Shown piece by piece: positions 1 to 64,000 of a stretch of DNA of 64,000 nucleotides (position 1 is its first letter; each line of letters begins with the position of its first letter). Location of the stretch: NCBI GenBank assembly GCA_029245245.1, contig JAQWPT010000038.1:33052-97051 (forward strand), written 5' to 3'. Both the position numbers and the translations under genes were made by a program. Below the pieces are notes generated by a model. It made no database searches and was not told the DNA's origin. It saw only the letters and a program-made list of their open reading frames with translations. This DNA comes from Phycisphaerales bacterium (GTDB lineage: Bacteria > Planctomycetota > Phycisphaerae > Phycisphaerales > SM1A02).

Positions 1-319
1 TCCACTGGGCGACTCCTTCCTGGCCCAGATGGGCCACCAGGATCTCGTGGAAACCCTGCCTCCCGGAGGAGTCCTCCTGGCATCCACCGACATGGTGACC
101 AACCAGGCCTGGAAGTTCGACAGCAAGCCCATCTACTGCACGCAGTTCCACCCGGAACTGAGCCTCGGGCTGCTGCTCGATCGACTGCGCATCTACCCCA
201 AGTACGTCAAGGAGATCACCGGACTGGCCTTCGACGACTTCGTCGAACAGCTGTGCATCGACTCCCACGACACGGACGAAATGCTGCCACGTTTCGTCGC
301 ACTGGTCACCGGTGCCTGA
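1..319 (+). CDS. class I glutamine amidotransferase-like protein, C-terminal part (5' end lies upstream of the window)
   Basis: The frame of ORF 29..319 stays open back to base 2. The translation carries ...IYCTQFHPE..., the His-Glu end of the GATase1 catalytic triad. Stop TGA at 317-319. Confidence 0.6.
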   Translation, partial: PLGDSFLAQMGHQDLVETLPPGGVLLASTDMVTNQAWKFDSKPIYCTQFHPELSLGLLLDRLRIYPKYVKEITGLAFDDFVEQLCIDSHDTDEMLPRFVALVTGA

Positions 320-321
320 CC

Positions 322-1611
322 ATGTCACGAGCCAACGGTCTCATCCGCGTCAATGACCATGGCCCCGGGCACCCACTGGCCTGGATCGTGTGGTCCGTCC
401 CCGCCTTCTTCTTTCTCTACGAGTACATCCTCCGGATCATGCCCGGCATCATCGAGAAGGATCTCGAGCATGAGTTCCATATCGACGAGGCCACCATCGG
501 CGGCTCGCTGGGCATGTACTACTTCGCCTATGCCCCGATGCAACTGGTCGTCGGCATCCTGCTGGATCGCTTCGGAGCACGGGTGCTGCTGGCGGGTGCC
601 GCGGTGATCTGCGCCATGGGCCTGATCGTCTTCTCGATGTCCTCGACGACCTGGGGGCTCGCCGGCAGCCGGTTCCTCGTGGGCTTCGGCTCCTCCTTCG
701 CATTCATCGGCGCGGTCTACGTCGCCATGGTCTGGTTTCCGGAGAAACAGATCCCCCTGCTTACGGGACTGACGGCGGGACTGGGCTTCGGCATCGGGAT
801 CGTCGGCGAACTCTTCACCACCGACATTCTTGGAACACCACCGGCCTGGCGATCCGCATCGCTCATCCTGGCCATCATCGGCATGCTCGTGGCCGTTGGT
901 GTCCTGATCGTGGTGCCTCACCGTCCGGCCTGGTACCTCGATCGCACGGGCATCGATGAAGGCCGCACCATGAAGCGCGCCATGCACGGCCTGCTCGAGG
1001 TGATGTCGCGTCCTGCGATCTGGTTGATCAGCCTCGGCTGCGCACTGATGTACCTCCCGCTGCCACTGGCCGCCAACTGGGGCCCACGCACGGTGAGCGA
1101 ACTGATCGGTCGCAGCGACATGGGCAGCAGCGAGCTCTTCGCGTGGTTCTATCTCGGCGTGGCCGCTGGCTGCCCGCTCTCGGGCTGGCTCAGCAGCCGG
1201 ATCGGTCGAACCCGCCCCATCCTGCTTGCGGGGGCTGCCTGCATCTGCGGACTCACCATCACGCTGGCCCTGCTGTCGAACCCCTCCCAGACCGAAATCG
1301 CCATGATCCTGCTGGCATGGGGAGCCGCCACGAGTACCTACGTCCTGGGATACCCCCTGGCAGCAGAACTCTGCCCGCGGGATGCCCACGGCTCGGCCAT
1401 CGCCTTCGTGAACTTCGTAGCCATGATGCTCGCCTTCGGTTACGTGTGGCTCTTTGGCGTGGTAGTGGATGCCTTTGCCTCGTCCAGGGGGCACATTCCC
1501 CATGCCGAGCCCGGCGATTTCCAATCCACCCTGCTGTGGACCGGCGTGCTCGTGGGCCTGGCCGTGATCCTGGTGGGGCTGGTACGTTCCCACCGGCCCA
1601 AGACAGGTTGA
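322..1611 (+). CDS. MFS transporter
   Basis: ORF 253..1611; the ATG at 322 lies 2 nt after the upstream stop. About 12 hydrophobic helices, and an MFS-type loop GILLDRFGARVLL after TM2. Confidence 0.8.
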   Translation: MSRANGLIRVNDHGPGHPLAWIVWSVPAFFFLYEYILRIMPGIIEKDLEHEFHIDEATIGGSLGMYYFAYAPMQLVVGILLDRFGARVLLAGAAVICAMGLIVFSMSSTTWGLAGSRFLVGFGSSFAFIGAVYVAMVWFPEKQIPLLTGLTAGLGFGIGIVGELFTTDILGTPPAWRSASLILAIIGMLVAVGVLIVVPHRPAWYLDRTGIDEGRTMKRAMHGLLEVMSRPAIWLISLGCALMYLPLPLAANWGPRTVSELIGRSDMGSSELFAWFYLGVAAGCPLSGWLSSRIGRTRPILLAGAACICGLTITLALLSNPSQTEIAMILLAWGAATSTYVLGYPLAAELCPRDAHGSAIAFVNFVAMMLAFGYVWLFGVVVDAFASSRGHIPHAEPGDFQSTLLWTGVLVGLAVILVGLVRSHRPKTG

Positions 1612-1681
1612 TGCAAGTCCACCCCCGTTCCCGACCGACAGAGGGGTATACTCGCCCGATGGCCCACCCGGAACAGAACCC

Positions 1682-2428
1682 ATGACCGTCTCGAACAAGA
1701 CCACCCTCAGTTGCTACCCGGAACTCGCCTACGGAGGCTATTCCCGGGTCGATGGCATCGTGGCCTTCTACGCCCGGGTGAACTCGCTGCTGACTCCCGA
1801 ATCGACCGTCCTGGACATCGGGTGTGGACGCGGCGCCTTCATGGAAGATGCAACCTCCCCGTGGCGAAACTCCCTGCGGGTGTTCAAAGGCCGGGCGGGC
1901 AAGGTCATCGGCATCGACGTCGACCCCGAGGGCGAAGGCAATCCAGACATGGACGAGTTCAGACTGCTGGAGGATCAACACCACTGGCCGGTCGAGGATG
2001 CCTCCATCGATCTGGCCACGAGCAACTGCGTCCTCGAGCATGTCGAACATCCCGACACCTTCTTCGCCGAGTGCAGTCGGGTCATGAAGCCCGGGGGATA
2101 CGTCTGTCTGCGAACCCCGAACAAGTACTTCTACATCTCGATCATCGCGGCGTTGGTTCCCAACAAGTTCCACACCGCCCTGACATCCCGGGTCCAGCAT
2201 GGACGCAAGGACGAAGACGTCTTCCCCACCTTCTACCGCTGCAACACGAAGCGATCGGTCACCCGCATGTTGAACAAGGCCGGCTTTGATGTGACGGTCG
2301 TCCGCCACGAAGCCGAGCCGGCGTACATGCACTTCTCGAACATCGCCTACCGACTTGGTTCGCTGGCCCACCGGCTCATGCCGCCGCCGCTGACCTCCAC
2401 CCTGCTCATCTACGCCAGAAAACGCTGA
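1682..2428 (+). CDS. class I SAM-dependent methyltransferase
   Basis: Motif I VLDIGCGRG, a post-I acidic residue, SNCVLEHVEHP and MKPGGY, typical of the Methyltransf_11/23 fold. Confidence 0.8.
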   Translation: MTVSNKTTLSCYPELAYGGYSRVDGIVAFYARVNSLLTPESTVLDIGCGRGAFMEDATSPWRNSLRVFKGRAGKVIGIDVDPEGEGNPDMDEFRLLEDQHHWPVEDASIDLATSNCVLEHVEHPDTFFAECSRVMKPGGYVCLRTPNKYFYISIIAALVPNKFHTALTSRVQHGRKDEDVFPTFYRCNTKRSVTRMLNKAGFDVTVVRHEAEPAYMHFSNIAYRLGSLAHRLMPPPLTSTLLIYARKR

Positions 2429-2635
2429 GACCTCCTGAATCGGGCTGCCGAGTTCATCGGCACTGCCCACCGGGTGGCCCTGCTGACACTGGCGGGCTTC
2501 GCCGGCCGACGCCACTGAGCCCGACTCGACCGCTGCCAAGGCTCACCGGAGGACGAAGCGAGTTCATGGTGAATGCGACTGTCATGATTCAGCCGCATGT
2601 AGCCACGACCCGAGCGGCCCCGTAGAATCCGAACC

Positions 2636-2764
2636 ATGTTCTGGCTGCTCATCTCGACCACCGGCATGCTGGCCGTCGGCTGGCTGGTGTGGAATGCCCT
2701 GGACAGGCAGGGATACGCCAGTCCCCCCACCGATGACGAACCACCGGCCCCGCCCGATGCGTGA
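2636..2764 (+). CDS. candidate 42-aa single-TM small protein (below the ORF-track cutoff)
   Basis: Hand translation: ATG 2636 gives MFWLLISTTGMLAVGWLVWNALDRQGYASPPTDDEPPAPPDA*. One clean hydrophobic helix plus an acidic/Pro tail. Its stop abuts the MscS stop. No homology evidence. Confidence 0.3.
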   Translation: MFWLLISTTGMLAVGWLVWNALDRQGYASPPTDDEPPAPPDA

Positions 2765-4096
2765 TCAGCCGCCCAGGCGACGGAAATCCGTACCACTGGG
2801 CGACTGGAACACCCGCAGACCGAACTCGGGCACCGCCGCAAGCAGGTGATCGAAGATGTCCGCCTGGATCTCCTCGTACTGCACCCACCGATTGTCGTTG
2901 GTGAACACGTACAGTTCGATGGGAAGCCCCAGTTCGGTCGGCTGCAGTTGACGCACGAGGAAGGTGAATCCTTCCTTGTGGATCTTGGGGTGCTTCTGCA
3001 GGTAACTCTTGACGTAGGCACGGAAGATGCCCACGTTGGTCTGGCACCGACCGTTGACGTCATGGGTGATCTCGACACCGTGTTCCGAGTTCCACGCGTC
3101 GATCTCATCGCTTCGCTGCGAGATGTACCCATCGACGAGTTGGAACCGGCGGAGCCGCTCGAGCATCTCGGCGTCGGTGAACCGGATGGAACTCATGTCG
3201 ATCATGATGGATCGCTTGATACGGCGCCCGCCGCTTTCGGACATGCCTTCCCAGTTGATGAAGGACTCGGAGATCAACTTGTAGGCCGGCACGAGACTGA
3301 TTGTCCGATCCCAATTCTCGATGCGCACCGTCGTGAGGCTGACTTCCTTGACCTCGCCGTCGGCATGCTCCGAATCCAACTGCACCCAGTCGCCAACCTG
3401 GATCATCTTGTTGGCATTGAGCTGGACGCCCGCCACCAGCCCCAGGATGGTGTCCTTGAAGATCAGCAGGATGATGGCCATCGCGGCGCCGATGCCCGAG
3501 AGGAAGTAGACCGGCGACTTGGCGAACAGCACACTCACCAGCAGCAGGATGCCCACAAGGACCACCACCAGTTTGCCGGCCTGGGTCACGCCGCGGAGGG
3601 CGAACTTCGTCTCCATGCCCTTGGACTCGTAGACATCCTCGAGGACATCGATGAGCCCGATCATGATCATCACCCCGATCCAGATGATGTAGATGTCGAT
3701 CAGTGGCTGGGTCCAGACGTCCACGTACAGGAGTCTCAGCAGCGGCAGCCCGTAGGAGAGCAGGAGCAGCGGCACCAGGTGCGAAAGCCGAGTCAGCACC
3801 TTGTACTTGAGCAGGAGGTTGACCGGATGATCGCCACGGTCGCGGAGCGGCCGCTGCACGAGGTGGCGGATGAGCCACTTCGTGACTCGATTGCTCAGGT
3901 AGCAGGCGAGGGCGAGGAGGACGACGCACATCGCCGTAGCGACCCAAGCCGCCACGGCCTGCTGCAGTCCCCAGGTCTGCACCCACGACACCAGGGAATC
4001 GAACCACCCGCCGACAGTGGTGTCGAGCGTTTCGGAGCGGTACCACGCGGTGGCGCCTTCTGGAGGGGGTGGGGGTGTATCCGTGGAGTTCAGCAT
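2765..4096 (-). CDS. mechanosensitive ion channel family protein (MscS-like)
   Basis: ORF 2765..4159; internal ATG at 4096 chosen because it leaves 22 nt after the upstream stop. N-terminal TM helices followed by an MscS beta-domain signature ...VGDWVQLDSEHADGEVKEVSLTTVRIENWDRTISLVPAYKLISESFINW. Confidence 0.85.
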   Translation of the reverse strand: MLNSTDTPPPPPEGATAWYRSETLDTTVGGWFDSLVSWVQTWGLQQAVAAWVATAMCVVLLALACYLSNRVTKWLIRHLVQRPLRDRGDHPVNLLLKYKVLTRLSHLVPLLLLSYGLPLLRLLYVDVWTQPLIDIYIIWIGVMIMIGLIDVLEDVYESKGMETKFALRGVTQAGKLVVVLVGILLLVSVLFAKSPVYFLSGIGAAMAIILLIFKDTILGLVAGVQLNANKMIQVGDWVQLDSEHADGEVKEVSLTTVRIENWDRTISLVPAYKLISESFINWEGMSESGGRRIKRSIMIDMSSIRFTDAEMLERLRRFQLVDGYISQRSDEIDAWNSEHGVEITHDVNGRCQTNVGIFRAYVKSYLQKHPKIHKEGFTFLVRQLQPTELGLPIELYVFTNDNRWVQYEEIQADIFDHLLAAVPEFGLRVFQSPSGTDFRRLGG

Positions 4097-4118
4097 TGCA
4101 ACAGTCGCATTTGGAAGT

Positions 4119-5045
4119 TCAATAGACCTCGACCATGCAGCGTGGCCCGGCCTTGACACTCCGCTTCATGTCCTTGGTGTCCCAGTTCTCATGGTCCTCG
4201 AGTTTCATGGGGTCACGGATATCCATGTAGCCCTCGGTCAGTCCGTTCCGGGCCAGGACCCGGTAGAGCCCGGATTCCATGCCCTCCAGACCGCACATGT
4301 AGATGATGGTCCGCGAGTCGGACAGGTGCTCCCTGAATCCATCGTCCATGTTGCGTTCGATGTAGCGGTCGACGTACTCCCGCCGGATGTCGCTTCGACT
4401 GATGACCCGGTGGTAGTTGAAGTTGGGAAACTCCGCCGCCAGGGCGTCGAAGAACTCGTCGTAGATCAGGTCGGTGGTGTACGGGGTCCCCATCACCAGT
4501 TCGATGCGGCTCTGGCAGGGGCCACCGGGGCCCTGGAGCAATTCACGAACCATCCCGTAGAAAGGCGCGATGCCCGTCCCGGTGGCAATGAAGAGGTAGT
4601 CGTGCAGCGAGGGGTCGGCTGGGAGGAGGAATCGCTTCCCGGCGGGCCCGGTGACAAGCACCTCGTCACCGATCCTGAGGTCGCAGAGGTAGTTGCTGCA
4701 GACCCCGAGAAAGAGGTGGTGGGCCGAGTCGTCCTCGTCACCCTTCTGGGGGGTGTACTCGTCGATGACCCGCTTGACGGTGGTGGAGACCACGTTGCCC
4801 TCCCCGTCTTCGCCCTTGCTGGGACAAGCCAGCGAGTAGAGTCGGACGGCATGGGGCTTGCCTCGGGAATCCTCGCCCGGCGCGATCACTCCGAAGGCCT
4901 GGCCGGCCCGGAAGGAGCCGGCCAAGGGGGTTCCCGATACATCGATGGCGACGTGCCGGACGAAACTGGCGGATCGGCCGTTCAAGCAGGGCTCGGAGGC
5001 AACAACGCGGCCGATGACCGGCTCCTTCGGCCGAACCGCATGCAT
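4119..5045 (-). CDS. ferredoxin-NADP+ reductase (plant-type FNR fold)
   Basis: ORF 4119..5459 trimmed to ATG 5045 (MHAVRPKEP...). FAD motif RLYSLAC, NADP motif ATGTGIAPF, C-terminal ...CMVEVY. Confidence 0.85.
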   Translation of the reverse strand: MHAVRPKEPVIGRVVASEPCLNGRSASFVRHVAIDVSGTPLAGSFRAGQAFGVIAPGEDSRGKPHAVRLYSLACPSKGEDGEGNVVSTTVKRVIDEYTPQKGDEDDSAHHLFLGVCSNYLCDLRIGDEVLVTGPAGKRFLLPADPSLHDYLFIATGTGIAPFYGMVRELLQGPGGPCQSRIELVMGTPYTTDLIYDEFFDALAAEFPNFNYHRVISRSDIRREYVDRYIERNMDDGFREHLSDSRTIIYMCGLEGMESGLYRVLARNGLTEGYMDIRDPMKLEDHENWDTKDMKRSVKAGPRCMVEVY

Positions 5046-5247
5046 CTGAACATCACCAAGTTCTGGAGTATTGGCGTCCGTCACGGCGATCAGTATAGAG
5101 AGCCGAACGTCGGCTCGGGGGGAGGCCGCCGGACGACCCCCCGCCTTCCTGTCCACGGGGCCTCGACCAGCGAGGCCTCTCTGGGTAGGATCCAAAGAGA
5201 TCGCGGGTGCATTGGACGCTCCCCGCCGTGCAGGATGCCGACAGGAC

Positions 5248-6624
5248 ATGGATGATTTCCGAATCCAGGGTGGAACCCGACTGACCGGTCGACTGACCGT
5301 CGATGGATCCAAGAACGCCGCATTGCCCCTGATGGCCGCACCGCTCCTGACGAGCGAGCCGGTGATCCTCCATGGCGTCCCGCCCCTGGCCGACGTGCGA
5401 AGCATGGAACGCCTGCTTGGTGAACTGGGCTGCCAGATCGACCGCAGCGGTCGATCCATCCAGTTGCAGGCCGTCGATGAGAAGCGATTCCATGCTCGCT
5501 ACGAGATCGTCAAGACGATGCGAGCGAGCATCTGTACCCTCGGACCGATGCTGGCCCGCCGCGGGGAAGTCCGCATCTCCATGCCCGGTGGCTGCGCAAT
5601 CGGAGATCGTCCCGTCGACCTGCACCTTCGTGGCATGGAAGCGCTCGGGGCCGAGATCACGCTTGAGGGTGGCGACATCATCGCCCGTGCCGATCGCCTC
5701 AAGGGCAACACGATCTTTCTCGGAGGTCCTTTCGGGTCCACCGTGCTGGGCACGGCCAACGTCATGTCGGCCGCCACACTCGCCGAGGGGCACACCGTCA
5801 TCGAGTCGGCTGCATGCGAACCGGAAATTGCCGACCTCGCCAAGCTGCTCAACGCGATGGGGGCACGGATCTTCGGCGCCGGCACGCCACGGATCACCAT
5901 CGAGGGCGTCGAGGAACTGCACGGAGCGGAACACGTCGTCCTGCCCGATCGCATCGTCGCGGGAACACTGGCCATCGCCGCCGCAATCACCCGTGGCGAC
6001 GTGCACCTGGAGCACTTCCCCTGGGACCACCTCCTGGCATTGACGGATCGGCTCCAGGAAATCGGCGTGTGCATCGAGCGTACGGATCTTTCCGAATCCT
6101 GCGAACGATGCACGGTCCGGATCACCGCTCCGGATGCATTCAAGCCGGTGCTCTTCACCACTCAGCCCTACCCGGGCTTCCCCACCGATCTCCAGGCCCA
6201 ACTCATGGCTCTGCTGTGCATCGCCGAGGGCAACAGCATCGTCACCGAGAAGATCTATCCCGACCGGTTCATGCATGTGCCTGAACTGAGCCGCATGGGC
6301 GCCCGCCTGATCCGCCAGGGGGCCACCGTGGTCGTCCAGGGCGTTCCGGAACTGATTGGCGCCCCTGTCATGGCCAGCGACCTGCGAGGCTCAGCCTCCC
6401 TGATCATCGCCGGCCTCGCCGCCCGAGGCGAGACCACCGTCAGCCGCGTCTACCACGTGGACCGGGGCTACGTCTGCCTCGAGGAACAGCTCAACAAACT
6501 CGGGGCCATGATCGAGCGTGTCAACGCCGAAACCGGCGAGGTCACCGGTGGAGCTCCCTCGATCACCACCCGACCGCTGGGAAGCGTGCCGGCCCTGGGC
6601 TCCAAGGCCCACACTCAGGTCTGA
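5248..6624 (+). CDS. murA: UDP-N-acetylglucosamine 1-carboxyvinyltransferase
   Basis: ORF 5071..6624 trimmed to ATG 5248: MDDFRIQGGTRLTGRLTVDGSKNAALPLMAA..., the canonical MurA N-terminus. Collinear MurA/EPSP-synthase fold motifs throughout, plus a roughly 35-aa C-terminal tail. Confidence 0.9.
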   Translation: MDDFRIQGGTRLTGRLTVDGSKNAALPLMAAPLLTSEPVILHGVPPLADVRSMERLLGELGCQIDRSGRSIQLQAVDEKRFHARYEIVKTMRASICTLGPMLARRGEVRISMPGGCAIGDRPVDLHLRGMEALGAEITLEGGDIIARADRLKGNTIFLGGPFGSTVLGTANVMSAATLAEGHTVIESAACEPEIADLAKLLNAMGARIFGAGTPRITIEGVEELHGAEHVVLPDRIVAGTLAIAAAITRGDVHLEHFPWDHLLALTDRLQEIGVCIERTDLSESCERCTVRITAPDAFKPVLFTTQPYPGFPTDLQAQLMALLCIAEGNSIVTEKIYPDRFMHVPELSRMGARLIRQGATVVVQGVPELIGAPVMASDLRGSASLIIAGLAARGETTVSRVYHVDRGYVCLEEQLNKLGAMIERVNAETGEVTGGAPSITTRPLGSVPALGSKAHTQV

Positions 6625-7454
6625 CTCGACCGCAACCGCTCGTACAGGCAGATGGCCGCGGCGGACGCCACGTTCACCGAAGGCACCTCGCCGTGCATCG
6701 GAATCTCCACCAGCGCGTCACAGGCCGCCAGCGACGCGGCGGAGAGTCCATCCCCTTCCGAACCCACCAGCAGGCCGCAGCGTCGAGGCCACTGCACGTC
6801 CCAGAGTGCACGGGCATCGTCGCAGCACTCGGCCCCCAGCAGCGTGCAGTTCCACTCGCTGCGAAGTCGTTTCAATGCCATCTGCCACGCGCCTGCATCC
6901 GGCCCCACCTCTGCCCAGGGCATGGTGAAGACATGTCCCATCGCCACGCGGATCGACTTGCGATACAGCGGGTCGCAGCAGGACGGATCGAGGACGACGC
7001 CGTCAACACCGAGCGCCGCCGCGTTTCGGAAAAGGCTGCCCATGTTGTCCACGTTGGTGATTCCCTCGGCCAGCAGCAACGTGCAGTCGTCCACGTCGCG
7101 CAGGTGGCCCAGGGCGGCATCGAGTTCAAGTTCGGACGCATCCGGGCGGATGCCCGCAGCAAGGACCCCCCGGTGCACATGGAATCCGGCGACGTCACCA
7201 AGCAGCTCAAGGGATGCGGTATGGACCGGCACCGACTCGGGCAACCCGACCAGCAGGTGCTCCAACTGCTCGTACTTTCCCTGGGACAGCAGCAGTGCAT
7301 GAAGACGATGGGGCGTGGCCAGCAGGCGGCGAAGCACCAGTTCCGACTCGGCCATGAAGAGCCCGTCCCGCCCACGCAGATCGCGATCCCGCACATCGCG
7401 GAAGACCTCGACCCGGGAATCTCCGGGATCCGTCACCACGTGGGGACCGTTCAC
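6615..7454 (-). CDS. TrmH/SpoU-family RNA 2'-O-methyltransferase
   Basis: SPOUT motifs ...VDNMGSLFRNAAALGVDGVVL... and ...IPMHGEVPSVNVASAAAICLYE. GTG start at 7454 overlaps the upstream stop (GTGA). Confidence 0.8.
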   Translation of the reverse strand: MNGPHVVTDPGDSRVEVFRDVRDRDLRGRDGLFMAESELVLRRLLATPHRLHALLLSQGKYEQLEHLLVGLPESVPVHTASLELLGDVAGFHVHRGVLAAGIRPDASELELDAALGHLRDVDDCTLLLAEGITNVDNMGSLFRNAAALGVDGVVLDPSCCDPLYRKSIRVAMGHVFTMPWAEVGPDAGAWQMALKRLRSEWNCTLLGAECCDDARALWDVQWPRRCGLLVGSEGDGLSAASLAACDALVEIPMHGEVPSVNVASAAAICLYERLRSSQT

Positions 7455-8746
7455 GGGCTGTCGCCGGCTCCGCCCTCGTCACCACGCAGCAGGCCCATCA
7501 ACTGTTCCTGGGCTCGCTGGTACCGACGGGCGCTGTCGAGCAGGTTTTTCCGCATCAACTCGAACTGGTCATGATCATCCGAGAGGTCCTGGCCATGGGC
7601 ATCCATGAATCGCTGCATGGACTCCGCCGCCGACTTGAGATCGGCAGCACCGAACACGAAGTTCCTTGATGCCTCGTAGATCAGTTCCTGGCTGTACTGC
7701 TTGTCAGTGGGCCGATACAGGAGCCGCCACGGACTGGCAGTGACCTCGGCCAGCAACTGGGTCAACTGCTGGGACGAGAGCGTCAAGTTGGCGAGGGTGA
7801 CATCGATGTCCCCGAACCAGGGACCCGAGCGGGCACGCAGATCGGCCACGACCACTTTCACGTCAGCAGTCGTCGCCAGCAGGTTGTCGATGAACGCTTC
7901 CACCTTGGGCCAGGTCTGTTCCTGGATCGTCGTGGCCAGTTCGGAAGCCCGCGAGAGGGTGTCGTCGAGGTTGTCGGTGATGTCCTGGAACTTCGTCTCA
8001 TTGTTGTTGATCCAGGATGAGAGGGTATCGACGGCCCGGGCGAAGTCCTGGACCTCGGCCATGAGGACATCGATCTCCTTGGACCAGTTGGCCCAGTCGG
8101 CATCGAGGTCCGTCAGCAGCTTGTTTCCATTCTTGACCGCATCGTTCAGTCCCGAGAGCACTTCCTGCACGTCCTTGGTCGATCCATCTCCAAGCACCCA
8201 CTGGATGAGTTCCCCATCCTGTTCAAGCCGCTTGGTGATGACTGCCAGCGAATCGAGCGTGCTGGAAATGTTGTCCGAGGAATCCGAACCCAGCAGACTG
8301 TCGAGCATGCTCAACGAGACGCCCTGGAAGGTGCCGCCGGGTTCGATCACCGCGCCCTCGGTCCCGAGCGACGTGAATGCCAGCCATGCGTCGCTGCTGA
8401 TGAGTCCGGCGCCGACCGAGACCTGTGCATCGGTACGAAGCTGCATGGACACGGGCATGCTGAAGACCACATCGATCTTCGTCAGCGGACGATTTTCCTG
8501 CACGTCGAACGTCACGTCGTCGACCTTGCCCACGACGATGCCGCCGACCTTGACGAAGGAACCGGAACCGAGTCCCGCCACGCCATCCGAGACCTCGTAG
8601 GTCACCGTGTAGGTGGAGTCACTGGGCCCGAAGTACCGGATGAAATCACCGAGTACGAAGATCACGCACAACCCGACCAGGATCGAGACGGTCACGAAGA
8701 TGCCGGCCTTGATGTTGTTCTGCGAACGGGATGCTGCATTCGACAT
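7451..8746 (-). CDS. MlaD/MCE-domain protein (membrane-anchored substrate-binding component)
   Basis: ORF 7451..8767 has a TTG start; the ATG at 8746 has a GGAG-type RBS. N-terminal TM IFVTVSILVGLCVIFVL, then an MCE core YTVTYEVSDGVAGLGSGSFVKVGGIVVGKVDDV and a long helical C-terminal region. Confidence 0.75.
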   Translation of the reverse strand: MSNAASRSQNNIKAGIFVTVSILVGLCVIFVLGDFIRYFGPSDSTYTVTYEVSDGVAGLGSGSFVKVGGIVVGKVDDVTFDVQENRPLTKIDVVFSMPVSMQLRTDAQVSVGAGLISSDAWLAFTSLGTEGAVIEPGGTFQGVSLSMLDSLLGSDSSDNISSTLDSLAVITKRLEQDGELIQWVLGDGSTKDVQEVLSGLNDAVKNGNKLLTDLDADWANWSKEIDVLMAEVQDFARAVDTLSSWINNNETKFQDITDNLDDTLSRASELATTIQEQTWPKVEAFIDNLLATTADVKVVVADLRARSGPWFGDIDVTLANLTLSSQQLTQLLAEVTASPWRLLYRPTDKQYSQELIYEASRNFVFGAADLKSAAESMQRFMDAHGQDLSDDHDQFELMRKNLLDSARRYQRAQEQLMGLLRGDEGGAGDSP

Positions 8747-8788
8747 GATCTGCTCCGTGGCGGCCAAGCCGCCGCTGTCGTACTGGAC

Positions 8789-9688
8789 CTACTTGACCCG
8801 CCGGGTGGTCTCGATCGCTCGCCCACCGGTGAGCTTGCTCAAATCGGCCCCAAGAAGGTCTGCCTCGTAACTGTTCTGGGTATGGGACTCGCTCATCGGT
8901 CCCTCCGGATCACCGCGAAGGAACTGGCGAATGAGCTGCTGCTCTTCCGTCAGTTCATCGATGCCTTCCAGCGGATGGTCACGAAGTTCCTCGTAGGCCT
9001 CCCGCTTGTCCACCATGATCATCCGGCCCTTGTTGAGCATCGCCATCCGATCGGCGATGGTGAAGGCCGAATCCATCTCGTGGGTCACCACGACACTCGC
9101 GACGCCCAGTTTCTGGGTGAGGTCGATCATCAACTGGTCGATGGATGCCGAGGTCACGGGATCGAGACCGGCACTGGGCTCGTCGTAGAAGAGGATCTTG
9201 GGATCCAGGGCCAGGGCCCTCGCGAGCCCGGCGCGTTTCTTCATGCCACCGCTGATCTGGGCCGGGTACTTGTCCGCGGCCTCGCGAAGGCCGACGAGTT
9301 CAAGCTTGATCTTCACCATGAAGTCGATGATGTTCGCGTCCAGGTCGGTGTGTTCCTCCAGGGGCAGTGCCACGTTCTCGGCCACCGTCAGCGACTGGAA
9401 GAGGGCTCCGGACTGGAAGAGGATCCCGAACTGCTTTCGGATGTCGTTCATTCCCTGCTCGTTGAGGGTCGCGAGATCCTCTCCGAAGAGCTTGACCGAG
9501 CCCTCTTCGGGCGTGAACGTTCCGATCATGTTCCGCAGGAGTGTCGACTTGCCCGAACCGGATCCACCCATGATGACCATGGTCTCCCCGGGGTGCACGT
9601 CCAGGTTGATGCCGTTGAGTACCGTCTGGTCGCCGAATCGCTTGACGAGCCCCTCGATCTTGATGATGTCGTTCTGTGCATCAACCAT
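8789..9688 (-). CDS. ABC transporter ATP-binding protein, MlaF-like
   Basis: Trimmed to ATG 9688 (MVDAQNDIIKIEGLVKRFGDQ). Walker A GGSGSGKST, signature ISGGMKKRAGLARA, Walker B ILFYDEPSAGLDP, H-loop VVTHE. Confidence 0.85.
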   Translation of the reverse strand: MVDAQNDIIKIEGLVKRFGDQTVLNGINLDVHPGETMVIMGGSGSGKSTLLRNMIGTFTPEEGSVKLFGEDLATLNEQGMNDIRKQFGILFQSGALFQSLTVAENVALPLEEHTDLDANIIDFMVKIKLELVGLREAADKYPAQISGGMKKRAGLARALALDPKILFYDEPSAGLDPVTSASIDQLMIDLTQKLGVASVVVTHEMDSAFTIADRMAMLNKGRMIMVDKREAYEELRDHPLEGIDELTEEQQLIRQFLRGDPEGPMSESHTQNSYEADLLGADLSKLTGGRAIETTRRVK

Positions 9689-10376
9689 CTGGATCAGGCT
9701 TCTCCGTGTCCGGTTCGGACCGAGGTGGCAGCGGGATCCGTTCCTCCGAGACGGCCGAAGGAGGCCATGCCACGGGATCGTCAACTCCAATCAGGACCCA
9801 GGCGAATCGGTTCATGAGTTCCCTGCCGGCACCGGTCTTGGCCAACACGACGAACTCCGCTTCGCCGGGAACCAGATGCCCGGTGAACTCGAAGATGTAG
9901 GGTACTCGAACGGAGAAGTGGTCGTCGGAGAACACTGCCTCCCGTGATGCGTCCTGGGTGACACCAACGACTTCACCCCACCGCGTACGAATGGTGGCGA
10001 GGAAGCGAGCCGCGTCCTCTTCCGTCTCGCCCCCGGCGCCCTTGATGAAGGCGGCTTCGAATCCAGGAATGTCACCGGCCATGCCGGACTGAATCGCAGC
10101 CCGTGGCCCCTCGATGAGCGGAATCCGGATCTCGGCGTTCCACCAGATCAAGAAGCCGGACGTCAATGGCGTAACCAGCAGGCCGATGATGAGCCCGATC
10201 CACGCGACCGTTCGGCCTCGCCGACCATTGACCCGCACGTCACGCAGGCCCAGCAGTCCCAGTGGAATCGAGAACACCGTCACGATGGGACACATTCCCA
10301 GTGACGTCACCAGTGAAAGGACGGCCCAGGCACTGATGCTGCCACGTGGTGCAGTTGCGGGCGGAACACCAGTCAT
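9681..10376 (-). CDS. DUF4190-like membrane protein, paralog B
   Basis: Two hydrophobic helices flank a basic loop (GLLGLRDVRVNGRRGRTVAWIGLIIGLLV), followed by a roughly 150-aa soluble domain and an acidic Pro tail. 8-nt overlap with the downstream ATPase start and an ATGA overlap upstream. Confidence 0.55.
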   Translation of the reverse strand: MTGVPPATAPRGSISAWAVLSLVTSLGMCPIVTVFSIPLGLLGLRDVRVNGRRGRTVAWIGLIIGLLVTPLTSGFLIWWNAEIRIPLIEGPRAAIQSGMAGDIPGFEAAFIKGAGGETEEDAARFLATIRTRWGEVVGVTQDASREAVFSDDHFSVRVPYIFEFTGHLVPGEAEFVVLAKTGAGRELMNRFAWVLIGVDDPVAWPPSAVSEERIPLPPRSEPDTEKPDPDG

Positions 10377-11113
10377 GAATCACCTCCGGCGTTGTCATCG
10401 GGCTCGGCATCGGGCTCGGCATCGGGCTCGGCCCGGGGAAGGACAAGTTCGCCACCATCGCCATCATCGATACGTAGTTCGAGCAGCAGGGGCATGAGCG
10501 TCCAGGGCGTCATGGGATCCGTCGCCGTCTTGAGCACGAACCTGGCCGAGCCGTTTCGCTCGTCGCCGTCGAATCGGCAGATGATCCAGCAGGTTGCCTC
10601 CGGCGACAGCAGGGATGCACCGGGGACGGTCTGCATGGATCCGATCCGCACCGAGCTGAAGGTGCCCAGTTTCGATTTCAGGTCGGAACCGAACTCGACG
10701 AGTTCCTCGTGAGCGACCGTGGCATCACGGATGGACCACCACTGCAGTGCGGAATCGAACTCCCCATCCTCGACGGCATGCAGGAATCCATCCAGAGCAA
10801 CACCCATGTCCTTCTGCTGCTGTGACTCCATCACCTCGGCCAGTTGCTGGAATCCCACCAGCGTCACGATGCTCATGATCAGTCCGCCGAAGATCGCGAA
10901 CAGGCTCGCCCGTCGACCACCAAGCCGCCCCATCGAGTCTCGAATGCGGCGCCACGCAATCACCCCCAGGACCGCACCCAGGGCATTGACGGGTGGGCAG
11001 AAGGGAATGAACGCGAGGACCACGCCCACCACGGCAAGGGCGGACAACCGGGGGCGAACCGCCACCGGCTCCTGCGGAGCCTGTTGATCGGGGATGGAAG
11101 GAAGATCAGTCAT
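10373..11113 (-). CDS. DUF4190-like membrane protein, paralog A
   Basis: Same layout as paralog B (VLGVIAWRRIRDSMGRLGGRRASLFAIFGGLIM), a soluble domain, and a tail of PDAEPDAEPDAEPD. Confidence 0.55.
   Translation of the reverse strand: MTDLPSIPDQQAPQEPVAVRPRLSALAVVGVVLAFIPFCPPVNALGAVLGVIAWRRIRDSMGRLGGRRASLFAIFGGLIMSIVTLVGFQQLAEVMESQQQKDMGVALDGFLHAVEDGEFDSALQWWSIRDATVAHEELVEFGSDLKSKLGTFSSVRIGSMQTVPGASLLSPEATCWIICRFDGDERNGSARFVLKTATDPMTPWTLMPLLLELRIDDGDGGELVLPRAEPDAEPDAEPDDNAGGDS
10397..10432. repeat. 3 x 12-nt perfect tandem repeat (ATCGGGCTCGGC)
   Basis: Read directly from the sequence. Encodes (AEPD)x3 in the C-terminal tail of paralog A on the minus strand. Confidence 0.9.
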
Positions 11114-11154
11114 CGGTGGCGAGCATTCTAGCGGTCTTGGGATACACTCGATTC

Positions 11155-12435
11155 ATGTCCACTTCCCTGCTCGATACCTCGATCCAGCGCGTCACCGTGC
11201 TCGGGCTGGGGCGATTCGGCGGCGGGCTCGGCGTCACTCGCTGGTGGCTGGACCGGGGGGCCGATGTTCTGGTCACCGACATGGCCTCGTCCGACGACCT
11301 CGTGGACGCGACGACGTGCCTTGAAGGCCACGCCCGGCGTGAACACCTGCGGTGGCGACTGGGCGAGCATCGGGTCGAGGACTTCACCGAAGCCGACCTC
11401 GTGGTGGCGAACCCGGCCGTTGCCATGCCATGGGAGCATGAGTACCTGCGAGCCTCCTGGGATGCCGAAGTTCCGGTGACCACCGAGATCGCCCTGCTGG
11501 TGGCACAACTCGATCGGTCGAAGGTCGTGGGCATCACCGGCACCGCCGGAAAATCGACGACCGCGGCGATGACGCACCATGTCCTCGGCGCATGCGGGGT
11601 TCCCTCGGTGCTCGGAGGCAACATCGGTGGCTCGCTGCTGACGTCGATCGGCACGACACGCCATGCCGACGCCGTAGTCCTTGAACTCTCCAGCGCGATG
11701 CTGTGGTGGCTTGGCGCCACCGATGACGCACCCGCCGGTGCCCCGTGCTGGTCGCCGTCGATCGCGGTCACTACCAATATCGAGGCCAACCACGTGGATT
11801 GGCATGGCAGCGAGGACCACTACCGCCGATGCAAGGCGGGACTGACACGCCATCAGGTCGACGGCGACGCTCACCTCCAGGGCGATCCCGGTGGTGATGC
11901 CATTGCGCTGTGCATTCCCGGCCGACACAACCAGGGCAACGCACGACTGGCCCTGGCCGCGGCCCTGCGCATCGCGGACATCGACCCGCAGGCGGCCGCC
12001 GCGTCGCTGGCTTCCTTCACCGGACTGCCACACCGACTGGAACGCATCGCCAGCGACGACGGCTTCCACTACTTCAACGATTCCAAGTCCACCACCCCGC
12101 AGGCGACGGTGCTCGCCATCGAGGCCATGGATGATCCTTCCCGGGTCCACCTCGTCGCCGGTGGGTACGACAAGGGTGTCCCCCTGGATGCCATCGCACG
12201 GCACGGCGGTGAACTGGCCGGGCTCTACGCCATCGGCGATACCGGTGGTGACCTGGCCGCCCTGGCCGGTGGGCGCGACTGCGGCACCCTGGCCGAGGCC
12301 GTCCAACGGGCCCGGCAGCACATGAAGAAGGGTGACGTGCTCCTGCTGAGCCCCGGCTGCGCCAGTTGGGATCAGTTCGAGAATTTCCAGGCCCGTGGTG
12401 AGGCCTTCCGGGCCCTGATCAGTCCGCAAGCCTGA
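11155..12435 (+). CDS. murD: UDP-N-acetylmuramoyl-L-alanine--D-glutamate ligase
   Basis: ORF 11116..12435 has a GTG start; the ATG at 11155 gives MSTSLLDTSIQRVTVLGLGRFGGG (Rossmann N-terminus). Mur ligase P-loop GITGTAGKSTTAAM. Confidence 0.85.
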   Translation: MSTSLLDTSIQRVTVLGLGRFGGGLGVTRWWLDRGADVLVTDMASSDDLVDATTCLEGHARREHLRWRLGEHRVEDFTEADLVVANPAVAMPWEHEYLRASWDAEVPVTTEIALLVAQLDRSKVVGITGTAGKSTTAAMTHHVLGACGVPSVLGGNIGGSLLTSIGTTRHADAVVLELSSAMLWWLGATDDAPAGAPCWSPSIAVTTNIEANHVDWHGSEDHYRRCKAGLTRHQVDGDAHLQGDPGGDAIALCIPGRHNQGNARLALAAALRIADIDPQAAAASLASFTGLPHRLERIASDDGFHYFNDSKSTTPQATVLAIEAMDDPSRVHLVAGGYDKGVPLDAIARHGGELAGLYAIGDTGGDLAALAGGRDCGTLAEAVQRARQHMKKGDVLLLSPGCASWDQFENFQARGEAFRALISPQA

Positions 12436-13369
12436 GCTGACCCACCAGTTCCCCGATGGATGCACAGTTCTGGTCACGAACCCAGCGGGCAAGCCCGCGG
12501 TTGATCCGGCGTGGTGCCCCGGGGTCGTGATAGAGCGTGGTGCCGATGCCGACCGCGGTGGCCCCGGCAAGAATGAAGGCCGCAGCCTGCTCCCAGCGTC
12601 GCACGCCGCCGAGGCCGATGATCGGGATGCCCGCATCGCGGGCGACGCCAGCATGCACGCGCTGCACCATCGAGACCGCCGGCAGGTGCACGGCCGGTCC
12701 ACTGAGTCCACCGTGCCCGAATCCCAGTCGTGACGTGCGGTCATCGACGTCGATGGAGAGGGCGGGAATCGTGTTGATCATGGTGAGACCGTCCGCCCCG
12801 GCCTCGATGGCCGCGGCCGCCATGGGCACCGCGGTCTCGAAGAGCAGCGGCAGTTTCACCAGCAACCTGGAGTTCGTGACCGCAGCCCGGACTTCCCCCA
12901 CCACCTCGGCCAGTTCGGCCGGCCCATCCGTGAACCGACGACCCGTGCTCGAGTTCGGGCAGGAAAGGTTCAGTTCGATCAGCGGCAGGCTCTCGACCGG
13001 GTCGAAGGCGGCGGCGACCTGCACGTAGTCCTCGACGCAGTGGCCGGCAACCGAACCGATGAAGGTGGTGTTGCACCCGGCGAGGGTGGGCACGGTGCCA
13101 TCGATGAACGCCTCGACCCCCATGTTCATCAGGCCCACCGCGTTGAGCATGCCCGCGGGCACATCGGCCACCCGCATCGCGGCATTGCCGGCGCGGGGTT
13201 CCGGGGTGATGGACTTGGTGGTGACGGCACCGAGATCGGCAAGGTTCAGGACATCAGCCAACTCGGTGGCGGTCCCACCGGTGCCGGCCGCCGAAATGAT
13301 CGGTCCCGAAAGTTGCACCCCCGCAAGGGATGTTTTCAGGGACGAGTGCGGGTCCGCCATGGTGGACAT
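12419..13369 (-). CDS. pyrD: dihydroorotate dehydrogenase (class 1 type)
   Basis: Trimmed to ATG 13369. Motifs IISAAGTGG, LNLSCPNS, GLSGPAV and IIGLGGV..W.QAAAFILAGATAVGIGT. The 3' end overlaps murD by 17 nt. Confidence 0.85.
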   Translation of the reverse strand: MSTMADPHSSLKTSLAGVQLSGPIISAAGTGGTATELADVLNLADLGAVTTKSITPEPRAGNAAMRVADVPAGMLNAVGLMNMGVEAFIDGTVPTLAGCNTTFIGSVAGHCVEDYVQVAAAFDPVESLPLIELNLSCPNSSTGRRFTDGPAELAEVVGEVRAAVTNSRLLVKLPLLFETAVPMAAAAIEAGADGLTMINTIPALSIDVDDRTSRLGFGHGGLSGPAVHLPAVSMVQRVHAGVARDAGIPIIGLGGVRRWEQAAAFILAGATAVGIGTTLYHDPGAPRRINRGLARWVRDQNCASIGELVGQLRLAD

Positions 13370-13415
13370 GATACCGCCAGCCCGAGATTCGCGGGACTTC
13401 CTACAATGGCCCGCC

Positions 13416-14039
13416 ATGAACACCACCGACGAACGTATCACCCAATTCGAGAACATGGCCTCGTCCGATCCGGACAACGAGATGGCCCACTTCAGCCTCG
13501 GCAACGCCTACTTCCAGGCCGAACGATTCGCTGAAGCCGCCGTCAGTTTTGAACGCTGCATCGAGCTCAATCCCGAGATGAGCAAGGCCTACCAACTCGC
13601 CGGCGAAGCCCTGGTCAAGGCCGGGTGGTCGGACAAGGCCGTCGAGGTACTCAACACCGGCTACGTGATCGCCGCCCGCCGCGGCGAGCAGCTGCCCCTG
13701 AAAGCCATGGCGGAACAACTCGAAGAGATCGGTCGCCCCGTACCGGTGCTTGATGAGAAGGTTGAAGCCGAGGCTGCTCAGCGTGCTGCTTCCGGCACCT
13801 TCACCTGCGGCCGCACCGGTCGCGACGGTACGCAGCTCGAGTCCCCTCCCTTCAAGGGCTCCGTGGGTGAATGGGTCCAGGCCAACATCGCCGCCGAAAC
13901 CTGGCAGGAGTGGATCGGCCAGGGCACGAAGGTGATCAACGAACTGCGACTGGACCTCTCACGCGACGAGGACGCGGCCGCCTACGACCAGCACATGCAC
14001 GAGTTCCTCGGGGTTCCCGAGGACGTCAGCGGCGGCTGA
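13416..14039 (+). CDS. TPR-repeat / YggX-type Fe(2+)-trafficking protein fusion
   Basis: ORF 13059..14039 trimmed to ATG 13416. N-terminal TPR-like helices (AHFSLGNAYFQAERFAEAAVSFERCIELNPEMSKAYQLAGEAL). The C-terminal roughly 90 aa, FTCGRTG..QLESPPFKGSVGEWVQANIAAETWQEWIGQGTKVINELRLDLS..., is collinear with E. coli YggX. Confidence 0.7.
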   Translation: MNTTDERITQFENMASSDPDNEMAHFSLGNAYFQAERFAEAAVSFERCIELNPEMSKAYQLAGEALVKAGWSDKAVEVLNTGYVIAARRGEQLPLKAMAEQLEEIGRPVPVLDEKVEAEAAQRAASGTFTCGRTGRDGTQLESPPFKGSVGEWVQANIAAETWQEWIGQGTKVINELRLDLSRDEDAAAYDQHMHEFLGVPEDVSGG

Positions 14040-16019
14040 TCACCAGCTGCCGATCTTCCGGTTGTAGATCCACCACTCGATCAGCAGGATGACCAGGCAC
14101 ATGCCGATGGCCCAGGGCCACAGCGGGCGGTAGCGCACCGCCCCGGCATCGGTCGACTCGATGCGCTGCATGCCCAGCACGACCTCCTGTGCCGCGGCGG
14201 CATCCGATTCCACCTGGGGCAGTCGAACCGACTCGTACCAGTTGAACTCCTCGCCGGTTCCGGACCGCGTGTAGCGCAGTTCATGGAGGCCACTGAGTTC
14301 GACGGGGCCCCAGCTCACCCGAGCGGGATCCTGCTGCGACAGATCGAACACCTCTCCCGAGGGAGTGGTGAGCACCAGGTCCGTGGCGTCCGCGGGCAGG
14401 TGGGCGACCAGCGCAGCGCCCGGCGACAGCTGCGTCCGGGTCAATGCATCTCCATGGTGACCGAGGTACTCCACCGTGTTGAACAGGAACACGCCGAGCC
14501 CGCGCTGGTACGGCCAGTTTGAATCCGCGATCGGATCGAAGGTCGTGAAGACGTGCTCACGTCCCTCGTGCACGAAGGTGAGCATGAGCGGTCCGCTGCT
14601 GCCCTGGAGCACCACCTCGGCGTTCTCGCTGCCCTGCACCTGGCGGGCACGGTCCACGTAGATCGGATCGACGTCGACGTACCGAAGCACGGGGTGGTCA
14701 CCGCTGCCGCCGAGTATGACCTGGCCTTCGGCCTCGCCGTAGGCACGCACCTGGTCGGTCGGTGGCGTCCGTCCCAGGAATACGGAAGGAATCGACGGCA
14801 TGGTCCGCGGCGCAACGGCATCGAACACCAGGACATCCCAATCCCCCACCTGTCCGGCGTCGGTGACTGCCTCGTAGGCCTCGGGAGTCATGACGTCCAG
14901 TCGCTGAAGGGACAGTCCTGCCATGATCCGGCGCACCAGGCGACGGTTCGGCGTGACCAGGCCCACCCGCAACTGTCGTGGAGGCGGTACCACCATCGAC
15001 GCGGCATCGTCTACGGCCAACGCATCCTCACGCAGCAGCGCGACCTCGATGACCGCATCACGATCCTGCTGGAACGGAGTGAAGGTGAGGTTGCGGCGAC
15101 CCGGCACCAGTCCACCGGCTACGGGATCACGCGTGGCCGCCGGAAGTTCGACTTCCTCCACCCGCCGCGCGATCCCGTCGATCGACAACTGCACGTCGGC
15201 GACGACGACGGAGGGATTCCAGTTCGCCAGGCCCGCGAAGACCTCGACGAAGGCCGGACGGTCGTAGGGACGTTCGGCCGCGACGTGCGCCACCGAGATG
15301 TTGTCGACGTCCCCCGAGCCCACACGCTGGAACACGAGCGATTCACCGCGGAGCACGAGCCCCTCGAGGTCCTGGATCCGTCCGTCGGAGAAGAGGACGA
15401 GCGAAGCCGCCTCCGCGATGGGCCGATCCACGAGCTCCGGGTTCGGGTTGGTGCTGTACACCCTCGCGAGATTCAATGCGTCCTCGATGCGGCTGCGGCC
15501 GTGCGAGAGCGAGATGCCCGCCAGGGCATCCTGCAGCTGCTGGCGTGAACCGGTGAAGGGCTGGACGATCTCCGCGGTCTCGGAGAACGAGATGATCATG
15601 GTTTCCTCGTTGCCGCCGCCGAAGAGACCACCGGCGTGCAGTCGATCGATCTCCGCCGATGCCGCCTCCAGGGCCGCCTCGAACCGGGTGTCGCCGTCGA
15701 CATCGCGGACCTGCATGGACGCTGAGCGGTCGATGAGCAGGATCGTCCGTCCACCACCACCGCCTGCTCCTTCGATGCGGGGCTGCATCACGGCCAGGAT
15801 CAGCATGAGCAGGGCCAGCAGTTGCAGCAGCAGCAGGATGTTGCGTCGCAGCCTCTGGAACGGAGCGTTGGCACGCAGGTCCTCCGTCGAGGACAACCAC
15901 AGCAACGTGCTGGAGACCACCTGGGTCGACCGCCGCAGTTTCAGGAAGTACAGCAGCAGCAGCAGCGGCACCGTGCACGCAGCGAGAATGAAACCGGTCC
16001 AGGGCGTCAACCACATCAT
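14040..16019 (-). CDS. BatA-type N-terminal double-TM / VWA domain membrane protein
   Basis: Trimmed to ATG 16019: MMWLTPWTGFILAACTVPLLLLLYFLKLRR (aerotolerance-regulator N-terminal motif). MIDAS LIDRSASM and a C-terminal TM. ATGA overlap with DUF58. Confidence 0.75.
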   Translation of the reverse strand: MMWLTPWTGFILAACTVPLLLLLYFLKLRRSTQVVSSTLLWLSSTEDLRANAPFQRLRRNILLLLQLLALLMLILAVMQPRIEGAGGGGGRTILLIDRSASMQVRDVDGDTRFEAALEAASAEIDRLHAGGLFGGGNEETMIISFSETAEIVQPFTGSRQQLQDALAGISLSHGRSRIEDALNLARVYSTNPNPELVDRPIAEAASLVLFSDGRIQDLEGLVLRGESLVFQRVGSGDVDNISVAHVAAERPYDRPAFVEVFAGLANWNPSVVVADVQLSIDGIARRVEEVELPAATRDPVAGGLVPGRRNLTFTPFQQDRDAVIEVALLREDALAVDDAASMVVPPPRQLRVGLVTPNRRLVRRIMAGLSLQRLDVMTPEAYEAVTDAGQVGDWDVLVFDAVAPRTMPSIPSVFLGRTPPTDQVRAYGEAEGQVILGGSGDHPVLRYVDVDPIYVDRARQVQGSENAEVVLQGSSGPLMLTFVHEGREHVFTTFDPIADSNWPYQRGLGVFLFNTVEYLGHHGDALTRTQLSPGAALVAHLPADATDLVLTTPSGEVFDLSQQDPARVSWGPVELSGLHELRYTRSGTGEEFNWYESVRLPQVESDAAAAQEVVLGMQRIESTDAGAVRYRPLWPWAIGMCLVILLIEWWIYNRKIGSW

Positions 16020-16950
16020 CGGACGAGTCCCCGCTGCCGCATCGATTCGACCAGGACCGTTTCCAGGTCCGTGGAGGTGTGCACCGCCAGATGCCGCATC
16101 CCCCGCCGGGCACAGTTGTTTCGAAGTCGCCCGCAATGCTCATCCAGTCGCTGGCGGTAGGCCCGCAGCAGGGCCGGGGTCACCGTGATCTCCACGTCAC
16201 CGTGTCCTTCCACATCGCGAAGGCGCAGGTCACCCGAAAGGCCGTTGGCCGCAGGGTCGACTTCCTCCGGCGCAAGCACCTGGAGGCAGATCACCTCGTC
16301 ACCACGACCACCGAGGAACCGCAGTCCCTCCTCGATGCCGGACGGTTCCATGAAGTCCGACAGCAGGATGAGGACGCCGCGGCCACGACGCGACAACGCA
16401 AGCGTCTTCATCGCCTCGGCGAATCCACCCCCGGCATCGCCGTCGGCCGCCTCCAAATCCAGCAGCCATGACCCCATCTCCCGTGTCCGTCGCTTGCCCC
16501 GCAGCGTGCGAAGCGAGTCCACACCCCGTCCGTCGAACCCGTGCAGGCTGACTCGGTTGTGGTTGACCAGTCCGATGTACCCAAGGGCCATGGCCAGGCG
16601 GCGGCAGTAGGTGAGCTTGTTGGGATTCCCCCAGTCCATCGACGCGCTGGTGTCGATGGCGATGCCCAGCGACAGGTCCTCCTCTTCCAGGAAGAGTTTC
16701 AGGAACAGCGCATCAAGCCGGGCGTAGATGTTCCAGTCGACGAACCGCAGGTCGTCGCCTGGGCTGTAGGGTCGATAGTCGGCGAAGTCGACGCTCGTGC
16801 CGCGACGGCGTGAGCGGCGTTCACCGTGGATCTTTCCGCTGAAGATCTTGCGGGAGACGATGTCCAGTCGCTCGAGCTTGGACATGAGGCCACCACCGAG
16901 CAACTGGTCGATGCGGGTGGGGGTCGGTTCCGTGCTGGTTCCGAATCGAC

Positions 16951-16954
<4 letters not shown>
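16016..16954 (-). CDS. DUF58 domain protein (VWA-like)
   Basis: Hallmark DFADYRPYSPGDDLRFVDWN. Positioned directly after MoxR, as in Bat/MoxR operons. Confidence 0.8.
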
Positions 16955-18002
<1,048 letters not shown>

Positions 18003-18006
<4 letters not shown>

Positions 18007-20894
18007 GACCCGTCCCCTTCCTCGTGCTGGCGGCGGGCCCGGTCGCGGGCAGCCTTGAGCCGGCTCGTCATGTCCATGGAGGATTCATCCACCTCGGGTT
18101 CCGCCGTCACCGCAGGTTCCGCCGGGTCCGATGGAATCGATGGGGTCGAAGCCTTCGGTGGCGTCGCCTGCTTCGATGTGCGTGACTGCGTGCGTCGAGT
18201 GCGTCGCCAGGTGGCCAGCGAAGTCGCCACTCCGCTGGACGACCTGCGACTGGTGGTGGCATCCGTGGCCAGGGAACGCATCCATTGTCCGTCGACGGCG
18301 AGGCGGCGGACCGCCACATCGAGAATGAGGATTGCCGCCGCGATGATGGCCAGGATCGCCCAGGCCGGTTGCTCGCTGCGCGGGACATCGAGTTGAGTGC
18401 GATCGAAGAGATCCGGCAGCACCGCATCGTCCAGCGACAGGACACGCCCCCCGGTTTCCCGGGCCACGCGGTGCAGCAGTGCGGCATTGTGGGTCTGGCG
18501 CCGGTACTCGTCGGAATAGGATCGGTTGACCGCGGCCTGGATGTTGCCACTGGCCACGCCTCCCTGCTCGGAGGGAGAGGCGAAGTGCACGTTCACGACA
18601 TGTGAACCGGTCGCGTCGGGGCGGAACCGTCCCTGGTAGCGACCGGGTCCGACCTGCTGCAGGTCGATGGAGTCGACTTCCCCGGATGGACCGATCACAG
18701 AGGCCCGGGTCTGCAGGAAATTCAGGAATCCAGCGTCGGCTTCCAGCGCTTCGAGTTCGACGACCACGTCGCCCTCCTCTTCGCGGGTGTTGAGAATGAA
18801 CTCCGACGGCGTGGCCGGTCGCATGACCCAGCGCAGGCTCTGTTCCCAGAACGACGGGAAGGAGGACCACCCCACCCAGTCCGCCCCCCACCGCCCGGTG
18901 ATGTCGCAGGTGAAGGCGATGGATCGACCAAGGCCGAAGTTCCACCAGGCGTAGAGCGGATCGGTACCCCGGTCGGTGGAAATGGTGAACGTGGTCTGGG
19001 CCAGCCCTTCACGTGCCGCCGTCAGGTCGAATCCCTGCACCATGGGCACCGAGTCGAATCCCGAGACCGGCCCCGGCAGCGCGCTGGTCCGCTGGGGCTG
19101 GTACTGCCCTTCCTGGATCAACGACCGGACCACCAGCTGCGCTTCCTTGATGAAGATCTGCGGCAGTTTCGACGGGTCTTCCACGATGTAGAACTCGCCA
19201 CCGGTAACGTGCGCGACGGTCTGCATCGTGCCCCGCGCGGTGGGAACATGGGGTCCCACCAGCACCGTGGTGCAGGTGATCTTCGAGTCGACATAGGCGT
19301 TCAACAGCGACTGCGTCGGTGGCTGGGGATCCCCATCGGAAATGATGATGACATGCTTGTTGCCGGCCTGAACTCCCTGGAGCCCCTGCAGGGCCATCTG
19401 CATGGCCGGCGCAAACTCGGGCATGTCCCCGAAACGCAGTTGGCGGGTGGCGGCCATGGCGGCAAGCTTGTCGCCGACGACCTGCATCGGCAGCGCCCAG
19501 ACCGTGCCCGTCCCGTTGACGAACTCCACGATGCCGACCATGTCCAGGGAACTGAGCGCCTCGATCGCGGCTTCCGCAACCTTCTGTCCCCAGTAGTTGC
19601 CCTGGGGCATCTCGCAACTGTGCACGATCATCGCCAGGGCGCCCTGGAGGATCTGGCGATTCGCAGGTGGATCGAGTTTCACCGGCAGGACATCGGCCAG
19701 CGGAGAATCAATCCACCCCCCCGCACCGAAGGACTGCGGTCCGCCGGTCATCACCAGTCCACCTCCGGTGTCATGCACGTAGGCGCGAAGCGCCTCGACC
19801 TGCTGCCCGGTGAAGGACCAGCGAGGCACGTTGGCCAGCACGATGGCATCCCAGGCCAGCAGCGGCACGAGGCCCGAACCGAGGCTCGACGGTGCCCGGA
19901 TCTCGGTGTCGATGCCCACCTGCTTCATCGCCTGCTGGAGAGCCGATGCTTCCGCGATGTCTTCGGCCACGATGAGAACCGAACCCGATCCATGCACGAA
20001 TGTCACGGCGGTGGCCCGGTTGTTGCGTGTCAGGGCATCCATCGAAGGCGCATCGGCCTCGAACACCGCCTCGAACTGCTGGGGCCCCGCCCCCTGCAGG
20101 TCGACGGTGACTCGTTCCACGTGGGTGCCGCCGGAGAGTGACAACGGGATGCCCGATCCGCCGTTGGCGCCCATGGGTTGCCCGTTGCGCAGCAGGAAGA
20201 GCCGCCCCGTCGCCCGGCCCTGGCTCTGCAGCAGCACCGTCAACTCGACGGCCTGGCCCTGCCGTGCGCGAGCCGGTGCCAGCATGCGGTCGACCAGCAC
20301 CTCGTTTGCATGCGTGTATTCAAGCGGCAGCACGTCGATGGGCACTCGGCTGTGGCGAGCGAGGTCGGCAGCGGCGAGAATCGAACCGCGGGTCTCGTTG
20401 CCGTCGGAGACGAGCAGAATGCGGTTGGCGGTTTCCTGCGGCAGCAGCCCCTTGGCAAGTTCGACCCCACGAAACAGGTTCGTCTCCGAAAGATCGGCCG
20501 GTTCGCCGGAGAGATCGATGATCGACATGGTGTCGGGCATGGCGGTCGGCACCGCATCGAGCCCGACCTGCACCACCGCGATGCGGTCCCCCGCTTCCCG
20601 GCCCGGTCCCTCGGCTGCGGCCTGCAGGTAGGTGATCGCCCGTTCCAGCAGTGGCTGGGGAACACTCCGGCTGCGATCGAGCACCACCGCAACGGTGACG
20701 CCTTCGCCCTCCTGTTCCCAGGCCGGCTGGGCCAGCGTGAATGCCAGCACCAGCACCAGGAGCGTGCGCAGGGCCACGACGATCGACGTCCGCAACGGGG
20801 ACAGGCCCCCGCGACTCGACCAGGAAAGAATCCAGATCGGGATGACCAGCAGGACCAGCAGCAGCCAACCGGGATGTTCAAATGTGATCGGCAT
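18003..20894 (-). CDS. large multi-domain VWA membrane protein (BatA-type N-terminus, two VWA-like regions, GATase1-like middle)
   Basis: N-terminus MPITFEHPGWLLLVLLVIPIW, MIDAS-like VLDRSRSV, a central ...WDAIVLANVP...GGGLVMTGG region, and a C-terminal TM AILAIIAAAILIL. Confidence 0.75.
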
Positions 20895-20928
20895 GCACGT
20901 GGTGCCCTGCTGGCATCATACTCCTGCC

Positions 20929-23406
20929 CTAGGGAACGTCGATCACCTGGACCCGGTCGTTGCCCGAATCGAGGATGTAGGCCGATCGGCCATCATGGTC
21001 GATGGACCAGGGTGCGTTCAACTCGGTGGGGCCGTACCCATGGGAACCCCAGGCGCCGAGCCACCGGCCCTGAGCATCGAATTGCTGGACCCGCGAGGAG
21101 CCGAACTCGCTCACCAGCAGCGTGCCGTCATCGAGGAGGGCCAGGTCGTATGGATAGTGCAGCGAACCCGGGGTCCGACCCGCCTCGCCGATGATCCGGA
21201 TGACCTCTCCCTCGGGCGTGAGCACCTGGATGCGGTGATTGCAGGAATCGGCCACGTAGAGGTGCGTGCCGTCGGGGCTGAGGACCATCGCCTGGGGTCG
21301 ATTGAACTCTCCGGGCTCCTCGCCGAATCGTCCCAGGACCGACCGGAGCTCACCGCCTGGTTCGAAGACCTGAATGCGGTCGTTCCCCCCGTACTCGGAG
21401 ACGTAGATCGCCCCATCGGGTCCGAACGCGACGTCGGTAGGGTATGTGAAGGCTCCCGGTTCCTGCCCGAAGGTGCCGAACCGTGCGACCTCTTCGCCCT
21501 CGGGCGTGAACTCGATCACCCGGAACTCGTGCGTATCGGCGACGAACACGTTGCCACCGGGCCCCACTGCCAGGCCGGTGGGCTTGCCGTTCTCGAAGGC
21601 CGGCATCGTCCAGGACCGCAGCCAGGTGCCCTCGCGATCGAAGGCCTGGATGCGTGCGGTCTTGTCGACGACGTAGACGATGCCCCGCTCCCGATCGACC
21701 GCCAGGGCACGCGGGTAGACGAACTGACCGGGACCTCGCCCGGGCCGACCAAAGCTCCGCTCAATCTCCAGCGTGTCGGCACCCGGGGAATCGTCGCCGG
21801 AGCCGCAGCCCGGTGGGAACAGCACCAGGCTCAGCAGAAGGATCGGGACGATGGTGGTCCGCAGTCGACGGTGCCACATCCCCACCACGCAGCCGGTGAC
21901 GACCGCGGCGATGAGCCCGACCACCAGCAGGGCCGCAAGCGTCATGACCACGGTGTCCGGTCGCTGGTAGTGCATGGCGTTGAGCAGGCTGACGGCCAGT
22001 GGAGGTTCGGCCGCCGGTGGCGCCACCATGGCCGCCAGCGGGATGTCCCCGAGCGCAAGGGCGGCGCACATCGAGACGGTCGCAACCGATGCGATGACCA
22101 GCCGTGGTCGCTGTGCCTCCAGCAGCGAACGCCCACCTCCGGACTCCAGTCGACGGGCCGACCGCAGGACCTCCGGTTCCGAGCGGACAACCCAGCGTGC
22201 GAGCAGGACCGGCACGATTGCGGTGCGTGCCGAGAGGGCCAGCAGCAGGCCGAGCCCCGTAGCGTGCACGGTGCTGCGAACCGCCGGTGCGTCGGAACGG
22301 TTCCAGGCTGCTTCGAACGCCTGGCCCAGCATCGTTCCCGGAATGAATGCGCACACGATCCAGCCGATGGACAGGATCGTCGCGGTCCATCGCATCCAGG
22401 ACGCATCCTCGGACCAGAGACGCACCAACAGCCACAACGGCACCAGGGCAATGCCGCCCACCAGTATCGATCGGCCCAGTGCCATGAGCAGGCTGTCGCC
22501 GTAGAGTTGCAGGTAGGCCGACCAGTCCAGGACACCAGCCTGCAGCCACTGCAGCAGTGACGGCAGCAGGTAGGAGATGCACCAGAGCAGACCGAATGCG
22601 AACCAGGCCACCGGGCGGACCCGGGCCGGTGCACGCTGCAGTTCGGACTCCGGCAGGCGCAGGCACCACCACAACGCGATCGAGACGATGCAGGCCAGTC
22701 CCCACGCCGGCCATGCCAGCGGCAGCAGGTCCATGGGTGCGGCGCCCAGCGCCGCCATCGCCCGCAGTTCGTTGGAAACCGTGTAGATCCCCGCCAGGTC
22801 GAAACAAGTCGTGTTCGCGAACACGAGCATCCAGACCAGCATGAATCCCAGGAGCAGGCCGCCGGCATCGTGCCGAAGTCGCTGGCCGAGACGTTGAAGC
22901 ATCGATGCACCATCGATGGCCAGTTGATCCGTTCGCTGTGACGACCAGGTCGAGGCCATCGGAACCGTGCAGAGACAGGCGATCGGCCATGACCAGGCGA
23001 TGAGCGCCAGGGCCAGCGTGAACCACCGCGCCGTTGACAATCCACCAACGGAGACCAGCCACGCGTGCAGGGCGGAGTCCGCCGGCCACATCTGCCACCA
23101 GGCCGAGAAGACGGCGTACCCCGGGAGCACGATCGGCAGCAGTATCAGGATCAGCAGCACCGCACCGCGACCGCACCGGGTGCGTGCCGCCAGCAGCCGT
23201 GCCGGACCCCAGCCCAGCAGTGTCGACGCCAGGGCGATGCCCGTGCACCAGACCACGGTCGTCAGCCAGAGTCGACCCGGCGACTGCATGCTGGTGTCGG
23301 CGTACGACGTCGCCTCTCCTCCCTGGAGCAGGAAGGCCGTCACCGGCCAGGCCACGGTGACACAGAAAGCCAGTACCGCCAGGGTCCAGGCCACGAATCG
23401 GATCAT
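20929..23406 (-). CDS. two-module iron(III)-type ABC permease fused in frame to a six-bladed NHL-repeat domain
   Basis: The first roughly 510 aa contain at least 12 hydrophobic helices (FbpB-like double permease). From the internal ATG at 21879 (MWHRRLRTTIVPILLLSLVLFPPGC, lipoprotein-signal-like) there are six NHL-type blades (GQFVYPRALAVD, GKPTGLAVG, GAFTYPTDVAFG, GEFNRPQAMVLS, GSLHYPYDLALL, TELNAPWSIDHD). No stop lies between the two parts. Confidence 0.75.
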   Translation of the reverse strand: MIRFVAWTLAVLAFCVTVAWPVTAFLLQGGEATSYADTSMQSPGRLWLTTVVWCTGIALASTLLGWGPARLLAARTRCGRGAVLLILILLPIVLPGYAVFSAWWQMWPADSALHAWLVSVGGLSTARWFTLALALIAWSWPIACLCTVPMASTWSSQRTDQLAIDGASMLQRLGQRLRHDAGGLLLGFMLVWMLVFANTTCFDLAGIYTVSNELRAMAALGAAPMDLLPLAWPAWGLACIVSIALWWCLRLPESELQRAPARVRPVAWFAFGLLWCISYLLPSLLQWLQAGVLDWSAYLQLYGDSLLMALGRSILVGGIALVPLWLLVRLWSEDASWMRWTATILSIGWIVCAFIPGTMLGQAFEAAWNRSDAPAVRSTVHATGLGLLLALSARTAIVPVLLARWVVRSEPEVLRSARRLESGGGRSLLEAQRPRLVIASVATVSMCAALALGDIPLAAMVAPPAAEPPLAVSLLNAMHYQRPDTVVMTLAALLVVGLIAAVVTGCVVGMWHRRLRTTIVPILLLSLVLFPPGCGSGDDSPGADTLEIERSFGRPGRGPGQFVYPRALAVDRERGIVYVVDKTARIQAFDREGTWLRSWTMPAFENGKPTGLAVGPGGNVFVADTHEFRVIEFTPEGEEVARFGTFGQEPGAFTYPTDVAFGPDGAIYVSEYGGNDRIQVFEPGGELRSVLGRFGEEPGEFNRPQAMVLSPDGTHLYVADSCNHRIQVLTPEGEVIRIIGEAGRTPGSLHYPYDLALLDDGTLLVSEFGSSRVQQFDAQGRWLGAWGSHGYGPTELNAPWSIDHDGRSAYILDSGNDRVQVIDVP

Positions 23407-24464
23407 GGCTGTGCACCCGCGTCGCGCAGCCTCTCGACCGTGCGCCGGATCACCGCCGGCGATCGGCGAGCCGCATCCTGCAGATCGACGTCAAGCGGAT
23501 CCATGACGACCAGTTCGGGAAACTCGTCCGCCACGGTCGGTTGCAATGGAATGTTTCCCGAGACCGAGGTCGCCAGCATGCGGGCCGTGTCATCGGACAG
23601 AAGAAAGGCCAGCAGCCGGGCCGCCTCCTCCGGATGCGGCGCCCCTTCCACGATGGCGACCGTGTTGGGCATCAGAAACGTTCCGCCCCCGGGGCGATCG
23701 ACATCATGTCGAGGAAAGAGCATGTCCACCTCGATGCCTCGAGCCTGCGCCGCACGCACGTCGTCGGCATCCGTGAACCCGATGTCGGCTTCACCACCGG
23801 CGACGGCATCGACCACCGCGGCATTGCCGCCGGGCAGCACACGGGCCCTGCTGGCGTGCAGTCCTTCGAGAAACGCTTGGAAACGATCCGGTTCACCTGC
23901 AGTCGTCCAGGCCGACTCCATCGCAGCCAGGTGCCCGCCCGTGGTGCCGAAACGCGGGTCCGCCATGACCAGTCGATCGGCGAACCGGCCATCGACCGCG
24001 TCCTCCCACGTGTCGGGCCGATCTCCCTCGTCCAGTCGATGCGGGTCGTAGACGATCACCCGGGGACGAGGAGAGAACGCGAACCACCGTCCACCTTCGT
24101 CACGGTGACTGCGAGGCCACGCCACACCGTCATACTCGGCAAGCACCCCTTCACCGGCAAGGCCGATGGTCTGCATCGCTTCCGAAGACCAGAAGACGTC
24201 GGCGATGGGCGCGTCGTGCTCGGCACGAAGCCGCTGCACGAGACCGGTGGTCTTGCTTGCTTCCGAATCACCGATCAGGTGCACCTCGATGCCGCTGCGC
24301 GCCTCGAACTCGTCGAGCACCGTGCGGGCGACCTGCTCATCCACCGAAACGTAGACCACGATCCGGCTCGCCGGAAGACCAGTGCCTTCATCGCAGCCGA
24401 CAGGCATCACCATCAGCATGGCTGCAAAAAGCGACCATCGAATGCCATGACCGATCTTCGTCAT
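23403..24464 (-). CDS. ABC transporter substrate-binding lipoprotein (Fe3+/FbpA-like)
   Basis: Lipoprotein signal ...MLMVMPVGC. Type II periplasmic binding-protein length and pattern. ATGA overlaps with both neighbours. Confidence 0.75.
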   Translation of the reverse strand: MTKIGHGIRWSLFAAMLMVMPVGCDEGTGLPASRIVVYVSVDEQVARTVLDEFEARSGIEVHLIGDSEASKTTGLVQRLRAEHDAPIADVFWSSEAMQTIGLAGEGVLAEYDGVAWPRSHRDEGGRWFAFSPRPRVIVYDPHRLDEGDRPDTWEDAVDGRFADRLVMADPRFGTTGGHLAAMESAWTTAGEPDRFQAFLEGLHASRARVLPGGNAAVVDAVAGGEADIGFTDADDVRAAQARGIEVDMLFPRHDVDRPGGGTFLMPNTVAIVEGAPHPEEAARLLAFLLSDDTARMLATSVSGNIPLQPTVADEFPELVVMDPLDVDLQDAARRSPAVIRRTVERLRDAGAQP

Positions 24465-26218
24465 TCCCCCGACCCGGATTCCTCGGCTGGCGGTTCCGGT
24501 TCGGGTTCGGGTTCAGGTTCGGGAGCAGGCTCCGGCTCGTCACCACTGTCGCCCTGCTCCGGCGTGTCCTGCGCCTGTCCGGCATCGAACTCGACCGCCT
24601 CCGTGACCTCACCGGCATCACCGAAGTAGTGCTTGATCAGTTCGTGGTACTTCCGGGGCAGGCGATCATCGTTGAACGCATCATCGAATCCCTCCTGGGA
24701 CCGGGAGATGATGTCCTGGAAGGTGGCGACCGATTCCCCGGTGCGCAGCATGCCGTCGACCTGCTGTTCACCAGCGATGGGCCCACCCGCTGCACTCGTG
24801 TTCGCCTGGGCCGACTCGGTGGCCGTCTCGGTCTCCGCAACCTGCTGCTCACTGCCACGACTGCGAGGACCAGGCATGCTGCCGGGCTTGTTCCCCAGCG
24901 ACTGGCCCAGTGACTGGCACTGGCCACGGCACTGCTTGGAGGTCTGCTTCGCCTGCTGGAGCATCTGCTTGAGCTGTTCCATCTTCGAGAGTTGGCGGCC
25001 GAGTTTCTCTCCCGCCCCGGATGCGGACCCATCCTTGCAGTTCTTGCACATCTCCTTGGAGGCCTCAGACAGCTTGCGAAGCTCTCCTTCCGTGAGTTCC
25101 TGTGACTCGACCAGTTCCATGAGTTGCTGCTTCTGCTGCTCCGATAGCTGGTCCGCCTGGTCCATCGCCTGCTGGAGCGCCTGACCGTCATTGGCCAGTT
25201 GCGGATCGAGGCCGGCCTGCTTCAGTGCCTCCTTGAGGGCGCTGGTATCGGAAGCGAGCTTCTCCAGTTGATCCGTCAACGATTCCAGTTCCTCTGCAAG
25301 TTCGTCACGCTGGGATTCCGACATGTCTCCGGAGGCCAGTTCCTTCTGCAGCGACTCCATGGCCTCGGCGGCCTTGGCGAAGTCGCCCCTGGAGAGCGCC
25401 TTGATCATCTCCGACGCGGGACCATCCTCGGGAACATCCAGTTTCTCCAGCGCCGTTCTCAATGATTCCATCGACTGGGCGACTTCGCCCGAGGTCAACT
25501 CCTCCAGTCGCCGCTGCAGTTCGGTCATGCGCTTGAGTGCTTCCAACTGCTGCTGCTCTGGTGTCTGGCCGGTCTCCATCGCCTGCTCGGCCTCGAGTTC
25601 CTCGAGCATGTCGGACAACTGCTCCTTCAACTCTGGCTGGGTCTCGATGGAAGCCATGATCTGTTCCATGCCGTCGTTGGGCTGCGCCATGCCATCGACC
25701 GACTGCGGCCTGGTTTCGTCCTGCCCGGCCAGTACGTCGGCCTGCCCCATGAATCCCGTCAGAAACGCGGCGAGAACCAGTACCGGAATCACCCACCACG
25801 TCTCGGGCACCGTCACCCGCCAGGTCCGGCGCAGGTGTTCACCGGTCCGGGGATCGCTGGCCACGGCGATCCCGTCGGCCAGTGCCGCCTGCGAGACCGG
25901 ATCCACCCGGTCGCTGCAGTGCAGCGCCGTGGCGAGGCGATCCTCGAGGCCGAGTCGTTCATCGATTCCCGCCGCCAACGGCAGGTCACCGGGTCGGCAC
26001 GACCACCAGGCCAGCAGCATGTCCAGGATCGCAAAGAGCACGAAGGCTCCACCAAGCCACCACCAGTTGAAGAGGGGCGCCGCCGGGAGTCGATCGAAGA
26101 TCGTCAGAACCCATGCCACCGAGGCCAGCACGATGCCGACGGAGACTCCCCGTCGCAGGGCTGCGTTGAGCCGGCTGCGTCGTCTGGCCAAGGCTATCAA
26201 TCGGACAATCGCGTCCAT
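24461..26218 (-). CDS. hypothetical membrane-anchored acidic coiled-coil protein
   Basis: Three N-terminal hydrophobic helices, then a long E/Q/L-rich heptad-like region (..QQLEALKRMTELQRRLEEL..) and a C-terminal (EP)n tail. Composition looks coding; no family recognised. Confidence 0.6.
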   Translation of the reverse strand: MDAIVRLIALARRRSRLNAALRRGVSVGIVLASVAWVLTIFDRLPAAPLFNWWWLGGAFVLFAILDMLLAWWSCRPGDLPLAAGIDERLGLEDRLATALHCSDRVDPVSQAALADGIAVASDPRTGEHLRRTWRVTVPETWWVIPVLVLAAFLTGFMGQADVLAGQDETRPQSVDGMAQPNDGMEQIMASIETQPELKEQLSDMLEELEAEQAMETGQTPEQQQLEALKRMTELQRRLEELTSGEVAQSMESLRTALEKLDVPEDGPASEMIKALSRGDFAKAAEAMESLQKELASGDMSESQRDELAEELESLTDQLEKLASDTSALKEALKQAGLDPQLANDGQALQQAMDQADQLSEQQKQQLMELVESQELTEGELRKLSEASKEMCKNCKDGSASGAGEKLGRQLSKMEQLKQMLQQAKQTSKQCRGQCQSLGQSLGNKPGSMPGPRSRGSEQQVAETETATESAQANTSAAGGPIAGEQQVDGMLRTGESVATFQDIISRSQEGFDDAFNDDRLPRKYHELIKHYFGDAGEVTEAVEFDAGQAQDTPEQGDSGDEPEPAPEPEPEPEPEPPAEESGSGE

Positions 26219-26304
26219 CGGTTCACCATCAAGAGGAGGAGTGGAACGACACCTTCAGTGTATTCCACCTTGCCGGCCCCGATGTGAAAAAGGGCGGGGT
26301 AGCC

Positions 26305-26874
26305 TCATCCTTCCATCACCCTCGTGGCCCGGTTCGCCTTGAAACGCATCCAGAAGACCAATCCAAACGTCCCCACCCCCAGGGACACGAGGACGACCGC
26401 CAGCCCCCCACCGATGAGAATCGGCAGGAAGATGGCCGAGATCGGATCCGGACCGTAGGCGAAGGTGGAGCGGGCCCCGTCGTCCACTTCACCTTCGGGC
26501 AGCGTTCCCGACAGCGTCCAGGTGCCAACACGTGGCAGGACAACGTGCCCGACGCCGACGCCACGACGATCGCCCATCGAATAACTGATCGCAACTCCGT
26601 CGGTCAGCATCGGGCGCGACTCCTGTCCCTCGGACGTGAACTCGATGTCGAGCCTGTGGCTGCTCGGGGGGCTGCCGTCCGTCGATTCAGCGAAGATGAT
26701 CCACGTGCCGGGCTCCTCGACGAGGAACTCGACCGAACCGGGAAGTTCGACGCGTCCCAGGGCCACGGCGTTGATGGACATGAATGTGGCGAGCCCAGCG
26801 ACGATCGCTGCCCCCACCACGAGGACGAAGGCCAACACGTACCAGAATCGTGATGGCGGGTTTCCCTCAGGCAT
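26305..26874 (-). CDS. hypothetical two-TM membrane protein
   Basis: Trimmed to ATG 26874, which overlaps the upstream stop by 8 nt. TM helices at both ends around a roughly 120-aa Gly/Val-rich probable beta domain. Confidence 0.5.
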   Translation of the reverse strand: MPEGNPPSRFWYVLAFVLVVGAAIVAGLATFMSINAVALGRVELPGSVEFLVEEPGTWIIFAESTDGSPPSSHRLDIEFTSEGQESRPMLTDGVAISYSMGDRRGVGVGHVVLPRVGTWTLSGTLPEGEVDDGARSTFAYGPDPISAIFLPILIGGGLAVVLVSLGVGTFGLVFWMRFKANRATRVMEG

Positions 26875-27892
26875 CGGGGACGACGGACCTGAGCGCCTCG
26901 AGGACCGCAGCCTGCGCGGAGTCGAGGTTGCCGTCGTATCGCGCTCCGCTGGCGTGCACGTGCCCACCACCACCGAGCACTCGCCCCGCCGCGCTGACAT
27001 CGAAGAAGACGCCACCGGGCACTCGAGGCGGCTTGGATCGCAGGCTGATCTTGGTCGCCCCCGACTCCTCTTCGTACATCAGGATCGAGGTTTCGACCGT
27101 TGCGACCCGCAACGGCTCGTTGACCAGTCCTTCCAGTTCCTCCCGCCCGGTTCCGGCTTCATCGAAGTCGGCACCCGTCAGTCGCATGATGGCGCACCGG
27201 CCATCGAGTTCCCACTGGATCGAGGCCAGGGCCCGTCCAAGCAGGACCAGTTTGCCCGGCGAGGCATTCTGCTCCAATACACGGTGCAGTCGGATGCGAT
27301 CTACTCCCAGTTGCAGCAATTCCGACGCGACGGCGTAGCACCTCGCGTCCGCATTGGAATGCTGGAACCACCCGGTATCGGTGGCCAGGCCGGCGAAGAT
27401 GGCTTCGCCCACTCCGCCACGACTTCCGTCGATGGGACATCCCAGTTCAAGCAGCAGGTCACGGATCATCAGCGTGCAGGATGCCGCGGTGGTCTCGATC
27501 ACCCGCTCCGTAGCGATGTCATCGCCCACGGGATGGTGGTCGAGCCCGATGACCCGCCCCGCTTCCCGCTGCGTCTTGAGCCAGTTGGAGATCGGCCCCA
27601 CCTGGACCCACGAACCGGTATCGACGAGGACCACGAGGTCGGGGTCGCACGCAGGAGGGTCGTCCGAGATCGCCACCGGCGTGTCGCCGGCCAGTTCCAG
27701 CAGGGCACGCCCCACCGGTCCCACGAGATGGATATCAACACGCTTGGTCGGAGCAAGAGCCCGGTGCAGCGCCAATGCCGATCCGATCGCATCACCATCC
27801 GGTTTGCGGTGGGTCAGTACCACCAGGTGCGACGCGGCATGAATGCGCTGCGCCAAGCCTGCCATGGTCGAGGTGGATGTGTAGTCACTCAT
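26867..27892 (-). CDS. DHH/DHHA1 phosphoesterase (NrnA-like oligoribonuclease/pAp phosphatase)
   Basis: Motifs HRKPDGDAIGSALAL, VLVDTG, GLDHHPVG (DHH) and GGGHVHASGA (DHHA1). Confidence 0.8.
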   Translation of the reverse strand: MSDYTSTSTMAGLAQRIHAASHLVVLTHRKPDGDAIGSALALHRALAPTKRVDIHLVGPVGRALLELAGDTPVAISDDPPACDPDLVVLVDTGSWVQVGPISNWLKTQREAGRVIGLDHHPVGDDIATERVIETTAASCTLMIRDLLLELGCPIDGSRGGVGEAIFAGLATDTGWFQHSNADARCYAVASELLQLGVDRIRLHRVLEQNASPGKLVLLGRALASIQWELDGRCAIMRLTGADFDEAGTGREELEGLVNEPLRVATVETSILMYEEESGATKISLRSKPPRVPGGVFFDVSAAGRVLGGGGHVHASGARYDGNLDSAQAAVLEALRSVVPDA

Positions 27893-27902
27893 GGGGAGGA
27901 CT

Positions 27903-28820
27903 CTACTCCCCCTGCGGCTGGAGATCCACGCGGCGACGTGTTTCCTCGAGATCCTGCTGCAACTGTTCACGCAGTGGCTCGATCCCGTCGTAGGCCACCT
28001 GCCCCCGCAGCCAGTGCTGGAAGTGGACGGTCATCGTCCATCCATAGTCGTCGACGGGCCCCACGTGATCGACGAGGTGGACCTCACAGACCCGCGGTGT
28101 CTCCTTGAACGTCGGCTTCGTGCCGACGCTGATGGCTGCTCGCCGGATGCATCCATCTGGAGCACATGCCGTTCCGGCGTAGATACCGTCCGCCGGCAGC
28201 AGCATGTCCCCATGATCAAGATTCGCAGTGGGCATGCCCAGTTCACGTCCCCGCCGGTCCCCGGACACCACCGGCCCCTGCAGGGTGTAGGAACGACCGA
28301 GCATGCAGGCTGCGTCTTCACATCCCCCGTCGATCAGGCGCTGCCGGATGGTACGACTGTGCACCGGGACGCTCTCTGCCCCCCGAGGCACGTGTACCTC
28401 CGGAACTTCAACGACCTCGAACCCGTGTTGGTCTCCAAGAGCACGGAGCAGGTCGAGGTCACCCACTCGATCACGACCGAATCGAAAATCCGATCCTTCG
28501 ACGATCCAGGACGGGCGGTGCGCCGACACCAGTTCGCCGATGAACGACTCCGGGGTGCGTGACAGGAACTCGGCGGTGGGTTCGACGAACAGCACCTCGT
28601 CGCACCCGGCCTCCAGGAGCCATGCCCTGCGCTGCTCCCGGGTGCTGAGTCGGGGCGGCTCCGTACCGGGTCGCAGGACCGCGGCCGGATGTGGATCCAG
28701 CGCCAGAACCACGACTCGACCATCTGCTCCTGCCGCAGTCCGCGCGGCAGTCACGAGTGCGCGGTGCCCAAGGTGCACCCCATCGAAATTGCCAATCATC
28801 ATTGAAACGTGGCCGTCCAT
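27903..28820 (-). CDS. ribF: bifunctional riboflavin kinase / FAD synthetase
   Basis: Trimmed to ATG 28820 (MDGHVSMMIGNFDGVHLGHRALV). The C-terminal kinase part contains GMPTANL and ...FKETPRVCEVHLV. Confidence 0.9.
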   Translation of the reverse strand: MDGHVSMMIGNFDGVHLGHRALVTAARTAAGADGRVVVLALDPHPAAVLRPGTEPPRLSTREQRRAWLLEAGCDEVLFVEPTAEFLSRTPESFIGELVSAHRPSWIVEGSDFRFGRDRVGDLDLLRALGDQHGFEVVEVPEVHVPRGAESVPVHSRTIRQRLIDGGCEDAACMLGRSYTLQGPVVSGDRRGRELGMPTANLDHGDMLLPADGIYAGTACAPDGCIRRAAISVGTKPTFKETPRVCEVHLVDHVGPVDDYGWTMTVHFQHWLRGQVAYDGIEPLREQLQQDLEETRRRVDLQPQGE

Positions 28821-28911
28821 GGCCCTGAAAATACGGGTTGTGGGGCGACTCGCCAAGTTCCTTGCATCTTTGGCTTGATCCGCCCCTCCCAACCCGGTAC
28901 TCATACCCCAG

Positions 28912-31887
28912 ATGCAGGGCTCACCAGAACCATCCATACCGCAACGACCGACCGACCCCACTCTCGTGATCGATCAGGTCACCGAGAGCCTCCGGGCAAC
29001 CTCTGAGGACGTCGTACCGTGGTTCATCGAGCAGATGCCCCTGATGTACTTCCAGGACACCAACCCGGAGGACCAGCTGGTCCACCTCCGAGCCATCATC
29101 GCGGCTCGGGCCTCCGGACGACCCATTGAAATGACCCTCCGCAGCGAGGACGGCTCGGAATGGACCTCGATGCGGCCATTGGACTACCCAGGAGTCCTGG
29201 CAGAACTGGTCTCGGAACTTCCCGAGGATCAGCCACTGCGGGCGGCGAAAATCCATACCGCAAGCGACGGGACCCTCCTCATCGACACCTTCGAGTTCGG
29301 CGAGACACCTCCCTTCGACAGTGAGGACACCGCCCAACGCGAAAAACTCACCGGCACCGTGGACTACGCGGCCACCCACCTGCCCGAGTGGGATGCCGAG
29401 GAGGTTCGCGATTACTTCCACCGATGCAGCAGTGACTACGTGATGACCCTCACACCCCTGCGGATGTGCAGTCACTGGCGACTCTTTCAGGAAGTCACCG
29501 GTACGGATGGCACCGCCGTCGCGTTGGAGAAGGAAACCGCGGATGTGAATCTCAGCCGCATCGTGGTGGCCGTCAGCAATGCAAGCCGGCGTTCCATGCT
29601 CGAACGCATTGCACGACTGCTCAGCCGGGCGTCGATCAACATCCATCGCGCCTACCTCGACACGGTGGATGACGGTGACAACGGCTCCATCTCCATTCTC
29701 GGATTCGTCGTGCAGGCTCAGGATGGGCACGCCATCGACCCCGGAGGCGACCTGTGGAATCGAGTCCGCCGCGACCTCTTGCGCATCAAGTGGGTGGATG
29801 CCGGCGCCATCGATCTCGATCGCCGGCACCCCGAACTCAACCTCACCTGCGCGGAACTCGTGATCGCGTTGTGCAGCCTGTCCCACCAGGTCCTCGTGAA
29901 GCAGAACCCCTATGCCTTCGCGGTTGATCGGATCCGGCGGCTGGCCGAAAGCAACATCGAACTGGCCACCGCGATCACCGACCTGATGCTGCAGCGGTTC
30001 AACCCCGCCGACCCCATGCCCGACAACGAGTTCTGGACCGCCGTGCGGCGCATGCAGCGTCGAATCGTGGACGAAACCGATCTCGAGGATGCCAGGACCG
30101 TGCTGCACTGCATGCTCGACGCGGTGGCGGCCACCTACAAGACGAACCTGTACATCGAGGACCGCTACGCCCTGTCGATGCGCATCGATCCGCAGTTCAT
30201 GCACAGCGACCAGCGACCAGCCGTCCCCTTCGGCGTGTTCTACGTCCATGGCCGCGGCTTCAACGGCTTCCACGTCCGCTTCCGGGACATCGCCCGTGGC
30301 GGGGTCCGGGTGGTCGTCACGCGTGGACTGGCCCAGTTCAACACGGAAACCGAACGACTCTACGACGAGGCCTACGGCCTGGCGTTCGCCCAGCAGCTCA
30401 AGAACAAGGACATTCCCGAGGGTGGTTCCAAGGCCGCGGTCCTGCTGCACCCCCGCAGTCCCGTCAACCGATCCACCAAGGCCTTCATCGACTCGATCCT
30501 GGATCTCATCACTCCCGACCCCGCGACGCAGCATCGCATCGTGGATCGACTCGGCCACGAGGAACTCCTCTACTTCGGCCCCGATGAGAACGTCACCCCG
30601 AAACTCATCGACTGGATCGTCGACCGGGCCGAGTACCGCGGCTACCGGATGCCGACGGCCCTGATGAGTTCAAAGCCCGGGGCCGGCATCAACCACAAGG
30701 AATACGGTGTCACCAGCGAGGGCGTCTGCGTCTTCCTCGACGTGGGCCTCAGGGCGATCGGCATCGACCCCGACTCCGAGTCGTTCAGCGTGAAGATGAC
30801 CGGTGGTCCCGACGGCGACGTCGGCGGCAACGCAATCCGGATCCTCGTCCGAACCTATGGCGACCGCGTTCGATTCGTCGGCATCGCTGACGGCAGCGGT
30901 TGCGCCGAGTGCCCTGAGGGCCTCGACCACACGGAACTGCTTCGACTGATGGAGGGCTCCCGACCCATCGTCGAATTCGACCCCACTCGCCTCGGCTCCG
31001 GCGGCAACGTCTCGGGCGTCGACGATCCCGAGGGTGTCCGACTGCGAAACACGATGCACAACCGGATCGTCGCCGACGCCTTCGTTCCCTGTGGAGGACG
31101 CCCAAGCACGATCCACGCCGGAAACTGGAGCGAGTTCCTGCTCGAGGACGAGCGACCCAGCAGCCGGCTGATCGTCGAGGGAGCCAACCTGTTCCTCACT
31201 CCGGAAGCCCGCGTCGCCCTCGGCGAAGCCGGAACCCTGATCTTCAAGGACAGTTCGGCCAACAAGTGCGGCGTGATCTGCTCGAGCTTCGAAATCGTCG
31301 CCAGCATGCTCCTCTCCACCGACGAGTTCCTCCAGATCAAGCCGCTCTTCGTCGAAGAGGTGCTGCACAAACTGCGTCACCTGGCCCGGCTCGAAGCGGA
31401 ACTGCTCGTGGGCACCTGGCGGAAGCAGAAGACCCGATCCATGACATCGTTGTGCCTGCGTGTCAGCGAGGTGATGATTCGAACCGCCGATGCGATCGAG
31501 TCGGCCATTGACGACCTGGGACCGGCCGACTGGGATCGACTGACCCAGGTGGTGATCGACCACCTGCCCCCGATCCTGGTGCACACGGCGGGCGATCGAT
31601 TGCTGAATGAAACACCCCGGCCATACCTCCGCTGGATCATGGCCAAGTCGTTGGCCGCCCGCATGGTCTACCGGGAGGGATGTGCGTCACTGGAAGCGGT
31701 CTCGGAAGATGTCATCGCACCACTGGCCCTCAGGTACCTCCAGCTCGAGGAGGAACGACGACAACTCGCCGACGAGGTCGAATCCTCCGACATCGATCAC
31801 CGCGGACGGGTCGGTAGCCTGCTTCGCAACACCGGCATCTTCACGACGATGCACCGGTCGACGGACCCGAACGAGCCGAACACGTGA
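28912..31887 (+). CDS. large NAD-specific glutamate dehydrogenase (about 110 kDa class)
   Basis: 991 aa. Core ...FHVRFRDIARGGVRVV...LKNKDIPEGGSKAAVLL...GPDENV...GINHKEYGVTSEG...MTGGPDGDVGGN is typical of the GdhB-like large GDH family. Confidence 0.8.
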   Translation: MQGSPEPSIPQRPTDPTLVIDQVTESLRATSEDVVPWFIEQMPLMYFQDTNPEDQLVHLRAIIAARASGRPIEMTLRSEDGSEWTSMRPLDYPGVLAELVSELPEDQPLRAAKIHTASDGTLLIDTFEFGETPPFDSEDTAQREKLTGTVDYAATHLPEWDAEEVRDYFHRCSSDYVMTLTPLRMCSHWRLFQEVTGTDGTAVALEKETADVNLSRIVVAVSNASRRSMLERIARLLSRASINIHRAYLDTVDDGDNGSISILGFVVQAQDGHAIDPGGDLWNRVRRDLLRIKWVDAGAIDLDRRHPELNLTCAELVIALCSLSHQVLVKQNPYAFAVDRIRRLAESNIELATAITDLMLQRFNPADPMPDNEFWTAVRRMQRRIVDETDLEDARTVLHCMLDAVAATYKTNLYIEDRYALSMRIDPQFMHSDQRPAVPFGVFYVHGRGFNGFHVRFRDIARGGVRVVVTRGLAQFNTETERLYDEAYGLAFAQQLKNKDIPEGGSKAAVLLHPRSPVNRSTKAFIDSILDLITPDPATQHRIVDRLGHEELLYFGPDENVTPKLIDWIVDRAEYRGYRMPTALMSSKPGAGINHKEYGVTSEGVCVFLDVGLRAIGIDPDSESFSVKMTGGPDGDVGGNAIRILVRTYGDRVRFVGIADGSGCAECPEGLDHTELLRLMEGSRPIVEFDPTRLGSGGNVSGVDDPEGVRLRNTMHNRIVADAFVPCGGRPSTIHAGNWSEFLLEDERPSSRLIVEGANLFLTPEARVALGEAGTLIFKDSSANKCGVICSSFEIVASMLLSTDEFLQIKPLFVEEVLHKLRHLARLEAELLVGTWRKQKTRSMTSLCLRVSEVMIRTADAIESAIDDLGPADWDRLTQVVIDHLPPILVHTAGDRLLNETPRPYLRWIMAKSLAARMVYREGCASLEAVSEDVIAPLALRYLQLEEERRQLADEVESSDIDHRGRVGSLLRNTGIFTTMHRSTDPNEPNT

Positions 31888-33278
31888 CCCTGCACCTGCT
31901 GGCCCTTGTCGCGTTGTCATGGCTGGAGATCGGCAGCCCCGCCACCGGTGTGACCCCAGCATCGGAAACCCGCCCCCGGGTCATCGTCTTCGTGAACCGC
32001 TCCCGGGAGATCCCCGCGTACGTGGAATACGAGGACAGCTCCCTCCTGCTTGTCGATCCGCACAACGGACCGGCGGACTGCTTCCACAAGGACGAAATCA
32101 TCGGGATCGCGAGATTGGTCGACCTGGAGGAACCGGCCGATGGCATGGTGATCCTCCGTGACGAAACCCGCCACCGTGGACTTGTCGTCCATGACGGGTT
32201 CGATGAGGTCCGGCTGCTGATCAACGGAGTGCCACTCGTACTGCCCCGACACCGGGTGAGCCACGTGGTACTCGAAGCCCCCATCGACGAGCAGTACCTG
32301 GAGTACCGCCTGCGCATCGACCCGGGCGACCTCCACGCCCACCTGAACCTCTGCCGCTGGCTCATCGACAAACAGGCCTATGACCTGGCCCGCAAGGAAC
32401 TCAATCAGGCGTGGAACGTGCACCAGGACCCCGAGGCGGCCCGACTGCTCCGGATGGTCGATGCTCAGATTCGGCTCCTGGAGAAACACCAGTCCGCACC
32501 CGACATGCCGGCGGATGCGCCGGACGTGGGGCGCAGCAACGAGCCGACGCTGCTGACGGATCGAGAGGTCAACCTCGTAAAGGTCTACGAGATCGACCTG
32601 AACGATCCCCCGAAGGTACTCGTGCCCCGCAACGCGATCTACGAACTCTTCAGCCACTATGGATCCAGCGGGTTGATCCCCGACACCGAACTTGAACAGG
32701 CGAAGCTTGCCGCGTCCCCTTCGATCGACATCGTCCGGCTCATGTTCCGACTCCGAGCCCGTGACCTCTACGACCGGATCGAGGTGCTCTCGGAACCCAG
32801 GGCCCTGCAACTGTTCCGCGAGCGCGTGCACGACACCTGGCTGATGAACAACTGCGGCACGACCCGCTGCCATGGCGGCAGCGAGTCCGGACGGCTCCCG
32901 CTGGTGCGAACTCGATCAACCCATGATCGCACCCGCTACACCAACCTCCTGACCCTCGATCGCTTTCGCTTCGATGACGGAACTCCATTGATCGACTGGG
33001 ACGAACCGGACCAGTCACGGCTCATCCAGTACGGCCTCGCCCGGGACCAGACCAAGACTCCTCATCCTGATGTCCCGGGGTGGACCCCCGTCTTCGGTGG
33101 AAGCCGCCGTCCACTGGCCAGGGGGACGGAGGCATGGATCGAAGCCATGATGAACACCCCACGGCCCGTGTATCCCGTGGGTACGCAATTCGCCCCGGCA
33201 CCGGATGGCGAGACGCCAGCTGCCACAGCCGAACCCGCCACGGAAGAACCGACCTCCGAGCCGCCCCCACGCCCCTGA
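31884..33278 (+). CDS. hypothetical secreted protein with TPR-like segment and a CX4CH motif
   Basis: GTG start overlaps the GDH stop (GTGA). N-terminal hydrophobic segment. NNCGTTRCHGG resembles a degenerate planctomycete cytochrome-c motif. Pro/Glu-rich tail. Confidence 0.55.
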   Translation: MTLHLLALVALSWLEIGSPATGVTPASETRPRVIVFVNRSREIPAYVEYEDSSLLLVDPHNGPADCFHKDEIIGIARLVDLEEPADGMVILRDETRHRGLVVHDGFDEVRLLINGVPLVLPRHRVSHVVLEAPIDEQYLEYRLRIDPGDLHAHLNLCRWLIDKQAYDLARKELNQAWNVHQDPEAARLLRMVDAQIRLLEKHQSAPDMPADAPDVGRSNEPTLLTDREVNLVKVYEIDLNDPPKVLVPRNAIYELFSHYGSSGLIPDTELEQAKLAASPSIDIVRLMFRLRARDLYDRIEVLSEPRALQLFRERVHDTWLMNNCGTTRCHGGSESGRLPLVRTRSTHDRTRYTNLLTLDRFRFDDGTPLIDWDEPDQSRLIQYGLARDQTKTPHPDVPGWTPVFGGSRRPLARGTEAWIEAMMNTPRPVYPVGTQFAPAPDGETPAATAEPATEEPTSEPPPRP

Positions 33279-33381
33279 CCGCGATCAGGCCCCTTCCCCT
33301 GCTACACTGGCGTGCTCACAGTTCCCCTCCCGGGATGTCCTCCGCGGCGATCTTCGCCCTGTCCCTCCTCGAGGTACGACC

Positions 33382-35340
33382 ATGTCAACCGATTGCTCCA
33401 CGATTCGACGAATCTGCTCCCTGGCCATGCTGCTGGGCGTGACGGCCGTAGCCGGGTGCGAGCACGAGTCGTCCCGTGAACGGGCCGAAGTCTCCAAGCA
33501 GCTTCGTGAGGCACAGCAGCAGTTGACAATGTCGTTGAACGACGAGTCGAAACTGCAGAAGACGATCAGGTCCCTGCGTGGAATCAACGGCGGAACGAAG
33601 CAGCAGCAGGCCAGTCGCGACCTGATGCTGGCTTCCACCGAGCTGGATATCGCCGGCATCAAGACCAATGCCATGCAGCAGTTGGAAACAAGAATGCGAC
33701 ACGAGTTGTCGTACATCAACATTCTCGTGAGCAACGCCAACGCGTTGCAGCAGTTCATCGATCAGAGACAGATTTCACCCCGTGATCTCGGGACGGACCA
33801 GCTTCAGCAGAATCGCCAGGCCCTGGGGACCCAGTTGCAGAACCTCGACCGACAGGTCGATCGAATGCAGGAGCCCATCAGCGAGATGGAGCAGGTCAAC
33901 GCCGAACAGGCCATGCGGATCCGCGACCTGCGCCGAGCCGCCGAAGCCCTCCGCCAGGAACAGTACGAACTGGGCCCCCTCGACGGGTTCGCCGTGTTCC
34001 AACGCTCCATCGCAGCCGACCGGGAAGCGAATGCCATCGAACTGGAAATGACCAATCGGCAGGTCGTCCTCGACCTTGAATCCAAGCCGATTCAAATGAA
34101 GACCATGCAGGTCCGGGACCACATCAAGGGACACATCGACGAAGTCGAAGCCACCCACGACGGACTCCAGGCCATGGCAAGCCTGCAGGCTTCACGATCC
34201 GAGGCCGCCCGCGGGCTCCAGCAGCGGACCGACGCCTCCATCAACGATGCCTACAAGGCCTTTTCCGAGCAGGACACCGGACCACTGACTGCCGACATCC
34301 AGGCCATTTCCACCCTCCTTGAATCCGCCGCCAAACATGCTCGCAGCGGAGGACGCAACGTCACCAAGGACGCCAGGAATGCCGCGATCCTCCTGGAGAC
34401 TCGAGCCCAGATGGACCTGCTGCTGCTGCAATCGCATCGCGTACGCAGCCTGCAGGAACGAGTTGAAATGCTGAACCGCATGGCGGCCAGTTCCTTCCTG
34501 AGCAACCGGGACGCCTACGAACTGCAGGGCCGAAAGGCCAGGGAAACCTCCGAACAGTACCGGACCATGGCCATTGCAACCGGTCAGTCCATCGAGCAGA
34601 CACTTCGAGGTGTCCGCGGTGGCGAGGTCGACTCGATCCGCACCGCCGTGCAGCAGATCACCGTGGGCCTGGGCGCCGAACCGCCCGCTGCCCCGGCCGC
34701 AGCACCCGCACCAACTGCCCCCGCCGCCCCGGCGACGCCGGCGCCAGCTCCGGCAGCAGCGGCCGATGCGACGCCTTCCGGCGAAGGCGCTGCGACGCCC
34801 CAGGACCTCGTGGCCAGCATCAACGGCATCGTCAAGTCCAGCAGCCCGATGAAAACCAAGATCCAGGAACTCATGCGGTACACGGACCTCTCGAGCCCGG
34901 AGGCCAAGCAGGCCATGCAGGCCCAGATGCGGCTGCTCGCCGCCGTCAACAAACTCGGAGATGCGATGGAGTCCAAGTTCGGATCGAAGCAGAGTCCGAT
35001 GATGAACATGCTCACCATGCAGATGCAGTTGCCGACCATCGATCCCTCCCTCGTGCAGCAGACATCCGAGACGACGGCGAAGGTTCCTGTCACCAACGCC
35101 ATGTCACAGACCGATGACGAGTACATGATCAAGACAGATCTCGGCTGGCAGATCGACATCGCGAAGAAGCTCAAGAGCAGCCCGCAGATGCAGCAGGGCA
35201 TGGCGATGCTCCCCACGGTCATCAAGGCGATGAACACTGTCACCAAGAAGGTGCTCGACGGATCCATCACCAACGGAATGGGCGTGGACATGGCGCTTGG
35301 CCAGGCCATGGCTCCCGGTGGCGCCCCGGGACGTCCCTGA
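33382..35340 (+). CDS. hypothetical coiled-coil lipoprotein
   Basis: ORF 33205..35340 trimmed to ATG 33382: MSTDCSTIRRICSLAMLLGVTAVAGC (lipobox). A long Q/L/R-rich helical region, an (A/P)n linker, and a Met/Gln-rich C-terminal domain. Confidence 0.6.
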   Translation: MSTDCSTIRRICSLAMLLGVTAVAGCEHESSRERAEVSKQLREAQQQLTMSLNDESKLQKTIRSLRGINGGTKQQQASRDLMLASTELDIAGIKTNAMQQLETRMRHELSYINILVSNANALQQFIDQRQISPRDLGTDQLQQNRQALGTQLQNLDRQVDRMQEPISEMEQVNAEQAMRIRDLRRAAEALRQEQYELGPLDGFAVFQRSIAADREANAIELEMTNRQVVLDLESKPIQMKTMQVRDHIKGHIDEVEATHDGLQAMASLQASRSEAARGLQQRTDASINDAYKAFSEQDTGPLTADIQAISTLLESAAKHARSGGRNVTKDARNAAILLETRAQMDLLLLQSHRVRSLQERVEMLNRMAASSFLSNRDAYELQGRKARETSEQYRTMAIATGQSIEQTLRGVRGGEVDSIRTAVQQITVGLGAEPPAAPAAAPAPTAPAAPATPAPAPAAAADATPSGEGAATPQDLVASINGIVKSSSPMKTKIQELMRYTDLSSPEAKQAMQAQMRLLAAVNKLGDAMESKFGSKQSPMMNMLTMQMQLPTIDPSLVQQTSETTAKVPVTNAMSQTDDEYMIKTDLGWQIDIAKKLKSSPQMQQGMAMLPTVIKAMNTVTKKVLDGSITNGMGVDMALGQAMAPGGAPGRP

Positions 35341-35343
35341 ACT

Positions 35344-36435
35344 TCAATCGATTTCCAGCGTCACCAGGACCGAGCGGGCCGTGTCACGGACCATCGACGG
35401 TATCTCGTCGCCCGAGAGGGCTCGAATCGCACCAAGCAGGTCCGGATCCTCGTGATCCCGCAGAAAGTTGCCGGCGGCGATCAGCGCGTTGCGCAGCATC
35501 ATGGCCAGTTTCGCCCGCTTCATGGACGACCCGGCGAACGCCGCGCGGCGGGTGTCCTCGTCCCACGTGAGCACCGACTGCAGTCGGAACGCCGAACCGT
35601 CGTCGGACCGACCCCCGATCCCGGGCGCCACGGGAGCCGCGTGCGACTCGTGCCGCAGCAGGTCACGGGTTCGAGCCGTGGGCTCGTTGTGCGGACAGGC
35701 TTCCTGGCAGATGTCACACCCGAAGATCCAGTCCCCCATCGCGGCATGGAACGACTCGTCGATTGGTTCCCGGTGCTCGATCGTCAAGGCGCTGATGCAA
35801 CGGCGTGCATCGACGGACCAGGGCGTGATCGCATCGGTCGGACAGGCGTCGATGCATCGCGTGCAGGTCCCGCAGGGATCCTCCTCATCAACCGGCCCGG
35901 TGGCATCCAGTTCAAGCGTGGTCACGATCGCCCCGATCAGCAGCCAACTCCCGAGCCCCGGTTCGATCAACAACGTGTGCTTGCCGATGCTGCCGAGGCC
36001 GGCTCGTGCCGCCACCTCCCGTTCCAGCAGCGGCGCCGTATCCACGCAGGCCCGGAAGACGTGCTCCGGGGCCCGCTCCCGCAACTGGTCGCAGACGGCA
36101 TGGAGTCGTGATTTCATCACCACGTGGTAATCCCGCCCGCGGGCGTAGCGGGCGATGCGTCCCCAGCCACCCTCGATCACGTCCGGTGTTCCATCCGCAT
36201 ACCGATCAAGTACGCAGATGATCGAACGGGCTCCATCCACGAGCTGACCGGGATCGGCACGCACCGGAAGGTGCTCAGCCATCCAGCCCATGGTGCCGTG
36301 GTGACCATCGCGAATCCAGGCTTCGAGTTCCTTGCGGCGGACCGTGGGGTCCGCCGGCGCCACCGCGGCGCGGGCAAATCCCTGCTCAAGGCAGAGCGAA
36401 CGCACTTCGTCAGTGGTCCATTGTGAACAGGACAT
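35344..36435 (-). CDS. queG: tRNA epoxyqueuosine(34) reductase
   Basis: Trimmed to ATG 36435. 4Fe-4S motifs CGTCTRCIDACPTDAI and CDICQEACPHN. N-terminal QueG-type domain and C-terminal HEAT-like helices. Confidence 0.85.
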   Translation of the reverse strand: MSCSQWTTDEVRSLCLEQGFARAAVAPADPTVRRKELEAWIRDGHHGTMGWMAEHLPVRADPGQLVDGARSIICVLDRYADGTPDVIEGGWGRIARYARGRDYHVVMKSRLHAVCDQLRERAPEHVFRACVDTAPLLEREVAARAGLGSIGKHTLLIEPGLGSWLLIGAIVTTLELDATGPVDEEDPCGTCTRCIDACPTDAITPWSVDARRCISALTIEHREPIDESFHAAMGDWIFGCDICQEACPHNEPTARTRDLLRHESHAAPVAPGIGGRSDDGSAFRLQSVLTWDEDTRRAAFAGSSMKRAKLAMMLRNALIAAGNFLRDHEDPDLLGAIRALSGDEIPSMVRDTARSVLVTLEID

Positions 36436-36442
36436 CGGAACC

Positions 36443-38704
36443 TCAGATGGGGATGTCGATCCCCTCCCAGGGGTGCTCATCGGGATCGACGAGTTCGAGT
36501 TTCGCATGGGCCACCAGCAGGGTGCGATGTCCATACTCCAGGAATTCGATGGTCGCCGTGGTGCCACGCGGACGGGGCACGACACGGCGGATCATTCCCA
36601 GGCCGAAGGTGGCATGACGGACCGTTGCCCCGACCTGCCAGTTTTCCAGTGGGATGGTCGACGCGGTTCCGGTGCTCCAGGGATCGGCGATGTCCTGTCG
36701 ATCCATCGTCTCGGCCGGCAGTTCACCCAGGAACTGGCTGGGCATGGTGCGTTCGGTGATACCGCGAACCGTGCGACGATTGGCGTAGGACAACCGAAGC
36801 AGGCGGCGAGCCCGGGTCATGCCCACGTAGCAGAGACGCCGTTCCTCCTCACGTTCCACGTCGTCCTCGAAGGACCGGGCATGCGGCAACAGTCCCTGCT
36901 CGAGACCCGCGATGGCCACGACATCGAACTCGAGTCCCTTGGCCGCGTGCAGTGTCATCAAGGTCACCGAACCATTCTCCGGATCCACCATGTCGGCATC
37001 GCTGACCAGGGCGATGGATTCCAGCCAGGCGGCGATCTGCTGGAGAATGGTCATCGACTCGCCCTTGGCCTCGGCTTCGGCCTCCTCCCTGGGAGGAGTC
37101 CATTCCGCCGCCGCGGTGACCAGTTCGTCCAGGTTCTCCAGCCGGGCGATGTCCTCCTCGGAGGAACCGTTGCGGAAGGCCTTCTCCAGGCCGGACTCAC
37201 GGATGATCCGGGAGACGAAGTCCGGCAGATCGAGGATCAAACTGCCCCCATCGGCATCGGCTCGCCAGCGGGCAACCATCTCCCCGAACCGTTTCATCGC
37301 AGCCTGGGCGCGGGCGGTCAGGGCCGGAACCTCGTCGACACGGTCGATCGCATCACCGAGCCCGAGTTGATGGAGAATCGCGTGCTTCTCGAGCCGATCC
37401 AGCGAGGTCTTGCCGATGCCGCGAGGCGGCGTGTTGATCACCCGGCGCAGGGCAATGTCATCCCGCGGGTTGACCACCAGCCGGAGGTACGACAACGCAT
37501 CCTTGATTTCCGCCCGCTCGTAGAACGCGGTACCACGTGCCACGACGTAGGGAACCTGTGCATCGCGGAATGCCTGTTCGAGGACGCGACTCAAGGCATT
37601 GATTCGGTAGAGCACCGCCATTTCCCGCCACGGGGTGCCCTCGATGAATCGCTGGCGGAAGTCGGCGACGATGTCCCTGGCTTCATCGTGCTCCTCGACC
37701 GCACCGGCGACGACGATCTGGTCCCCCGCACCGAGTTCGGTATGGAGCGTACGTTCCCGGTGAGACTCGTTGCGCTGGATCAACCCCGCCGAGGCATCGA
37801 CGATGTGCCCAGTACTCCGGAAGTTCCGCCCCAGCGACACCACCCGAGCCGACTGGAACTGGTGCTCGAAGTCCAGGATGTTGCTGATGTCGGCTCCTCG
37901 CCAGCCGTAGATCGACTGGTCCGGGTCACCCACCACGCAGATGTTCCGCTGGGGGCCCACCAGGGCCGATGCGATCATGAATTGGGCCTGGTTCGTGTCC
38001 TGGTATTCGTCGATCATCAGGTACTGGAACCGCTCCTGGAGGGCCGTACGGACCGCCTGGTCATCACGAAGCAGCAACGCGACCTTCAGCAGCAGGTCGT
38101 CGAAATCCAGGGCGTCGTTGCGGGTGAGAATCGCCTGGTATTCACGGTAGACCCGGCCGATGCTTCGGGTGTAGAAGTCACCGGCGTGCGATTCATGCTG
38201 CTCGGCAGTCGTCAACTTGTTCTTGCAGTTGCTGATGGCTTCGCCAACCGAGGCAGGCGTCCAATTACCGGAATCAAGTCCGGCATTGCGCACCGCAATC
38301 TTCAACGCAGCTCGTCGGTCCGTGCTGTCGTAGATCGTGAAACTCGGTGCGACCCGCGCTTCCTCCGAGTACTGGCGCAGCAAGCGTGCGCAGAATCCGT
38401 GGAACGTCATGATGGTGAGGCCACGTCGATCCTGCGCCACGTCCGGCAGCAGCGCCTCGACGCGATTGCGCATTTCTCCGGCGGCCTTGTTCGTGAACGT
38501 CAACGCAAGCAGCTGCCATGGCGGCACGCCCTGCGCAAGCAACCATGCGATGCGCCGCGTCACCACCGTTGTCTTGCCGGAACCAGGACCGGCAAGCACG
38601 AGCAACGGACCGGTTGTCGTGGTCACCGCTTCGACCTGCGCCTCGGTCAGATCATGCATGAGTTCGTGCGTCGATTCGTCCATCAGGTCAATCGTATTCG
38701 TCAT
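36443..38704 (-). CDS. UvrD/PcrA/Rep-family ATP-dependent DNA helicase
   Basis: Trimmed to ATG 38704. SF1 motifs GPGSGKTTV, TFHGFC, DEYQDTN, VGDPDQSIYGWRGA, LGRNFRS, TLHAAKGLEFD and YVGMTRAR, plus a C-terminal UvrD_C_2-like tail. Confidence 0.9.
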   Translation of the reverse strand: MTNTIDLMDESTHELMHDLTEAQVEAVTTTTGPLLVLAGPGSGKTTVVTRRIAWLLAQGVPPWQLLALTFTNKAAGEMRNRVEALLPDVAQDRRGLTIMTFHGFCARLLRQYSEEARVAPSFTIYDSTDRRAALKIAVRNAGLDSGNWTPASVGEAISNCKNKLTTAEQHESHAGDFYTRSIGRVYREYQAILTRNDALDFDDLLLKVALLLRDDQAVRTALQERFQYLMIDEYQDTNQAQFMIASALVGPQRNICVVGDPDQSIYGWRGADISNILDFEHQFQSARVVSLGRNFRSTGHIVDASAGLIQRNESHRERTLHTELGAGDQIVVAGAVEEHDEARDIVADFRQRFIEGTPWREMAVLYRINALSRVLEQAFRDAQVPYVVARGTAFYERAEIKDALSYLRLVVNPRDDIALRRVINTPPRGIGKTSLDRLEKHAILHQLGLGDAIDRVDEVPALTARAQAAMKRFGEMVARWRADADGGSLILDLPDFVSRIIRESGLEKAFRNGSSEEDIARLENLDELVTAAAEWTPPREEAEAEAKGESMTILQQIAAWLESIALVSDADMVDPENGSVTLMTLHAAKGLEFDVVAIAGLEQGLLPHARSFEDDVEREEERRLCYVGMTRARRLLRLSYANRRTVRGITERTMPSQFLGELPAETMDRQDIADPWSTGTASTIPLENWQVGATVRHATFGLGMIRRVVPRPRGTTATIEFLEYGHRTLLVAHAKLELVDPDEHPWEGIDIPI

Positions 38705-39248
38705 TGCGTGTTCAACCATCCACCACACCGCGTTTCCGGGCAACCATTGCACATCCCCGAGCCATCCACCGCTTCTGACAAGGTGTCCACCAGTCGCCCC
38801 TAGGGGCCCCCAGAGCGGCTTATCTCCGTAAGAGGTTTCCAGAAATGAACTTATAGATTTCCAAACAAAAACTCAAGATAGTGTGGGTGCCTTTGTTGCA
38901 GACACCACATGTAGTAGTACGATAGCACCCCTGAGGACCCGATAAAGGCCGATTTTGCCTGCCCGGGTGCTTGGAAAGGCCTCTCCGACGGCCTTCAGAC
39001 AAGCCGTATTTGGCTTGAAAACAAGGGTCTGGCGTCCCCCTCCAGATTCTTTGGACCGTTGGAAGGCCCTCGCGAACCCCAGGACATCCTGGGACATCGG
39101 GAGGTATTGGGGAGGGGGATTTGAGGGTGGTTGGGTAAGTCCCGTCCACGGGGAAGAAATGAACTCGGGGTCCCATGGAGGGGAGCCCGTCGAATCGGAA
39201 ACCGGGTTGAACCCGCCGACCGATTCACAGACTGGAGATGGATCCGCC

Positions 39249-39818
39249 ATGGCCGTCCTGTGCGATTCACAGATCCAGGAAATGATCGGGATCGAACCCT
39301 TCAGCGCCAGTGAGCGCCGACCGAATACCGTCTCGTACGGAGTTTCGAGTTACGGCTACGACGTGCGAGTTGGGACTCGGTTCAAGATCTTCACCAACGC
39401 CACCAGCGGGGGGATCTCGATCGTTGATCCCAAGGCGTTCACGGATGACCTGTTCATCACCGTGGACACCGATGTGACCGGCCGGGACCACGTGATCATT
39501 CCACCCAACAGTTTCGCCCTGGCCGAAACCGTCGAGTGGATGGACATTCCCCGCGACGTCATGGTGGTCTGCGTCGGCAAGAGCACCTATGCTCGCTGTG
39601 GCCTGATCGTCAATGTGACCCCGCTGGAGCCGGAATGGCGAGGCAAGGTCACGCTGGAGATCAGCAACACCACCCCCCTGCCGGCGAAGGTGTATGCAAA
39701 CGAGGGAATTGCCCAGATGGTCTTCCTGAAGGCGGACCAGATCTGTGCGCGGAGTTATGCCGACAAGAGCGGCAAGTACCAGGACCAGGAGGGACTCACC
39801 CTTCCAAAGGTGGATTGA
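39249..39818 (+). CDS. dcd: dCTP deaminase
   Basis: ORF 38955..39818 trimmed to ATG 39249 ([13 protein letters not shown]...). Core [31 protein letters not shown] matches the Dcd/dUTPase-fold signature. Confidence 0.85.
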
Positions 39819-39912
39819 TCAGGGGAGCATGAAGCTCCCCCGGCACGGGTGCGTCGGAGCGGAAACCACGGCAACGGGACAGGGGTCCCGGCAGAGCGAC
39901 TCAGGGAACGAG

Positions 39913-42900
39913 ATGCACGTACAACGACGATTTACGACCAAGGGACAGGACGTCTTCAACTCCGTCGAATGGGAACAGCGATCCAGTCGGATCACGAACG
40001 CGGACGGATCAGTCGTGTTCGAGATGAACGACGCCTGGATTCCATCCCAGTGGAGCCAACTGGCAACAGACATCATGGTCAGCAAGTACTTCCGCAAGGC
40101 GGGCGTACCCCAGTTCCACGATGACGGAACTGCCGTGACCGCTGATGACGGGACCGCCGTGACCGGCCCGGAACGCTCGGCCCGACAGGTGATTCATCGC
40201 CTCGTTGGATGCTGGCGAGCCTGGGGCGAGAAGCACGGCTACTTCAACACCACCGAAGATGCCGATTCGTTCTACGACGAACTCTGCTGGATGATGCTCC
40301 ACCAGGCATCCGCACCCAACAGCCCACAGTGGTTCAACACCGGCCTGCACTGGGCCTACGGTATTTCCGGCCCGGCACAGGGCCACTGGGTCAACGACCC
40401 GGCCACCGGCGACGCCATGCTCGCCCACGACGCGTACTCGCACCCACAGCCCCACGCCTGCTTCATCCAGTCCATCGACGACGACCTTGTCGGCGAAGGC
40501 GGCATCATGGATCTCTGGACCCGCGAAGCCCGACTGTTCAAGTACGGTTCCGGCACCGGCACGAACTTCTCGAACATTCGTGGCGACGGCGAATCACTCT
40601 CCGGCGGCGGCAAGAGTTCGGGCCTGATGAGCTTCCTGAAGATCGGCGACCGGGCGGCCGGAGCGATCAAGTCCGGCGGTACCACCCGCCGGGCAGCGAA
40701 AATGGTCTGCCTCGACGCGGATCATCCGGACATCGAGGCCTTCGTCAACTGGAAGGTTCGCGAGGAACTGAAGGTCGGCGCAATGGTCGAAGGGCTCAAG
40801 CACCTCTCCCCGGAGCAGGTGGAACTGGCCGCTCGACTCGACCTCAAACTCGACTACGACTTCAATGGCGAGGCCTACCAGACGGTCTCCGACAGAACTC
40901 GAACAACTCGATCCGGCTCACGAGCGACTTCTTCCGGGCCGTGGATACCGATGCCGACTGGGACCTCATCCGGCGGACCGACGGCGACATCGCCAAGTCG
41001 ATTCCCGCCCGGGATCTCTGGGACCAACTCTGCTCCGCGGCATGGCAGTGCGCCGACCCCGGCGTGCAGTACGACTCCACCATCAACCAGTGGCATACCT
41101 GCCCGCAGTCCGGTCGCATCAACGCGTCGAACCCGTGCAGCGAGTACATGTTCCTCGACGACACGGCCTGCAACCTCGCCTCGATCAACCTTCTGAAGTT
41201 CTATGACGCTGGCACCCGCGAGTTCGACATCGACTCCTACGGACACGCGATCGACCTGTGGACCATGGTCCTGGAAATTTCGGTCCTCATGGCCGCATTC
41301 CCATCCCGGCACATCGCCGAGTTGAGTTACCAGTTCCGCACCCTCGGCCTCGGCTTCGCCAACCTCGGCGCCATGCTCATGCAGGCGGGCATCCCCTACG
41401 ACTCCAACGACGGCCGTGCCATCTGCAGCGCGCTCTCCGCCGTGCTGACGGGACGTTCCTATGCAATGAGTGCCCGCATGGCACGCGAACTCGGACCATT
41501 CCCCGGCTACGACGACAACCAGGAGGACATGCTCCGCGTCATCCGGAATCACCGCCGGGCCGCCCACGGTGTGGCCCGCGACGCCGATGAATGGGAGAAC
41601 CTGGACATCCGCCCCGTCTCCATTGATCACGAGTGCTTCACCAGCGACACCATGGGCATCAAGAACGCCCCGGCGCTGCTGTCCATGGCCACCGCCAGTT
41701 GGGACGAAGCCCTGGAACTGGGCGAAGAACATGGCTACCGCAATGCACAGGTCACGGTCATCGCCCCCACCGGCACGATCGGCCTGCTCATGGACTGCGA
41801 TACGACCGGCGTCGAGCCGGACTTCGCTCTCAGCAAGTTCAAGAAACTTGCCGGTGGCGGGTATTTCAAGATCGCCAACCAGTCCCTTCGCCCGGCACTG
41901 CGGGCCCTGGGCTACGACGAGGACACCACCCGCCTGATCATGAGTTACGTCATGGGAGCACTGTCACTGGACGTCCCGATGCCCGAGGGTGTCTCCGACG
42001 AAGGTGACGATCTGCTGCTGCGTGACTTCCTACGATCCAAGGGCTACACCCAGTACGACCTCACGGCCGTTGTCGACCAGTTGCCGATGGCCTTCGAACT
42101 CGGCTTTGCCTTCACCGCCTGGAACATGCCAGAGCACGTGCTGGAATCCTGCGGAGTCGACATCGACGCCGCCCGCGAGGATCCCACCTTCGACGGATTG
42201 ATGCTGCTGGGGCTCACCCGTGAACAGATCAGCGAACTCAATACCATCATCTGCGGCACGCAGACGATTGAAGGAGCTCCCGGTCTGCTCGAAGAGCACC
42301 TGCCGGTCTTCGACTGCGCCAACAAGTGCGGCCCCAACGGGCGACGATACATCGCCACTTCCGGCCACATCCGCATGATGGCGGCTTCGCAGCCGTTCAT
42401 CTCCGGCGCCATCTCCAAGACCATCAACCTGCCCCATGAAGCGACGATCGACAACATCGCCGAGTCCTACTGGCAGAGTTGGGAACTGGGGCTGAAGGCA
42501 AACGCGCTCTACCGCGATGGCTGCAAACTCAGCCAGCCGCTGAACACCACTGCCTCGACCGTTGAACTGGAAGAGGAAGCCACCGAGGACGATCTGGAAC
42601 TCGCCTCCGCCGCGACCGAGGTTGCGACCGACGTTGCCGAAACGGCCCGCCGCATCACTGCCGGCGAAGTCGAGCCGGGGATCGTGGAGCGAGTGGTTGA
42701 ACGGATCATCGAGCGGCCGATGCGTCGCCGCCTCGACGACACCCGCCGCAGTCTCACGCACCACTTCAACGTGGCCGGCCACGAGGGCTACCTCACCGTC
42801 GGCATGTATGAGGAGGGCGCCCCGGGCGAACTCTTCATCACCATGTCCAAGGAAGGATCGACCATCGGCGGACTCATGGACAGCCTCGGCACGGCCATCA

Positions 42901-43490
42901 GCGTCGCCCTGCAGTACGGCGTCCCCGTCGAGAGTCTCGTGACCAAGTTCGCGCACCAGCGTTTCGAGCCCCAGGGCATGACGACGAACCGGGAGATCCC
43001 GTTCGCCAAGAGCCTTGTGGACTACATCTTCCGCTGGATGGGCATGGAGTTCGTCGAAGGGTACCGCGAGGCCAACTCCTCGCAGCCACGACCGGTCCCG
43101 GCCCCGGCTCCGACCGCACGCGTGGAAACCAAGGACACACGAACGCAGATCAAGGAGGATCGTGCATGCACGGAAGCGGATTCCGATACGACACGCGTGA
43201 TCGGCACTTCGTCCGAACCCGGCGATCGCGCCCCGGCGAAGACCGGAGGTCCGGCCATGATCGACCCGGCGGCACGAGAGCATGCCGCCGTCGTCGCCCG
43301 GGAGACCGACGCCGCCACATCACCCGAGCAACCTGCCGCCACGGCCGCAGCGGCCACGCACGGGCTGAACCAGTCCACGGCAGTGCTCATGGGCGATGCT
43401 CCACCCTGCGATGGGTGCGGAGCGATCACCGTACGCAACGGCACGTGTTACAAGTGCATGAACTGCGGCAACTCGATGGGGTGCAGTTGA
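39913..43490 (+). pseudogene. nrdJ: class II (adenosylcobalamin-dependent) ribonucleotide reductase, reading frame broken by a 1-nt frameshift near 40890 (true lesion, recoding or sequencing error)
   Basis: ORF 39745..41196 carries the N-terminal third (MHVQRRFTTKG..., ..GGTTRRAAKMV.., ..FNGEAYQTVS). ORF 40209..43490 continues in another frame (QNSNNSIRLT.., SNPCSEYMFLDDTACNLASINL, C-terminal CDGCG..CYKCMNCG zinc ribbon). The two parts are collinear with a single NrdJ. Confidence 0.85.
40885..40895 (+). other. frameshift site inside nrdJ
   Basis: gtc tcc g|a cag aac. Restoring one G (gtc tcc gGa cag aac) would give the continuous ...YQTVSGQNSNNSIR... No X_XXY_YYZ slippery heptamer is present. 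Confidence 0.8.
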
Positions 43491-43764
43491 CACCCAGATG
43501 AACTCGACTCCCGCCCCTCACGGGGGTCGGGAACAAAGGATCGGACAGGGAACAGGAGGACATTACCAACGGGCTCGCCGAAGGGATTTCTGGCGAGTCC
43601 CGATGAGGACAAGGGATCTGTCCTTCGACCTGGACTCCAAGGTCGTTCTTCCCACGCTCTCCTCCCGATCCGAAGTGAACGCGAAGGTTCAAGGATGACC
43701 TTAGCACCTGGGGAAGCCCGCCTTCTTCCCAAAGGCATTTACAGGCTTCTTCTCTCTTCCCTCC

Positions 43765-43802
43765 CCCCCGGAACGGTACCCACCACCGTTTCGGGGGTTT
43801 TT
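43765..43802 (+). terminator. Rho-independent terminator
   Basis: 13-bp stem CCCCCGGAACGGT / ACCGTTTCGGGGG (one G-U pair), a 7-nt loop, then TTTTT. Lies about 275 nt after the nrdJ stop and about 45 nt before nuoA. Confidence 0.6.
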
Positions 43803-43817
43803 CATTCCCGACATTCG

Positions 43818-43847
43818 ATGACACGTTGACGTGCTGGTCGATAGAAT
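43818..43847 (+). promoter_or_regulatory. possible sigma70-like promoter for nuoA
   Basis: ATGACA (43818-23), 18-nt spacer, TAGAAT (43842-47). The predicted start near 43854-56 would make an mRNA that is leaderless at ATG 43855. Pattern match only. Confidence 0.2.
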
Positions 43848-44259
43848 GCCCGCCATGAGTTCGTCCCCACTCCTGCTCGCCTCCGGTCTCACCGACTACC
43901 TTCCCGTCGCGATCCTGATCGTGATGGCGGTCATCTTTGCCGCGGTGAACATCATCGGCGCCGGGATCCTGGGCCCCAAGGCCCATGGCGACGCCAAGGA
44001 CCAGACCTATGAATCCGGGATGAACCCGGTGGGCACGGCCCGCAAGCGGTTCAACATCCGCTTCTACATCGTGGCCATGACCTTCCTGGTCTTCGACATC
44101 GAGATCATCTTCCTCTACCCATGGGCCGTCGACTTCACACAGTTGGAGCCGATGAGCCACGAGTCGACGATTTTCTTCGGACGAATCCTCTTCTTCATCC
44201 TGACTTCAATCATTGCCTACGTCTACGCCTGGAAAAAGGGCGTCTTCCGCTGGGACTGA
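43846..44259 (+). CDS. nuoA: NADH-quinone oxidoreductase subunit A
   Basis: ...ESGMNPVGTARKRFNIRFYIVAMTFLVFDIEIIFLYPWAV is collinear with NuoA/ND3. Three TM helices. Start could be ATG 43846 or 43855. Confidence 0.8.
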   Translation: MPAMSSSPLLLASGLTDYLPVAILIVMAVIFAAVNIIGAGILGPKAHGDAKDQTYESGMNPVGTARKRFNIRFYIVAMTFLVFDIEIIFLYPWAVDFTQLEPMSHESTIFFGRILFFILTSIIAYVYAWKKGVFRWD

Positions 44260-44269
44260 GGACTCAAAC

Positions 44270-44557
44270 ATGTGCTGCCTTGTTGCTCTTCTGGGCCTGA
44301 TCTGCCCCCGAGTCGTCCTCTTCCTGGTCTGGTTGTTCAACCCGGCGTTCATCAATGCTGCGTACCCGAATTTCCTGGTCCCCCTGCTGGGCTTCATCTT
44401 CCTGCCGCTGACGACATTGGCCTACGCCTGGGCGTTCACCTTCGAGGGTGGAGCGGGCAGCGGGGCCGGCGTAATGGTGATCATCATCGCGGTGCTGCTT
44501 GATATCGGAAGCTGGGGCGGCGGTGCGGGCAGCGGCGCCGGCAAAAAAGCCGCCTGA
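44270..44557 (+). CDS. hypothetical small membrane protein (95 aa)
   Basis: ORF 44213..44557 trimmed to ATG 44270. Three hydrophobic helices and Gly-rich GGAGSGAG segments. No family recognised. Confidence 0.5.
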   Translation: MCCLVALLGLICPRVVLFLVWLFNPAFINAAYPNFLVPLLGFIFLPLTTLAYAWAFTFEGGAGSGAGVMVIIIAVLLDIGSWGGGAGSGAGKKAA

Positions 44558-44735
44558 GCCACCTCGATCACAGGCACACATGCCCCGGCCAGCACACGAT
44601 CGACTCGCATCCGATATGCGTCGTTCACCCTTGGCGAAAACTCCAAGAATCTACTTGGACCCTGTTTTGATTTCACTATGATCGGTGTCGGCCTGCTCAG
44701 CCACGGTGCTGAGCGGACTGGCCGGGGAGAGTTGT

Positions 44736-44790
44736 GGGGCATTGGTCTTCCCAGACCCATTGGGGAGCGGCGGGGTTTGCCTGCATCAAC
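44736..44790 (+). repeat. direct repeat copy A (about 55 nt) upstream of the GH64-like gene
   Basis: GGGGCATTGGTCTTCCCAGACCCATTGGGGAGCG...CCTGCATCAAC. The first 34 nt differ at one position from copy B at 46560. Contains a small hairpin GGTCT-TCCC-AGACC. Confidence 0.85.
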
Positions 44791-44890
44791 GCACAGTGCC
44801 ATGAACCGGTTCCGCCACATCGATGTGTCGGGACCCGAACAATGCCTGGCACCTCTGCATCCGCAGGGCCGGGGTGGGGAGAACGATTCG

Positions 44891-46549
44891 ATGAGAAAGA
44901 TCCACAGCAAAATGTATGGACGACACATCTGTGCACTCAGCGCACTCAGTGCACTGGGGTGCCTTGCGGCCTCAAGCATCGCATCTGCAGACATGACGTT
45001 TTACGTCGAGAACTCCACGACAAATATTCCCGACAAGGACATCTACATCTGGTTTGATACGACATGGGGCTGGCCAGGGAGCAGCCCTACTCCTGCTCAA
45101 CAGGGCATTCCGATCACGCAACTCACCCCCGTTTCACCCACTGATGATGGGATCGGCGGAACCTATTCGTTCACCTGCTCCAGCGCTTCGGGTTCCAGAC
45201 TCTACCTGTCAACCAACAAACCGATGATGGGGGGAATACCAAGCCAAAGTGATTTCGCACAGGGTTCACCAGACACATATACCCCTTTCACCATGCTCGA
45301 GTTCGATAGTTCGAACGGATGGAACGTTGACTTGTCGTATGTAGACAGTTACAGCTTTCCCATCAGTGCCCACATCCAACAAGGCCATGATGACATCAGC
45401 AGCCTTCCCTTTGTCGGCAGCGATGCTGATGTCGTAACGAGTCTCGAAGACGCCACGAGTTCTGCGCCAAGCGGCCAGTGGATCATCCGCAAGAACAAAC
45501 GATTCATACGATGCGTCAGTCCAAACGTATACTTCCCCGCCACGGGTCTGGCCCCCTACGACACCTGGACCAACCCCTGGCCGAAGTTCTATGACTACAT
45601 CCAGGCCCATAAGTCAGACATGAACACACCCGTAATGAAATGGGATGTCCAATGCGATGGGGTCTTCAGCGGCGAACTGCTCCTCTACGAGGATTCATCG
45701 GTTCCAGGAAACATGGTGCTAGAAGTCATGAATAACGGACAGTCGGTGAAGAAGATCTCGGATGACCACAACAGCGTGCTCCTTGATACGTTCCTGTATA
45801 CGGGGGGGCAAGGGGTTGATCTCTCGATCAAGCTTGCCAACATGGCTCTCGTGTACGGCTTCGTGGGCAGCACCGCAGATCTGGACTCGAAAGACCTCTC
45901 GTCTAACATAGGTTGCCCAAATTGGACGATCCCAGGATGTGCCTCTGATGACGTCAAATGGGCCAACTGCACGGCCGCTCCATATTCTCTAGACCTGTAC
46001 AACAAGGTCTCGCCCGGCAGCGGCAGCACGACCGTCAACAACCTTGTCTTGTCAGGGACAAACCCCCCCCTCGACGGCGATAAACTTCGGTGGATCATCG
46101 CGCAGGGTGCGGATCTGCAGCCTTCCAATACATACTACAGCACCTATTCCAACGCCATCATGGGAACCATTCAATCGGGTTGCTGCGACGCGGTCAATGA
46201 CACATGGGTCGGGTACAACGCGGGCTACACACACCAGAGCGCCGACGTCTGGAACAGCATGAAGGTCGACATGGTTTCCCAGTCCCCCCAACAATGTGGA
46301 CAGGGTACTGAACCCTCATCGTGCATTGACCGAATTCTGCTCAAGGTCATGCCCAACCAGACCTACACGGCAGGTCCTGCGGACATCAATGGCGATGAAA
46401 TTGTCAATGTCCTGGATCTTCTGGAGGTCCTCGATGACTGGGGGGCATCTCTCGAGGGTGATCAGTACCTGTCTGATGTAAATACTGATCTTGCCGTGGA
46501 TGTCACGGACCTCATGGCGGTGATCGATGACTGGGGACGCCAGTCATAA
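44891..46549 (+). CDS. secreted GH64 / thaumatin-like (beta-1,3-glucanase-like) protein with C-terminal dockerin-like module
   Basis: ORF 44678..46549 trimmed to ATG 44891 (signal MRKIHSKMYGRHICALSALSALGCLAASSIASA). The patterns TFYVENST..DIYIWF, SGSRLYLS and FTMLEFDSSNGWNVDLSYVDSYSFPIS resemble GH64-TLP superfamily blocks (from memory, not searched). GC is about 45-55%, clearly below the flanks. Confidence 0.55.
   Translation: MRKIHSKMYGRHICALSALSALGCLAASSIASADMTFYVENSTTNIPDKDIYIWFDTTWGWPGSSPTPAQQGIPITQLTPVSPTDDGIGGTYSFTCSSASGSRLYLSTNKPMMGGIPSQSDFAQGSPDTYTPFTMLEFDSSNGWNVDLSYVDSYSFPISAHIQQGHDDISSLPFVGSDADVVTSLEDATSSAPSGQWIIRKNKRFIRCVSPNVYFPATGLAPYDTWTNPWPKFYDYIQAHKSDMNTPVMKWDVQCDGVFSGELLLYEDSSVPGNMVLEVMNNGQSVKKISDDHNSVLLDTFLYTGGQGVDLSIKLANMALVYGFVGSTADLDSKDLSSNIGCPNWTIPGCASDDVKWANCTAAPYSLDLYNKVSPGSGSTTVNNLVLSGTNPPLDGDKLRWIIAQGADLQPSNTYYSTYSNAIMGTIQSGCCDAVNDTWVGYNAGYTHQSADVWNSMKVDMVSQSPQQCGQGTEPSSCIDRILLKVMPNQTYTAGPADINGDEIVNVLDLLEVLDDWGASLEGDQYLSDVNTDLAVDVTDLMAVIDDWGRQS
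46382..46537 (+). other. dockerin-like two-segment Ca-binding module (C-terminal)
   Basis: DINGDEIVNVLDLLEVLDDWG ... DVNTDLAVDVTDLMAVIDDWG. Confidence 0.65.
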
Positions 46550-46559
46550 GAACAAATGC

Positions 46560-46615
46560 GGGGCATTGGTCTTCCCAGACCTATTGGGGAGCGTGCGAGT
46601 AAGTCCTGCATCAAC
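46560..46615 (+). repeat. direct repeat copy B, immediately after the GH64-like stop
   Basis: GGGGCATTGGTCTTCCCAGACCTATTGGGGAGCG...CCTGCATCAAC. See copy A. Confidence 0.85.
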
Positions 46616-46628
46616 AAACCCGTTCACA

Positions 46629-46668
46629 CCACGGCCCCCGCCATTGAGCGAGGGCCGTGGCTCTTTTT
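46629..46668 (+). terminator. Rho-independent terminator (stem shared with the hairpin at 47217)
   Basis: CCACGGCCC - 14-nt loop - GGGCCGTGG, followed by CTCTTTTT. Confidence 0.6.
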
Positions 46669-47216
46669 GCAGAGCAGCAGATCCCCTGCACGCGTGCCGG
46701 CCCCAACTTCGTTGTGTCGAGCACGACGCCGCCTCGCGCATACCCACCGCAGTCGTAACACGATCCGGCCTTTTGGCAATGGCCGTTTCCAGCCCACATG
46801 AACCGCGCACTTTCGCTGCAGGTTTCCCAGTGTGACACGAGCAATTTCAGTTCGAAGAAATTTCGACGCTCTTTCTCGTCGCCACACAAGTGGCCGGTAG
46901 AACATGCCCTACGCGAAACGGATTCGCAACGGCACGCACGGAAACCACACAGGACTCCCCCATGACCCGTACCCCCCTTCTTCATTCGACCCAGGGCATC
47001 CCCGCACCCTTGCCCACCCACCATCGCCCCTCCACCCGTGGCACGGATCCCCGCACCAGGCGGACCTGATTTCCCGTCGCCCGATCCCCTGTTCGAAGCC
47101 CAGGTGGAGTGCAGTTTCCACGACGAAACTGATGCACGGAATGCATGGTGATCCTGGAACGGCTGCACCTCCCAGCGGAGACCAGGACCACCCCCACCGC
47201 CAGGCGACGATCAGCC

Positions 47217-47249
47217 CCACGGCCCTCGAAGGTTCGACGAGGGCCGTGG
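47217..47249 (+). repeat. strong hairpin sharing its stem sequence with the 46629 terminator
   Basis: CCACGGCCCTCG - 9-nt loop - CGAGGGCCGTGG (12 bp) with no T-run. The 14 nt CGAGGGCCGTGGCT are identical in both elements. Lies 40 nt upstream of tRNA-Pro. Confidence 0.6.
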
Positions 47250-47289
47250 CTGCATGGAGTCCCGAACATTCGGATAGGATGCCCCCGCG

Positions 47290-47363
47290 CGGGGCGTAGC
47301 TCAGTTTGGCAGAGCGCGTGCTTTGGGAGCACGAGGTCGCAGGTTCGAATCCTGTCGCCCCGA
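47290..47363 (+). tRNA. tRNA-Pro (anticodon UGG)
   Basis: Hand-folded cloverleaf. Acceptor CGGGGCG/CGCCCCG, D stem GCUC/GAGC, anticodon stem CGUGC/GCACG with loop UUUGGGA (UGG, G37), T arm GCAGG-UUCGAAU-CCUGU, discriminator A. CCA is not encoded. Confidence 0.9.
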
Positions 47364-47382
47364 TTCCGTCGCCAGGAATCGA

Positions 47383-48618
47383 TCAGCCCAGGGGCAGGGT
47401 CAGCACCGGGGCGGACTGGCTGGAATCACCGCCACTGATCTGCAGGTTCATCAGTTCGACCGCAAGCGTGAAGGCACGCTTGGATGCCAGTTCGTGGTCG
47501 TCGATGTAAAACCAGTAGTTCCTGCTTTGCACCGCAACCCAGGCGTTCTCCGGGCGAGTACGGCCCTCGTGGATGTGCAGGATCAGCCGCAGGTGCTCCT
47601 CGGCACTGATGGCCAGGTCGCCGCTGGCGAACCCGGGGACGACGATTCCGGCATCCTGGTCCTTGGCGGGCAGGTCGACCGCGAGACTCAGGAAGTTCAT
47701 CACCCCATAGAACGAACGCGTTCGTATGCGGATGCTGTCCGTTGTCGAAGTCGGGGACGTCTGGTACTTGAGGTTGCCCAACCAGTAGAAGGGCGCCTCG
47801 GGGTCGAGATTCAGAAGCGAGAGGAAGATCCGCCCCGCCTCCGTCTCCCGGGCCGAGGGCTCGATCCAGATGATCGGTTCAAGGCCGTAGGTATGCAGGG
47901 CCCATTCCCCGGAGCCGTCATCCTTTTCCTTCCATCGCTTGCCGCTCTGGATCGCGGCCAGGTGGTCCGCGGGTCGAAGGTCCGCGACCCCGACGCTGCC
48001 CTCGTAGTTGTCGTAGGCCTTGAGGAAGCCGCAGATGATCTCATCACGCTCCTGCAACGTGGTGATGGCCCCGATGAGTTTTCCGAACTCGGCGTCCCCA
48101 CCACGGATCGGCAGGCTGCCACCGACGTCGAAACTCCGAACCCCGTTGGCGTTCTCCACCAGCAGGACGAAGAGGTGATCGAGGCGGTAGCCCGCACCGG
48201 ACAGGTAGGCGATGTTCGTGGGATCGATCGAACCGAGCATCTGCTTGGCGACCGCCTCGCCCTGGCGAGGCTCGATGGAGATGGTGGGGCTGTCCATGAA
48301 GGTGAGGTTTCCGTCGATGCCCCAGGCCATCGGACTCGTCACCGCATTGGGCCATGCCAGGTCGGTACTTCCACCACCACTGGTCTGGAACTGGGTGGTG
48401 ATCCCGGACACGGAGACGAACTGCGGCGCCTCGGCGTAGCGCATCCGCACGATGTTCAGCAGGAGTTCCTCGTTCATCACCTGCCGCACCGCCTTGTTGT
48501 AGTCGATGTGGCTGTTCATGATCAGTTTCGGGCCGTTGGTACAGCCCGGGAGCAGCAGGCTGATCAGCACCGCGCTGGCGAGAGAACTGGCGAGAGAAGA
48601 GGTGTGCCGTGTCATCAT
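47383..48618 (-). CDS. hypothetical lipoprotein (411 aa)
   Basis: Signal plus lipobox MMTRHTSSLASSLASAVLISLLLPGC. Balanced coding-like composition (N, K, Y, F, I present), unlike the Arg/Gly-rich antisense ORF 47323..48687. Confidence 0.65.
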   Translation of the reverse strand: MMTRHTSSLASSLASAVLISLLLPGCTNGPKLIMNSHIDYNKAVRQVMNEELLLNIVRMRYAEAPQFVSVSGITTQFQTSGGGSTDLAWPNAVTSPMAWGIDGNLTFMDSPTISIEPRQGEAVAKQMLGSIDPTNIAYLSGAGYRLDHLFVLLVENANGVRSFDVGGSLPIRGGDAEFGKLIGAITTLQERDEIICGFLKAYDNYEGSVGVADLRPADHLAAIQSGKRWKEKDDGSGEWALHTYGLEPIIWIEPSARETEAGRIFLSLLNLDPEAPFYWLGNLKYQTSPTSTTDSIRIRTRSFYGVMNFLSLAVDLPAKDQDAGIVVPGFASGDLAISAEEHLRLILHIHEGRTRPENAWVAVQSRNYWFYIDDHELASKRAFTLAVELMNLQISGGDSSQSAPVLTLPLG

Positions 48619-48653
48619 GGAGTCTCCTTGGCGTGCCAGTGTAAACCATGCAT

Positions 48654-48683
48654 GCGAAACGGGCCGCCCCCGAGGGGCGGCCC
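48654..48683 (-). terminator. possible intrinsic terminator after the 48712 lipoprotein gene
   Basis: Perfect 10-bp GC stem GGGCCGCCCC/GGGGCGGCCC with a 3-nt loop. On the minus strand it is followed only by GTTTCG, a weak U-tract. Confidence 0.4.
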
Positions 48684-48711
48684 GTGAATCGCTCGAGTCG
48701 TGGAAGGCGAA

Positions 48712-49668
48712 TCAGTTGCCGCCTGGATGCTGATCACTGCCACCCATCATGCCGGCAAGGCCGGCGATGGCCTGGTCGAACTCCTCCTGGGTCGCAGCGT
48801 TCTCGAAATGACTGAGGCCCAGATTCACCATTTGGAGCACTGCCTCGGCCTGCGCCACTTGCTGCGAACTGGTGGACATGTCCTCGTTGTCCAGTTGCTG
48901 CTTCGCCTCCGCCAGGGAGCGAGGGACAACAGCCGCCATCATGGTCGGGACCCACCTGCCGTCAACCTTTGACATGGGCACCTGGGCTGGAATCGGGTTC
49001 ACTCCCGCAGGAAGTTCAGGCATGGTGACGCTCACCATGGCCGTGTCATCCTTTTCGGTGTCCACCTTCGCGGACAACTTCTTGACAGCCGTAAAGAATT
49101 CCAGGGCCTGGGCGGCATCGGGTTCTTCGGTGGCGGCTGTCTTCACGATGGACATCATGGCCGCATGGAGTTCAGGGCCATAGTTCGTCAGGAAATTCGT
49201 CATGTTGAACTTCTTGAGTCCCGCGACGGTGGACAGGTCGCTGCTGGTGATCGCATCGCCGATCTTGACGATATCGTCGTAGGTCTCGGCGGCCTGTTCC
49301 TTCTCGGTGGCTGTCATGGTCGCCACCTGCTCCTTGACCATCGGGGTGTTCATGATGAACTGCTTCTTGTCCTTGAGGATCGTCACCACCCTCTTCATGG
49401 TGGCCATGACATCGTCGTAGAGCTCGGCCGGGACCTTCTTGCCGAACTCGTGAACGAGTCCATCGACATCCTGCTGCCAAGTGGCGGGCACGGTGTCCCA
49501 AAGGAGGACTGGCTTGTCCTCAACCATGGACTCGCGAAGGCCGTCAAACATGGCTGTCGGAGTCGAGGGGGCGGCCTTGTCGCACCCGATGAGGGCGAGT
49601 GGGGCCACGGCGGCCAGGACCACCACGAAACGTATCAACTGGCTGAACATCATGAATCTCCTCTTCAT
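48712..49668 (-). CDS. hypothetical lipoprotein (318 aa)
   Basis: ORF 48712..49812 trimmed to ATG 49668: MKRRFMMFSQLIRFVVVLAAVAPLALIGC (lipobox). Helical, with K/E/M/A-rich composition. Confidence 0.6.
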   Translation of the reverse strand: MKRRFMMFSQLIRFVVVLAAVAPLALIGCDKAAPSTPTAMFDGLRESMVEDKPVLLWDTVPATWQQDVDGLVHEFGKKVPAELYDDVMATMKRVVTILKDKKQFIMNTPMVKEQVATMTATEKEQAAETYDDIVKIGDAITSSDLSTVAGLKKFNMTNFLTNYGPELHAAMMSIVKTAATEEPDAAQALEFFTAVKKLSAKVDTEKDDTAMVSVTMPELPAGVNPIPAQVPMSKVDGRWVPTMMAAVVPRSLAEAKQQLDNEDMSTSSQQVAQAEAVLQMVNLGLSHFENAATQEEFDQAIAGLAGMMGGSDQHPGGN

Positions 49669-49929
49669 GTCTTTGAAATCTGCAACAGGCGAGATGCCTG
49701 CTCCCACAAGAACGCAAGAGGGTACGGGCCGTCCCTGCTGCTGTCGAGAACAGTGGAACATGGTGTCCGGGAATCCTCGAATATCCACCCCGTCGTGGTC
49801 AAAAACATGCAAACCGGGCGAAGAAAGAGGCTTCCAACTCCATAGAGGGGGATATCTTGAAGTATTGACCTCGTACAGATGGACGCAGCTCCTGCTGCTT
49901 CTTCATCCCCCTTCCCCCGGAGTACGTAC

Positions 49930-50991
49930 ATGATTCAGCGCCTCGCCACCCTGCTTGTGATCGTCGGCCTGGGATCGATTGCCACTGCCGATTCGATGAC
50001 TCGCCTTGGCTGCGACAGCGACTGCAATCTCGACGGACAGGTGAACGTCGATGACCTGCTGAACATCATCTCCAACTGGGGCCAGGCCGGCTGCAACACC
50101 AGCCAGATCGGCGTCGATGATCTGCTCTTGGTCATCAGCGAATGGAACAGGCCCTGCCACCCCTTCATGATTGATCACCCGCTGGGCATCGAGGTCGACT
50201 TCCAGGCCGAACCCGGCTTTGCGATCATTCGCGCCACCGGCCTCGCCGAGCACACCATGGGACCCTTCGACGGTTCCACCGGCTGCTTCAACCCCAACTC
50301 CCCCGGAAACCAGAACGACGAATGGCGAATCCCGATCATTCCCACGGCGACGAACGACCCTGCCGTGTCCGTACTGGACACGCTCGGCCCCACCGCCCTG
50401 TACTACAACGGCGTCGCCCTCTACAACCCGTACGACGGCGGCTCGATGGAGGCGCCCGGCAACATCTGCATGGACGACTACAACGGGCACCCCTCGCCCG
50501 ATCTCCGCTACCACTACCACCAGTATTCACCGGTCGACGGTGACAACGGGGCAACCCACTCCCCCATCGTCGGCTACGGTTTTGACGGCTACCCGATCTA
50601 TGGCCCTTGGGAATCCAACGGCGTCCTGGCCGCCCAGTCCGGCAATCCACTGGATGAATGCAGCGGTCACCATGACGATCTGCGTGGATACCACTACCAC
50701 AGCGTCAGTTACGACCTGGGTGTCCAGTACGGGCTGCCCGGCGACGGATTTCCCTGGGCCCTTGGCTGCTACCGCGGTGAACCCGAGCCCTCCAACTTCG
50801 CCGGTGACGGCGGTGGCGGCGGTGGTGGCGGATGCAACGGATGTGCCAGCGTCATGGCCCCTCCCCCGGTCTGCAACTGCCTCGAAAACATACCTGCCTA
50901 CGCACCATGCTGCCTCGACTGGACCACCGGGGCGAACGGAACTCCCGATTGCTACGCTGGTGCTGCAACGTACTGCGGCTGGAGTCCCTGA
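49930..50991 (+). CDS. secreted YHYH-domain protein with N-terminal dockerin-like module and Gly/Cys-rich tail
   Basis: Trimmed to ATG 49930 (signal MIQRLATLLVIVGLGSIATA). Two YHYH motifs (LRYHYHQY, RGYHYHSV) in a PF14240-like arrangement. C-terminal GGGGGGGGCNGC...CNC...CC. Confidence 0.75.
   Translation: MIQRLATLLVIVGLGSIATADSMTRLGCDSDCNLDGQVNVDDLLNIISNWGQAGCNTSQIGVDDLLLVISEWNRPCHPFMIDHPLGIEVDFQAEPGFAIIRATGLAEHTMGPFDGSTGCFNPNSPGNQNDEWRIPIIPTATNDPAVSVLDTLGPTALYYNGVALYNPYDGGSMEAPGNICMDDYNGHPSPDLRYHYHQYSPVDGDNGATHSPIVGYGFDGYPIYGPWESNGVLAAQSGNPLDECSGHHDDLRGYHYHSVSYDLGVQYGLPGDGFPWALGCYRGEPEPSNFAGDGGGGGGGGCNGCASVMAPPPVCNCLENIPAYAPCCLDWTTGANGTPDCYAGAATYCGWSP
50011..50157 (+). other. dockerin-like two-segment module (N-terminal)
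   Basis: CDSDCNLDGQVNVDDLLNIISNWGQAGC ... IGVDDLLLVISEWNRPC. Confidence 0.6.
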
Positions 50992-51009
50992 CCCGACCGC
51001 CTGGAACGC

Positions 51010-51594
51010 ATGATGCGAACACCGGTGATCACATTGATGTGTGTGTGGCTTGCAGCCCTGGCCCTTGCCGGATGTACAGCACCACCCGCTTCCCTTTCAG
51101 ACCACGACGGCCTTGTCCATACCCCGTTGGACGGGGATGAGGGCGACCTCGTGGTCGTCGTCTTCTCCAGCACCGACTGCCCCATCGCCAACGCAATGGC
51201 ACCGGACATCGAACGGGCCAGCCGCGAGACCACCGAGGCCGGCGGCCGCTTCTACCTGGTCCATGCACGCCCGGAACTCACGGCTGAACGCACCCGAACT
51301 CATGCCAGGGAGTACGAACTGACCATGCCGGTCATCGTGGACCGAAACCATGACCTCGTCCGTACCCTCGACGCCACAATCACCCCGGAGGCCTACCTGC
51401 TGCGAATGCGGGGAAACGGCCGGTACGACATCCTGTACCACGGAAGCGTGAACAATCTCTACGGATCAGTCGGCAACCGCCGCCAGAACATCTCCGAGCA
51501 CTACCTGCGGGATGCGGTTCGCAGCGCAGCGGCGGGCAAGGAGATCGAAGTGAGCCAGCGAACCCCCTTCGGATGCTACATCGAGCGGAACTGA
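51010..51594 (+). CDS. thioredoxin-fold redoxin lipoprotein (1-Cys variant)
   Basis: Lipobox LAALALAGC. Redoxin/TlpA-like core DLVVVVFSSTDCPIANAM.. with CPIA in place of CxxC. C-terminal ..RTPFGCYIE. Confidence 0.65.
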   Translation: MMRTPVITLMCVWLAALALAGCTAPPASLSDHDGLVHTPLDGDEGDLVVVVFSSTDCPIANAMAPDIERASRETTEAGGRFYLVHARPELTAERTRTHAREYELTMPVIVDRNHDLVRTLDATITPEAYLLRMRGNGRYDILYHGSVNNLYGSVGNRRQNISEHYLRDAVRSAAAGKEIEVSQRTPFGCYIERN

Positions 51595-51598
51595 ATCC

Positions 51599-52921
51599 AT
51601 GCACGCGATCCTCTTCTGCCTGCTTGCCTCCACGACCAATGCCGCGGACACCTGGTCCGATGTCTCCCCGATCGTCAGTCGACACTGCTCGACCTGCCAC
51701 CACGATGCCGGCTCCGGCCCATTCCCCCTGCTCTCGCACTCGGACCTCGCCGGTCGCCGCCGCTTCATTGCCGAAATCCTGCGCCGCAAGCTCATGCCAC
51801 CGTGGCTTCCCGGTGGCGACAGCCCCCCGCTGCACGATGATCGAACCATGCCCAAGACGGACCGCACCCGGTTGATCGCCTGGCTCGATGCCGGTGCCCC
51901 CACCGCAGAGGGCACCGAGCCGGTGGCGATCACGCCTCCGATCACTCCTTCGTTTCCTGCAGGGACGTTCACCGTGCCCCTGGATGAACCGTTCGTGATC
52001 CCACCGGAGACGATCGAGAACGAACACCGCTTCCACCAGGACACATGGTGCTTCGTGATACCCCTGGACAACGAGGACCCACTTCGAGTTCGAGGAATCG
52101 GGTGGAAGACGGCCGCACCCCAATCCGTCCACACGGTGACCCTGGTTGCCGACGACCGGGGACGCGGACGCAAGCGTGACGAGGTCGACCCGCGGGTCGG
52201 CTTCGAACGCGATGGCGATCTCGACCGGGACATCTCTGGATCGCTCGGTGGCGTGGGCATCGGCCTGGATCGCATGCTGCTACCCCCGGGGTTCCACTGG
52301 TCCATCCCCGCCCACAGTGATCTCGTGGCCGAGGTGAAGTACCGACCACTGGGACGAGCTCTCCCGCTTGGTGACCAGGCCTACCTGGTTCCCGCCGATG
52401 ACGTTGCCTCCCGCGAAGTCATCGCGGTGGTCACCGGCGTCAACCGGCTCAAGGTCCCCGCCGGCGAGAAGGAACACGAAGCCGAAGATCGATTCACGCT
52501 CCCGGCCGCCTTTGATGTCATCGCCGTCATCCCCCGAGCCCGCAATGAATGTCGCTCGATGCGACTGTCGGCGAACCTCCCCGACGGCACCCAGCGGACC
52601 CTGCTGGACATTCCCGACTGGGACGCCCACTTCCGCCGCCCCTACCTGTTCAAGTCGATCCAATCACTCCCCGCCGGCACGATCCTCGTCAGTCGATTCA
52701 TCATCGACAACACCGATGGCAATCCGAGGAATCCATACGATCCCCCGGAGGATCTCCGCATTGGGCGTCGCACCGGAGTTGCCGGGTTCACCCTGCTGGG
52801 CGCCGGTTCGGACGCGGCCGCCTCGAATCTGCTGCTGAAAACCAGCCAACGGGTCATGGATCGCCGGGGATCGCAGACCAGGCCCTCACGCACCCCTATT
52901 CCATCGCCTAAGGCACCCTAG
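51599..52921 (+). CDS. heme-c (CxxCH) protein with Cu-monooxygenase-like beta-sandwich region
   Basis: Signal peptide, then IVSRHCSTCHHDAGSGPFPLLS...RRKLMPPWLP...LIAWLDAGAP. This is the block that precedes DBH-like/ascorbate-type monooxygenase domains in redoxin-fused bacterial proteins. Recognition is from memory. Confidence 0.55.
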   Translation: MHAILFCLLASTTNAADTWSDVSPIVSRHCSTCHHDAGSGPFPLLSHSDLAGRRRFIAEILRRKLMPPWLPGGDSPPLHDDRTMPKTDRTRLIAWLDAGAPTAEGTEPVAITPPITPSFPAGTFTVPLDEPFVIPPETIENEHRFHQDTWCFVIPLDNEDPLRVRGIGWKTAAPQSVHTVTLVADDRGRGRKRDEVDPRVGFERDGDLDRDISGSLGGVGIGLDRMLLPPGFHWSIPAHSDLVAEVKYRPLGRALPLGDQAYLVPADDVASREVIAVVTGVNRLKVPAGEKEHEAEDRFTLPAAFDVIAVIPRARNECRSMRLSANLPDGTQRTLLDIPDWDAHFRRPYLFKSIQSLPAGTILVSRFIIDNTDGNPRNPYDPPEDLRIGRRTGVAGFTLLGAGSDAAASNLLLKTSQRVMDRRGSQTRPSRTPIPSPKAP

Positions 52922-53064
52922 GCCTCGAATCGGGCCTGAAAGTGGATTGGAGCCAGAAAACATGGCTCCTTCGGCCGCTTTCATCCTTGATGTCCCCCTC
53001 CTGATGCCACAGAATGGAAGCAGCGCACCGCTGCCCGAACTGGGCCACTCGAGGAGAGAAGACG

Positions 53065-55083
53065 ATGCCCCATGCTTCCGCACGGCCTGTTGGCCTGCTT
53101 GGACTCCTGCGTCCGATGCAGTTCCTGATGATTCTCGTTGCATGCTGCCTGGTCAGCCCGATGGTCATGGCCCAGGGAGACCCGTGCGATACCGATCCGT
53201 GTTACGACGAGTCGTGCCCCGGGTACGATCCCTGCGAATGCGGAACGGGAGATCCCTGCGAATGCGGCTGGGGCGACCCCTGTGAATGCGGCGATGCGGA
53301 CCCGTGCGACTGTGGCTGGGGCGATCCCTGTGAATGCGGTTGGGGTGACCCCTGCGAATGCGACCCCGACCCCTGCGATCCCGCCTGTGGTGGCGATCCC
53401 TGTGACCCGGCATGTGGTGGTGATCCGTGCGATCCCGCCTGTGGTGGCGATCCCTGCAGCCTCGAGTGCAACCCGGATCCCTGCAGCGATCCCAGCAGCG
53501 AGTGCTACGACGAGTGCGAATGCACCTACTGCCTGTACCCGGACTGCCCGGACTACGACGAGTGCGAATGCTTCGGCGGTCCGCTGAGTTGCAATCCACT
53601 CTGTGACGAGTACGACCCCTACTGCAGTGGCGAGTGCCCCGAATACGACCCCTGCCAGTGTCCCGGCGCCGACCCCTGTGACTGCGGAATGGGTGATCCC
53701 TGCGAGTGCGATATTGATCCCTGCGATCCGGCCTGCGGTGGCAACCCGGAGTGCGACCCCGACTGCGGCGGCGACCCCTGCAGCGTCGGCTGCGGTGGCG
53801 ACCCCTGTGATGCCGGCAGTGAATGCTACGACCCCTGCGACACGAGTTGCCCCGACTACGACATCTGCAACTGCGACCCGCCCCTCTGCGTCCCCCCGTA
53901 CAACGACGATTGCGACCAGCCCGAGGCGATCTATGACGGCCTCACCCTCTTCGATACCACCTACGCCACCGCCGGCGTGCCCTTCAATGACTTCACCGCG
54001 TGTACGAACCTCGGCAACGGGATCGTGCACAAGGACATCTGGTACACGCACGAGGCAACCTGCACCGGCACCCTGGTGCTTACCACCTGCACCGGGACCT
54101 ACTGGGATACCCGGATCGCCGTCTACGACGGCCTATGCCCCACTGGCACCATGCTCACCTGCAACGACGATGGCGACGGCTGCAATGACTACACCTCCTA
54201 CCTTGAAATGGATGTCACGGCCAACACGGTCTACATCATTCGACTCGGTGGATTCGGTTACAACGACGCGGGTGTGGGGCGTCTCTGGGTTGAGTGCACT
54301 CCAGCTCCCAGCTCTTGCGAGGATCCACTGCCGGATTGTCCCACGGACATCGACGGCAATGGGTCCACGGATATCCTCGACCTGCTGGCCGTGCTCAACG
54401 ACTGGGGCCAGTCCGGTCCGCCACGACCCGCCGGCGACTGCTCACCCGGCGAATTCGGCGACTGTGTCGTCGACATCTTCGACCTGCTCGCGATCATCAA
54501 CGCCTGGGGTCCCTGCCCCGTTCCATGCAACGATCCGTGCTATGCCGAGTGCGACAACTACGACCCCTGCGACGAGTCATGCGGCGGCGAGTGCAACCCG
54601 GACTGCCCGGACTACGACGAGTGCTACTGCGTCGGTGATCCGTGCAACCCGGACTGCCCGGACTACGACGAGTGCGCCTGCATCGGTGGCAGCGATCCCT
54701 GTGACCCGGCATGTGGCGGTGATCCGTGCGATCCCGCCTGTGGCGGCGAGCCCTGTGACCCGGCATGCGGCGGTGACCCCTGTGATCCCGCCTGTGGTGG
54801 CGATCCCTGCAGCCTCGAGTGCAACCCGGATCCCTGCAGCGATCCCAGCAGCGAGTGCTACGACGAGTGCGAATGCACCTACTGCCTGTACCCGGACTGC
54901 CCGGACTACGACGAGTGCGACTGCTTCGGCGGTCCGCCGAGTTGCAATCCACTCTGTGACGAGTACGACCCCTACTGCAGTGGCGAGTGCCCCGAATACG
55001 ACCCCTGCCAGTGTGCCGGCGCCGACCCCTGTGACTGCGGAATCGGTGATCCCTGCGAGTGCTGGGGCGAAGGCTGCCCCTGA
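53065..55083 (+). CDS. secreted Cys/Asp/Pro micro-repeat protein with central beta-sandwich (PPC-like) domain and internal dockerin-like module
   Basis: ATG 53065 is preceded by GAGGAGAG. Signal ...LMILVACCLVSPMVMAQ. By hand count, about 110 Cys in 672 aa. Repeats are G-x-GDPCEC, DPCDPACGG and CPDYDEC. The other two frames and the antisense strand are also open, but only this frame has a signal peptide and globular domains. Confidence 0.75.
   Translation: MPHASARPVGLLGLLRPMQFLMILVACCLVSPMVMAQGDPCDTDPCYDESCPGYDPCECGTGDPCECGWGDPCECGDADPCDCGWGDPCECGWGDPCECDPDPCDPACGGDPCDPACGGDPCDPACGGDPCSLECNPDPCSDPSSECYDECECTYCLYPDCPDYDECECFGGPLSCNPLCDEYDPYCSGECPEYDPCQCPGADPCDCGMGDPCECDIDPCDPACGGNPECDPDCGGDPCSVGCGGDPCDAGSECYDPCDTSCPDYDICNCDPPLCVPPYNDDCDQPEAIYDGLTLFDTTYATAGVPFNDFTACTNLGNGIVHKDIWYTHEATCTGTLVLTTCTGTYWDTRIAVYDGLCPTGTMLTCNDDGDGCNDYTSYLEMDVTANTVYIIRLGGFGYNDAGVGRLWVECTPAPSSCEDPLPDCPTDIDGNGSTDILDLLAVLNDWGQSGPPRPAGDCSPGEFGDCVVDIFDLLAIINAWGPCPVPCNDPCYAECDNYDPCDESCGGECNPDCPDYDECYCVGDPCNPDCPDYDECACIGGSDPCDPACGGDPCDPACGGEPCDPACGGDPCDPACGGDPCSLECNPDPCSDPSSECYDECECTYCLYPDCPDYDECDCFGGPPSCNPLCDEYDPYCSGECPEYDPCQCAGADPCDCGIGDPCECWGEGCP
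53242..53361 (+). repeat. 5 x 24-nt coding tandem repeat (G-x-G-D-P-C-E/D-C)
   Basis: Read from the sequence and translation: GTGDPCEC GWGDPCEC GDADPCDC GWGDPCEC GWGDPCEC. Confidence 0.85.
53368..53448 (+). repeat. 3 x 27-nt coding tandem repeat (DPCDPACGG)
   Basis: Direct reading; synonymous differences between units. Confidence 0.85.
53438..53709 (+). repeat. copy 1 of a 272-nt intragenic duplication
   Basis: Matches 54791..55062 with 4 mismatches by eye. Offset is 1353 nt, which is in frame (451 codons). Confidence 0.85.
54337..54516 (+). other. dockerin-like two-segment module (internal)
   Basis: CPTDIDGNGSTDILDLLAVLNDWGQSG ... GDCVVDIFDLLAIINAWGPC. Confidence 0.65.
54694..54801 (+). 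repeat. 4 x 27-nt coding tandem repeat (D/EPCDPACGG)
   Basis: Direct reading. One more unit than the N-terminal array. Confidence 0.85.
54791..55062 (+). repeat. copy 2 of the 272-nt intragenic duplication
   Basis: See copy 1. The differences give E->D, L->P, P->A and M->I. Confidence 0.85.
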
Positions 55084-55089
55084 TCCGAC

Positions 55090-55509
55090 TCAGTCGGTGT
55101 TGCGCATGAAGTTCGCCACGTGCGCGAAGCGTGCATCGAGAAACACCCGTATGTCACCGTCGATGCCCTGCTGATCCATTGCCTCGGCCATGCAGGCCAG
55201 CCACTGGTCCCGCATCGTTTCATCGATCGGGAATGATGCGTGTCGCATGCGCAGCCGCGGGTGCCCGTGCTTCTGTACGTAGAGTTGGGGGCCCCCCAGC
55301 CAACCCGAGAGAAACTCGAAGAAGGTCTCCTGCATGGGCTCCAGGTCCGGGGCGTGCAGTGCACGCAGACCCGCGTAGTCCTGGTTCTCATCCATACAGC
55401 CATAGAAGGCCCTGGCCAGGGCGTGCACCCGCTCCGACCCTCCCAGAGCATCGTAGGGCGTATGCTCGGAGTCGTATGCGGGTGGCGCAGCCTGCGGCAT
55501 GTCGGTCAT
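55090..55509 (-). CDS. glbO: group II truncated hemoglobin (trHbO)
   Basis: ...YDALGG..RAFY...FLSGWLGGPQLYVQKHGHPRLRMRHASFPI...DQWLACM... is collinear with M. tuberculosis GlbO. Confidence 0.85.
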   Translation of the reverse strand: MTDMPQAAPPAYDSEHTPYDALGGSERVHALARAFYGCMDENQDYAGLRALHAPDLEPMQETFFEFLSGWLGGPQLYVQKHGHPRLRMRHASFPIDETMRDQWLACMAEAMDQQGIDGDIRVFLDARFAHVANFMRNTD

Positions 55510-55662
55510 GGGTCAATACTCACATTCTGATTGAAACGAAGTGTATCGCAGCAGGAGAAGGCTCGTTCCAAGCAGGTTTCGATTGACCGGACCACGATTG
55601 CTTCCAAGGTTGGAGAATCAAGGACGACGACAGTTTATTCTGCCGACTCAGGAGACCAAACC

Positions 55663-57099
55663 ATGCAACGACGCACTCTCTTCTCCATCGTGGCCGTCAG
55701 TGGCCTGTTACTGGCTCCCGGCACCATGCTCGCCAGCGAACCATGTGATGCCGACATCAACAACGATCAACAGGTCGATATCGGCGACCTCCTGGGCGTG
55801 CTTGGCGACTGGGGGCCATGCCCCGAACCGCCGGCCTCCTGCCCGGCCGACATCGACGGGACCGGATCCGTGAACGTCAGCGACATGCTCACGGTGCTCT
55901 CGGGCTGGGGCCCGTGCCCGGAGACGGATGAAGACCAGCGAATCGTCGCCTACTACATCGAATGGGGCATCTACGGCCGCGACTACCAGCCGATGGACAT
56001 CCCTGCCGACAAGATCACGCACATCAACTACGCATTCGCCAACATCAGTGAAGATGGCCGGATTGCCCTCGGCGATCCCTACGCCGCCATCGACAAATAC
56101 TACGAAGGCGACACGTGGGACCAGCCCTACCGCGGCACCTACAACCAGATCAACAACGTGCTTCGAGGTCAGTATCCGCACATCAAGACCCTGATCTCCG
56201 TCGGTGGCTGGACCTGGTCCGGCAGATTCTCCGACATCGCGCTTACGAACGAATCGCGGGCGATCTTTGCCGAATCATGTGTGGACTTCATTCGCCAGTA
56301 CAACTTCGATGGCGTCGACATTGACTGGGAATACCCCGTCTGCTGTGGGCTCTCTTCGAACACATACCGTCCGGAAGATCGAGAGAATTACACGCTGCTG
56401 CTCCAGGAACTGCGTACCCAACTCGACGCTGCCGCGACCGAGGATGATCGGGAGTACCTGCTCACCATCGCTGCGCCTGCGGGTTACGACAAGATCGAGA
56501 ACCTCGAACCCGACGGCATCGCGGAGTCCTGCGACTGGATCAACGTGATGACGTACGACCTTCACGGAGCATGGGACCTGAGTCTCACCAATCACCACAG
56601 CAAGCTGTACCCGAACCCAAATGATCCTGGGGACGAGGACATTGCGACGCTCTACAACGCCGCTGCATCCATCCAGAACTACCTCGATGCAGGCGTCCCC
56701 CCGAATGAACTGGTTCTCGGTGTCCCCTTCTACGGACGTGCCTGGGGCGGCGTCGGACCCGACCAGGGCGGGCTCTTCCAGTCCGGCAGTCTCATACCTC
56801 CGGGCACCTGGGACGACTGGAGCAGCGGCGCGACCGGAATCAACGACTGGTTCCAGATCGAACAGTTCATCGAAAGCGGCCTCTACACCCGGTACTGGGA
56901 TGACGACTCGAAGGTCCCATGGCTCTACAGCCCCACCGAGCATGGTGGACACTTCATCTCCTACGACGACGAGGAATCGTTGCAGCACAAGGTCGACTTC
57001 ATCCGCGAACAAGGCCTCGGTGGCGCCATGTTCTGGGAGATCACTGGCGATCGAAACGAAACCCTGCTCGATGTGCTGCAGCCGTTGACGAGACCCTGA
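55663..57099 (+). CDS. GH18 chitinase with N-terminal dockerin-like module
   Basis: Trimmed to ATG 55663 (RBS AGGAGA; signal MQRRTLFSIVAVSGLLLAPGTMLA). Catalytic motif FDGVDIDWEYP, SVGGWTWS, and the ..MTYDLHG.. and ..GGAMFWE blocks. Confidence 0.85.
   Translation: MQRRTLFSIVAVSGLLLAPGTMLASEPCDADINNDQQVDIGDLLGVLGDWGPCPEPPASCPADIDGTGSVNVSDMLTVLSGWGPCPETDEDQRIVAYYIEWGIYGRDYQPMDIPADKITHINYAFANISEDGRIALGDPYAAIDKYYEGDTWDQPYRGTYNQINNVLRGQYPHIKTLISVGGWTWSGRFSDIALTNESRAIFAESCVDFIRQYNFDGVDIDWEYPVCCGLSSNTYRPEDRENYTLLLQELRTQLDAAATEDDREYLLTIAAPAGYDKIENLEPDGIAESCDWINVMTYDLHGAWDLSLTNHHSKLYPNPNDPGDEDIATLYNAAASIQNYLDAGVPPNELVLGVPFYGRAWGGVGPDQGGLFQSGSLIPPGTWDDWSSGATGINDWFQIEQFIESGLYTRYWDDDSKVPWLYSPTEHGGHFISYDDEESLQHKVDFIREQGLGGAMFWEITGDRNETLLDVLQPLTRP
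55744..55917 (+). other. dockerin-like two-segment module (N-terminal)
   Basis: CDADINNDQQVDIGDLLGVLGDWGPCP ... CPADIDGTGSVNVSDMLTVLSGWGPC. Confidence 0.65.
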
Positions 57100-58425
57100 T
57101 CACTCGCCCAGGGGCGGAATGGACGATGCTCCGAGGTCGCGGATCCTGATATTGCGATAGGACACCACGTCACCATGATCCTGCAGCGCGATGTGCCCGT
57201 GGGCGCGGCGACCGTAGTCGGGCATCGCGTTGAACTTGCTGCCGGAGACCAGCCTGTCCCAACGGCTTGAATGCAAGGTGTACGAAACGACCTCCACATC
57301 GTTGAGCCAGTAGGTCACGTCGTTCTCGCACACGAGAATCCGGGCCGTGTTCCACTGTCCAGCGGGCCGGACGACATCCTGCATCGGGGCGTGGAGCCCG
57401 TAGTTGGAGCCTGCCGATGTGAGTGGATTTTTCCCATCCTGGTGGCGGTCGTCATCGAGTATCTGCATCTCGGGACCGGTCTGCCAGACGTAGTCCTTGT
57501 CCTCGGTCACATTGAAGAAGATGCCGCTGTTGCCGCCCTCCTCAACACGCCACTGGAGTTCAAACTCGAAGTTGTCGTACTGCTGGCGGGTGATGATGTC
57601 GCCCCCCGATCCGGTCAGGGTCAGGTTGCCGTCGACGATCTCCCATCCCCCGGGCATGATCTGCTTCTTGAAGCCTCGGAAGTGCTCCAGGGAGGTGCCA
57701 TCGAAGAGCATCGTCCACCCCGGCGCTCCATCCGCACCATCTCCCGCATCCACGTGGTCCGGCCCGAGCGCCACCGTTGACGCGAGACCGGCAAGATGTC
57801 GCTGCATCGAGCGTGCCGTGACAAGGTCCATGGTCACGATGGCCAGTCGTGCTGAACGGTTGGAATCGTTCGTTGATACGGGGCGCGACACCAATCCAAG
57901 TCCAATGGCAGGACGGGCGAGATTGCCGCCGGGATGCGGAAGCACCATCCAGCGTGCTGGTGTGCCCGCGAGTTCAATCCGCCCCCAGTTCCCGGGAGCC
58001 TGGTCCTGTACCTCGGGCATGGTCACATCAAGTTCCAGCGGGAACTCGATCATGGGCAGGCACGGAACGTCCGACCAGGCCTGCAGGCCGGCCTGGAGAC
58101 TGTTGGACAGGGTCAGCGCCGCACGCCCAGTGATCCGGGTGCTGAGCAGCCAGGTGGCCATGGACGGGGACTGCACGGCCAGGGTGACACGATCATCGAT
58201 GCTCCGCGGCGTACCGTCCGACCCCATGTTGTAGGAGGGGGCGGTCACCAGCCACTGGAGATCCGAGGACACGGGGCCCCTCCGGTAGTCGACCTCGCCG
58301 TAACCGCCGAAGACCGTCACGGTGGGGCCTGCCTTCATCACGGGTCCACCATCTCCCTGCTGACAGGACACCGACAGCAGGACAACGGGGAGCAGGAACA
58401 GGCAGTGAAAGAGTCGCGTGGGCAT
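57100..58425 (-). CDS. lipoprotein with C-terminal DUF1080 (3-keto-disaccharide hydrolase-like) domain
   Basis: Trimmed to ATG 58425 (MPTRLFHCLFLLPVVLLSVSC). C-terminal GWTMLFDGTSLEHFRGF...GWEIVDG...NFEFELQWRV..GGNSGIFF...HGHIALQDHGDVVSYRNIRI. The N-terminal roughly 220 aa are unassigned. Confidence 0.75.
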   Translation of the reverse strand: MPTRLFHCLFLLPVVLLSVSCQQGDGGPVMKAGPTVTVFGGYGEVDYRRGPVSSDLQWLVTAPSYNMGSDGTPRSIDDRVTLAVQSPSMATWLLSTRITGRAALTLSNSLQAGLQAWSDVPCLPMIEFPLELDVTMPEVQDQAPGNWGRIELAGTPARWMVLPHPGGNLARPAIGLGLVSRPVSTNDSNRSARLAIVTMDLVTARSMQRHLAGLASTVALGPDHVDAGDGADGAPGWTMLFDGTSLEHFRGFKKQIMPGGWEIVDGNLTLTGSGGDIITRQQYDNFEFELQWRVEEGGNSGIFFNVTEDKDYVWQTGPEMQILDDDRHQDGKNPLTSAGSNYGLHAPMQDVVRPAGQWNTARILVCENDVTYWLNDVEVVSYTLHSSRWDRLVSGSKFNAMPDYGRRAHGHIALQDHGDVVSYRNIRIRDLGASSIPPLGE

Positions 58426-58488
58426 GGGCAGGATCTCCTTGAAGTGGCACATCCTGCTCGAAATGAAAGCCCCCCGTCAAGGCGCGGG

Positions 58489-60945
58489 TCAGGATCCCTT
58501 CTTTTCGCCCCCGGACCAATCCTTCCCGAGGCCGGGAACCATCGCCACCTGCTGGTCCGTCAACTGCAGCTCCAGCAGGATCCGGGTCTGATCATTGAGT
58601 TGGCGACGCCGGTACCGCAACTGCTCCATCTTCATGTATTGCTTCATCGACTCGCTGCTGGGAGGCCATGAACGCTCCGCATCCTGGCGGCCCTTGGCTC
58701 CATCGAGGATCTGCACGGTGAGGTCCCGGTACTGGCTGCGGTACTCAAGAGCGAGATCGTTGATCAGTTCCCGCTGGTCTGCAGAGAGACCCTCCAGTGC
58801 AAGCGTGCCATCGATCTGTTCATCAGCGATCCACGGGTCCTTGAACACGTCGGGATAGGCCTTCCGCTCGTACATGTCCTGAACGAGCATGATGCGGTCT
58901 TCGGGAATTTCCTGAAGGATGCCCTCGTAGGTCATTCGATTCGTCTTGGCCATGCGAGCCGCGATTTCACTCATCTCGGATCTGCCGTTTTCCCATCGCT
59001 CGTAGAGGCGTTTTCTCAGGTCTTCATCGATGTCGCCTTCGCCCTCTCCCCAGAGGCGATCCTCGAGACTCTTGACACGGTCGTAACTGGTCTCAATCGC
59101 ATCGATGTCGGTCATCGATGCGGCGTTGTATTCGATGAGCACGTCGATCATGAACTGGCGGGACTCTTCATCAAGTGTTTCCGGATCGATGGCCAGTACG
59201 ATTTCACCGATGTCGATCGTCCCCTCCGTGGATCCACGAAGTGACCAGTTCCCGTTCCAGATCTTCTGGCGACGGCGGGCACGGTCATGCGACACGCGGA
59301 TCTGGTCCAGCAGGTCGGGCTGGGTATCGGGCGGAAGCACCATGGACATGTCCGCAAAGAAGGCATCTTCGGCCTCCTTCAACTTCGGCAGCATCTCCGC
59401 CTGCAGAGCCCTGCGAACCTTCCTCCGCTCACGCCACCCCTGGTCGGTTTCCAGAGCGGAGTACCCGTCGGTCAGACGCTGGTCGTACTCAACCGACAGC
59501 GATTCGTAACTCGTGGTGTACTGGTCGTAGAGTGATTCCAGGACACTCGCGTCCATGTCCTGCAGGCCAAGCCAGGCCGAGAACTGTTCGACACTCACCG
59601 GCTCCATGGGAGCCATGGGCAAGTTGTAGGTTCGACCGGTGGAGGCATCCGGCTTGTCGGATCCTGATCGACCACGGGCCCACCGTACCTCCCGCGTGTC
59701 CTCTTTCTTCTCACCGTCCATCAGTTCCATCTGCTCGTCGGTGAGGATGCTTGCAAGGCTCGTTTCGCCGCTGGCGACAAGATCTTCCATTCGCCCATCG
59801 AGTCGCTCCAGTCGCTCGTCATGCTCACCCGGAACATCACCTTCCAACTGCTCAGCCGTCCGATAGGCCCACGAATCCTGGAATGCTTCGGCCACCTGGG
59901 GAAACAGGGCCAGCCAGCGACTTCGATAGTCGGCCTGGGCCGACTCCAGGAGGAGCACCTGGTCCTCGGTCACGCCATCGAGTTTCATGGCCCGGCTGAA
60001 GCGACGATCCGCTCGCTGCACACCACCATTCTCGTACGACGTATCTGCGTACTCGAAGGTCAACTGCACCCAGTTCTCTTCACCGAGAACCTCCCTGATC
60101 TGCATCGCGGTCTGGAGATTCAATCGCCCCATCTTGTCGACGGTCTTCTGGATGGGCTTGCTGTTCTCATTGAAGAAGGCGATGAGCCGATCCTGCATTC
60201 CTCCCTCGGTCCACAACTCCATCATCTGCTGCATGTCCATGTCGCGGAGACCGAGTTCATCCACGAGATCGAGAACCTGATCGACGATCTTGAGCAAGTC
60301 GTCCTGGAACTGGACCACCAGGTAGAGCATCCTCGTTTCGAACGAGTCGGTCACCTGGCGGATCGCAGCCAACTGGTCCGGAGACAGATCGGTTCGATCG
60401 ATCCATTCCAGGATGTTGAACTGGATGCCCTCATTGAACCGGCTGGCCAGCATGAAGTGCGGCATGATGTAATTCGAAAGTTTGCGCCGCCTGCGAGCCC
60501 GCTCAAGGGCCGGCAGCTGCTCTTCGATGACCAGCATGTTGATGCTGTCGAAGTAGGCCGAGTCGATCCGGTTGAACTTGTCATAGATATCGAGGGCCAT
60601 CTTCAGCAGGTCCTCGATGTCCTTGCGGGGAGGAATGGTGATCGAGCCGCCCATCCAACTGCCCATCAACTGGCCCATGGCGAGACCGTCATCGATGAGT
60701 TCGCCGACTTCACGCTCCTGCAACTGCTCGTACTCCGCCTGGTAGCGGGTGTAGAGCGACATCATCTGGGCCTGCTGCTCCCTGGACAGTTCCAACTCAA
60801 CGGCAAGATCCCTGAGGTCATCGATGCTGACCGGCTGGATCAGGAACGGGAACCGCTGGGCCTGTGCAGTTGAAACCATGCCCGGCATGAACCAGGCAGC
60901 GAGGGTGATGAGCAGGACCAGGAATGGAGGAGTTCGGTGCAGCAT
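58489..60945 (-). CDS. secreted all-helical protein built from repeated LTxxQ-type (Spy/CpxP-like) modules
   Basis: ORF 58489..61110 trimmed to ATG 60945 (signal MLHRTPPFLVLLITLAAWFMPGMVSTAQA). Six L/V-[ST]-x-[DE]-Q motifs (LSREQ, LSPDQ, VTEDQ, LTDEQ, LSADQ, LTDQQ), each followed by Tyr-rich helices (..YTRYQAEYEQL, ..LEYRSQYRDL). Confidence 0.6.
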   Translation of the reverse strand: MLHRTPPFLVLLITLAAWFMPGMVSTAQAQRFPFLIQPVSIDDLRDLAVELELSREQQAQMMSLYTRYQAEYEQLQEREVGELIDDGLAMGQLMGSWMGGSITIPPRKDIEDLLKMALDIYDKFNRIDSAYFDSINMLVIEEQLPALERARRRRKLSNYIMPHFMLASRFNEGIQFNILEWIDRTDLSPDQLAAIRQVTDSFETRMLYLVVQFQDDLLKIVDQVLDLVDELGLRDMDMQQMMELWTEGGMQDRLIAFFNENSKPIQKTVDKMGRLNLQTAMQIREVLGEENWVQLTFEYADTSYENGGVQRADRRFSRAMKLDGVTEDQVLLLESAQADYRSRWLALFPQVAEAFQDSWAYRTAEQLEGDVPGEHDERLERLDGRMEDLVASGETSLASILTDEQMELMDGEKKEDTREVRWARGRSGSDKPDASTGRTYNLPMAPMEPVSVEQFSAWLGLQDMDASVLESLYDQYTTSYESLSVEYDQRLTDGYSALETDQGWRERRKVRRALQAEMLPKLKEAEDAFFADMSMVLPPDTQPDLLDQIRVSHDRARRRQKIWNGNWSLRGSTEGTIDIGEIVLAIDPETLDEESRQFMIDVLIEYNAASMTDIDAIETSYDRVKSLEDRLWGEGEGDIDEDLRKRLYERWENGRSEMSEIAARMAKTNRMTYEGILQEIPEDRIMLVQDMYERKAYPDVFKDPWIADEQIDGTLALEGLSADQRELINDLALEYRSQYRDLTVQILDGAKGRQDAERSWPPSSESMKQYMKMEQLRYRRRQLNDQTRILLELQLTDQQVAMVPGLGKDWSGGEKKGS

Positions 60946-61110
60946 CCGGGTGGCTTTCTGGAGAAGAGGGAGGAGAAATGGAAAGACCATTCTAGCGGTT
61001 GGACCCCCGGATTCCTCTCTGGTTCCAGAAATGGGCCACCATTGAACAGGAAACGGGGCCCCGTTTCCGGGGCCCCGTCGTTCGTCGATTCCTGGATTGA
61101 TACCACTCAC

Positions 61111-61809
61111 TCAGGCAGCATTCGCCCGGTGCTGACCAACGGTCCGCTGCTCGGGAGTTGCCCGGCGAAGGGGGTCCTCGTTGAGTTTGGTGATCAACTC
61201 GCCGGGCGTCGTCGCCCAGAGATCCGCACCGATTTCCTCGGCCAGGCCCTCGGCCCGGTTGAAGATGCCGCCACCAACCACGATCTGCATGTCCGGGCAC
61301 GATCCGATCTCACGGATGGTGTCGATGAGCACGCGAATGTGGGGTGCATCCCGTCCCGAGGAGGAGAAGAGCAGCAGGACATCCGGCTTCTGTTCGCTGG
61401 CTTCCTGCATGACCTCGTCCCAGGCCACGCCACCGCCACCAAAGAAGACTTCGTAGCCGTCGGCCTCGACCAGATCGGCCACCATCTGGGCAGCCAGGTC
61501 ATCCGCTTCCGTTTCGGCACAGAAGAGCATCACGCGACGCTGGCGTCGTTCCTGCTGGGAATACAGTGCCTGCGCCTGATCGACCATGCTGCGCAGCAGC
61601 CGTGTCGCATAGTGATGCGCCAGGCTGGTGAGCTGATCGCTCCGATACAGCGTGTTGATCATGTCCAGCAGGGGCCAGTAGGCCTCGTGCGTCAATGTCT
61701 CGGGCGTGATGCCCGATTCCATGATTTGTTCCGCAGTTGCTCGAGCCGATGCACGGTTGCCCGTGATCAGTTGAGGAAAGAGCTGTTCCACCATGAGTTC
61801 GCTATCCAC
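61111..61809 (-). CDS. cobalamin (B12)-binding-domain-like protein lacking the canonical His ligand
   Basis: N-terminal helical cap, then a Rossmann-like RVMLFCAETEADDLAAQMVADLVEADGYEV...LLLFSSSG...IVVGGG. The D-x-H-x-x-G position reads ETEADD. GTG start at 61809, alternative ATG at 61794. Confidence 0.6.
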   Translation of the reverse strand: MDSELMVEQLFPQLITGNRASARATAEQIMESGITPETLTHEAYWPLLDMINTLYRSDQLTSLAHHYATRLLRSMVDQAQALYSQQERRQRRVMLFCAETEADDLAAQMVADLVEADGYEVFFGGGGVAWDEVMQEASEQKPDVLLLFSSSGRDAPHIRVLIDTIREIGSCPDMQIVVGGGIFNRAEGLAEEIGADLWATTPGELITKLNEDPLRRATPEQRTVGQHRANAA

Positions 61810-61828
61810 CAGACGTCTCCTTCTGTTG

Positions 61829-61856
61829 GCAGGCCAGTTGCTTCCCTCTGGCCTGC
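61829..61856 (-). promoter_or_regulatory. perfect 9-bp hairpin just upstream of the RBS of the B12-binding-like gene
   Basis: On the minus strand: GCAGGCCAG-10 nt-CTGGCCTGC, then CAACAGAAGGAGACGTCTG-GTG. No U-tract, so it is not a terminator. Confidence 0.3.
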
Positions 61857-62097
61857 ATCACCTTGGTTCAAGTCCCAGGGAATCGACGATCCCCACGCGT
61901 GGTCAATCCACGCTCCAACCCGGGACATCGAACCACGACACGTCCTGACTGAACACGTCGACACATGATCGATGGAAAGGAGTTACCGGACCTGGTTTGG
62001 CGCAAATGCTGCGCCGATCTGAACCCGGCTACCCCCTCTGGTAAGTAAATACCCGTACACACTGGTTTCTTTCGATGAAAGCGATCCCGCGAAGGAA

Positions 62098-64000
62098 TCA
62101 GTCGCAGGGGCCCCACATGCTGATGATGCTCAACAGGTCGACGACGTCCACCATCCCATCATCATTGGCATCTCCTTCGGGACCACTTCCCCCCCACTCT
62201 GCGATGACCTTCAGCAGGTCCTGCACATCGACCAGGCCATCGGGTACGACGTCGGCCGGGCATGTGTTTTCCTCGGGAACGGGAACCCAGTTCACGACGG
62301 TCAGCAGCAGGCTGCGACGAACCGAATCATCCAGCACCGCCTCCAGCGGGAAGGCCCAGAACACCGTGCGCCATGTTTCATCAAGAACATTGACGCCGAT
62401 GACTCCCTCTTCCCCGGTGAAACAGACCTCCGCGTTCGCGGCCGCCTCCAGGGAATCGGTGTAGTTGTTGAAGGGACACGTGAGGGTCATCGTGCCGTAA
62501 CCGCCGAACAGTGAACCCGATCCGGTCACAGTGGCCTGCCCCACGTCGCTGTCGTAGTCGGAAACACCCAGGTAGGAACTTCCGAACGGAGTCAGTCCAC
62601 GGTCGTAGAGATAGTCCTGGCTGGAGAGCCAGAAGACACCGCCCTCATCGAGCCAGGCGGCGAGATCCACTTCAGCGGCATCGCCCGGTCCGGCGAACCC
62701 ACCCCACTCGGCGCCCGTGAACCAGATGACGAGGTCGTAGTTGCGCAGGGTATCGAGGTCGGGCTCGTTGTCGGTGTTCATGGTGTCCCACACATCGAAC
62801 TCGAGCCCCAGGTCGTTCATTGGTGAGGTGTAGTAGGCCTGCACATCAGGAGTGTTGTCATCGTCATCGACCAGCAGCACATGGATCCCCTCCGAGGTGG
62901 TGAAGGAGGACGTGTCCGACCAGTCGCCCAGTCCACAGGCACTTGATGCCCGCACACGCCAGTAGTAGCTCTGGCCGTAAGACAGGTTCGTCTTCACAAG
63001 ATGCTCGGTAGTGGTGGCCATCGCGGAATAGATCATGTCCGTGAACATCACGTCCGAGGCGATCTCGAGGTCGAAACTGGTGCCACCTTCCATCGCCCAG
63101 GTCAGCATGGGCATGGTCGAAACATCGATCTCACCATCGGCGGGCTGCAGCAGTTCAGGCAATCCGCTGAAGGGGGTGACGATCATGATCTCCCCGATGA
63201 CTTCCACCTGTTGACCACCAGCCATTCCGACGATGCTGTACTCCTCACTGCCCGATGCCCCCTCTGACACGGTCACCGTGAGGGCCGTCTTGTCCGGGGT
63301 GGTCAGGACGTCGTCCTGAAGTTCAAGGTTGATGTGCATGGGCCCCAGGGCATTGAGCGTGACCGACAGGCCAGGCGTGACGGACTGCACCTCGACGATG
63401 CACTCGACCGTCCCGGGGGCACAGATTTCAATGACCGGTGGATCCAGCATGATGGTGAATGGATCCGCCTTGCAATTCATGCAGACCAGGGCGAAATCCT
63501 GATCGCTGCCGTCACCGAATCCGGGAATGCCGTCGGAGTTGATGTTGGATGCCAGGACCCGGATGGTGGCGGATGATGGAGCAGTCGGTCCGAGGAAAAC
63601 CGCCTCGGTGTTGTTCATGACGTCCGGTGGGCCGTCGGCATTGGACCACCCGCTGGAGGGATCGATGTCGTTGCCCGCGTACTCCGCTCCGGAGACTTCG
63701 ACCACCAGATCGAGATCGTTCGTCCATGCCGGTGTACTGCCACCAAGCCCGTGCCCGGGCGCCGTGGTCCATGCGAGCATGATGCGCATCGGCTTGGACG
63801 AATCCAGCGGCTCGACGGCGATGGACCATTCCTCACCACTGTCGCCGAATACCACCGACTGGTCGTAGTAGCGAATGCCCTCGAGGTCCGGGTCAATCAA
63901 CTCGGAGATGGCCAGACGCCCCCATCCCTGCTTCGAATCGGGTGGATGCGACAGGGTGTACCCGTCCGCGTCTTCACCCCCATCCAGTGCCTTGGCGGCC
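62098..64000 (-). CDS. large secreted multi-domain protein, probable subtilisin-like (S8) peptidase C-terminal part with C-terminal dockerin-like module (5' end beyond the window)
   Basis: The frame stays open to base 64000 (..DSKQGWGRLAISELIDPD.., which resembles the end of an S8 catalytic domain). Then come beta-sandwich domains, an FN3-like segment (..YYWRVRASS..), and an IHVLLVDDDDN.. alpha/beta domain. Confidence 0.6.
   Translation of the reverse strand, partial: AAKALDGGEDADGYTLSHPPDSKQGWGRLAISELIDPDLEGIRYYDQSVVFGDSGEEWSIAVEPLDSSKPMRIMLAWTTAPGHGLGGSTPAWTNDLDLVVEVSGAEYAGNDIDPSSGWSNADGPPDVMNNTEAVFLGPTAPSSATIRVLASNINSDGIPGFGDGSDQDFALVCMNCKADPFTIMLDPPVIEICAPGTVECIVEVQSVTPGLSVTLNALGPMHINLELQDDVLTTPDKTALTVTVSEGASGSEEYSIVGMAGGQQVEVIGEIMIVTPFSGLPELLQPADGEIDVSTMPMLTWAMEGGTSFDLEIASDVMFTDMIYSAMATTTEHLVKTNLSYGQSYYWRVRASSACGLGDWSDTSSFTTSEGIHVLLVDDDDNTPDVQAYYTSPMNDLGLEFDVWDTMNTDNEPDLDTLRNYDLVIWFTGAEWGGFAGPGDAAEVDLAAWLDEGGVFWLSSQDYLYDRGLTPFGSSYLGVSDYDSDVGQATVTGSGSLFGGYGTMTLTCPFNNYTDSLEAAANAEVCFTGEEGVIGVNVLDETWRTVFWAFPLEAVLDDSVRRSLLLTVVNWVPVPEENTCPADVVPDGLVDVQDLLKVIAEWGGSGPEGDANDDGMVDVVDLLSIISMWGPCD
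62101..62262 (-). other. dockerin-like two-segment module (C-terminal)
   Basis: CPADVVPDGLVDVQDLLKVIAEWGGSG ... DANDDGMVDVVDLLSIISMWGPCD. Confidence 0.65.

What the first reader, a model, noticed from the sequence alone, without database searches (positions are those of the whole stretch)
44891..64000. Five secreted proteins within 20 kb share the same two-segment dockerin-like module placed at N-terminal, internal or C-terminal positions
Five proteins carry the module: the GH64-like protein (46382-46537), YHYH protein (50011-50157), Cys-rich protein (54337-54516), GH18 chitinase (55744-55917) and the probable S8 peptidase (62101-62262). Each carries a tandem pair of roughly 22-aa segments of the form C-x-x-D-[IV]-[DN]-x-[DN]-x-x-[VI]-x-[VI]-x-D-[LM]-L-x-[VI]-[LI]-x-x-W-G-x-C. 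The D-x-[DN]-x-[DN] loop plus helix is the F-hand layout of type I dockerins. The conserved W-G-x-C ending and flanking Cys are not part of the classical clostridial motif. The module is shuffled onto unrelated catalytic domains, which suggests a common targeting or assembly system. No cohesin-like partner is evident in the window, so the receptor is unknown. The Cys-rich protein and the cell surface are both candidates.
Basis: partly seen in the sequence, partly recalled or inferred. Interest (0 to 1): 0.65.

Follow-up and report, generated by a model that had tools for sequence, protein, structure and literature searches.

The report
Dockerin modules on five secreted proteins
Five secreted proteins of a marine Phycisphaerales (Planctomycetota) bacterium each carry a divergent, mostly cysteine-flanked copy of the well-known calcium-binding dockerin module; the family is very large and already modelled, and its docking partner is not in this window.

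Summary
Five ORFs in the last 20 kb carry a two-segment module at the stated coordinates, and nothing else in the 64 kb does.

The module is a dockerin:
- The only Pfam and NCBIfam matches to the module are Dockerin_1 (PF00404) and "GC-type dockerin" (NF041540), all just below cutoff. Close homologues and the S8 orthologue pass.
- 104 of 116 top family representatives hit PF00404.
- An AlphaFold2 model (pLDDT 94.7) matches solved dockerins in ranks 1-25.

The family is very large, with 75,839 clusters at E ≤ 0.001. A cohesin/dockerin "planctosome" has already been proposed for freshwater Phycisphaerae (PMC6461901).

W-G-x-C and the flanking Cys are typical of this family. How the Cys co-occur suggests two disulfide staples, which is inference only.

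No cohesin was found in 39 window ORFs. A neighbouring lipoprotein is not cohesin-like, and the Cys-rich protein's central domain is galactose-binding-like. Two of the five genes lie in blocks absent from an ~88-90% identical relative.

Verdict: a new member of a known kind, and the receptor is unresolved. Interest 0.3.

The parts
44891..46549 (+). GH64-like secreted protein. It starts at Met72 of the ORF that begins at 44678 and has a C-terminal dockerin module without Cys.
   Evidence: Translation. Pfam Glyco_hydro_64 24.2 bits (below GA 27) and Dockerin_1 18.3 bits. The gene is absent from the 88-90% identical contigs L080 and L081.
46382..46537 (+). Dockerin module of the GH64-like protein: DINGDEIVNVLDLLEVLDDWG ... 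DVNTDLAVDVTDLMAVIDDWG.
   Evidence: 37.6 and 37.8 bits. NF041540 16.3 bits.
49930..50991 (+). YHYH-domain secreted protein. Its probable start is Met18 of the ORF that begins at 49879. The dockerin module follows a signal-peptide-like start.
   Evidence: Translation. Pfam YHYH 49.6 bits. It lies in the block 48688-52693, which is absent from L080.
50011..50157 (+). Dockerin module of the YHYH protein. The second segment has lost the Ca2+ loop.
   Evidence: 39.6 and 29.9 bits. NF041540 14.0 bits.
53014..55083 (+). Cys/Asp/Pro-rich secreted protein. Repeats flank a galactose-binding-like domain (aa 292-435) and an internal dockerin. The start codon is uncertain.
   Evidence: Translation. PF23759 26.5 bits for the central domain. 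Internal 300-nt direct repeat at 96% identity. Orthologue in L080.
54337..54516 (+). Dockerin module of the Cys-rich protein. The second loop is degenerate (GEFGDC).
   Evidence: 36.7 and 42.7 bits. NF041540 22.6 bits over model positions 1-63 of 67.
55663..57099 (+). GH18 chitinase with an N-terminal dockerin after a signal-peptide-like start.
   Evidence: Glyco_hydro_18 314 bits. This exact 478-aa product is called on two public contigs. 25 orthologues carrying the module, nearly all in bins labelled Phycisphaerae, Phycisphaerales or Planctomycetota.
55744..55917 (+). Dockerin module of GH18, the four-Cys form.
   Evidence: 40.1 and 42.7 bits. AF2 pLDDT 94.7. Foldseek best hit 2y3n_B, TM 0.78/0.80.
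62098..64000 (-). C-terminal 633 aa of a probable S8 peptidase. The gene runs off the window end and ends in a dockerin.
   Evidence: Translation and frame analysis. The syntenic orthologue L002:8435-11977 has Peptidase_S8 84 bits and Dockerin_1 24.2 bits, and is 67% identical.
62101..62262 (-). Dockerin module of the S8 protein, the two-Cys form with first and last Cys only.
   Evidence: 38.0 and 41.0 bits. NF041540 27.7 bits against cutoff 29.

Best explanation
The five modules are divergent members of the dockerin family. Each is a duplicated F-hand, that is, a Ca2+-binding loop followed by a short helix. They belong to the variant common in Planctomycetota/Phycisphaerae, with per-segment consensus C-P-A-D-[LVI]-[DN]-G-D-G-x-V-[ND]-V-x-D-L-L-x-[LV]-L-x-x-W-G-P-C.

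Shown: the family assignment by profile, and a predicted dockerin fold.

Inferred from how the Cys co-occur: one disulfide joins the first and last Cys, clamping the N- and C-termini of the module. A second disulfide closes the linker between the two segments.

Inferred from homology only: the module is a Ca2+-dependent protein-docking device. It would hold secreted polymer-degrading enzymes (a putative beta-1,3-glucanase, a chitinase and a peptidase), the YHYH protein and a galactose-binding-like protein on a cohesin-type partner. That partner would be a scaffold or a cell-surface protein encoded elsewhere in the genome, so that a planktonic cell does not lose its exoenzymes to diffusion. This matches the 'planctosome' idea proposed for freshwater Phycisphaerae.

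The module tolerates N-terminal, internal and C-terminal placement because its two ends lie next to each other.
For: Sequence matches:
- The only Pfam match to the module region is Dockerin_1, in four of the five proteins (12-18 bits).
- The only NCBIfam match to the module is dockerin_GC. It covers model positions 1-63 of 67 in three of the five modules (16-28 bits).
- Homologues P0005 and P0008 pass NF041540 (31.7 and 32.0 against 29).
- The L002 S8 orthologue passes PF00404 (24.2 against 22.9).
- 104 of 116 top family representatives hit PF00404, best E 2e-55.
- NCBI names close relatives 'dockerin type I domain-containing protein [Phycisphaerales]'.
- A profile search of PDB sequences ranks dockerins first (5lxv_B, 4u3s_B, 2y3n_B, 2b59_B), ahead of calmodulin.

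Fold:
- AF2 gives pLDDT 94.7, with one helix per segment.
- Foldseek ranks 1-25 are all dockerins, the best with TM 0.78/0.80 and probability 1.0. EF-hand proteins score TM 0.2-0.3.

Ca2+ ligands:
- Positions 1, 3, 5, 9 and 12 carry D/N/T in six of the ten segments.

Cys patterns in 96 modules:
- CCCC 47 and C--C 33, so the two inner Cys are present or absent together.

Carriers:
- Four of the four carriers with visible N-termini have signal-peptide-like starts, judged by eye. So does the S8 orthologue.
- Carriers in relatives are other secreted-type proteins.

Literature:
- Cohesin/dockerin 'planctosome' in Nemodlikiaceae (PMC6461901).
- A two-cohesin scaffoldin in Limihaloglobus sulfuriphilus, which I take to be a member of Phycisphaerae (PMC11557425).
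Against: - No cohesin (PF00963) or other candidate receptor was found in the 39 window ORFs scanned. None appeared among genes near dockerin genes on other contigs.
- The rest of the genome could not be searched.
- All five modules fall below both curated cutoffs.
- Surface positions that recognise cohesin in clostridial dockerins (10/11, 15, 18, 19) are not conserved among the five modules.
- In GH18 orthologues the module diverges much faster than the catalytic domain: 62% against 82%, 54% against 79%, 47% against 73%. That would be unusual for one shared receptor, unless the receptor co-evolves or binding uses the conserved W-G-P-C face.
- Three segments have degenerate Ca2+ loops.
- No member of this Cys-flanked variant has been studied experimentally, as far as I could find.
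Confidence: 0.55

Rival explanations
1. It has the dockerin fold but does not depend on cohesin. The module binds something else, such as a cell-envelope glycan or S-layer component, or an uncharacterised protein domain. Alternatively it acts only as a Ca2+- and disulfide-stabilised connector.
For: - No cohesin in the window or in the sampled neighbourhoods.
- Recognition-type surface positions are variable, and the module evolves quickly.
- The helix is shorter than in clostridial dockerins (9 residues).
- The conserved W-G-P-C tail is absent from the dockerin stretches shown in the PDB alignments.
- An unannotated domain of about 180 aa alternates with these dockerins in 15 of the 150 top representatives. 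It has no Pfam or PDB match.
- From my own knowledge: Peer et al. 2009 reported many genomes with dockerins but few or no cohesins. I could not open that paper here.
Against: - Every solved structure the model resembles is a cohesin-binding dockerin.
- Cohesins are reported in other Phycisphaerae.
- Their absence from 64 kb says little about a genome of several Mb.
- The ~180-aa domain is absent from the window and from 1.1 Mb of related loci.
Confidence: 0.3
2. It is an ordinary EF-hand Ca2+ sensor or buffer domain that regulates the attached enzymes.
For: - Pfam EF-hand models hit many family members: EF-hand_6 in 76 of 116 and EF-hand_1 in 59 of 116.
- Calmodulins follow the dockerins in the PDB profile search.
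Against: - The model has one helix per segment (an F-hand), not helix-loop-helix.
- EF-hand structures align with TM of only 0.2-0.3, against 0.65-0.8 for dockerins.
- The proteins are extracellular, where Ca2+ is not a signal. This last point is inference.
Confidence: 0.05
3. It is a secretion or sorting tag, analogous to a T9SS C-terminal domain or PEP-CTERM, recognised by an export or anchoring machine.
For: It is found only on proteins with secretion-type features, and C-terminal placement is common.
Against: - It occurs at N-terminal, internal and C-terminal positions, and in tandem arrays. Sorting tags are position-fixed.
- Sec-type signal-peptide-like starts are already present.
- The fold is a dockerin.
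Confidence: 0.05

Closest known systems
Type I/II dockerins of cellulosomal Clostridia (Pfam PF00404), e.g. Bacteroides cellulosolvens Cel48 dockerin 2y3n_B, C. thermocellum 1ohz_B/2b59_B
   Same: - Duplicated segment of about 22 residues, with a D-x-[DN]-x-[DN]-G-x-[IV]-[DN]-x-x-D Ca2+ loop and a helix.
- Same predicted fold (TM 0.78/0.80).
- Attached to secreted hydrolases.
   Different: - Helices of only about 9 residues, ending in W-G-P-C.
- Up to four Cys, with inferred disulfide staples.
- Sub-threshold PF00404 scores (12-18 bits).
- No conserved Ser-Thr or Lys-Arg recognition pairs.
- N-terminal and internal placement.
- An aerobic marine planctomycete rather than an anaerobic Firmicute.
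- No cohesin seen.
NCBIfam NF041540, 'GC-type dockerin domain-anchored protein'
   Same: - It is the only NCBIfam hit for the modules and covers model positions 1-63 of 67 in three of the five.
- Homologues P0005 and P0008 of the same family pass its cutoff.
   Different: - The window's five modules score 14-27.7 bits against a cutoff of 29.
- The model's name implies a C-terminal anchor, whereas here the module is also N-terminal and internal.
- I found no paper describing the model.
'Planctosome' hypothesis for freshwater Phycisphaerae (Nemodlikiaceae), Andrei et al. 2019, PMC6461901
   Same: - Same class of bacteria.
- Dockerin modules on non-cellulolytic secreted enzymes, peptidases among them.
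- Proposed surface-tethered multi-enzyme complex.
   Different: - That model rests on identified cohesin-bearing anchor and adaptor proteins, and none is seen here.
- It is itself untested.
- The enzymes here include a chitinase and a GH64-like protein.
Non-cellulosomal cohesin-dockerin pairs of Clostridium perfringens glycosidases (NagH/NagJ, 2ozn_B)
   Same: - Dockerin used to assemble non-cellulolytic glycoside hydrolases.
- Foldseek rank 5, TM 0.66.
   Different: - Firmicute toxin-complex context.
- The partner cohesin is known.

Membership tests
Dockerin (Pfam PF00404 Dockerin_1) | Tandem duplication of a ~22-residue segment, each with a Ca2+-binding loop followed by a helix (F-hand). | tested here: met
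   All five modules have two segments. AF2 shows one helix per segment. Three of the ten loops are degenerate.
Dockerin (Pfam PF00404 Dockerin_1) | Score at or above the Pfam gathering threshold (22.9 bits). | tested here: not met
   Scores are 18.3, 15.5, 15.2 and 12.1 bits, with no hit for YHYH. However, the S8 orthologue scores 24.2, and 104 of 116 family representatives hit at E <= 0.001. The five modules are therefore divergent members, not outsiders.
Dockerin (Pfam PF00404 Dockerin_1) | Dockerin three-dimensional fold. | tested here: met
   This is a predicted structure only. AF2 pLDDT is 94.7. Foldseek ranks 1-25 are all dockerins, with best TM 0.78/0.80.
Dockerin (Pfam PF00404 Dockerin_1) | Ca2+-dependent binding to a cohesin module. 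| not testable with these tools
   No cohesin in the 39 window ORFs. The genome is not available, and binding needs an experiment.
NCBIfam NF041540 GC-type dockerin | Score at or above the curated cutoff (29 bits). | tested here: not met
   Scores are 18.4, 22.6, 27.7, 16.3 and 14.0 bits. Homologues P0005 (31.7) and P0008 (32.0) pass.
Canonical EF-hand (calmodulin-like) | Helix-loop-helix, with an entering helix before each loop. | tested here: not met
   There is no helix before either loop in the model. EF-hand structures align at TM 0.2-0.3.
Cellulosome / 'planctosome' system | A scaffold or anchor protein with cohesin modules encoded in the same genome. | tested here: inconclusive
   None in the window. 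The neighbouring lipoprotein is not cohesin-like: AF2 gives a mixed alpha/beta model, and Foldseek finds nothing above TM 0.13. The Cys-rich protein's central domain is galactose-binding-like. The rest of the genome is unseen.

The most novel reading that the evidence does not exclude
The W-G-P-C, Cys-flanked dockerins of marine Phycisphaerales do not use cohesins. Instead they dock onto a still-unrecognised receptor. Candidates are the unannotated ~180-aa domain that alternates with such dockerins in other proteins, or a cell-envelope component. This would define a second, cohesin-independent enzyme-tethering system, widespread in ocean bacterioplankton.
Probability: 0.15. Interest if true: 0.65.

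Novelty: new member of a known kind. Interest (0 to 1): 0.3.

Why it matters
It adds little as a family assignment. Dockerin modules on non-cellulosomal secreted proteins of Planctomycetota are already covered by Pfam, NCBIfam and the 'planctosome' literature.

Three things have some value:
- The locus is compact. It puts five different carriers (a chitinase, a putative beta-1,3-glucanase, a peptidase, a YHYH protein and a galactose-binding-like protein) side by side. That makes a convenient panel for pull-down or AF-Multimer searches for the receptor, which is still unidentified in marine Phycisphaerales.
- The Cys co-occurrence pattern gives a testable prediction of two stapling disulfides.
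- Two of the five genes lie in strain-variable insertions, so dockerin-tagged exoenzymes appear to belong to the flexible gene pool of this population.

Tried and rejected
1. Cohesin search. Pfam scans of 39 window ORFs found none. The first 44 kb are housekeeping genes, including the Bat/MoxR operon, glutamate dehydrogenase, UvrD and ribonucleotide reductase.

2. Neighbouring lipoprotein 47386-48618(-) as receptor.
- It has no Pfam or PDB sequence hit.
- AF2 with 31 homologues gives pLDDT 75.6 and a mixed alpha/beta model.
- Foldseek finds nothing above TM 0.13.
- In relatives at about 61% identity it sits among housekeeping genes.
- Rejected.

3. Cys-rich protein as receptor.
- The central domain has no PDB hit, and the word-index search found no homologue.
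- Pfam gives a near-threshold galactose-binding-like match.
- The same domain sits beside dockerins in other proteins.
- It is therefore a cargo or binding module, not a cohesin.

4. Gene neighbourhoods of small stand-alone dockerin proteins on long contigs showed no cohesin.

5. The exact-match look-up of the GH18 protein found only 2.5-kb contigs, so the window could not be extended.

6. The ~180-aa domain that alternates with dockerins in P0106, P0108 and P0115 has no Pfam or PDB match. It is not present in the window or the loci.

7. Literature. A search for 'GC-type dockerin' found 0 papers, and Peer et al. 2009 (PMC3035643) is not held.

8. I could not read model coordinates, so Cys-Cys distances were not measured.

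9. No signal-peptide predictor was available, so the signal peptides were judged by eye.

Full report
**1. Checking the observation**

The window has about 63% G+C. Translating the five stated intervals gives in-frame two-segment modules:
- GH64-like protein: DINGDEIVNVLDLLEVLDDWG...DVNTDLAVDVTDLMAVIDDWG
- YHYH protein: CDSDCNLDGQVNVDDLLNIISNWGQAGCNTSQIGVDDLLLVISEWNRPC
- Cys-rich protein: CPTDIDGNGSTDILDLLAVLNDWG...CVVDIFDLLAIINAWGPC
- GH18 chitinase: CDADINNDQQVDIGDLLGVLGDWGPC...CPADIDGTGSVNVSDMLTVLSGWGPC
- S8 protein: CPADVVPDGLVDVQDLLKVIAEWG...DANDDGMVDVVDLLSIISMWGPC

The fifth module is on the minus strand. It closes an ORF that runs off the window end.

I built an HMM from the ten segments and searched a six-frame translation of the whole window. 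It finds only these five ORFs, at 30-43 bits per segment, and nothing else above 6 bits.

The placements are as stated:
- N-terminal, after a signal-peptide-like start: YHYH and GH18.
- Internal: the Cys-rich protein.
- C-terminal: the GH64-like protein and the S8 protein.

The consensus motif is not universal:
- The GH64-like module has no Cys.
- The S8 module has only the outer two Cys.
- Three of the ten Ca2+ loops are degenerate.

**2. What the module is**

*Sequence evidence*
- Pfam gives Dockerin_1 as the only hit to the module region in four of the five proteins. The scores of 12-18 bits are below the gathering score of 22.9.
- NCBIfam gives NF041540, 'GC-type dockerin domain-anchored protein', as the only hit to the module. 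It covers model positions 1-63 of 67 in three of the five modules. Scores are 14-27.7 bits against a cutoff of 29.
- Close relatives do pass these cutoffs. P0005 and P0008 score 31.7 and 32.0 on NF041540. The syntenic S8 orthologue in Phycisphaerales UBA854 (L002) scores 24.2 on PF00404.
- A profile of the five modules finds 103 short proteins. Many have precomputed PF00404 or EF-hand hits, and NCBI names some of them 'dockerin type I domain-containing protein [Phycisphaerales bacterium]'.
- An 81-sequence profile was searched without a word index against 1.84 billion cluster representatives. It finds 75,839 clusters at E <= 0.001 and 18,324 at E <= 1e-10.
- Of the 116 top representatives scanned, 104 hit PF00404, with a best E-value of 2e-55.
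- Against PDB sequences the profile ranks dockerins first and calmodulins after them.

*Structural evidence*
- An AlphaFold2 model of the GH18 module has mean pLDDT 94.7, with one nine-residue helix per segment.
- Foldseek ranks 1-25 against the PDB are all dockerins. The best is 2y3n_B, with TM 0.78/0.80 and probability 1.0. EF-hand proteins align at TM 0.2-0.3.

The module is therefore a dockerin, of a variant already represented in curated libraries.

**3. What is particular about the variant**

Across 354 segments from 253 family proteins the per-segment consensus is C-P-A-D-[LVI]-[DN]-G-D-G-x-V-[ND]-V-x-D-L-L-x-[LV]-L-x-x-W-G-P-C:
- W is present in 74% of segments and W-G-x-C in 50%.
- A Cys lies before the loop in 64% and after the helix in 68%.

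W-G-x-C and the flanking Cys are absent from the clostridial dockerin stretches shown in the PDB alignments. They are, however, typical of this family.

In 96 complete modules the four Cys positions show the pattern CCCC 47 times and C--C 33 times. The two inner Cys are therefore present or absent together, while the outer two are nearly always present. I infer two disulfides:
- an outer one that clamps the module's N- and C-termini;
- an inner one that closes the linker between the segments.

I could not measure distances in the model, so this remains inference.

Adjacent termini would explain why the module can be inserted at either end of a protein or inside it. All three placements occur among the top representatives, as do tandem arrays.

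**4. Context**

The GH18 orthologues carrying the same N-terminal module nearly all come from bins labelled Phycisphaerae, Phycisphaerales or Planctomycetota, many of them marine. By blastp, the catalytic domain is up to 82% identical (L002).

The region from GH18 to S8 is collinear with L002 at 73-74% nucleotide identity.

Carriers in relatives include arylsulfotransferase, Lcl_C, BNR, LPMO10+CBM2, RCC1 and PMP-repeat proteins.

In the 32 related loci with at least one carrier (458 kb) there are only 5 further carriers. Five carriers within 16 kb is therefore unusually dense. Small clusters do occur elsewhere, for example three within 10 kb in L078.

Contigs L080 and L081 come from a population about 88-90% identical to the window. 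They are collinear with the window except for two blocks that they lack:
- 44527-46766, which holds the GH64-like gene;
- 48688-52693, which holds a lipoprotein, the YHYH protein, an AhpC/TSA-like protein and a CxxCH protein.

Two of the five dockerin genes are thus strain-variable.

**5. Receptor search**

No cohesin was found in the 39 window ORFs scanned with Pfam.

The lipoprotein between the GH64-like and YHYH genes is not a candidate:
- It has no Pfam or PDB sequence hit.
- Its AF2 model is mixed alpha/beta, with pLDDT 75.6.
- Foldseek finds no structural match above TM 0.13.
- It is not linked to dockerin genes in more distant relatives.

The Cys-rich protein is not a candidate either:
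- Its central domain is a near-threshold match to PF23759, a galactose-binding-like domain (26.5 bits against 27).
- The same domain recurs beside dockerins in other proteins.
- I read it as cargo, not as a scaffold.

Neighbourhoods of other dockerin genes showed no cohesin.

The literature contains relevant precedents:
- a proposed cohesin/dockerin 'planctosome' for freshwater Phycisphaerae (PMC6461901);
- a two-cohesin scaffoldin in Limihaloglobus sulfuriphilus (PMC11557425).

A cohesin elsewhere in this genome is therefore plausible, but it has not been shown.

**6. Mechanism**

The best-supported reading is Ca2+-dependent docking of secreted enzymes to a cohesin-type surface or scaffold protein encoded elsewhere. 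The identity of the module is near certain. The docking partner is inferred.

Two observations argue against a single shared receptor:
- The helix surface positions (11, 15, 18, 19) are variable among the five modules.
- In GH18 orthologues the module diverges faster than the catalytic domain: 62% against 82%, 54% against 79%, and 47% against 73%.

The main rival is a role that does not depend on cohesin.

**7. Verdict**

It is a divergent member of a very large dockerin family that has already been modelled, in a lineage where such systems have already been proposed. The receptor question remains open, and this window does not resolve it.

Noticed in passing
window 44527-46766 and 48688-52693: Both blocks are missing from contigs L080 and L081, which come from a relative about 88-90% identical and are otherwise collinear with the window. 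The blocks hold the GH64-like dockerin gene, and a lipoprotein, the YHYH dockerin gene, an AhpC/TSA-like gene and a CxxCH gene. G+C dips to 0.585 in 44-48 kb. They look like strain-variable insertions.
   Followed up: partly
window 53014-55083 (+): This is an unusual secreted protein. Long acidic Cys-rich repeats (GDPCECGW, DPCDPACGG) lie on both sides of a galactose-binding-like domain and a dockerin. The gene contains a 300-nt direct repeat at 96% identity (53368-53667 and 54721-55020). No Pfam family matches the repeats. An orthologue exists in L080.
   Followed up: partly
P0106, P0108, P0115, P0171, P0221 and others (representative proteins, not in the window): An unannotated domain of about 180 aa alternates with W-G-P-C dockerins (dockerin-X-dockerin-X-dockerin) in 15 of the 150 top family representatives. 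It has no Pfam or PDB sequence match. It could be a partner or cargo domain, and I could not fold it here.
   Followed up: partly
window 47386-48711 (-): This is a conserved lipoprotein of about 410 aa with an LLPGC lipobox, found in Phycisphaerae. It has no Pfam hit, and its AF2 model (pLDDT 75.6) matches no PDB structure. It may represent an undescribed fold or family.
   Followed up: yes
window 58492-61110 (-): This is an 873-aa protein with a signal-peptide-like start. It looks helical and Glu/Arg/Met-rich by eye and has no Pfam hit. It lies between the 3-keto-disaccharide-hydrolase-domain gene and a B12-binding-domain gene.
   Followed up: no
window 51010-52921 (+): An AhpC/TSA-like redoxin is followed by a 440-aa protein with a CxxCH haem-binding motif and no Pfam hit. 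Both lie directly downstream of the YHYH dockerin gene, within the same strain-variable block, so they may form a redox or metal-handling operon.
   Followed up: no
L017:239-2203, L042:7552-9315, L071:8486-10159: The galactose-binding-like domain of the Cys-rich protein recurs in related Phycisphaerales. In one case it sits directly before a dockerin at the N-terminus of a BNR-repeat protein. In two cases it occurs as tandem copies in the gene just upstream of the GH18 orthologue.
   Followed up: partly
window 55093-55512 (-): A small truncated-haemoglobin gene (Bac_globin) sits between the Cys-rich gene and the GH18 gene. The annotation comes from the identical contig L077.
   Followed up: no

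What the first reader, a model, noticed from the sequence alone, without database searches (positions are those of the whole stretch)
53065..55083. Secreted protein that is about one-sixth cysteine: two arms of GDPCEC / DPCDPACGG / CPDYDEC micro-repeats around a globular core
The translation has a clear signal peptide. It is followed by roughly 230 aa and, at the C-terminus, roughly 190 aa made almost entirely of C, D, P, G and E in short periodic units (GxGDPCEC x5, DPCDPACGG x3 and x4, NPDCPDYDEC, many CxC pairs). By hand count there are about 110 Cys in 672 residues. The arms flank an ordinary-looking beta-sandwich domain (DDCDQPEAIYDG...CNDDGDGC...RLGGFGYNDAGVGRLWVEC) and a dockerin-like module. 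I do not recognise the arms as any named family. The CxC/CxxC density resembles metallothionein, but this protein is exported and strongly acidic. It could be an extracellular metal (Cu/Zn/Cd/Fe) or Ca sponge, a disulfide-laddered stalk, or a scaffold for the neighbouring dockerin-tagged enzymes. This is the most unusual coding sequence in the window.
Basis: partly seen in the sequence, partly recalled or inferred. Interest (0 to 1): 0.75.

Follow-up and report, generated by a model that had tools for sequence, protein, structure and literature searches.

The report
Secreted cysteine-rich acidic repeat protein
A marine planctomycete (Phycisphaerales) gene encodes an exported protein that is one-sixth cysteine and one-fifth acidic, in which two repeat "arms" matching no known protein family or solved structure flank an ordinary binding domain and a dockerin-like anchor; the arms are probably disulfide-stapled, cation-coated surface rods, but this has not been tested.

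Summary
ORF 53065..55083 (+) encodes 672 aa with 111 Cys (16.5%), 143 Asp+Glu and 7 Lys+Arg. The other 37 genes called in the window have 0-4.3% Cys. The frame is real: it has a signal peptide, a PPC-like beta-sandwich, a dockerin-like module, syntenic orthologues in about four other marine Phycisphaerales assemblies, and dN/dS of 0.09-0.21 in the arms. The arms combine octapeptides (GxGDPCEC), nonapeptides (DPCDPACGG), CPDYDEC units and a 69-aa, 18-Cys module. That module occurs once per arm and is kept 99% identical by concerted evolution. The arms match nothing in Pfam, NCBIfam, PDB sequences or, as a predicted fold, PDB structures. A profile search of 1.84 billion representative proteins gave 13 hits, about eight of them real. 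Every relative pairs the arms with a dockerin-like module, and one relative lacks the beta-sandwich, so I read the arms as the displayed cargo. My best reading (about 0.45) is disulfide-stapled, strongly anionic, Ca/Mg-coated non-globular rods on the cell surface, with a structural or adhesive role. A scaffoldin role is unsupported because no cohesin was found. A metal-thiolate sponge is unlikely but not excluded. I class it as a new repeat family of a known general kind. Function is untested.

The parts
53065..53172 (+). Start codon and Sec-type signal peptide (aa 1-36, MPHASARPVGLLGLLRPMQFLMILVACCLVSPMVMA|QGDPC).
   Evidence: GGAGAG lies 8 nt upstream of the ATG at 53065. The peptide has a basic n-region, a hydrophobic h-region and a VMA|Q cleavage motif read directly from the sequence. 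The same A-x-A|xGDPC junction is present in the orthologues. No signal-peptide predictor was available.
53173..53904 (+). N arm (aa 37-280): 54 Cys, 63 Asp+Glu, no Lys/Arg/His.
   Evidence: Composition. No Pfam/NCBIfam hit at E<=1. dN/dS 0.12-0.15. AF2 gives pLDDT 80 and pTM 0.30 with almost no secondary structure. Foldseek against PDB gives 0 matches.
53218..53361 (+). Octapeptide array 1: six units of xGxDPC[ED]C (Cys spacing 1,5,1,5...).
   Evidence: TRF finds period 24/48 nt at 53226-53362. Units listed.
53362..53448 (+). Nonapeptide array 1: three units of DPCDPACGG (Cys spacing 3,4).
   Evidence: Identical peptides are encoded by different DNA units.
53449..53655 (+). Module M, copy 1 (69 aa, 18 Cys: DPCSLECNPDPCSDPSSECYDECECTYCLYPDCPDYDECECFGGPLSCNPLCDEYDPYCSGECPEYDPC).
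   Evidence: Conserved in the orthologues and in P0002/P0121. 99% nt identity to copy 2.
53662..53709 (+). Octapeptide array 2 (two units).
53710..53904 (+). Nonapeptide-like array 2 plus the conserved pre-core Cys module (…CYDPCDTSCPDYDICNCDPPLC).
   Evidence: Aligned across the orthologues and P0021/P0023.
53905..54324 (+). Beta-sandwich core (aa 281-420), a PPC / galactose-binding-like domain.
   Evidence: Pfam PF23759 GBD_T9SS_assoc at E 9.7e-5, 23.1 bits, below the gathering score of 27. About 115 homologues carry PF23759. AF2 pLDDT is above 90 with eight strands. Foldseek: PPC domain 5sv5 TMt 0.73, ColG collagen-binding domain 1nqj TMt 0.71.
54325..54516 (+). Dockerin-like module (aa 421-484). 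It has two 'DxxDLLxxxxxWG' segments. The first has a canonical Ca loop (DIDGNGSTDILD). The second has GDCxxxxxGDC in its place.
   Evidence: Pfam Dockerin_1 at 24.1 bits, above the gathering score of 22.9, when scanned alone. Internal direct repeat 54370-54407 / 54472-54509. Two predicted helices at aa 437-445 and 471-479. The only EF-hand-like loop is at aa 428.
54517..55080 (+). C arm (aa 485-672): 42 Cys, 48 Asp+Glu, no Lys/Arg/His.
   Evidence: No family hit. dN/dS 0.09-0.21.
54592..54693 (+). Two 17-aa units of CNPDCPDYDECxCxG(x).
   Evidence: TRF finds period 51 nt with 93% matches..
54694..54801 (+). Nonapeptide array 3: four units of [DE]PCDPACGG, with a 54-nt two-unit DNA super-period.
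   Evidence: TRF: period 54 nt at 88% matches against period 27 nt at 75%. Units listed.
54802..55008 (+). Module M, copy 2.
   Evidence: 97% aa and 99% nt identity to copy 1.
55015..55083 (+). Octapeptide array 3 (two units), the C-terminal ending CECWGEGCP, and the stop codon.
   Evidence: The same CECWG(D/EG)C(P) ending occurs in L003, L051, L057 and P0122-P0124.
53368..53667 (+). Left copy of the 300-nt direct repeat shared by the two arms.
   Evidence: 96% identity to 54721-55020. Of the 12 differences, 10 are at codon position 3.
54721..55020 (+). Right copy of the 300-nt direct repeat.

Best explanation
SHOWN: 53065..55083 is a real, vertically inherited chromosomal gene of a marine Phycisphaerales (Planctomycetota) lineage. 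It encodes a Sec-exported protein of about 67 kDa (calculated pI about 4) with the order: signal peptide, N arm, PPC-like beta-sandwich, dockerin-like module, C arm. The arms are built from 8-aa, 9-aa and 17-aa micro-repeats around a 69-aa, 18-Cys module. They are about 22% Cys and 26% Asp+Glu, and have no basic residues. They are under purifying selection at the peptide level, and the two arms are homogenised with each other by gene conversion. Unit copy number varies between relatives. INFERRED (about 0.45): after export, the paired cysteines (two per unit, separated by 1/5 or 3/4 residues) are oxidised into a dense series of short-range disulfides. These staple a Pro/Gly-rich chain with no hydrophobic core into stiff, non-globular rods. 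In seawater, the carboxylate-only surface (about -50 to -60 net charge per arm) would be coated with Ca2+/Mg2+. The arms are the functional cargo. In this lineage the core+dockerin cassette otherwise tags secreted proteases and glycosidases, and every arm-bearing relative has a dockerin-like module. The protein would therefore be docked or bound at the cell surface through the dockerin-like module and the PPC-like domain. There the arms would act as a structural, spacer or adhesive polyanionic element that binds cations, and would not act as a catalyst or a scaffold.
For: Real gene and frame: GC3 is 0.77, like its neighbours. A signal peptide and Shine-Dalgarno sequence are present. Domain hits are in this frame. 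The gene order YHYH / AhpC-like / 440-aa / this gene / globin(-) / [GH18] / 3keto(-) ... is conserved in L001, L002+L005, L003 and L004. NG86 dN/dS is 0.12-0.15 for the N arm and 0.09-0.21 for the C arm, as low as or lower than the core at 0.19-0.31.
Peptide-level constraint inside the arrays: seven identical DPCDPACGG peptides are encoded by seven different DNA units with a mean of 84% nt identity. Of the 32 invariant columns in the 8-sequence arm alignment, 22 are Cys.
Cysteine pairing: every micro-repeat carries two Cys. All six arms of the three orthologues compared have even Cys counts (54/42, 48/66, 56/44) despite different unit numbers. The 37-aa indel between L047 and L048 removes 8 Cys.
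Non-globular character: AF2 predicts almost no secondary structure, pTM 0.30, and local pLDDT of 70-89 in the best model.
Polyanion: the window's arms have no K/R/H and estimated charges of about -64 and -48.
Arms as cargo: the core+dockerin cassette sits at the C-terminus of M12, matrixin and S8 enzymes in relatives. L054 has arms plus a dockerin-like module but no beta-sandwich. P0002, P0121, P0021 and P0023 have an arm plus a dockerin-like module.
Analogy from the literature: barnacle CP20 is a Cys-rich cement protein with proposed intramolecular disulfides that adsorbs to calcite (PMC9597634). Diatom frustulins are described as carrying acidic cysteine-rich domains (PMC4712521).
Against: No redox state, metal content, localisation or partner has been measured. 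The disulfides, the Ca/Mg coating and the surface display are all inference.
The AF2 model is based on 8 sequences. Four of its five models have pLDDT of 57-66, and the coordinates could not be inspected for Cys-Cys geometry.
The arms have no canonical Ca-binding loop. The only D-x-[DN]-x-[DN]-G-x-x-D loop is in the dockerin-like module.
Total mature Cys is odd in all seven core-bearing family members counted, so at least one Cys is unpaired or forms an intermolecular bond.
No cohesin-type receptor for the dockerin-like module was found. Its second half is non-canonical.
Dsb-type oxidases were not looked for, because the rest of the genome was not available.
Confidence: 0.45

Rival explanations
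1. Mineral or biogenic-surface adhesin. The acidic, disulfide-locked arms specifically adsorb to cationic or Ca-bearing surfaces such as calcite/coccoliths, Ca-bridged algal polysaccharide or particles. This would parallel barnacle CP20 on calcite or frustulins in diatom walls, and would help a particle-attached heterotroph hold on to its substrate.
For: The combination of acidic residues and high Cys matches the composition of CP20 and the frustulin ACR domains. The relatives come from marine assemblies. The neighbours and the cassette-sharing relatives are secreted polymer-degrading enzymes, including GH18, a GH64-like protein and M12 peptidases. A PPC/CBM-like binding domain lies between the arms.
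Against: There is no sequence relationship to CP20 or to frustulins, and the frustulin motifs are absent. No binding data exist. CP20 also relies on His and basic residues, which the arms lack (CP20 composition from my own knowledge).
Confidence: 0.15
2. Intermolecularly cross-linked envelope or matrix protein. The arms form disulfide bridges between molecules, or to other envelope proteins, and build a covalent cystine/proline-rich surface layer. This would echo the classical description of cystine- and proline-rich planctomycete envelopes (from my own knowledge).
For: Mature Cys count is odd in all seven core-bearing family members counted (109, 127, 113, 139, 113, 109, 105). The composition is very rich in Cys and Pro. 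Copy-number variation is typical of surface proteins.
Against: The YTV-domain family of planctomycete wall proteins did not match. Two arm-bearing relatives have even Cys counts (P0021, P0121). The family is restricted to a small clade and is very rare, which is odd for a core wall component. The gene is single-copy in the loci seen.
Confidence: 0.12
3. Exported metallothionein-like sponge. The thiolates, together with the carboxylates, bind Cu(I), Zn, Cd or Fe outside the cytoplasm for detoxification or acquisition.
For: The protein has 19 CxC pairs and 16.5% Cys. The best single Foldseek hit of the full model is a surface Cu-binding protein, CorA, but only at TMt 0.35 and through the core. 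A weak relative, P0131, has ECECGEGH repeats with His.
Against: No metallothionein model matched at E<=1. The protein is exported into an oxidising compartment. The arms have 12 Tyr each, 3 and 1 Trp, and no His. The Cys count is even per unit and per arm. No copper or zinc resistance or uptake genes were recognised nearby.
Confidence: 0.12
4. Scaffoldin. The arms are docking sites that assemble the neighbouring dockerin-tagged enzymes into a 'planctosome'-like complex.
For: Five proteins in the window carry dockerin-like modules. A cohesin/dockerin 'planctosome' has been hypothesised for Phycisphaerae (PMC6461901).
Against: No cohesin match was found in this protein or in the window proteins scanned. 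The protein itself bears the dockerin-like module. The arms are non-globular micro-repeats, whereas a cohesin is a beta-sandwich of about 140 aa. GH18 is absent from this locus in L003 while the Cys-rich gene is kept.
Confidence: 0.04
5. Artefact. The feature is a mis-assembled or non-coding GC-rich repeat, or another frame or strand is the real product.
For: Long shadow ORFs exist in two other frames: 53603..55174 on the + strand and 52981..54051 on the - strand. The 300-nt repeat at 96% identity is a hazard for assemblers. The UBA854 copy is split over two contigs with runs of N. L047 and L048 differ by a 37-aa block.
Against: dN/dS is far below 1 in this frame, with synonymous sites near saturation. 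The signal peptide and two recognisable domains are in this frame. The same architecture occurs in at least five independent assemblies. Unit copy numbers may still be wrong by a few units.
Confidence: 0.02

Closest known systems
Thrombospondin type 3 repeats (the Ca2+ 'wire' of TSP/COMP; my own knowledge of the TSP-1/TSP-2 C-terminal fragment structures)
   Same: Both are extracellular, Asp-rich tandem short repeats with paired cysteines, almost no secondary structure and no hydrophobic core. TSP3 repeats are held together by disulfides and bound cations. I think this is the closest known way of working.
   Different: There is no PF02412 match at E<=1. The arms lack the DxDxDGxxDxxD calcium loops. 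Their units are 8-9 aa with two Cys each, against roughly 23-36 aa in TSP3. Ca binding is not shown here.
Barnacle cement protein CP20 (PMC9597634)
   Same: Both are secreted marine proteins of similar Cys content built from Cys-based repeats rich in charged residues. For CP20, intramolecular disulfides are proposed to be essential and adsorption to calcite is reported.
   Different: CP20 is animal, small (about 20 kDa) and also rich in His and basic residues (my own knowledge). There is no sequence similarity. The arms here are purely acidic.
Diatom frustulins, acidic cysteine-rich (ACR) domains (PMC4712521)
   Same: Both are exported proteins carrying acidic cysteine-rich repeat domains. From my own knowledge, frustulins are Ca-binding cell-wall proteins.
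   Different: The ACR hexapeptide motifs CQGDCD and VPGCSG are absent. Frustulins are eukaryotic. No homology was detected.
Phycisphaerae secreted enzymes carrying the PF23759-like beta-sandwich plus dockerin-like cassette (e.g. P0004 and P0060 M12 peptidases, P0043 matrixin; the 'planctosome' hypothesis, PMC6461901)
   Same: The central 205 aa (core plus dockerin-like module) are homologous at 33-45% identity. These proteins come from the same phylum and are also exported.
   Different: In those proteins the cassette tags a catalytic domain. Here it is flanked by Cys-rich arms with no catalytic domain.
Metallothioneins
   Same: Similar Cys fraction and many CxC pairs.
   Different: This protein is exported, has 672 aa, carries aromatic residues and about 26% acidic residues in the arms, and matches no MT profile.
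P0127, a Bacteroidota-type T9SS-sorted protein with N-terminal CPxYDPC repeats
   Same: It shares the CP[DSN]YD[PE]C / DPCNPDC unit type (profile E 1.3e-13). Its repeats likewise sit on a secreted surface protein (Por_Secre_tail).
   Different: It has no octapeptide or nonapeptide arrays, no module M and no dockerin-like module, and it carries a large unrelated C-terminal region.

Membership tests
Metallothionein | Match to a metallothionein profile (Pfam MT families) | tested here: not met
   No MT family at E<=1 for the whole protein or for either arm.
Metallothionein | Small, non-exported protein essentially lacking aromatic residues | tested here: not met
   The protein has 672 aa and a signal peptide. 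The arms contain 12 Tyr each and 3 and 1 Trp.
Metallothionein | High Cys content in CxC/CxxC clusters | tested here: met
   16.5% Cys and 19 CxC pairs, but only 2 CxxC.
Metallothionein | Metal-thiolate clusters with reduced cysteines | not testable with these tools
   Needs ICP-MS and thiol titration.
Thrombospondin type 3 repeat (PF02412) | Profile match | tested here: not met
   No hit at E<=1.
Thrombospondin type 3 repeat (PF02412) | DxDxDGxxDxxD-type calcium loops in each repeat | tested here: not met
   The only such loop is at aa 428, inside the dockerin-like module. There are none in the arms.
Dockerin type I (PF00404) | Profile match above the gathering score | tested here: met
   24.1 bits against a gathering score of 22.9 when aa 423-482 are scanned alone. 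Within the whole protein the score is 15.6 bits, and only profile positions 2-27 of 57 are matched.
Dockerin type I (PF00404) | Duplicated segment of about 22 residues, each with a Ca-binding loop and a helix | tested here: inconclusive
   Two segments are present (DNA repeat D9; motif hits at aa 439 and 473; helices 437-445 and 471-479). Only the first has a canonical loop. The second has GDCxxxxxGDC in its place.
Dockerin type I (PF00404) | Binds a cohesin partner | not testable with these tools
   No cohesin was found in the window. The rest of the genome was not available.
Cellulosomal scaffoldin | One or more cohesin domains (PF00963) | tested here: not met
   No cohesin hit at E<=1. The arms are predicted to be non-globular.
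PPC / GBD_T9SS_assoc beta-sandwich (PF04151 / PF23759) | Profile match above the gathering score | tested here: inconclusive
   PF23759 at 23.1 bits, below the gathering score of 27, E 9.7e-5. Most homologues of the core carry a precomputed PF23759 hit.
PPC / GBD_T9SS_assoc beta-sandwich (PF04151 / PF23759) | Jelly-roll beta-sandwich fold like the pre-peptidase C-terminal / collagen-binding domain | tested here: met
   AF2 pLDDT is above 90 for aa 281-420. Foldseek gives TMt 0.73 for 5sv5 and 0.71 for 1nqj, although the E-values are only about 3e-3.
Frustulin ACR domain | Hexapeptide motifs CQGDCD and VPGCSG (PMC4712521) | tested here: not met
   The regex search finds none.
Planctomycete YTV wall-protein domain (PF07639) | Profile match / YTV motif | tested here: not met
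   No Pfam hit and no YTV tripeptide.
Myxococcus cysteine-rich repeat (TIGR02232 / PF13948) | Profile match | tested here: not met
   No hit in Pfam or NCBIfam at E<=1.
Prion copper-binding octarepeat (PF03991) | Profile match above the gathering score of 32 bits, with His in each octapeptide | tested here: not met
   No hit in the window protein. Relatives score 13-22 bits, below the threshold. The arms contain no His. The resemblance is a period-8 GWG coincidence.

The most novel reading that the evidence does not exclude
The arms are a new kind of exported thiolate/carboxylate metal-binding polymer: an extracellular, cell-surface-docked 'metallothionein' that sequesters Cu, Zn, Cd or Fe in seawater. 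If so, this would be a genetically defined protein source of strong metal-binding ligands made by marine heterotrophic bacteria. A milder reading is independent of the metal question: the 8- and 9-residue disulfide-stapled units form a repeat fold that is absent from the PDB (I put that at about 0.5).
Probability: 0.12. Interest if true: 0.85.

Novelty: new variant of a known kind. Interest (0 to 1): 0.55.

Why it matters
If the arms are disulfide-stapled polyanionic rods, they would be a bacterial counterpart, evolved independently, of eukaryotic extracellular Cys/Asp repeat materials such as thrombospondin type 3 repeats, frustulin ACR domains and barnacle CP20. They would also add a non-enzymatic cargo to the dockerin-tagged secretome of marine Phycisphaerae, whose surface biology is almost unstudied because the lineage is known only from metagenome-assembled genomes. 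The repeat units have no structural precedent among sequences or folds in the PDB. A solved structure would probably define a new small-repeat architecture that could be useful as a rigid, highly charged building block for protein design. If the arms bind transition metals instead, the protein would bear on the origin of strong metal ligands in seawater. Practically, the gene shows how a 300-nt internal repeat and micro-repeat arrays break or collapse in MAG assemblies.

Tried and rejected
- **Pfam and NCBIfam** on the whole protein and on each arm separately found nothing for the arms at E<=1.
- **phmmer of the protein and hmmsearch of the arm profile against PDB sequences** found nothing relevant. 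The only hit was a galactanase at E 0.19 to the core. The arm profile gave 0 hits at E<=10.
- **Foldseek of the AF2 arm model against PDB** gave 0 matches at E<=10. The model coordinates are not exposed, so I could not read Cys-Cys distances or check disulfide geometry.
- **Arm-only search of the word-indexed protein database** returned 7 proteins and left out obvious relatives. A local phmmer run shows they do match, so that list undercounts.
- **Prion-octarepeat resemblance** was rejected: it is below threshold and the arms have no His.
- **An LNR/Notch-like reading of the C-terminal 'CNGNCxPxxWxxDGYCDDG' modules of P0001/P0002** found no Pfam support at E<=0.1. The window protein lacks these modules in any case.
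- **Lipoprotein reading of 'LVAC' in the signal peptide** was rejected. L003 lacks a lipobox, and all orthologues keep an AxA-type site just before GDPC.
- **Neighbour genes as functional clues.** The AhpC/TSA-like lipoprotein is only weakly ResA-like and has a single-Cys CPIA motif. The 440-aa CxxCH protein matches no family. Neither gives usable evidence.
- **Promoter and terminator scan** was uninformative.
- **Literature.** Full-text searches for the motifs, for Phycisphaerae cysteine-rich proteins and for planctomycete cystine/proline wall proteins found nothing on this family. A search for thrombospondin type 3 structure papers was unproductive.
- **Cys parity of the whole protein as a universal rule** was rejected: 9 of 11 family members counted are odd and 2 are even.


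Full report
**1. The observation**

The ORF at 53014/53065..55083 (+) exists as described. I take the ATG at 53065 as the start because GGAGAG lies 8 nt upstream of it. From there the product is 672 aa, with 111 Cys (16.5%), 103 Asp, 91 Pro, 77 Gly, 40 Glu and only 7 Lys+Arg.

There are 6 exact GDPCEC, 7 exact DPCDPACGG (3 in the N arm, 4 in the C arm), 4 CPDYDEC and 19 CxC.

The other 37 genes I called in the window have 0-4.3% Cys, so this gene is a genuine outlier. At the DNA level the arms are tandem arrays of period 24, 27/54 and 51 nt. A 300-nt direct repeat at 96% identity (53368-53667 vs 54721-55020) links the two arms.

**2. Is it a real gene in this frame?**

Yes. The evidence is as follows.

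- GC3 is 0.77, like its neighbours.
- The N-terminus reads as a Sec signal peptide ending VMA|QGDPC.
- The middle of the protein hits PF23759 (weakly) and Dockerin_1 in this frame.
- Full-length orthologues exist:
  - an ENA marine contig (P0001/L001, 62% identity);
  - Phycisphaerae MAG SP202 (L003, 55%);
  - Phycisphaerales UBA854, where the gene is split over two contigs (L002+L005);
  - several Tara-type metagenome contigs (L047-L052).
- The gene order is conserved: YHYH / AhpC-TSA-like lipoprotein / 440-aa CxxCH protein / this gene / truncated globin (-) / GH18 / 3-keto-disaccharide hydrolase (-) / 873-aa / B12-binding / 600-aa. GH18 is missing at this place in L003.
- Nei-Gojobori dN/dS in this frame is 0.12-0.15 (N arm), 0.09-0.21 (C arm), 0.19-0.31 (core) and 0.10-0.28 (dockerin-like module). 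Synonymous sites are near saturation.
- Within the arrays, seven identical DPCDPACGG peptides are encoded by seven different DNA units with a mean of 84% nt identity.

The long ORFs in the other frame and on the opposite strand are therefore shadow ORFs of a GC-rich repeat.

**3. Anatomy** (coordinates checked)

| Part | aa | nt | Notes |
|---|---|---|---|
| Signal peptide | 1-36 | 53065-53172 | |
| N arm | 37-280 | 53173-53904 | 54 Cys, no K/R/H |
| Beta-sandwich core | 281-420 | 53905-54324 | |
| Dockerin-like module | 421-484 | 54325-54516 | |
| C arm | 485-672 | 54517-55080 | 42 Cys, no K/R/H |

The N arm reads, in order:
- six octapeptides of xGxDPC[ED]C;
- three nonapeptides of DPCDPACGG;
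- module M (69 aa, 18 Cys, aromatic-containing, with CPDYDEC, FGGP and CNPLC landmarks);
- two more octapeptides;
- a nonapeptide-like stretch;
- a conserved pre-core module.

The C arm reads, in order:
- an irregular Cys stretch;
- two 17-aa CNPDCPDYDECxCxG units;
- four nonapeptides;
- module M again;
- two octapeptides;
- the ending CECWGEGCP. That ending recurs in L003, L051, L057 and P0122-P0124.

Estimated net charge is about -64 for the N arm and -48 for the C arm, and the calculated pI is about 4.

**4. How the arms evolve**

The two module M copies are 99% identical in DNA within the window and 87% identical within L003. Between orthologues they are only 70-80% identical. The two arms of one gene are therefore homogenised by gene conversion or recurrent duplication.

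Unit numbers differ between orthologues. My motif patterns count 8 octapeptides and 11 nonapeptides in the window, against 2 and 23 in P0001. L047 and L048 are identical at every aligned residue but differ by a 37-aa block of four nonapeptide units. That is either real copy-number polymorphism or an assembly collapse.

Cys positions dominate the invariant columns of the arm alignment: 22 of 32. All six arms of the three orthologues compared have even Cys counts.

**5. What the arms are not**

- No Pfam or NCBIfam family matches either arm at E<=1. That covers the metallothionein, TSP_3, YTV, myxococcal Cys-repeat and cohesin models.
- No PDB sequence matches the protein's arms or the arm profile, even at E<=10.
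- AF2 on an 8-sequence arm alignment gives a non-globular chain. The best model has pLDDT 80 and the other four have 57-66. pTM is 0.30. Secondary structure is almost absent, apart from a 3-residue helical turn in each nonapeptide.
- Foldseek finds no PDB match for that model, even at E<=10.
- A full HMMER profile search of 1.84 billion representative proteins, standing for about 15 billion, returns only 13 hits at E<=1e-3. About eight look real. The rest are unrelated simple repeats.
- A scan of 241 million metagenome records adds 11 loci. A scan of 185,579 species genomes gives arm-bearing hits only in Phycisphaerales/Phycisphaerae MAGs (L002-L005).
- No paper in the held library contains the motifs.

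**6. The middle of the protein**

AF2 with a 39-sequence alignment predicts aa 281-420 as an eight-stranded beta-sandwich at pLDDT above 90, followed by two dockerin-type helices.

The nearest solved folds are the pre-peptidase C-terminal domain (5sv5, TMt 0.73) and the ColG collagen-binding domain (1nqj, TMt 0.71). CUB domains, the C-terminal domain of Clostridium perfringens enterotoxin, and CBM6/35 also appear. E-values are only about 1e-3.

The same core+dockerin-like cassette, at 33-45% identity, ends many Phycisphaerae/Planctomycetota secreted enzymes, including M12 reprolysin-like, matrixin and S8 peptidases. In the window, dockerin-like modules also occur on a GH64-like protein, the YHYH protein, the GH18 chitinase-like protein and the 600-aa protein. 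No cohesin was found. A cohesin/dockerin 'planctosome' has been proposed for freshwater Phycisphaerae (PMC6461901).

**7. Inference on function**

Across the family the constant set is a signal peptide, arms and a dockerin-like module:

- L054 has arms and a dockerin-like module but no beta-sandwich.
- P0002, P0121 and L053 have an N arm, a different dockerin-like pair and other Cys-rich tails.
- P0021 and P0023 have an N arm, a dockerin-like module and an unrelated C-terminal domain.

The cassette elsewhere carries enzymes. I therefore read the arms as the cargo and not as linkers.

Several features point to one mechanism, which I hold at about 0.45. These are export, two Cys per unit at fixed short spacing, even Cys counts per arm, a Pro/Gly-rich chain with no hydrophobic core, a complete lack of basic residues, and stronger constraint than on the globular core. 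Together they fit chains stapled by dense local disulfides into stiff polyanionic rods that would be coated with Ca2+/Mg2+ in seawater. Such rods would be displayed at the cell surface for a structural, spacing or adhesive role.

The closest known way of working is the thrombospondin type 3 calcium 'wire' (my own knowledge). The closest known compositions are barnacle CP20 (PMC9597634) and the frustulin ACR domains (PMC4712521). The protein is not a member of any of these families.

**8. Rivals**

- **A specific mineral or biogenic-surface adhesin (0.15) and an intermolecularly cross-linked envelope protein (0.12)** are close variants of the best explanation. The second draws some support from the odd total Cys count in all seven core-bearing family members counted.
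- **An exported metal-thiolate sponge (0.12)** is disfavoured. The protein is exported to an oxidising compartment, the arms have aromatic residues and no His, no MT model matches, and no metal genes were recognised nearby. Nothing measured excludes it.
- **A scaffoldin (0.04)** is not supported.
- **An artefact (0.02)** is effectively excluded for the gene as a whole, though not for exact unit counts.

**9. Novelty and score**

The arms are an undescribed, very rare repeat family with no sequence or predicted-fold precedent. The general kind is known: extracellular Cys-rich acidic repeats on a modular, dockerin-tagged secreted protein. I therefore rate it 'new variant of a known kind' with interest 0.55. 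It is a striking composition with good evolutionary evidence of function, but no experimental handle yet. It bears on a larger open question only if the minority metal-binding reading is true.

Noticed in passing
window 44678-46549 (+), 49879-50991 (+), 55531-57099 (+), 62098-63900 (-): Four other window proteins carry planctomycete-type dockerin-like modules (D-x-x-DLL-x-V-x-x-WG-x-C). They are a weak GH64-like protein (C-terminal module), a YHYH protein (N-terminal pair), a GH18 chitinase-like protein (N-terminal pair) and a 600-aa protein with no domain hit above threshold (C-terminal pair). No cohesin was found in the window proteins scanned.
   Followed up: partly
window 51010-51594 (+) and 51599-52921 (+): Two genes lie directly upstream and are syntenic in all relatives. 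One is a lipoprotein with an AhpC/TSA-redoxin fold, weak ResA/StoA similarity and a single-Cys 'DCPIAN' motif where CxxC would be expected. The other is a tightly abutting 440-aa protein with an N-terminal CxxCH motif and no family match. A link to the redox handling of the Cys-rich protein is conceivable but unsupported.
   Followed up: partly
L047 2887-5445 vs L048 2-2146: Two metagenome contigs encode proteins with 0 mismatches over about 715 aligned residues. They differ by a 37-aa block of four nonapeptide units (8 Cys) in the C arm. This is either copy-number polymorphism or an assembly collapse.
   Followed up: partly
L002 7275-9163 and L005 1-1540 (Phycisphaerales UBA854): The orthologue is broken across two contigs exactly in the repeat arrays and contains long runs of N. 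This shows that the gene is hard to assemble or is masked in the collection.
   Followed up: yes
L054 645-2408: This family member has both arms and the dockerin-like module but no beta-sandwich core. Its N arm is dominated by the unit type 'NPDPCNPDCPDYDECxC' (19.4% Cys).
   Followed up: partly
P0001 / L005 / L047 C-termini; P0002, P0122-P0124: Relatives carry extra C-terminal Cys modules that are absent from the window protein. One is a 'GACCxFDxCxxLTxxxCxxLGGTFYGxGTxC' unit. The other is an LNR-like 'DCNGNCxPxxWxxDGYCDDGxYxxxGxPIxLxCxxYxCDGGDC' unit. Pfam gives no hit for either at E<=0.1.
   Followed up: partly
window 54694-54801 and 53362-53448: Adjacent nonapeptide units alternate synonymous codons (GAC CCG GCA / GAT CCC GCC). 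As a result the DNA period is 54 nt (88% matches) rather than 27 nt (75%). The arrays seem to grow by two-unit blocks, or to be selected against perfect DNA repeats.
   Followed up: partly
window 58489-61110 (-): This 873-aa protein has no cysteine at all, 18% Asp+Glu and no Pfam match. It is conserved in synteny in all relatives at 53-68% identity.
   Followed up: no
window 49879-50991 (+), C-terminal about 70 aa: The YHYH protein ends with a poly-Gly run followed by its own short Cys-rich tail (…GGGGGGGGCNGCASVMAPPPVCNCLENIPAYAPCCLDW…CYAGAATYCGWSP). The tail is unrelated in sequence to the arms.
   Followed up: no
P0127 (730 aa): This protein has a T9SS C-terminal sorting domain, so it is probably from Bacteroidota. 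It has about 260 aa of N-terminal CPxYDPC / DPCNPDC repeats related to the window's CPDYDEC units. At least this unit type therefore occurs outside Planctomycetota.
   Followed up: partly
window 52981-54051 (-) and 53603-55174 (+, other frame): Long shadow ORFs of 356 and 523 aa overlap the gene. They are products of the GC-rich repeats and could mislead gene callers.
   Followed up: yes
window protein aa 27-28 and whole mature chain: Total mature Cys is odd in all seven core-bearing family members counted: the window protein, P0001, L003, L047, L051 and L052 (which have 13 Cys in core+dockerin where this was counted) and the core-less L054. It is even in P0021 and P0121. This may point to one unpaired Cys or an intermolecular bond.
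   Followed up: partly
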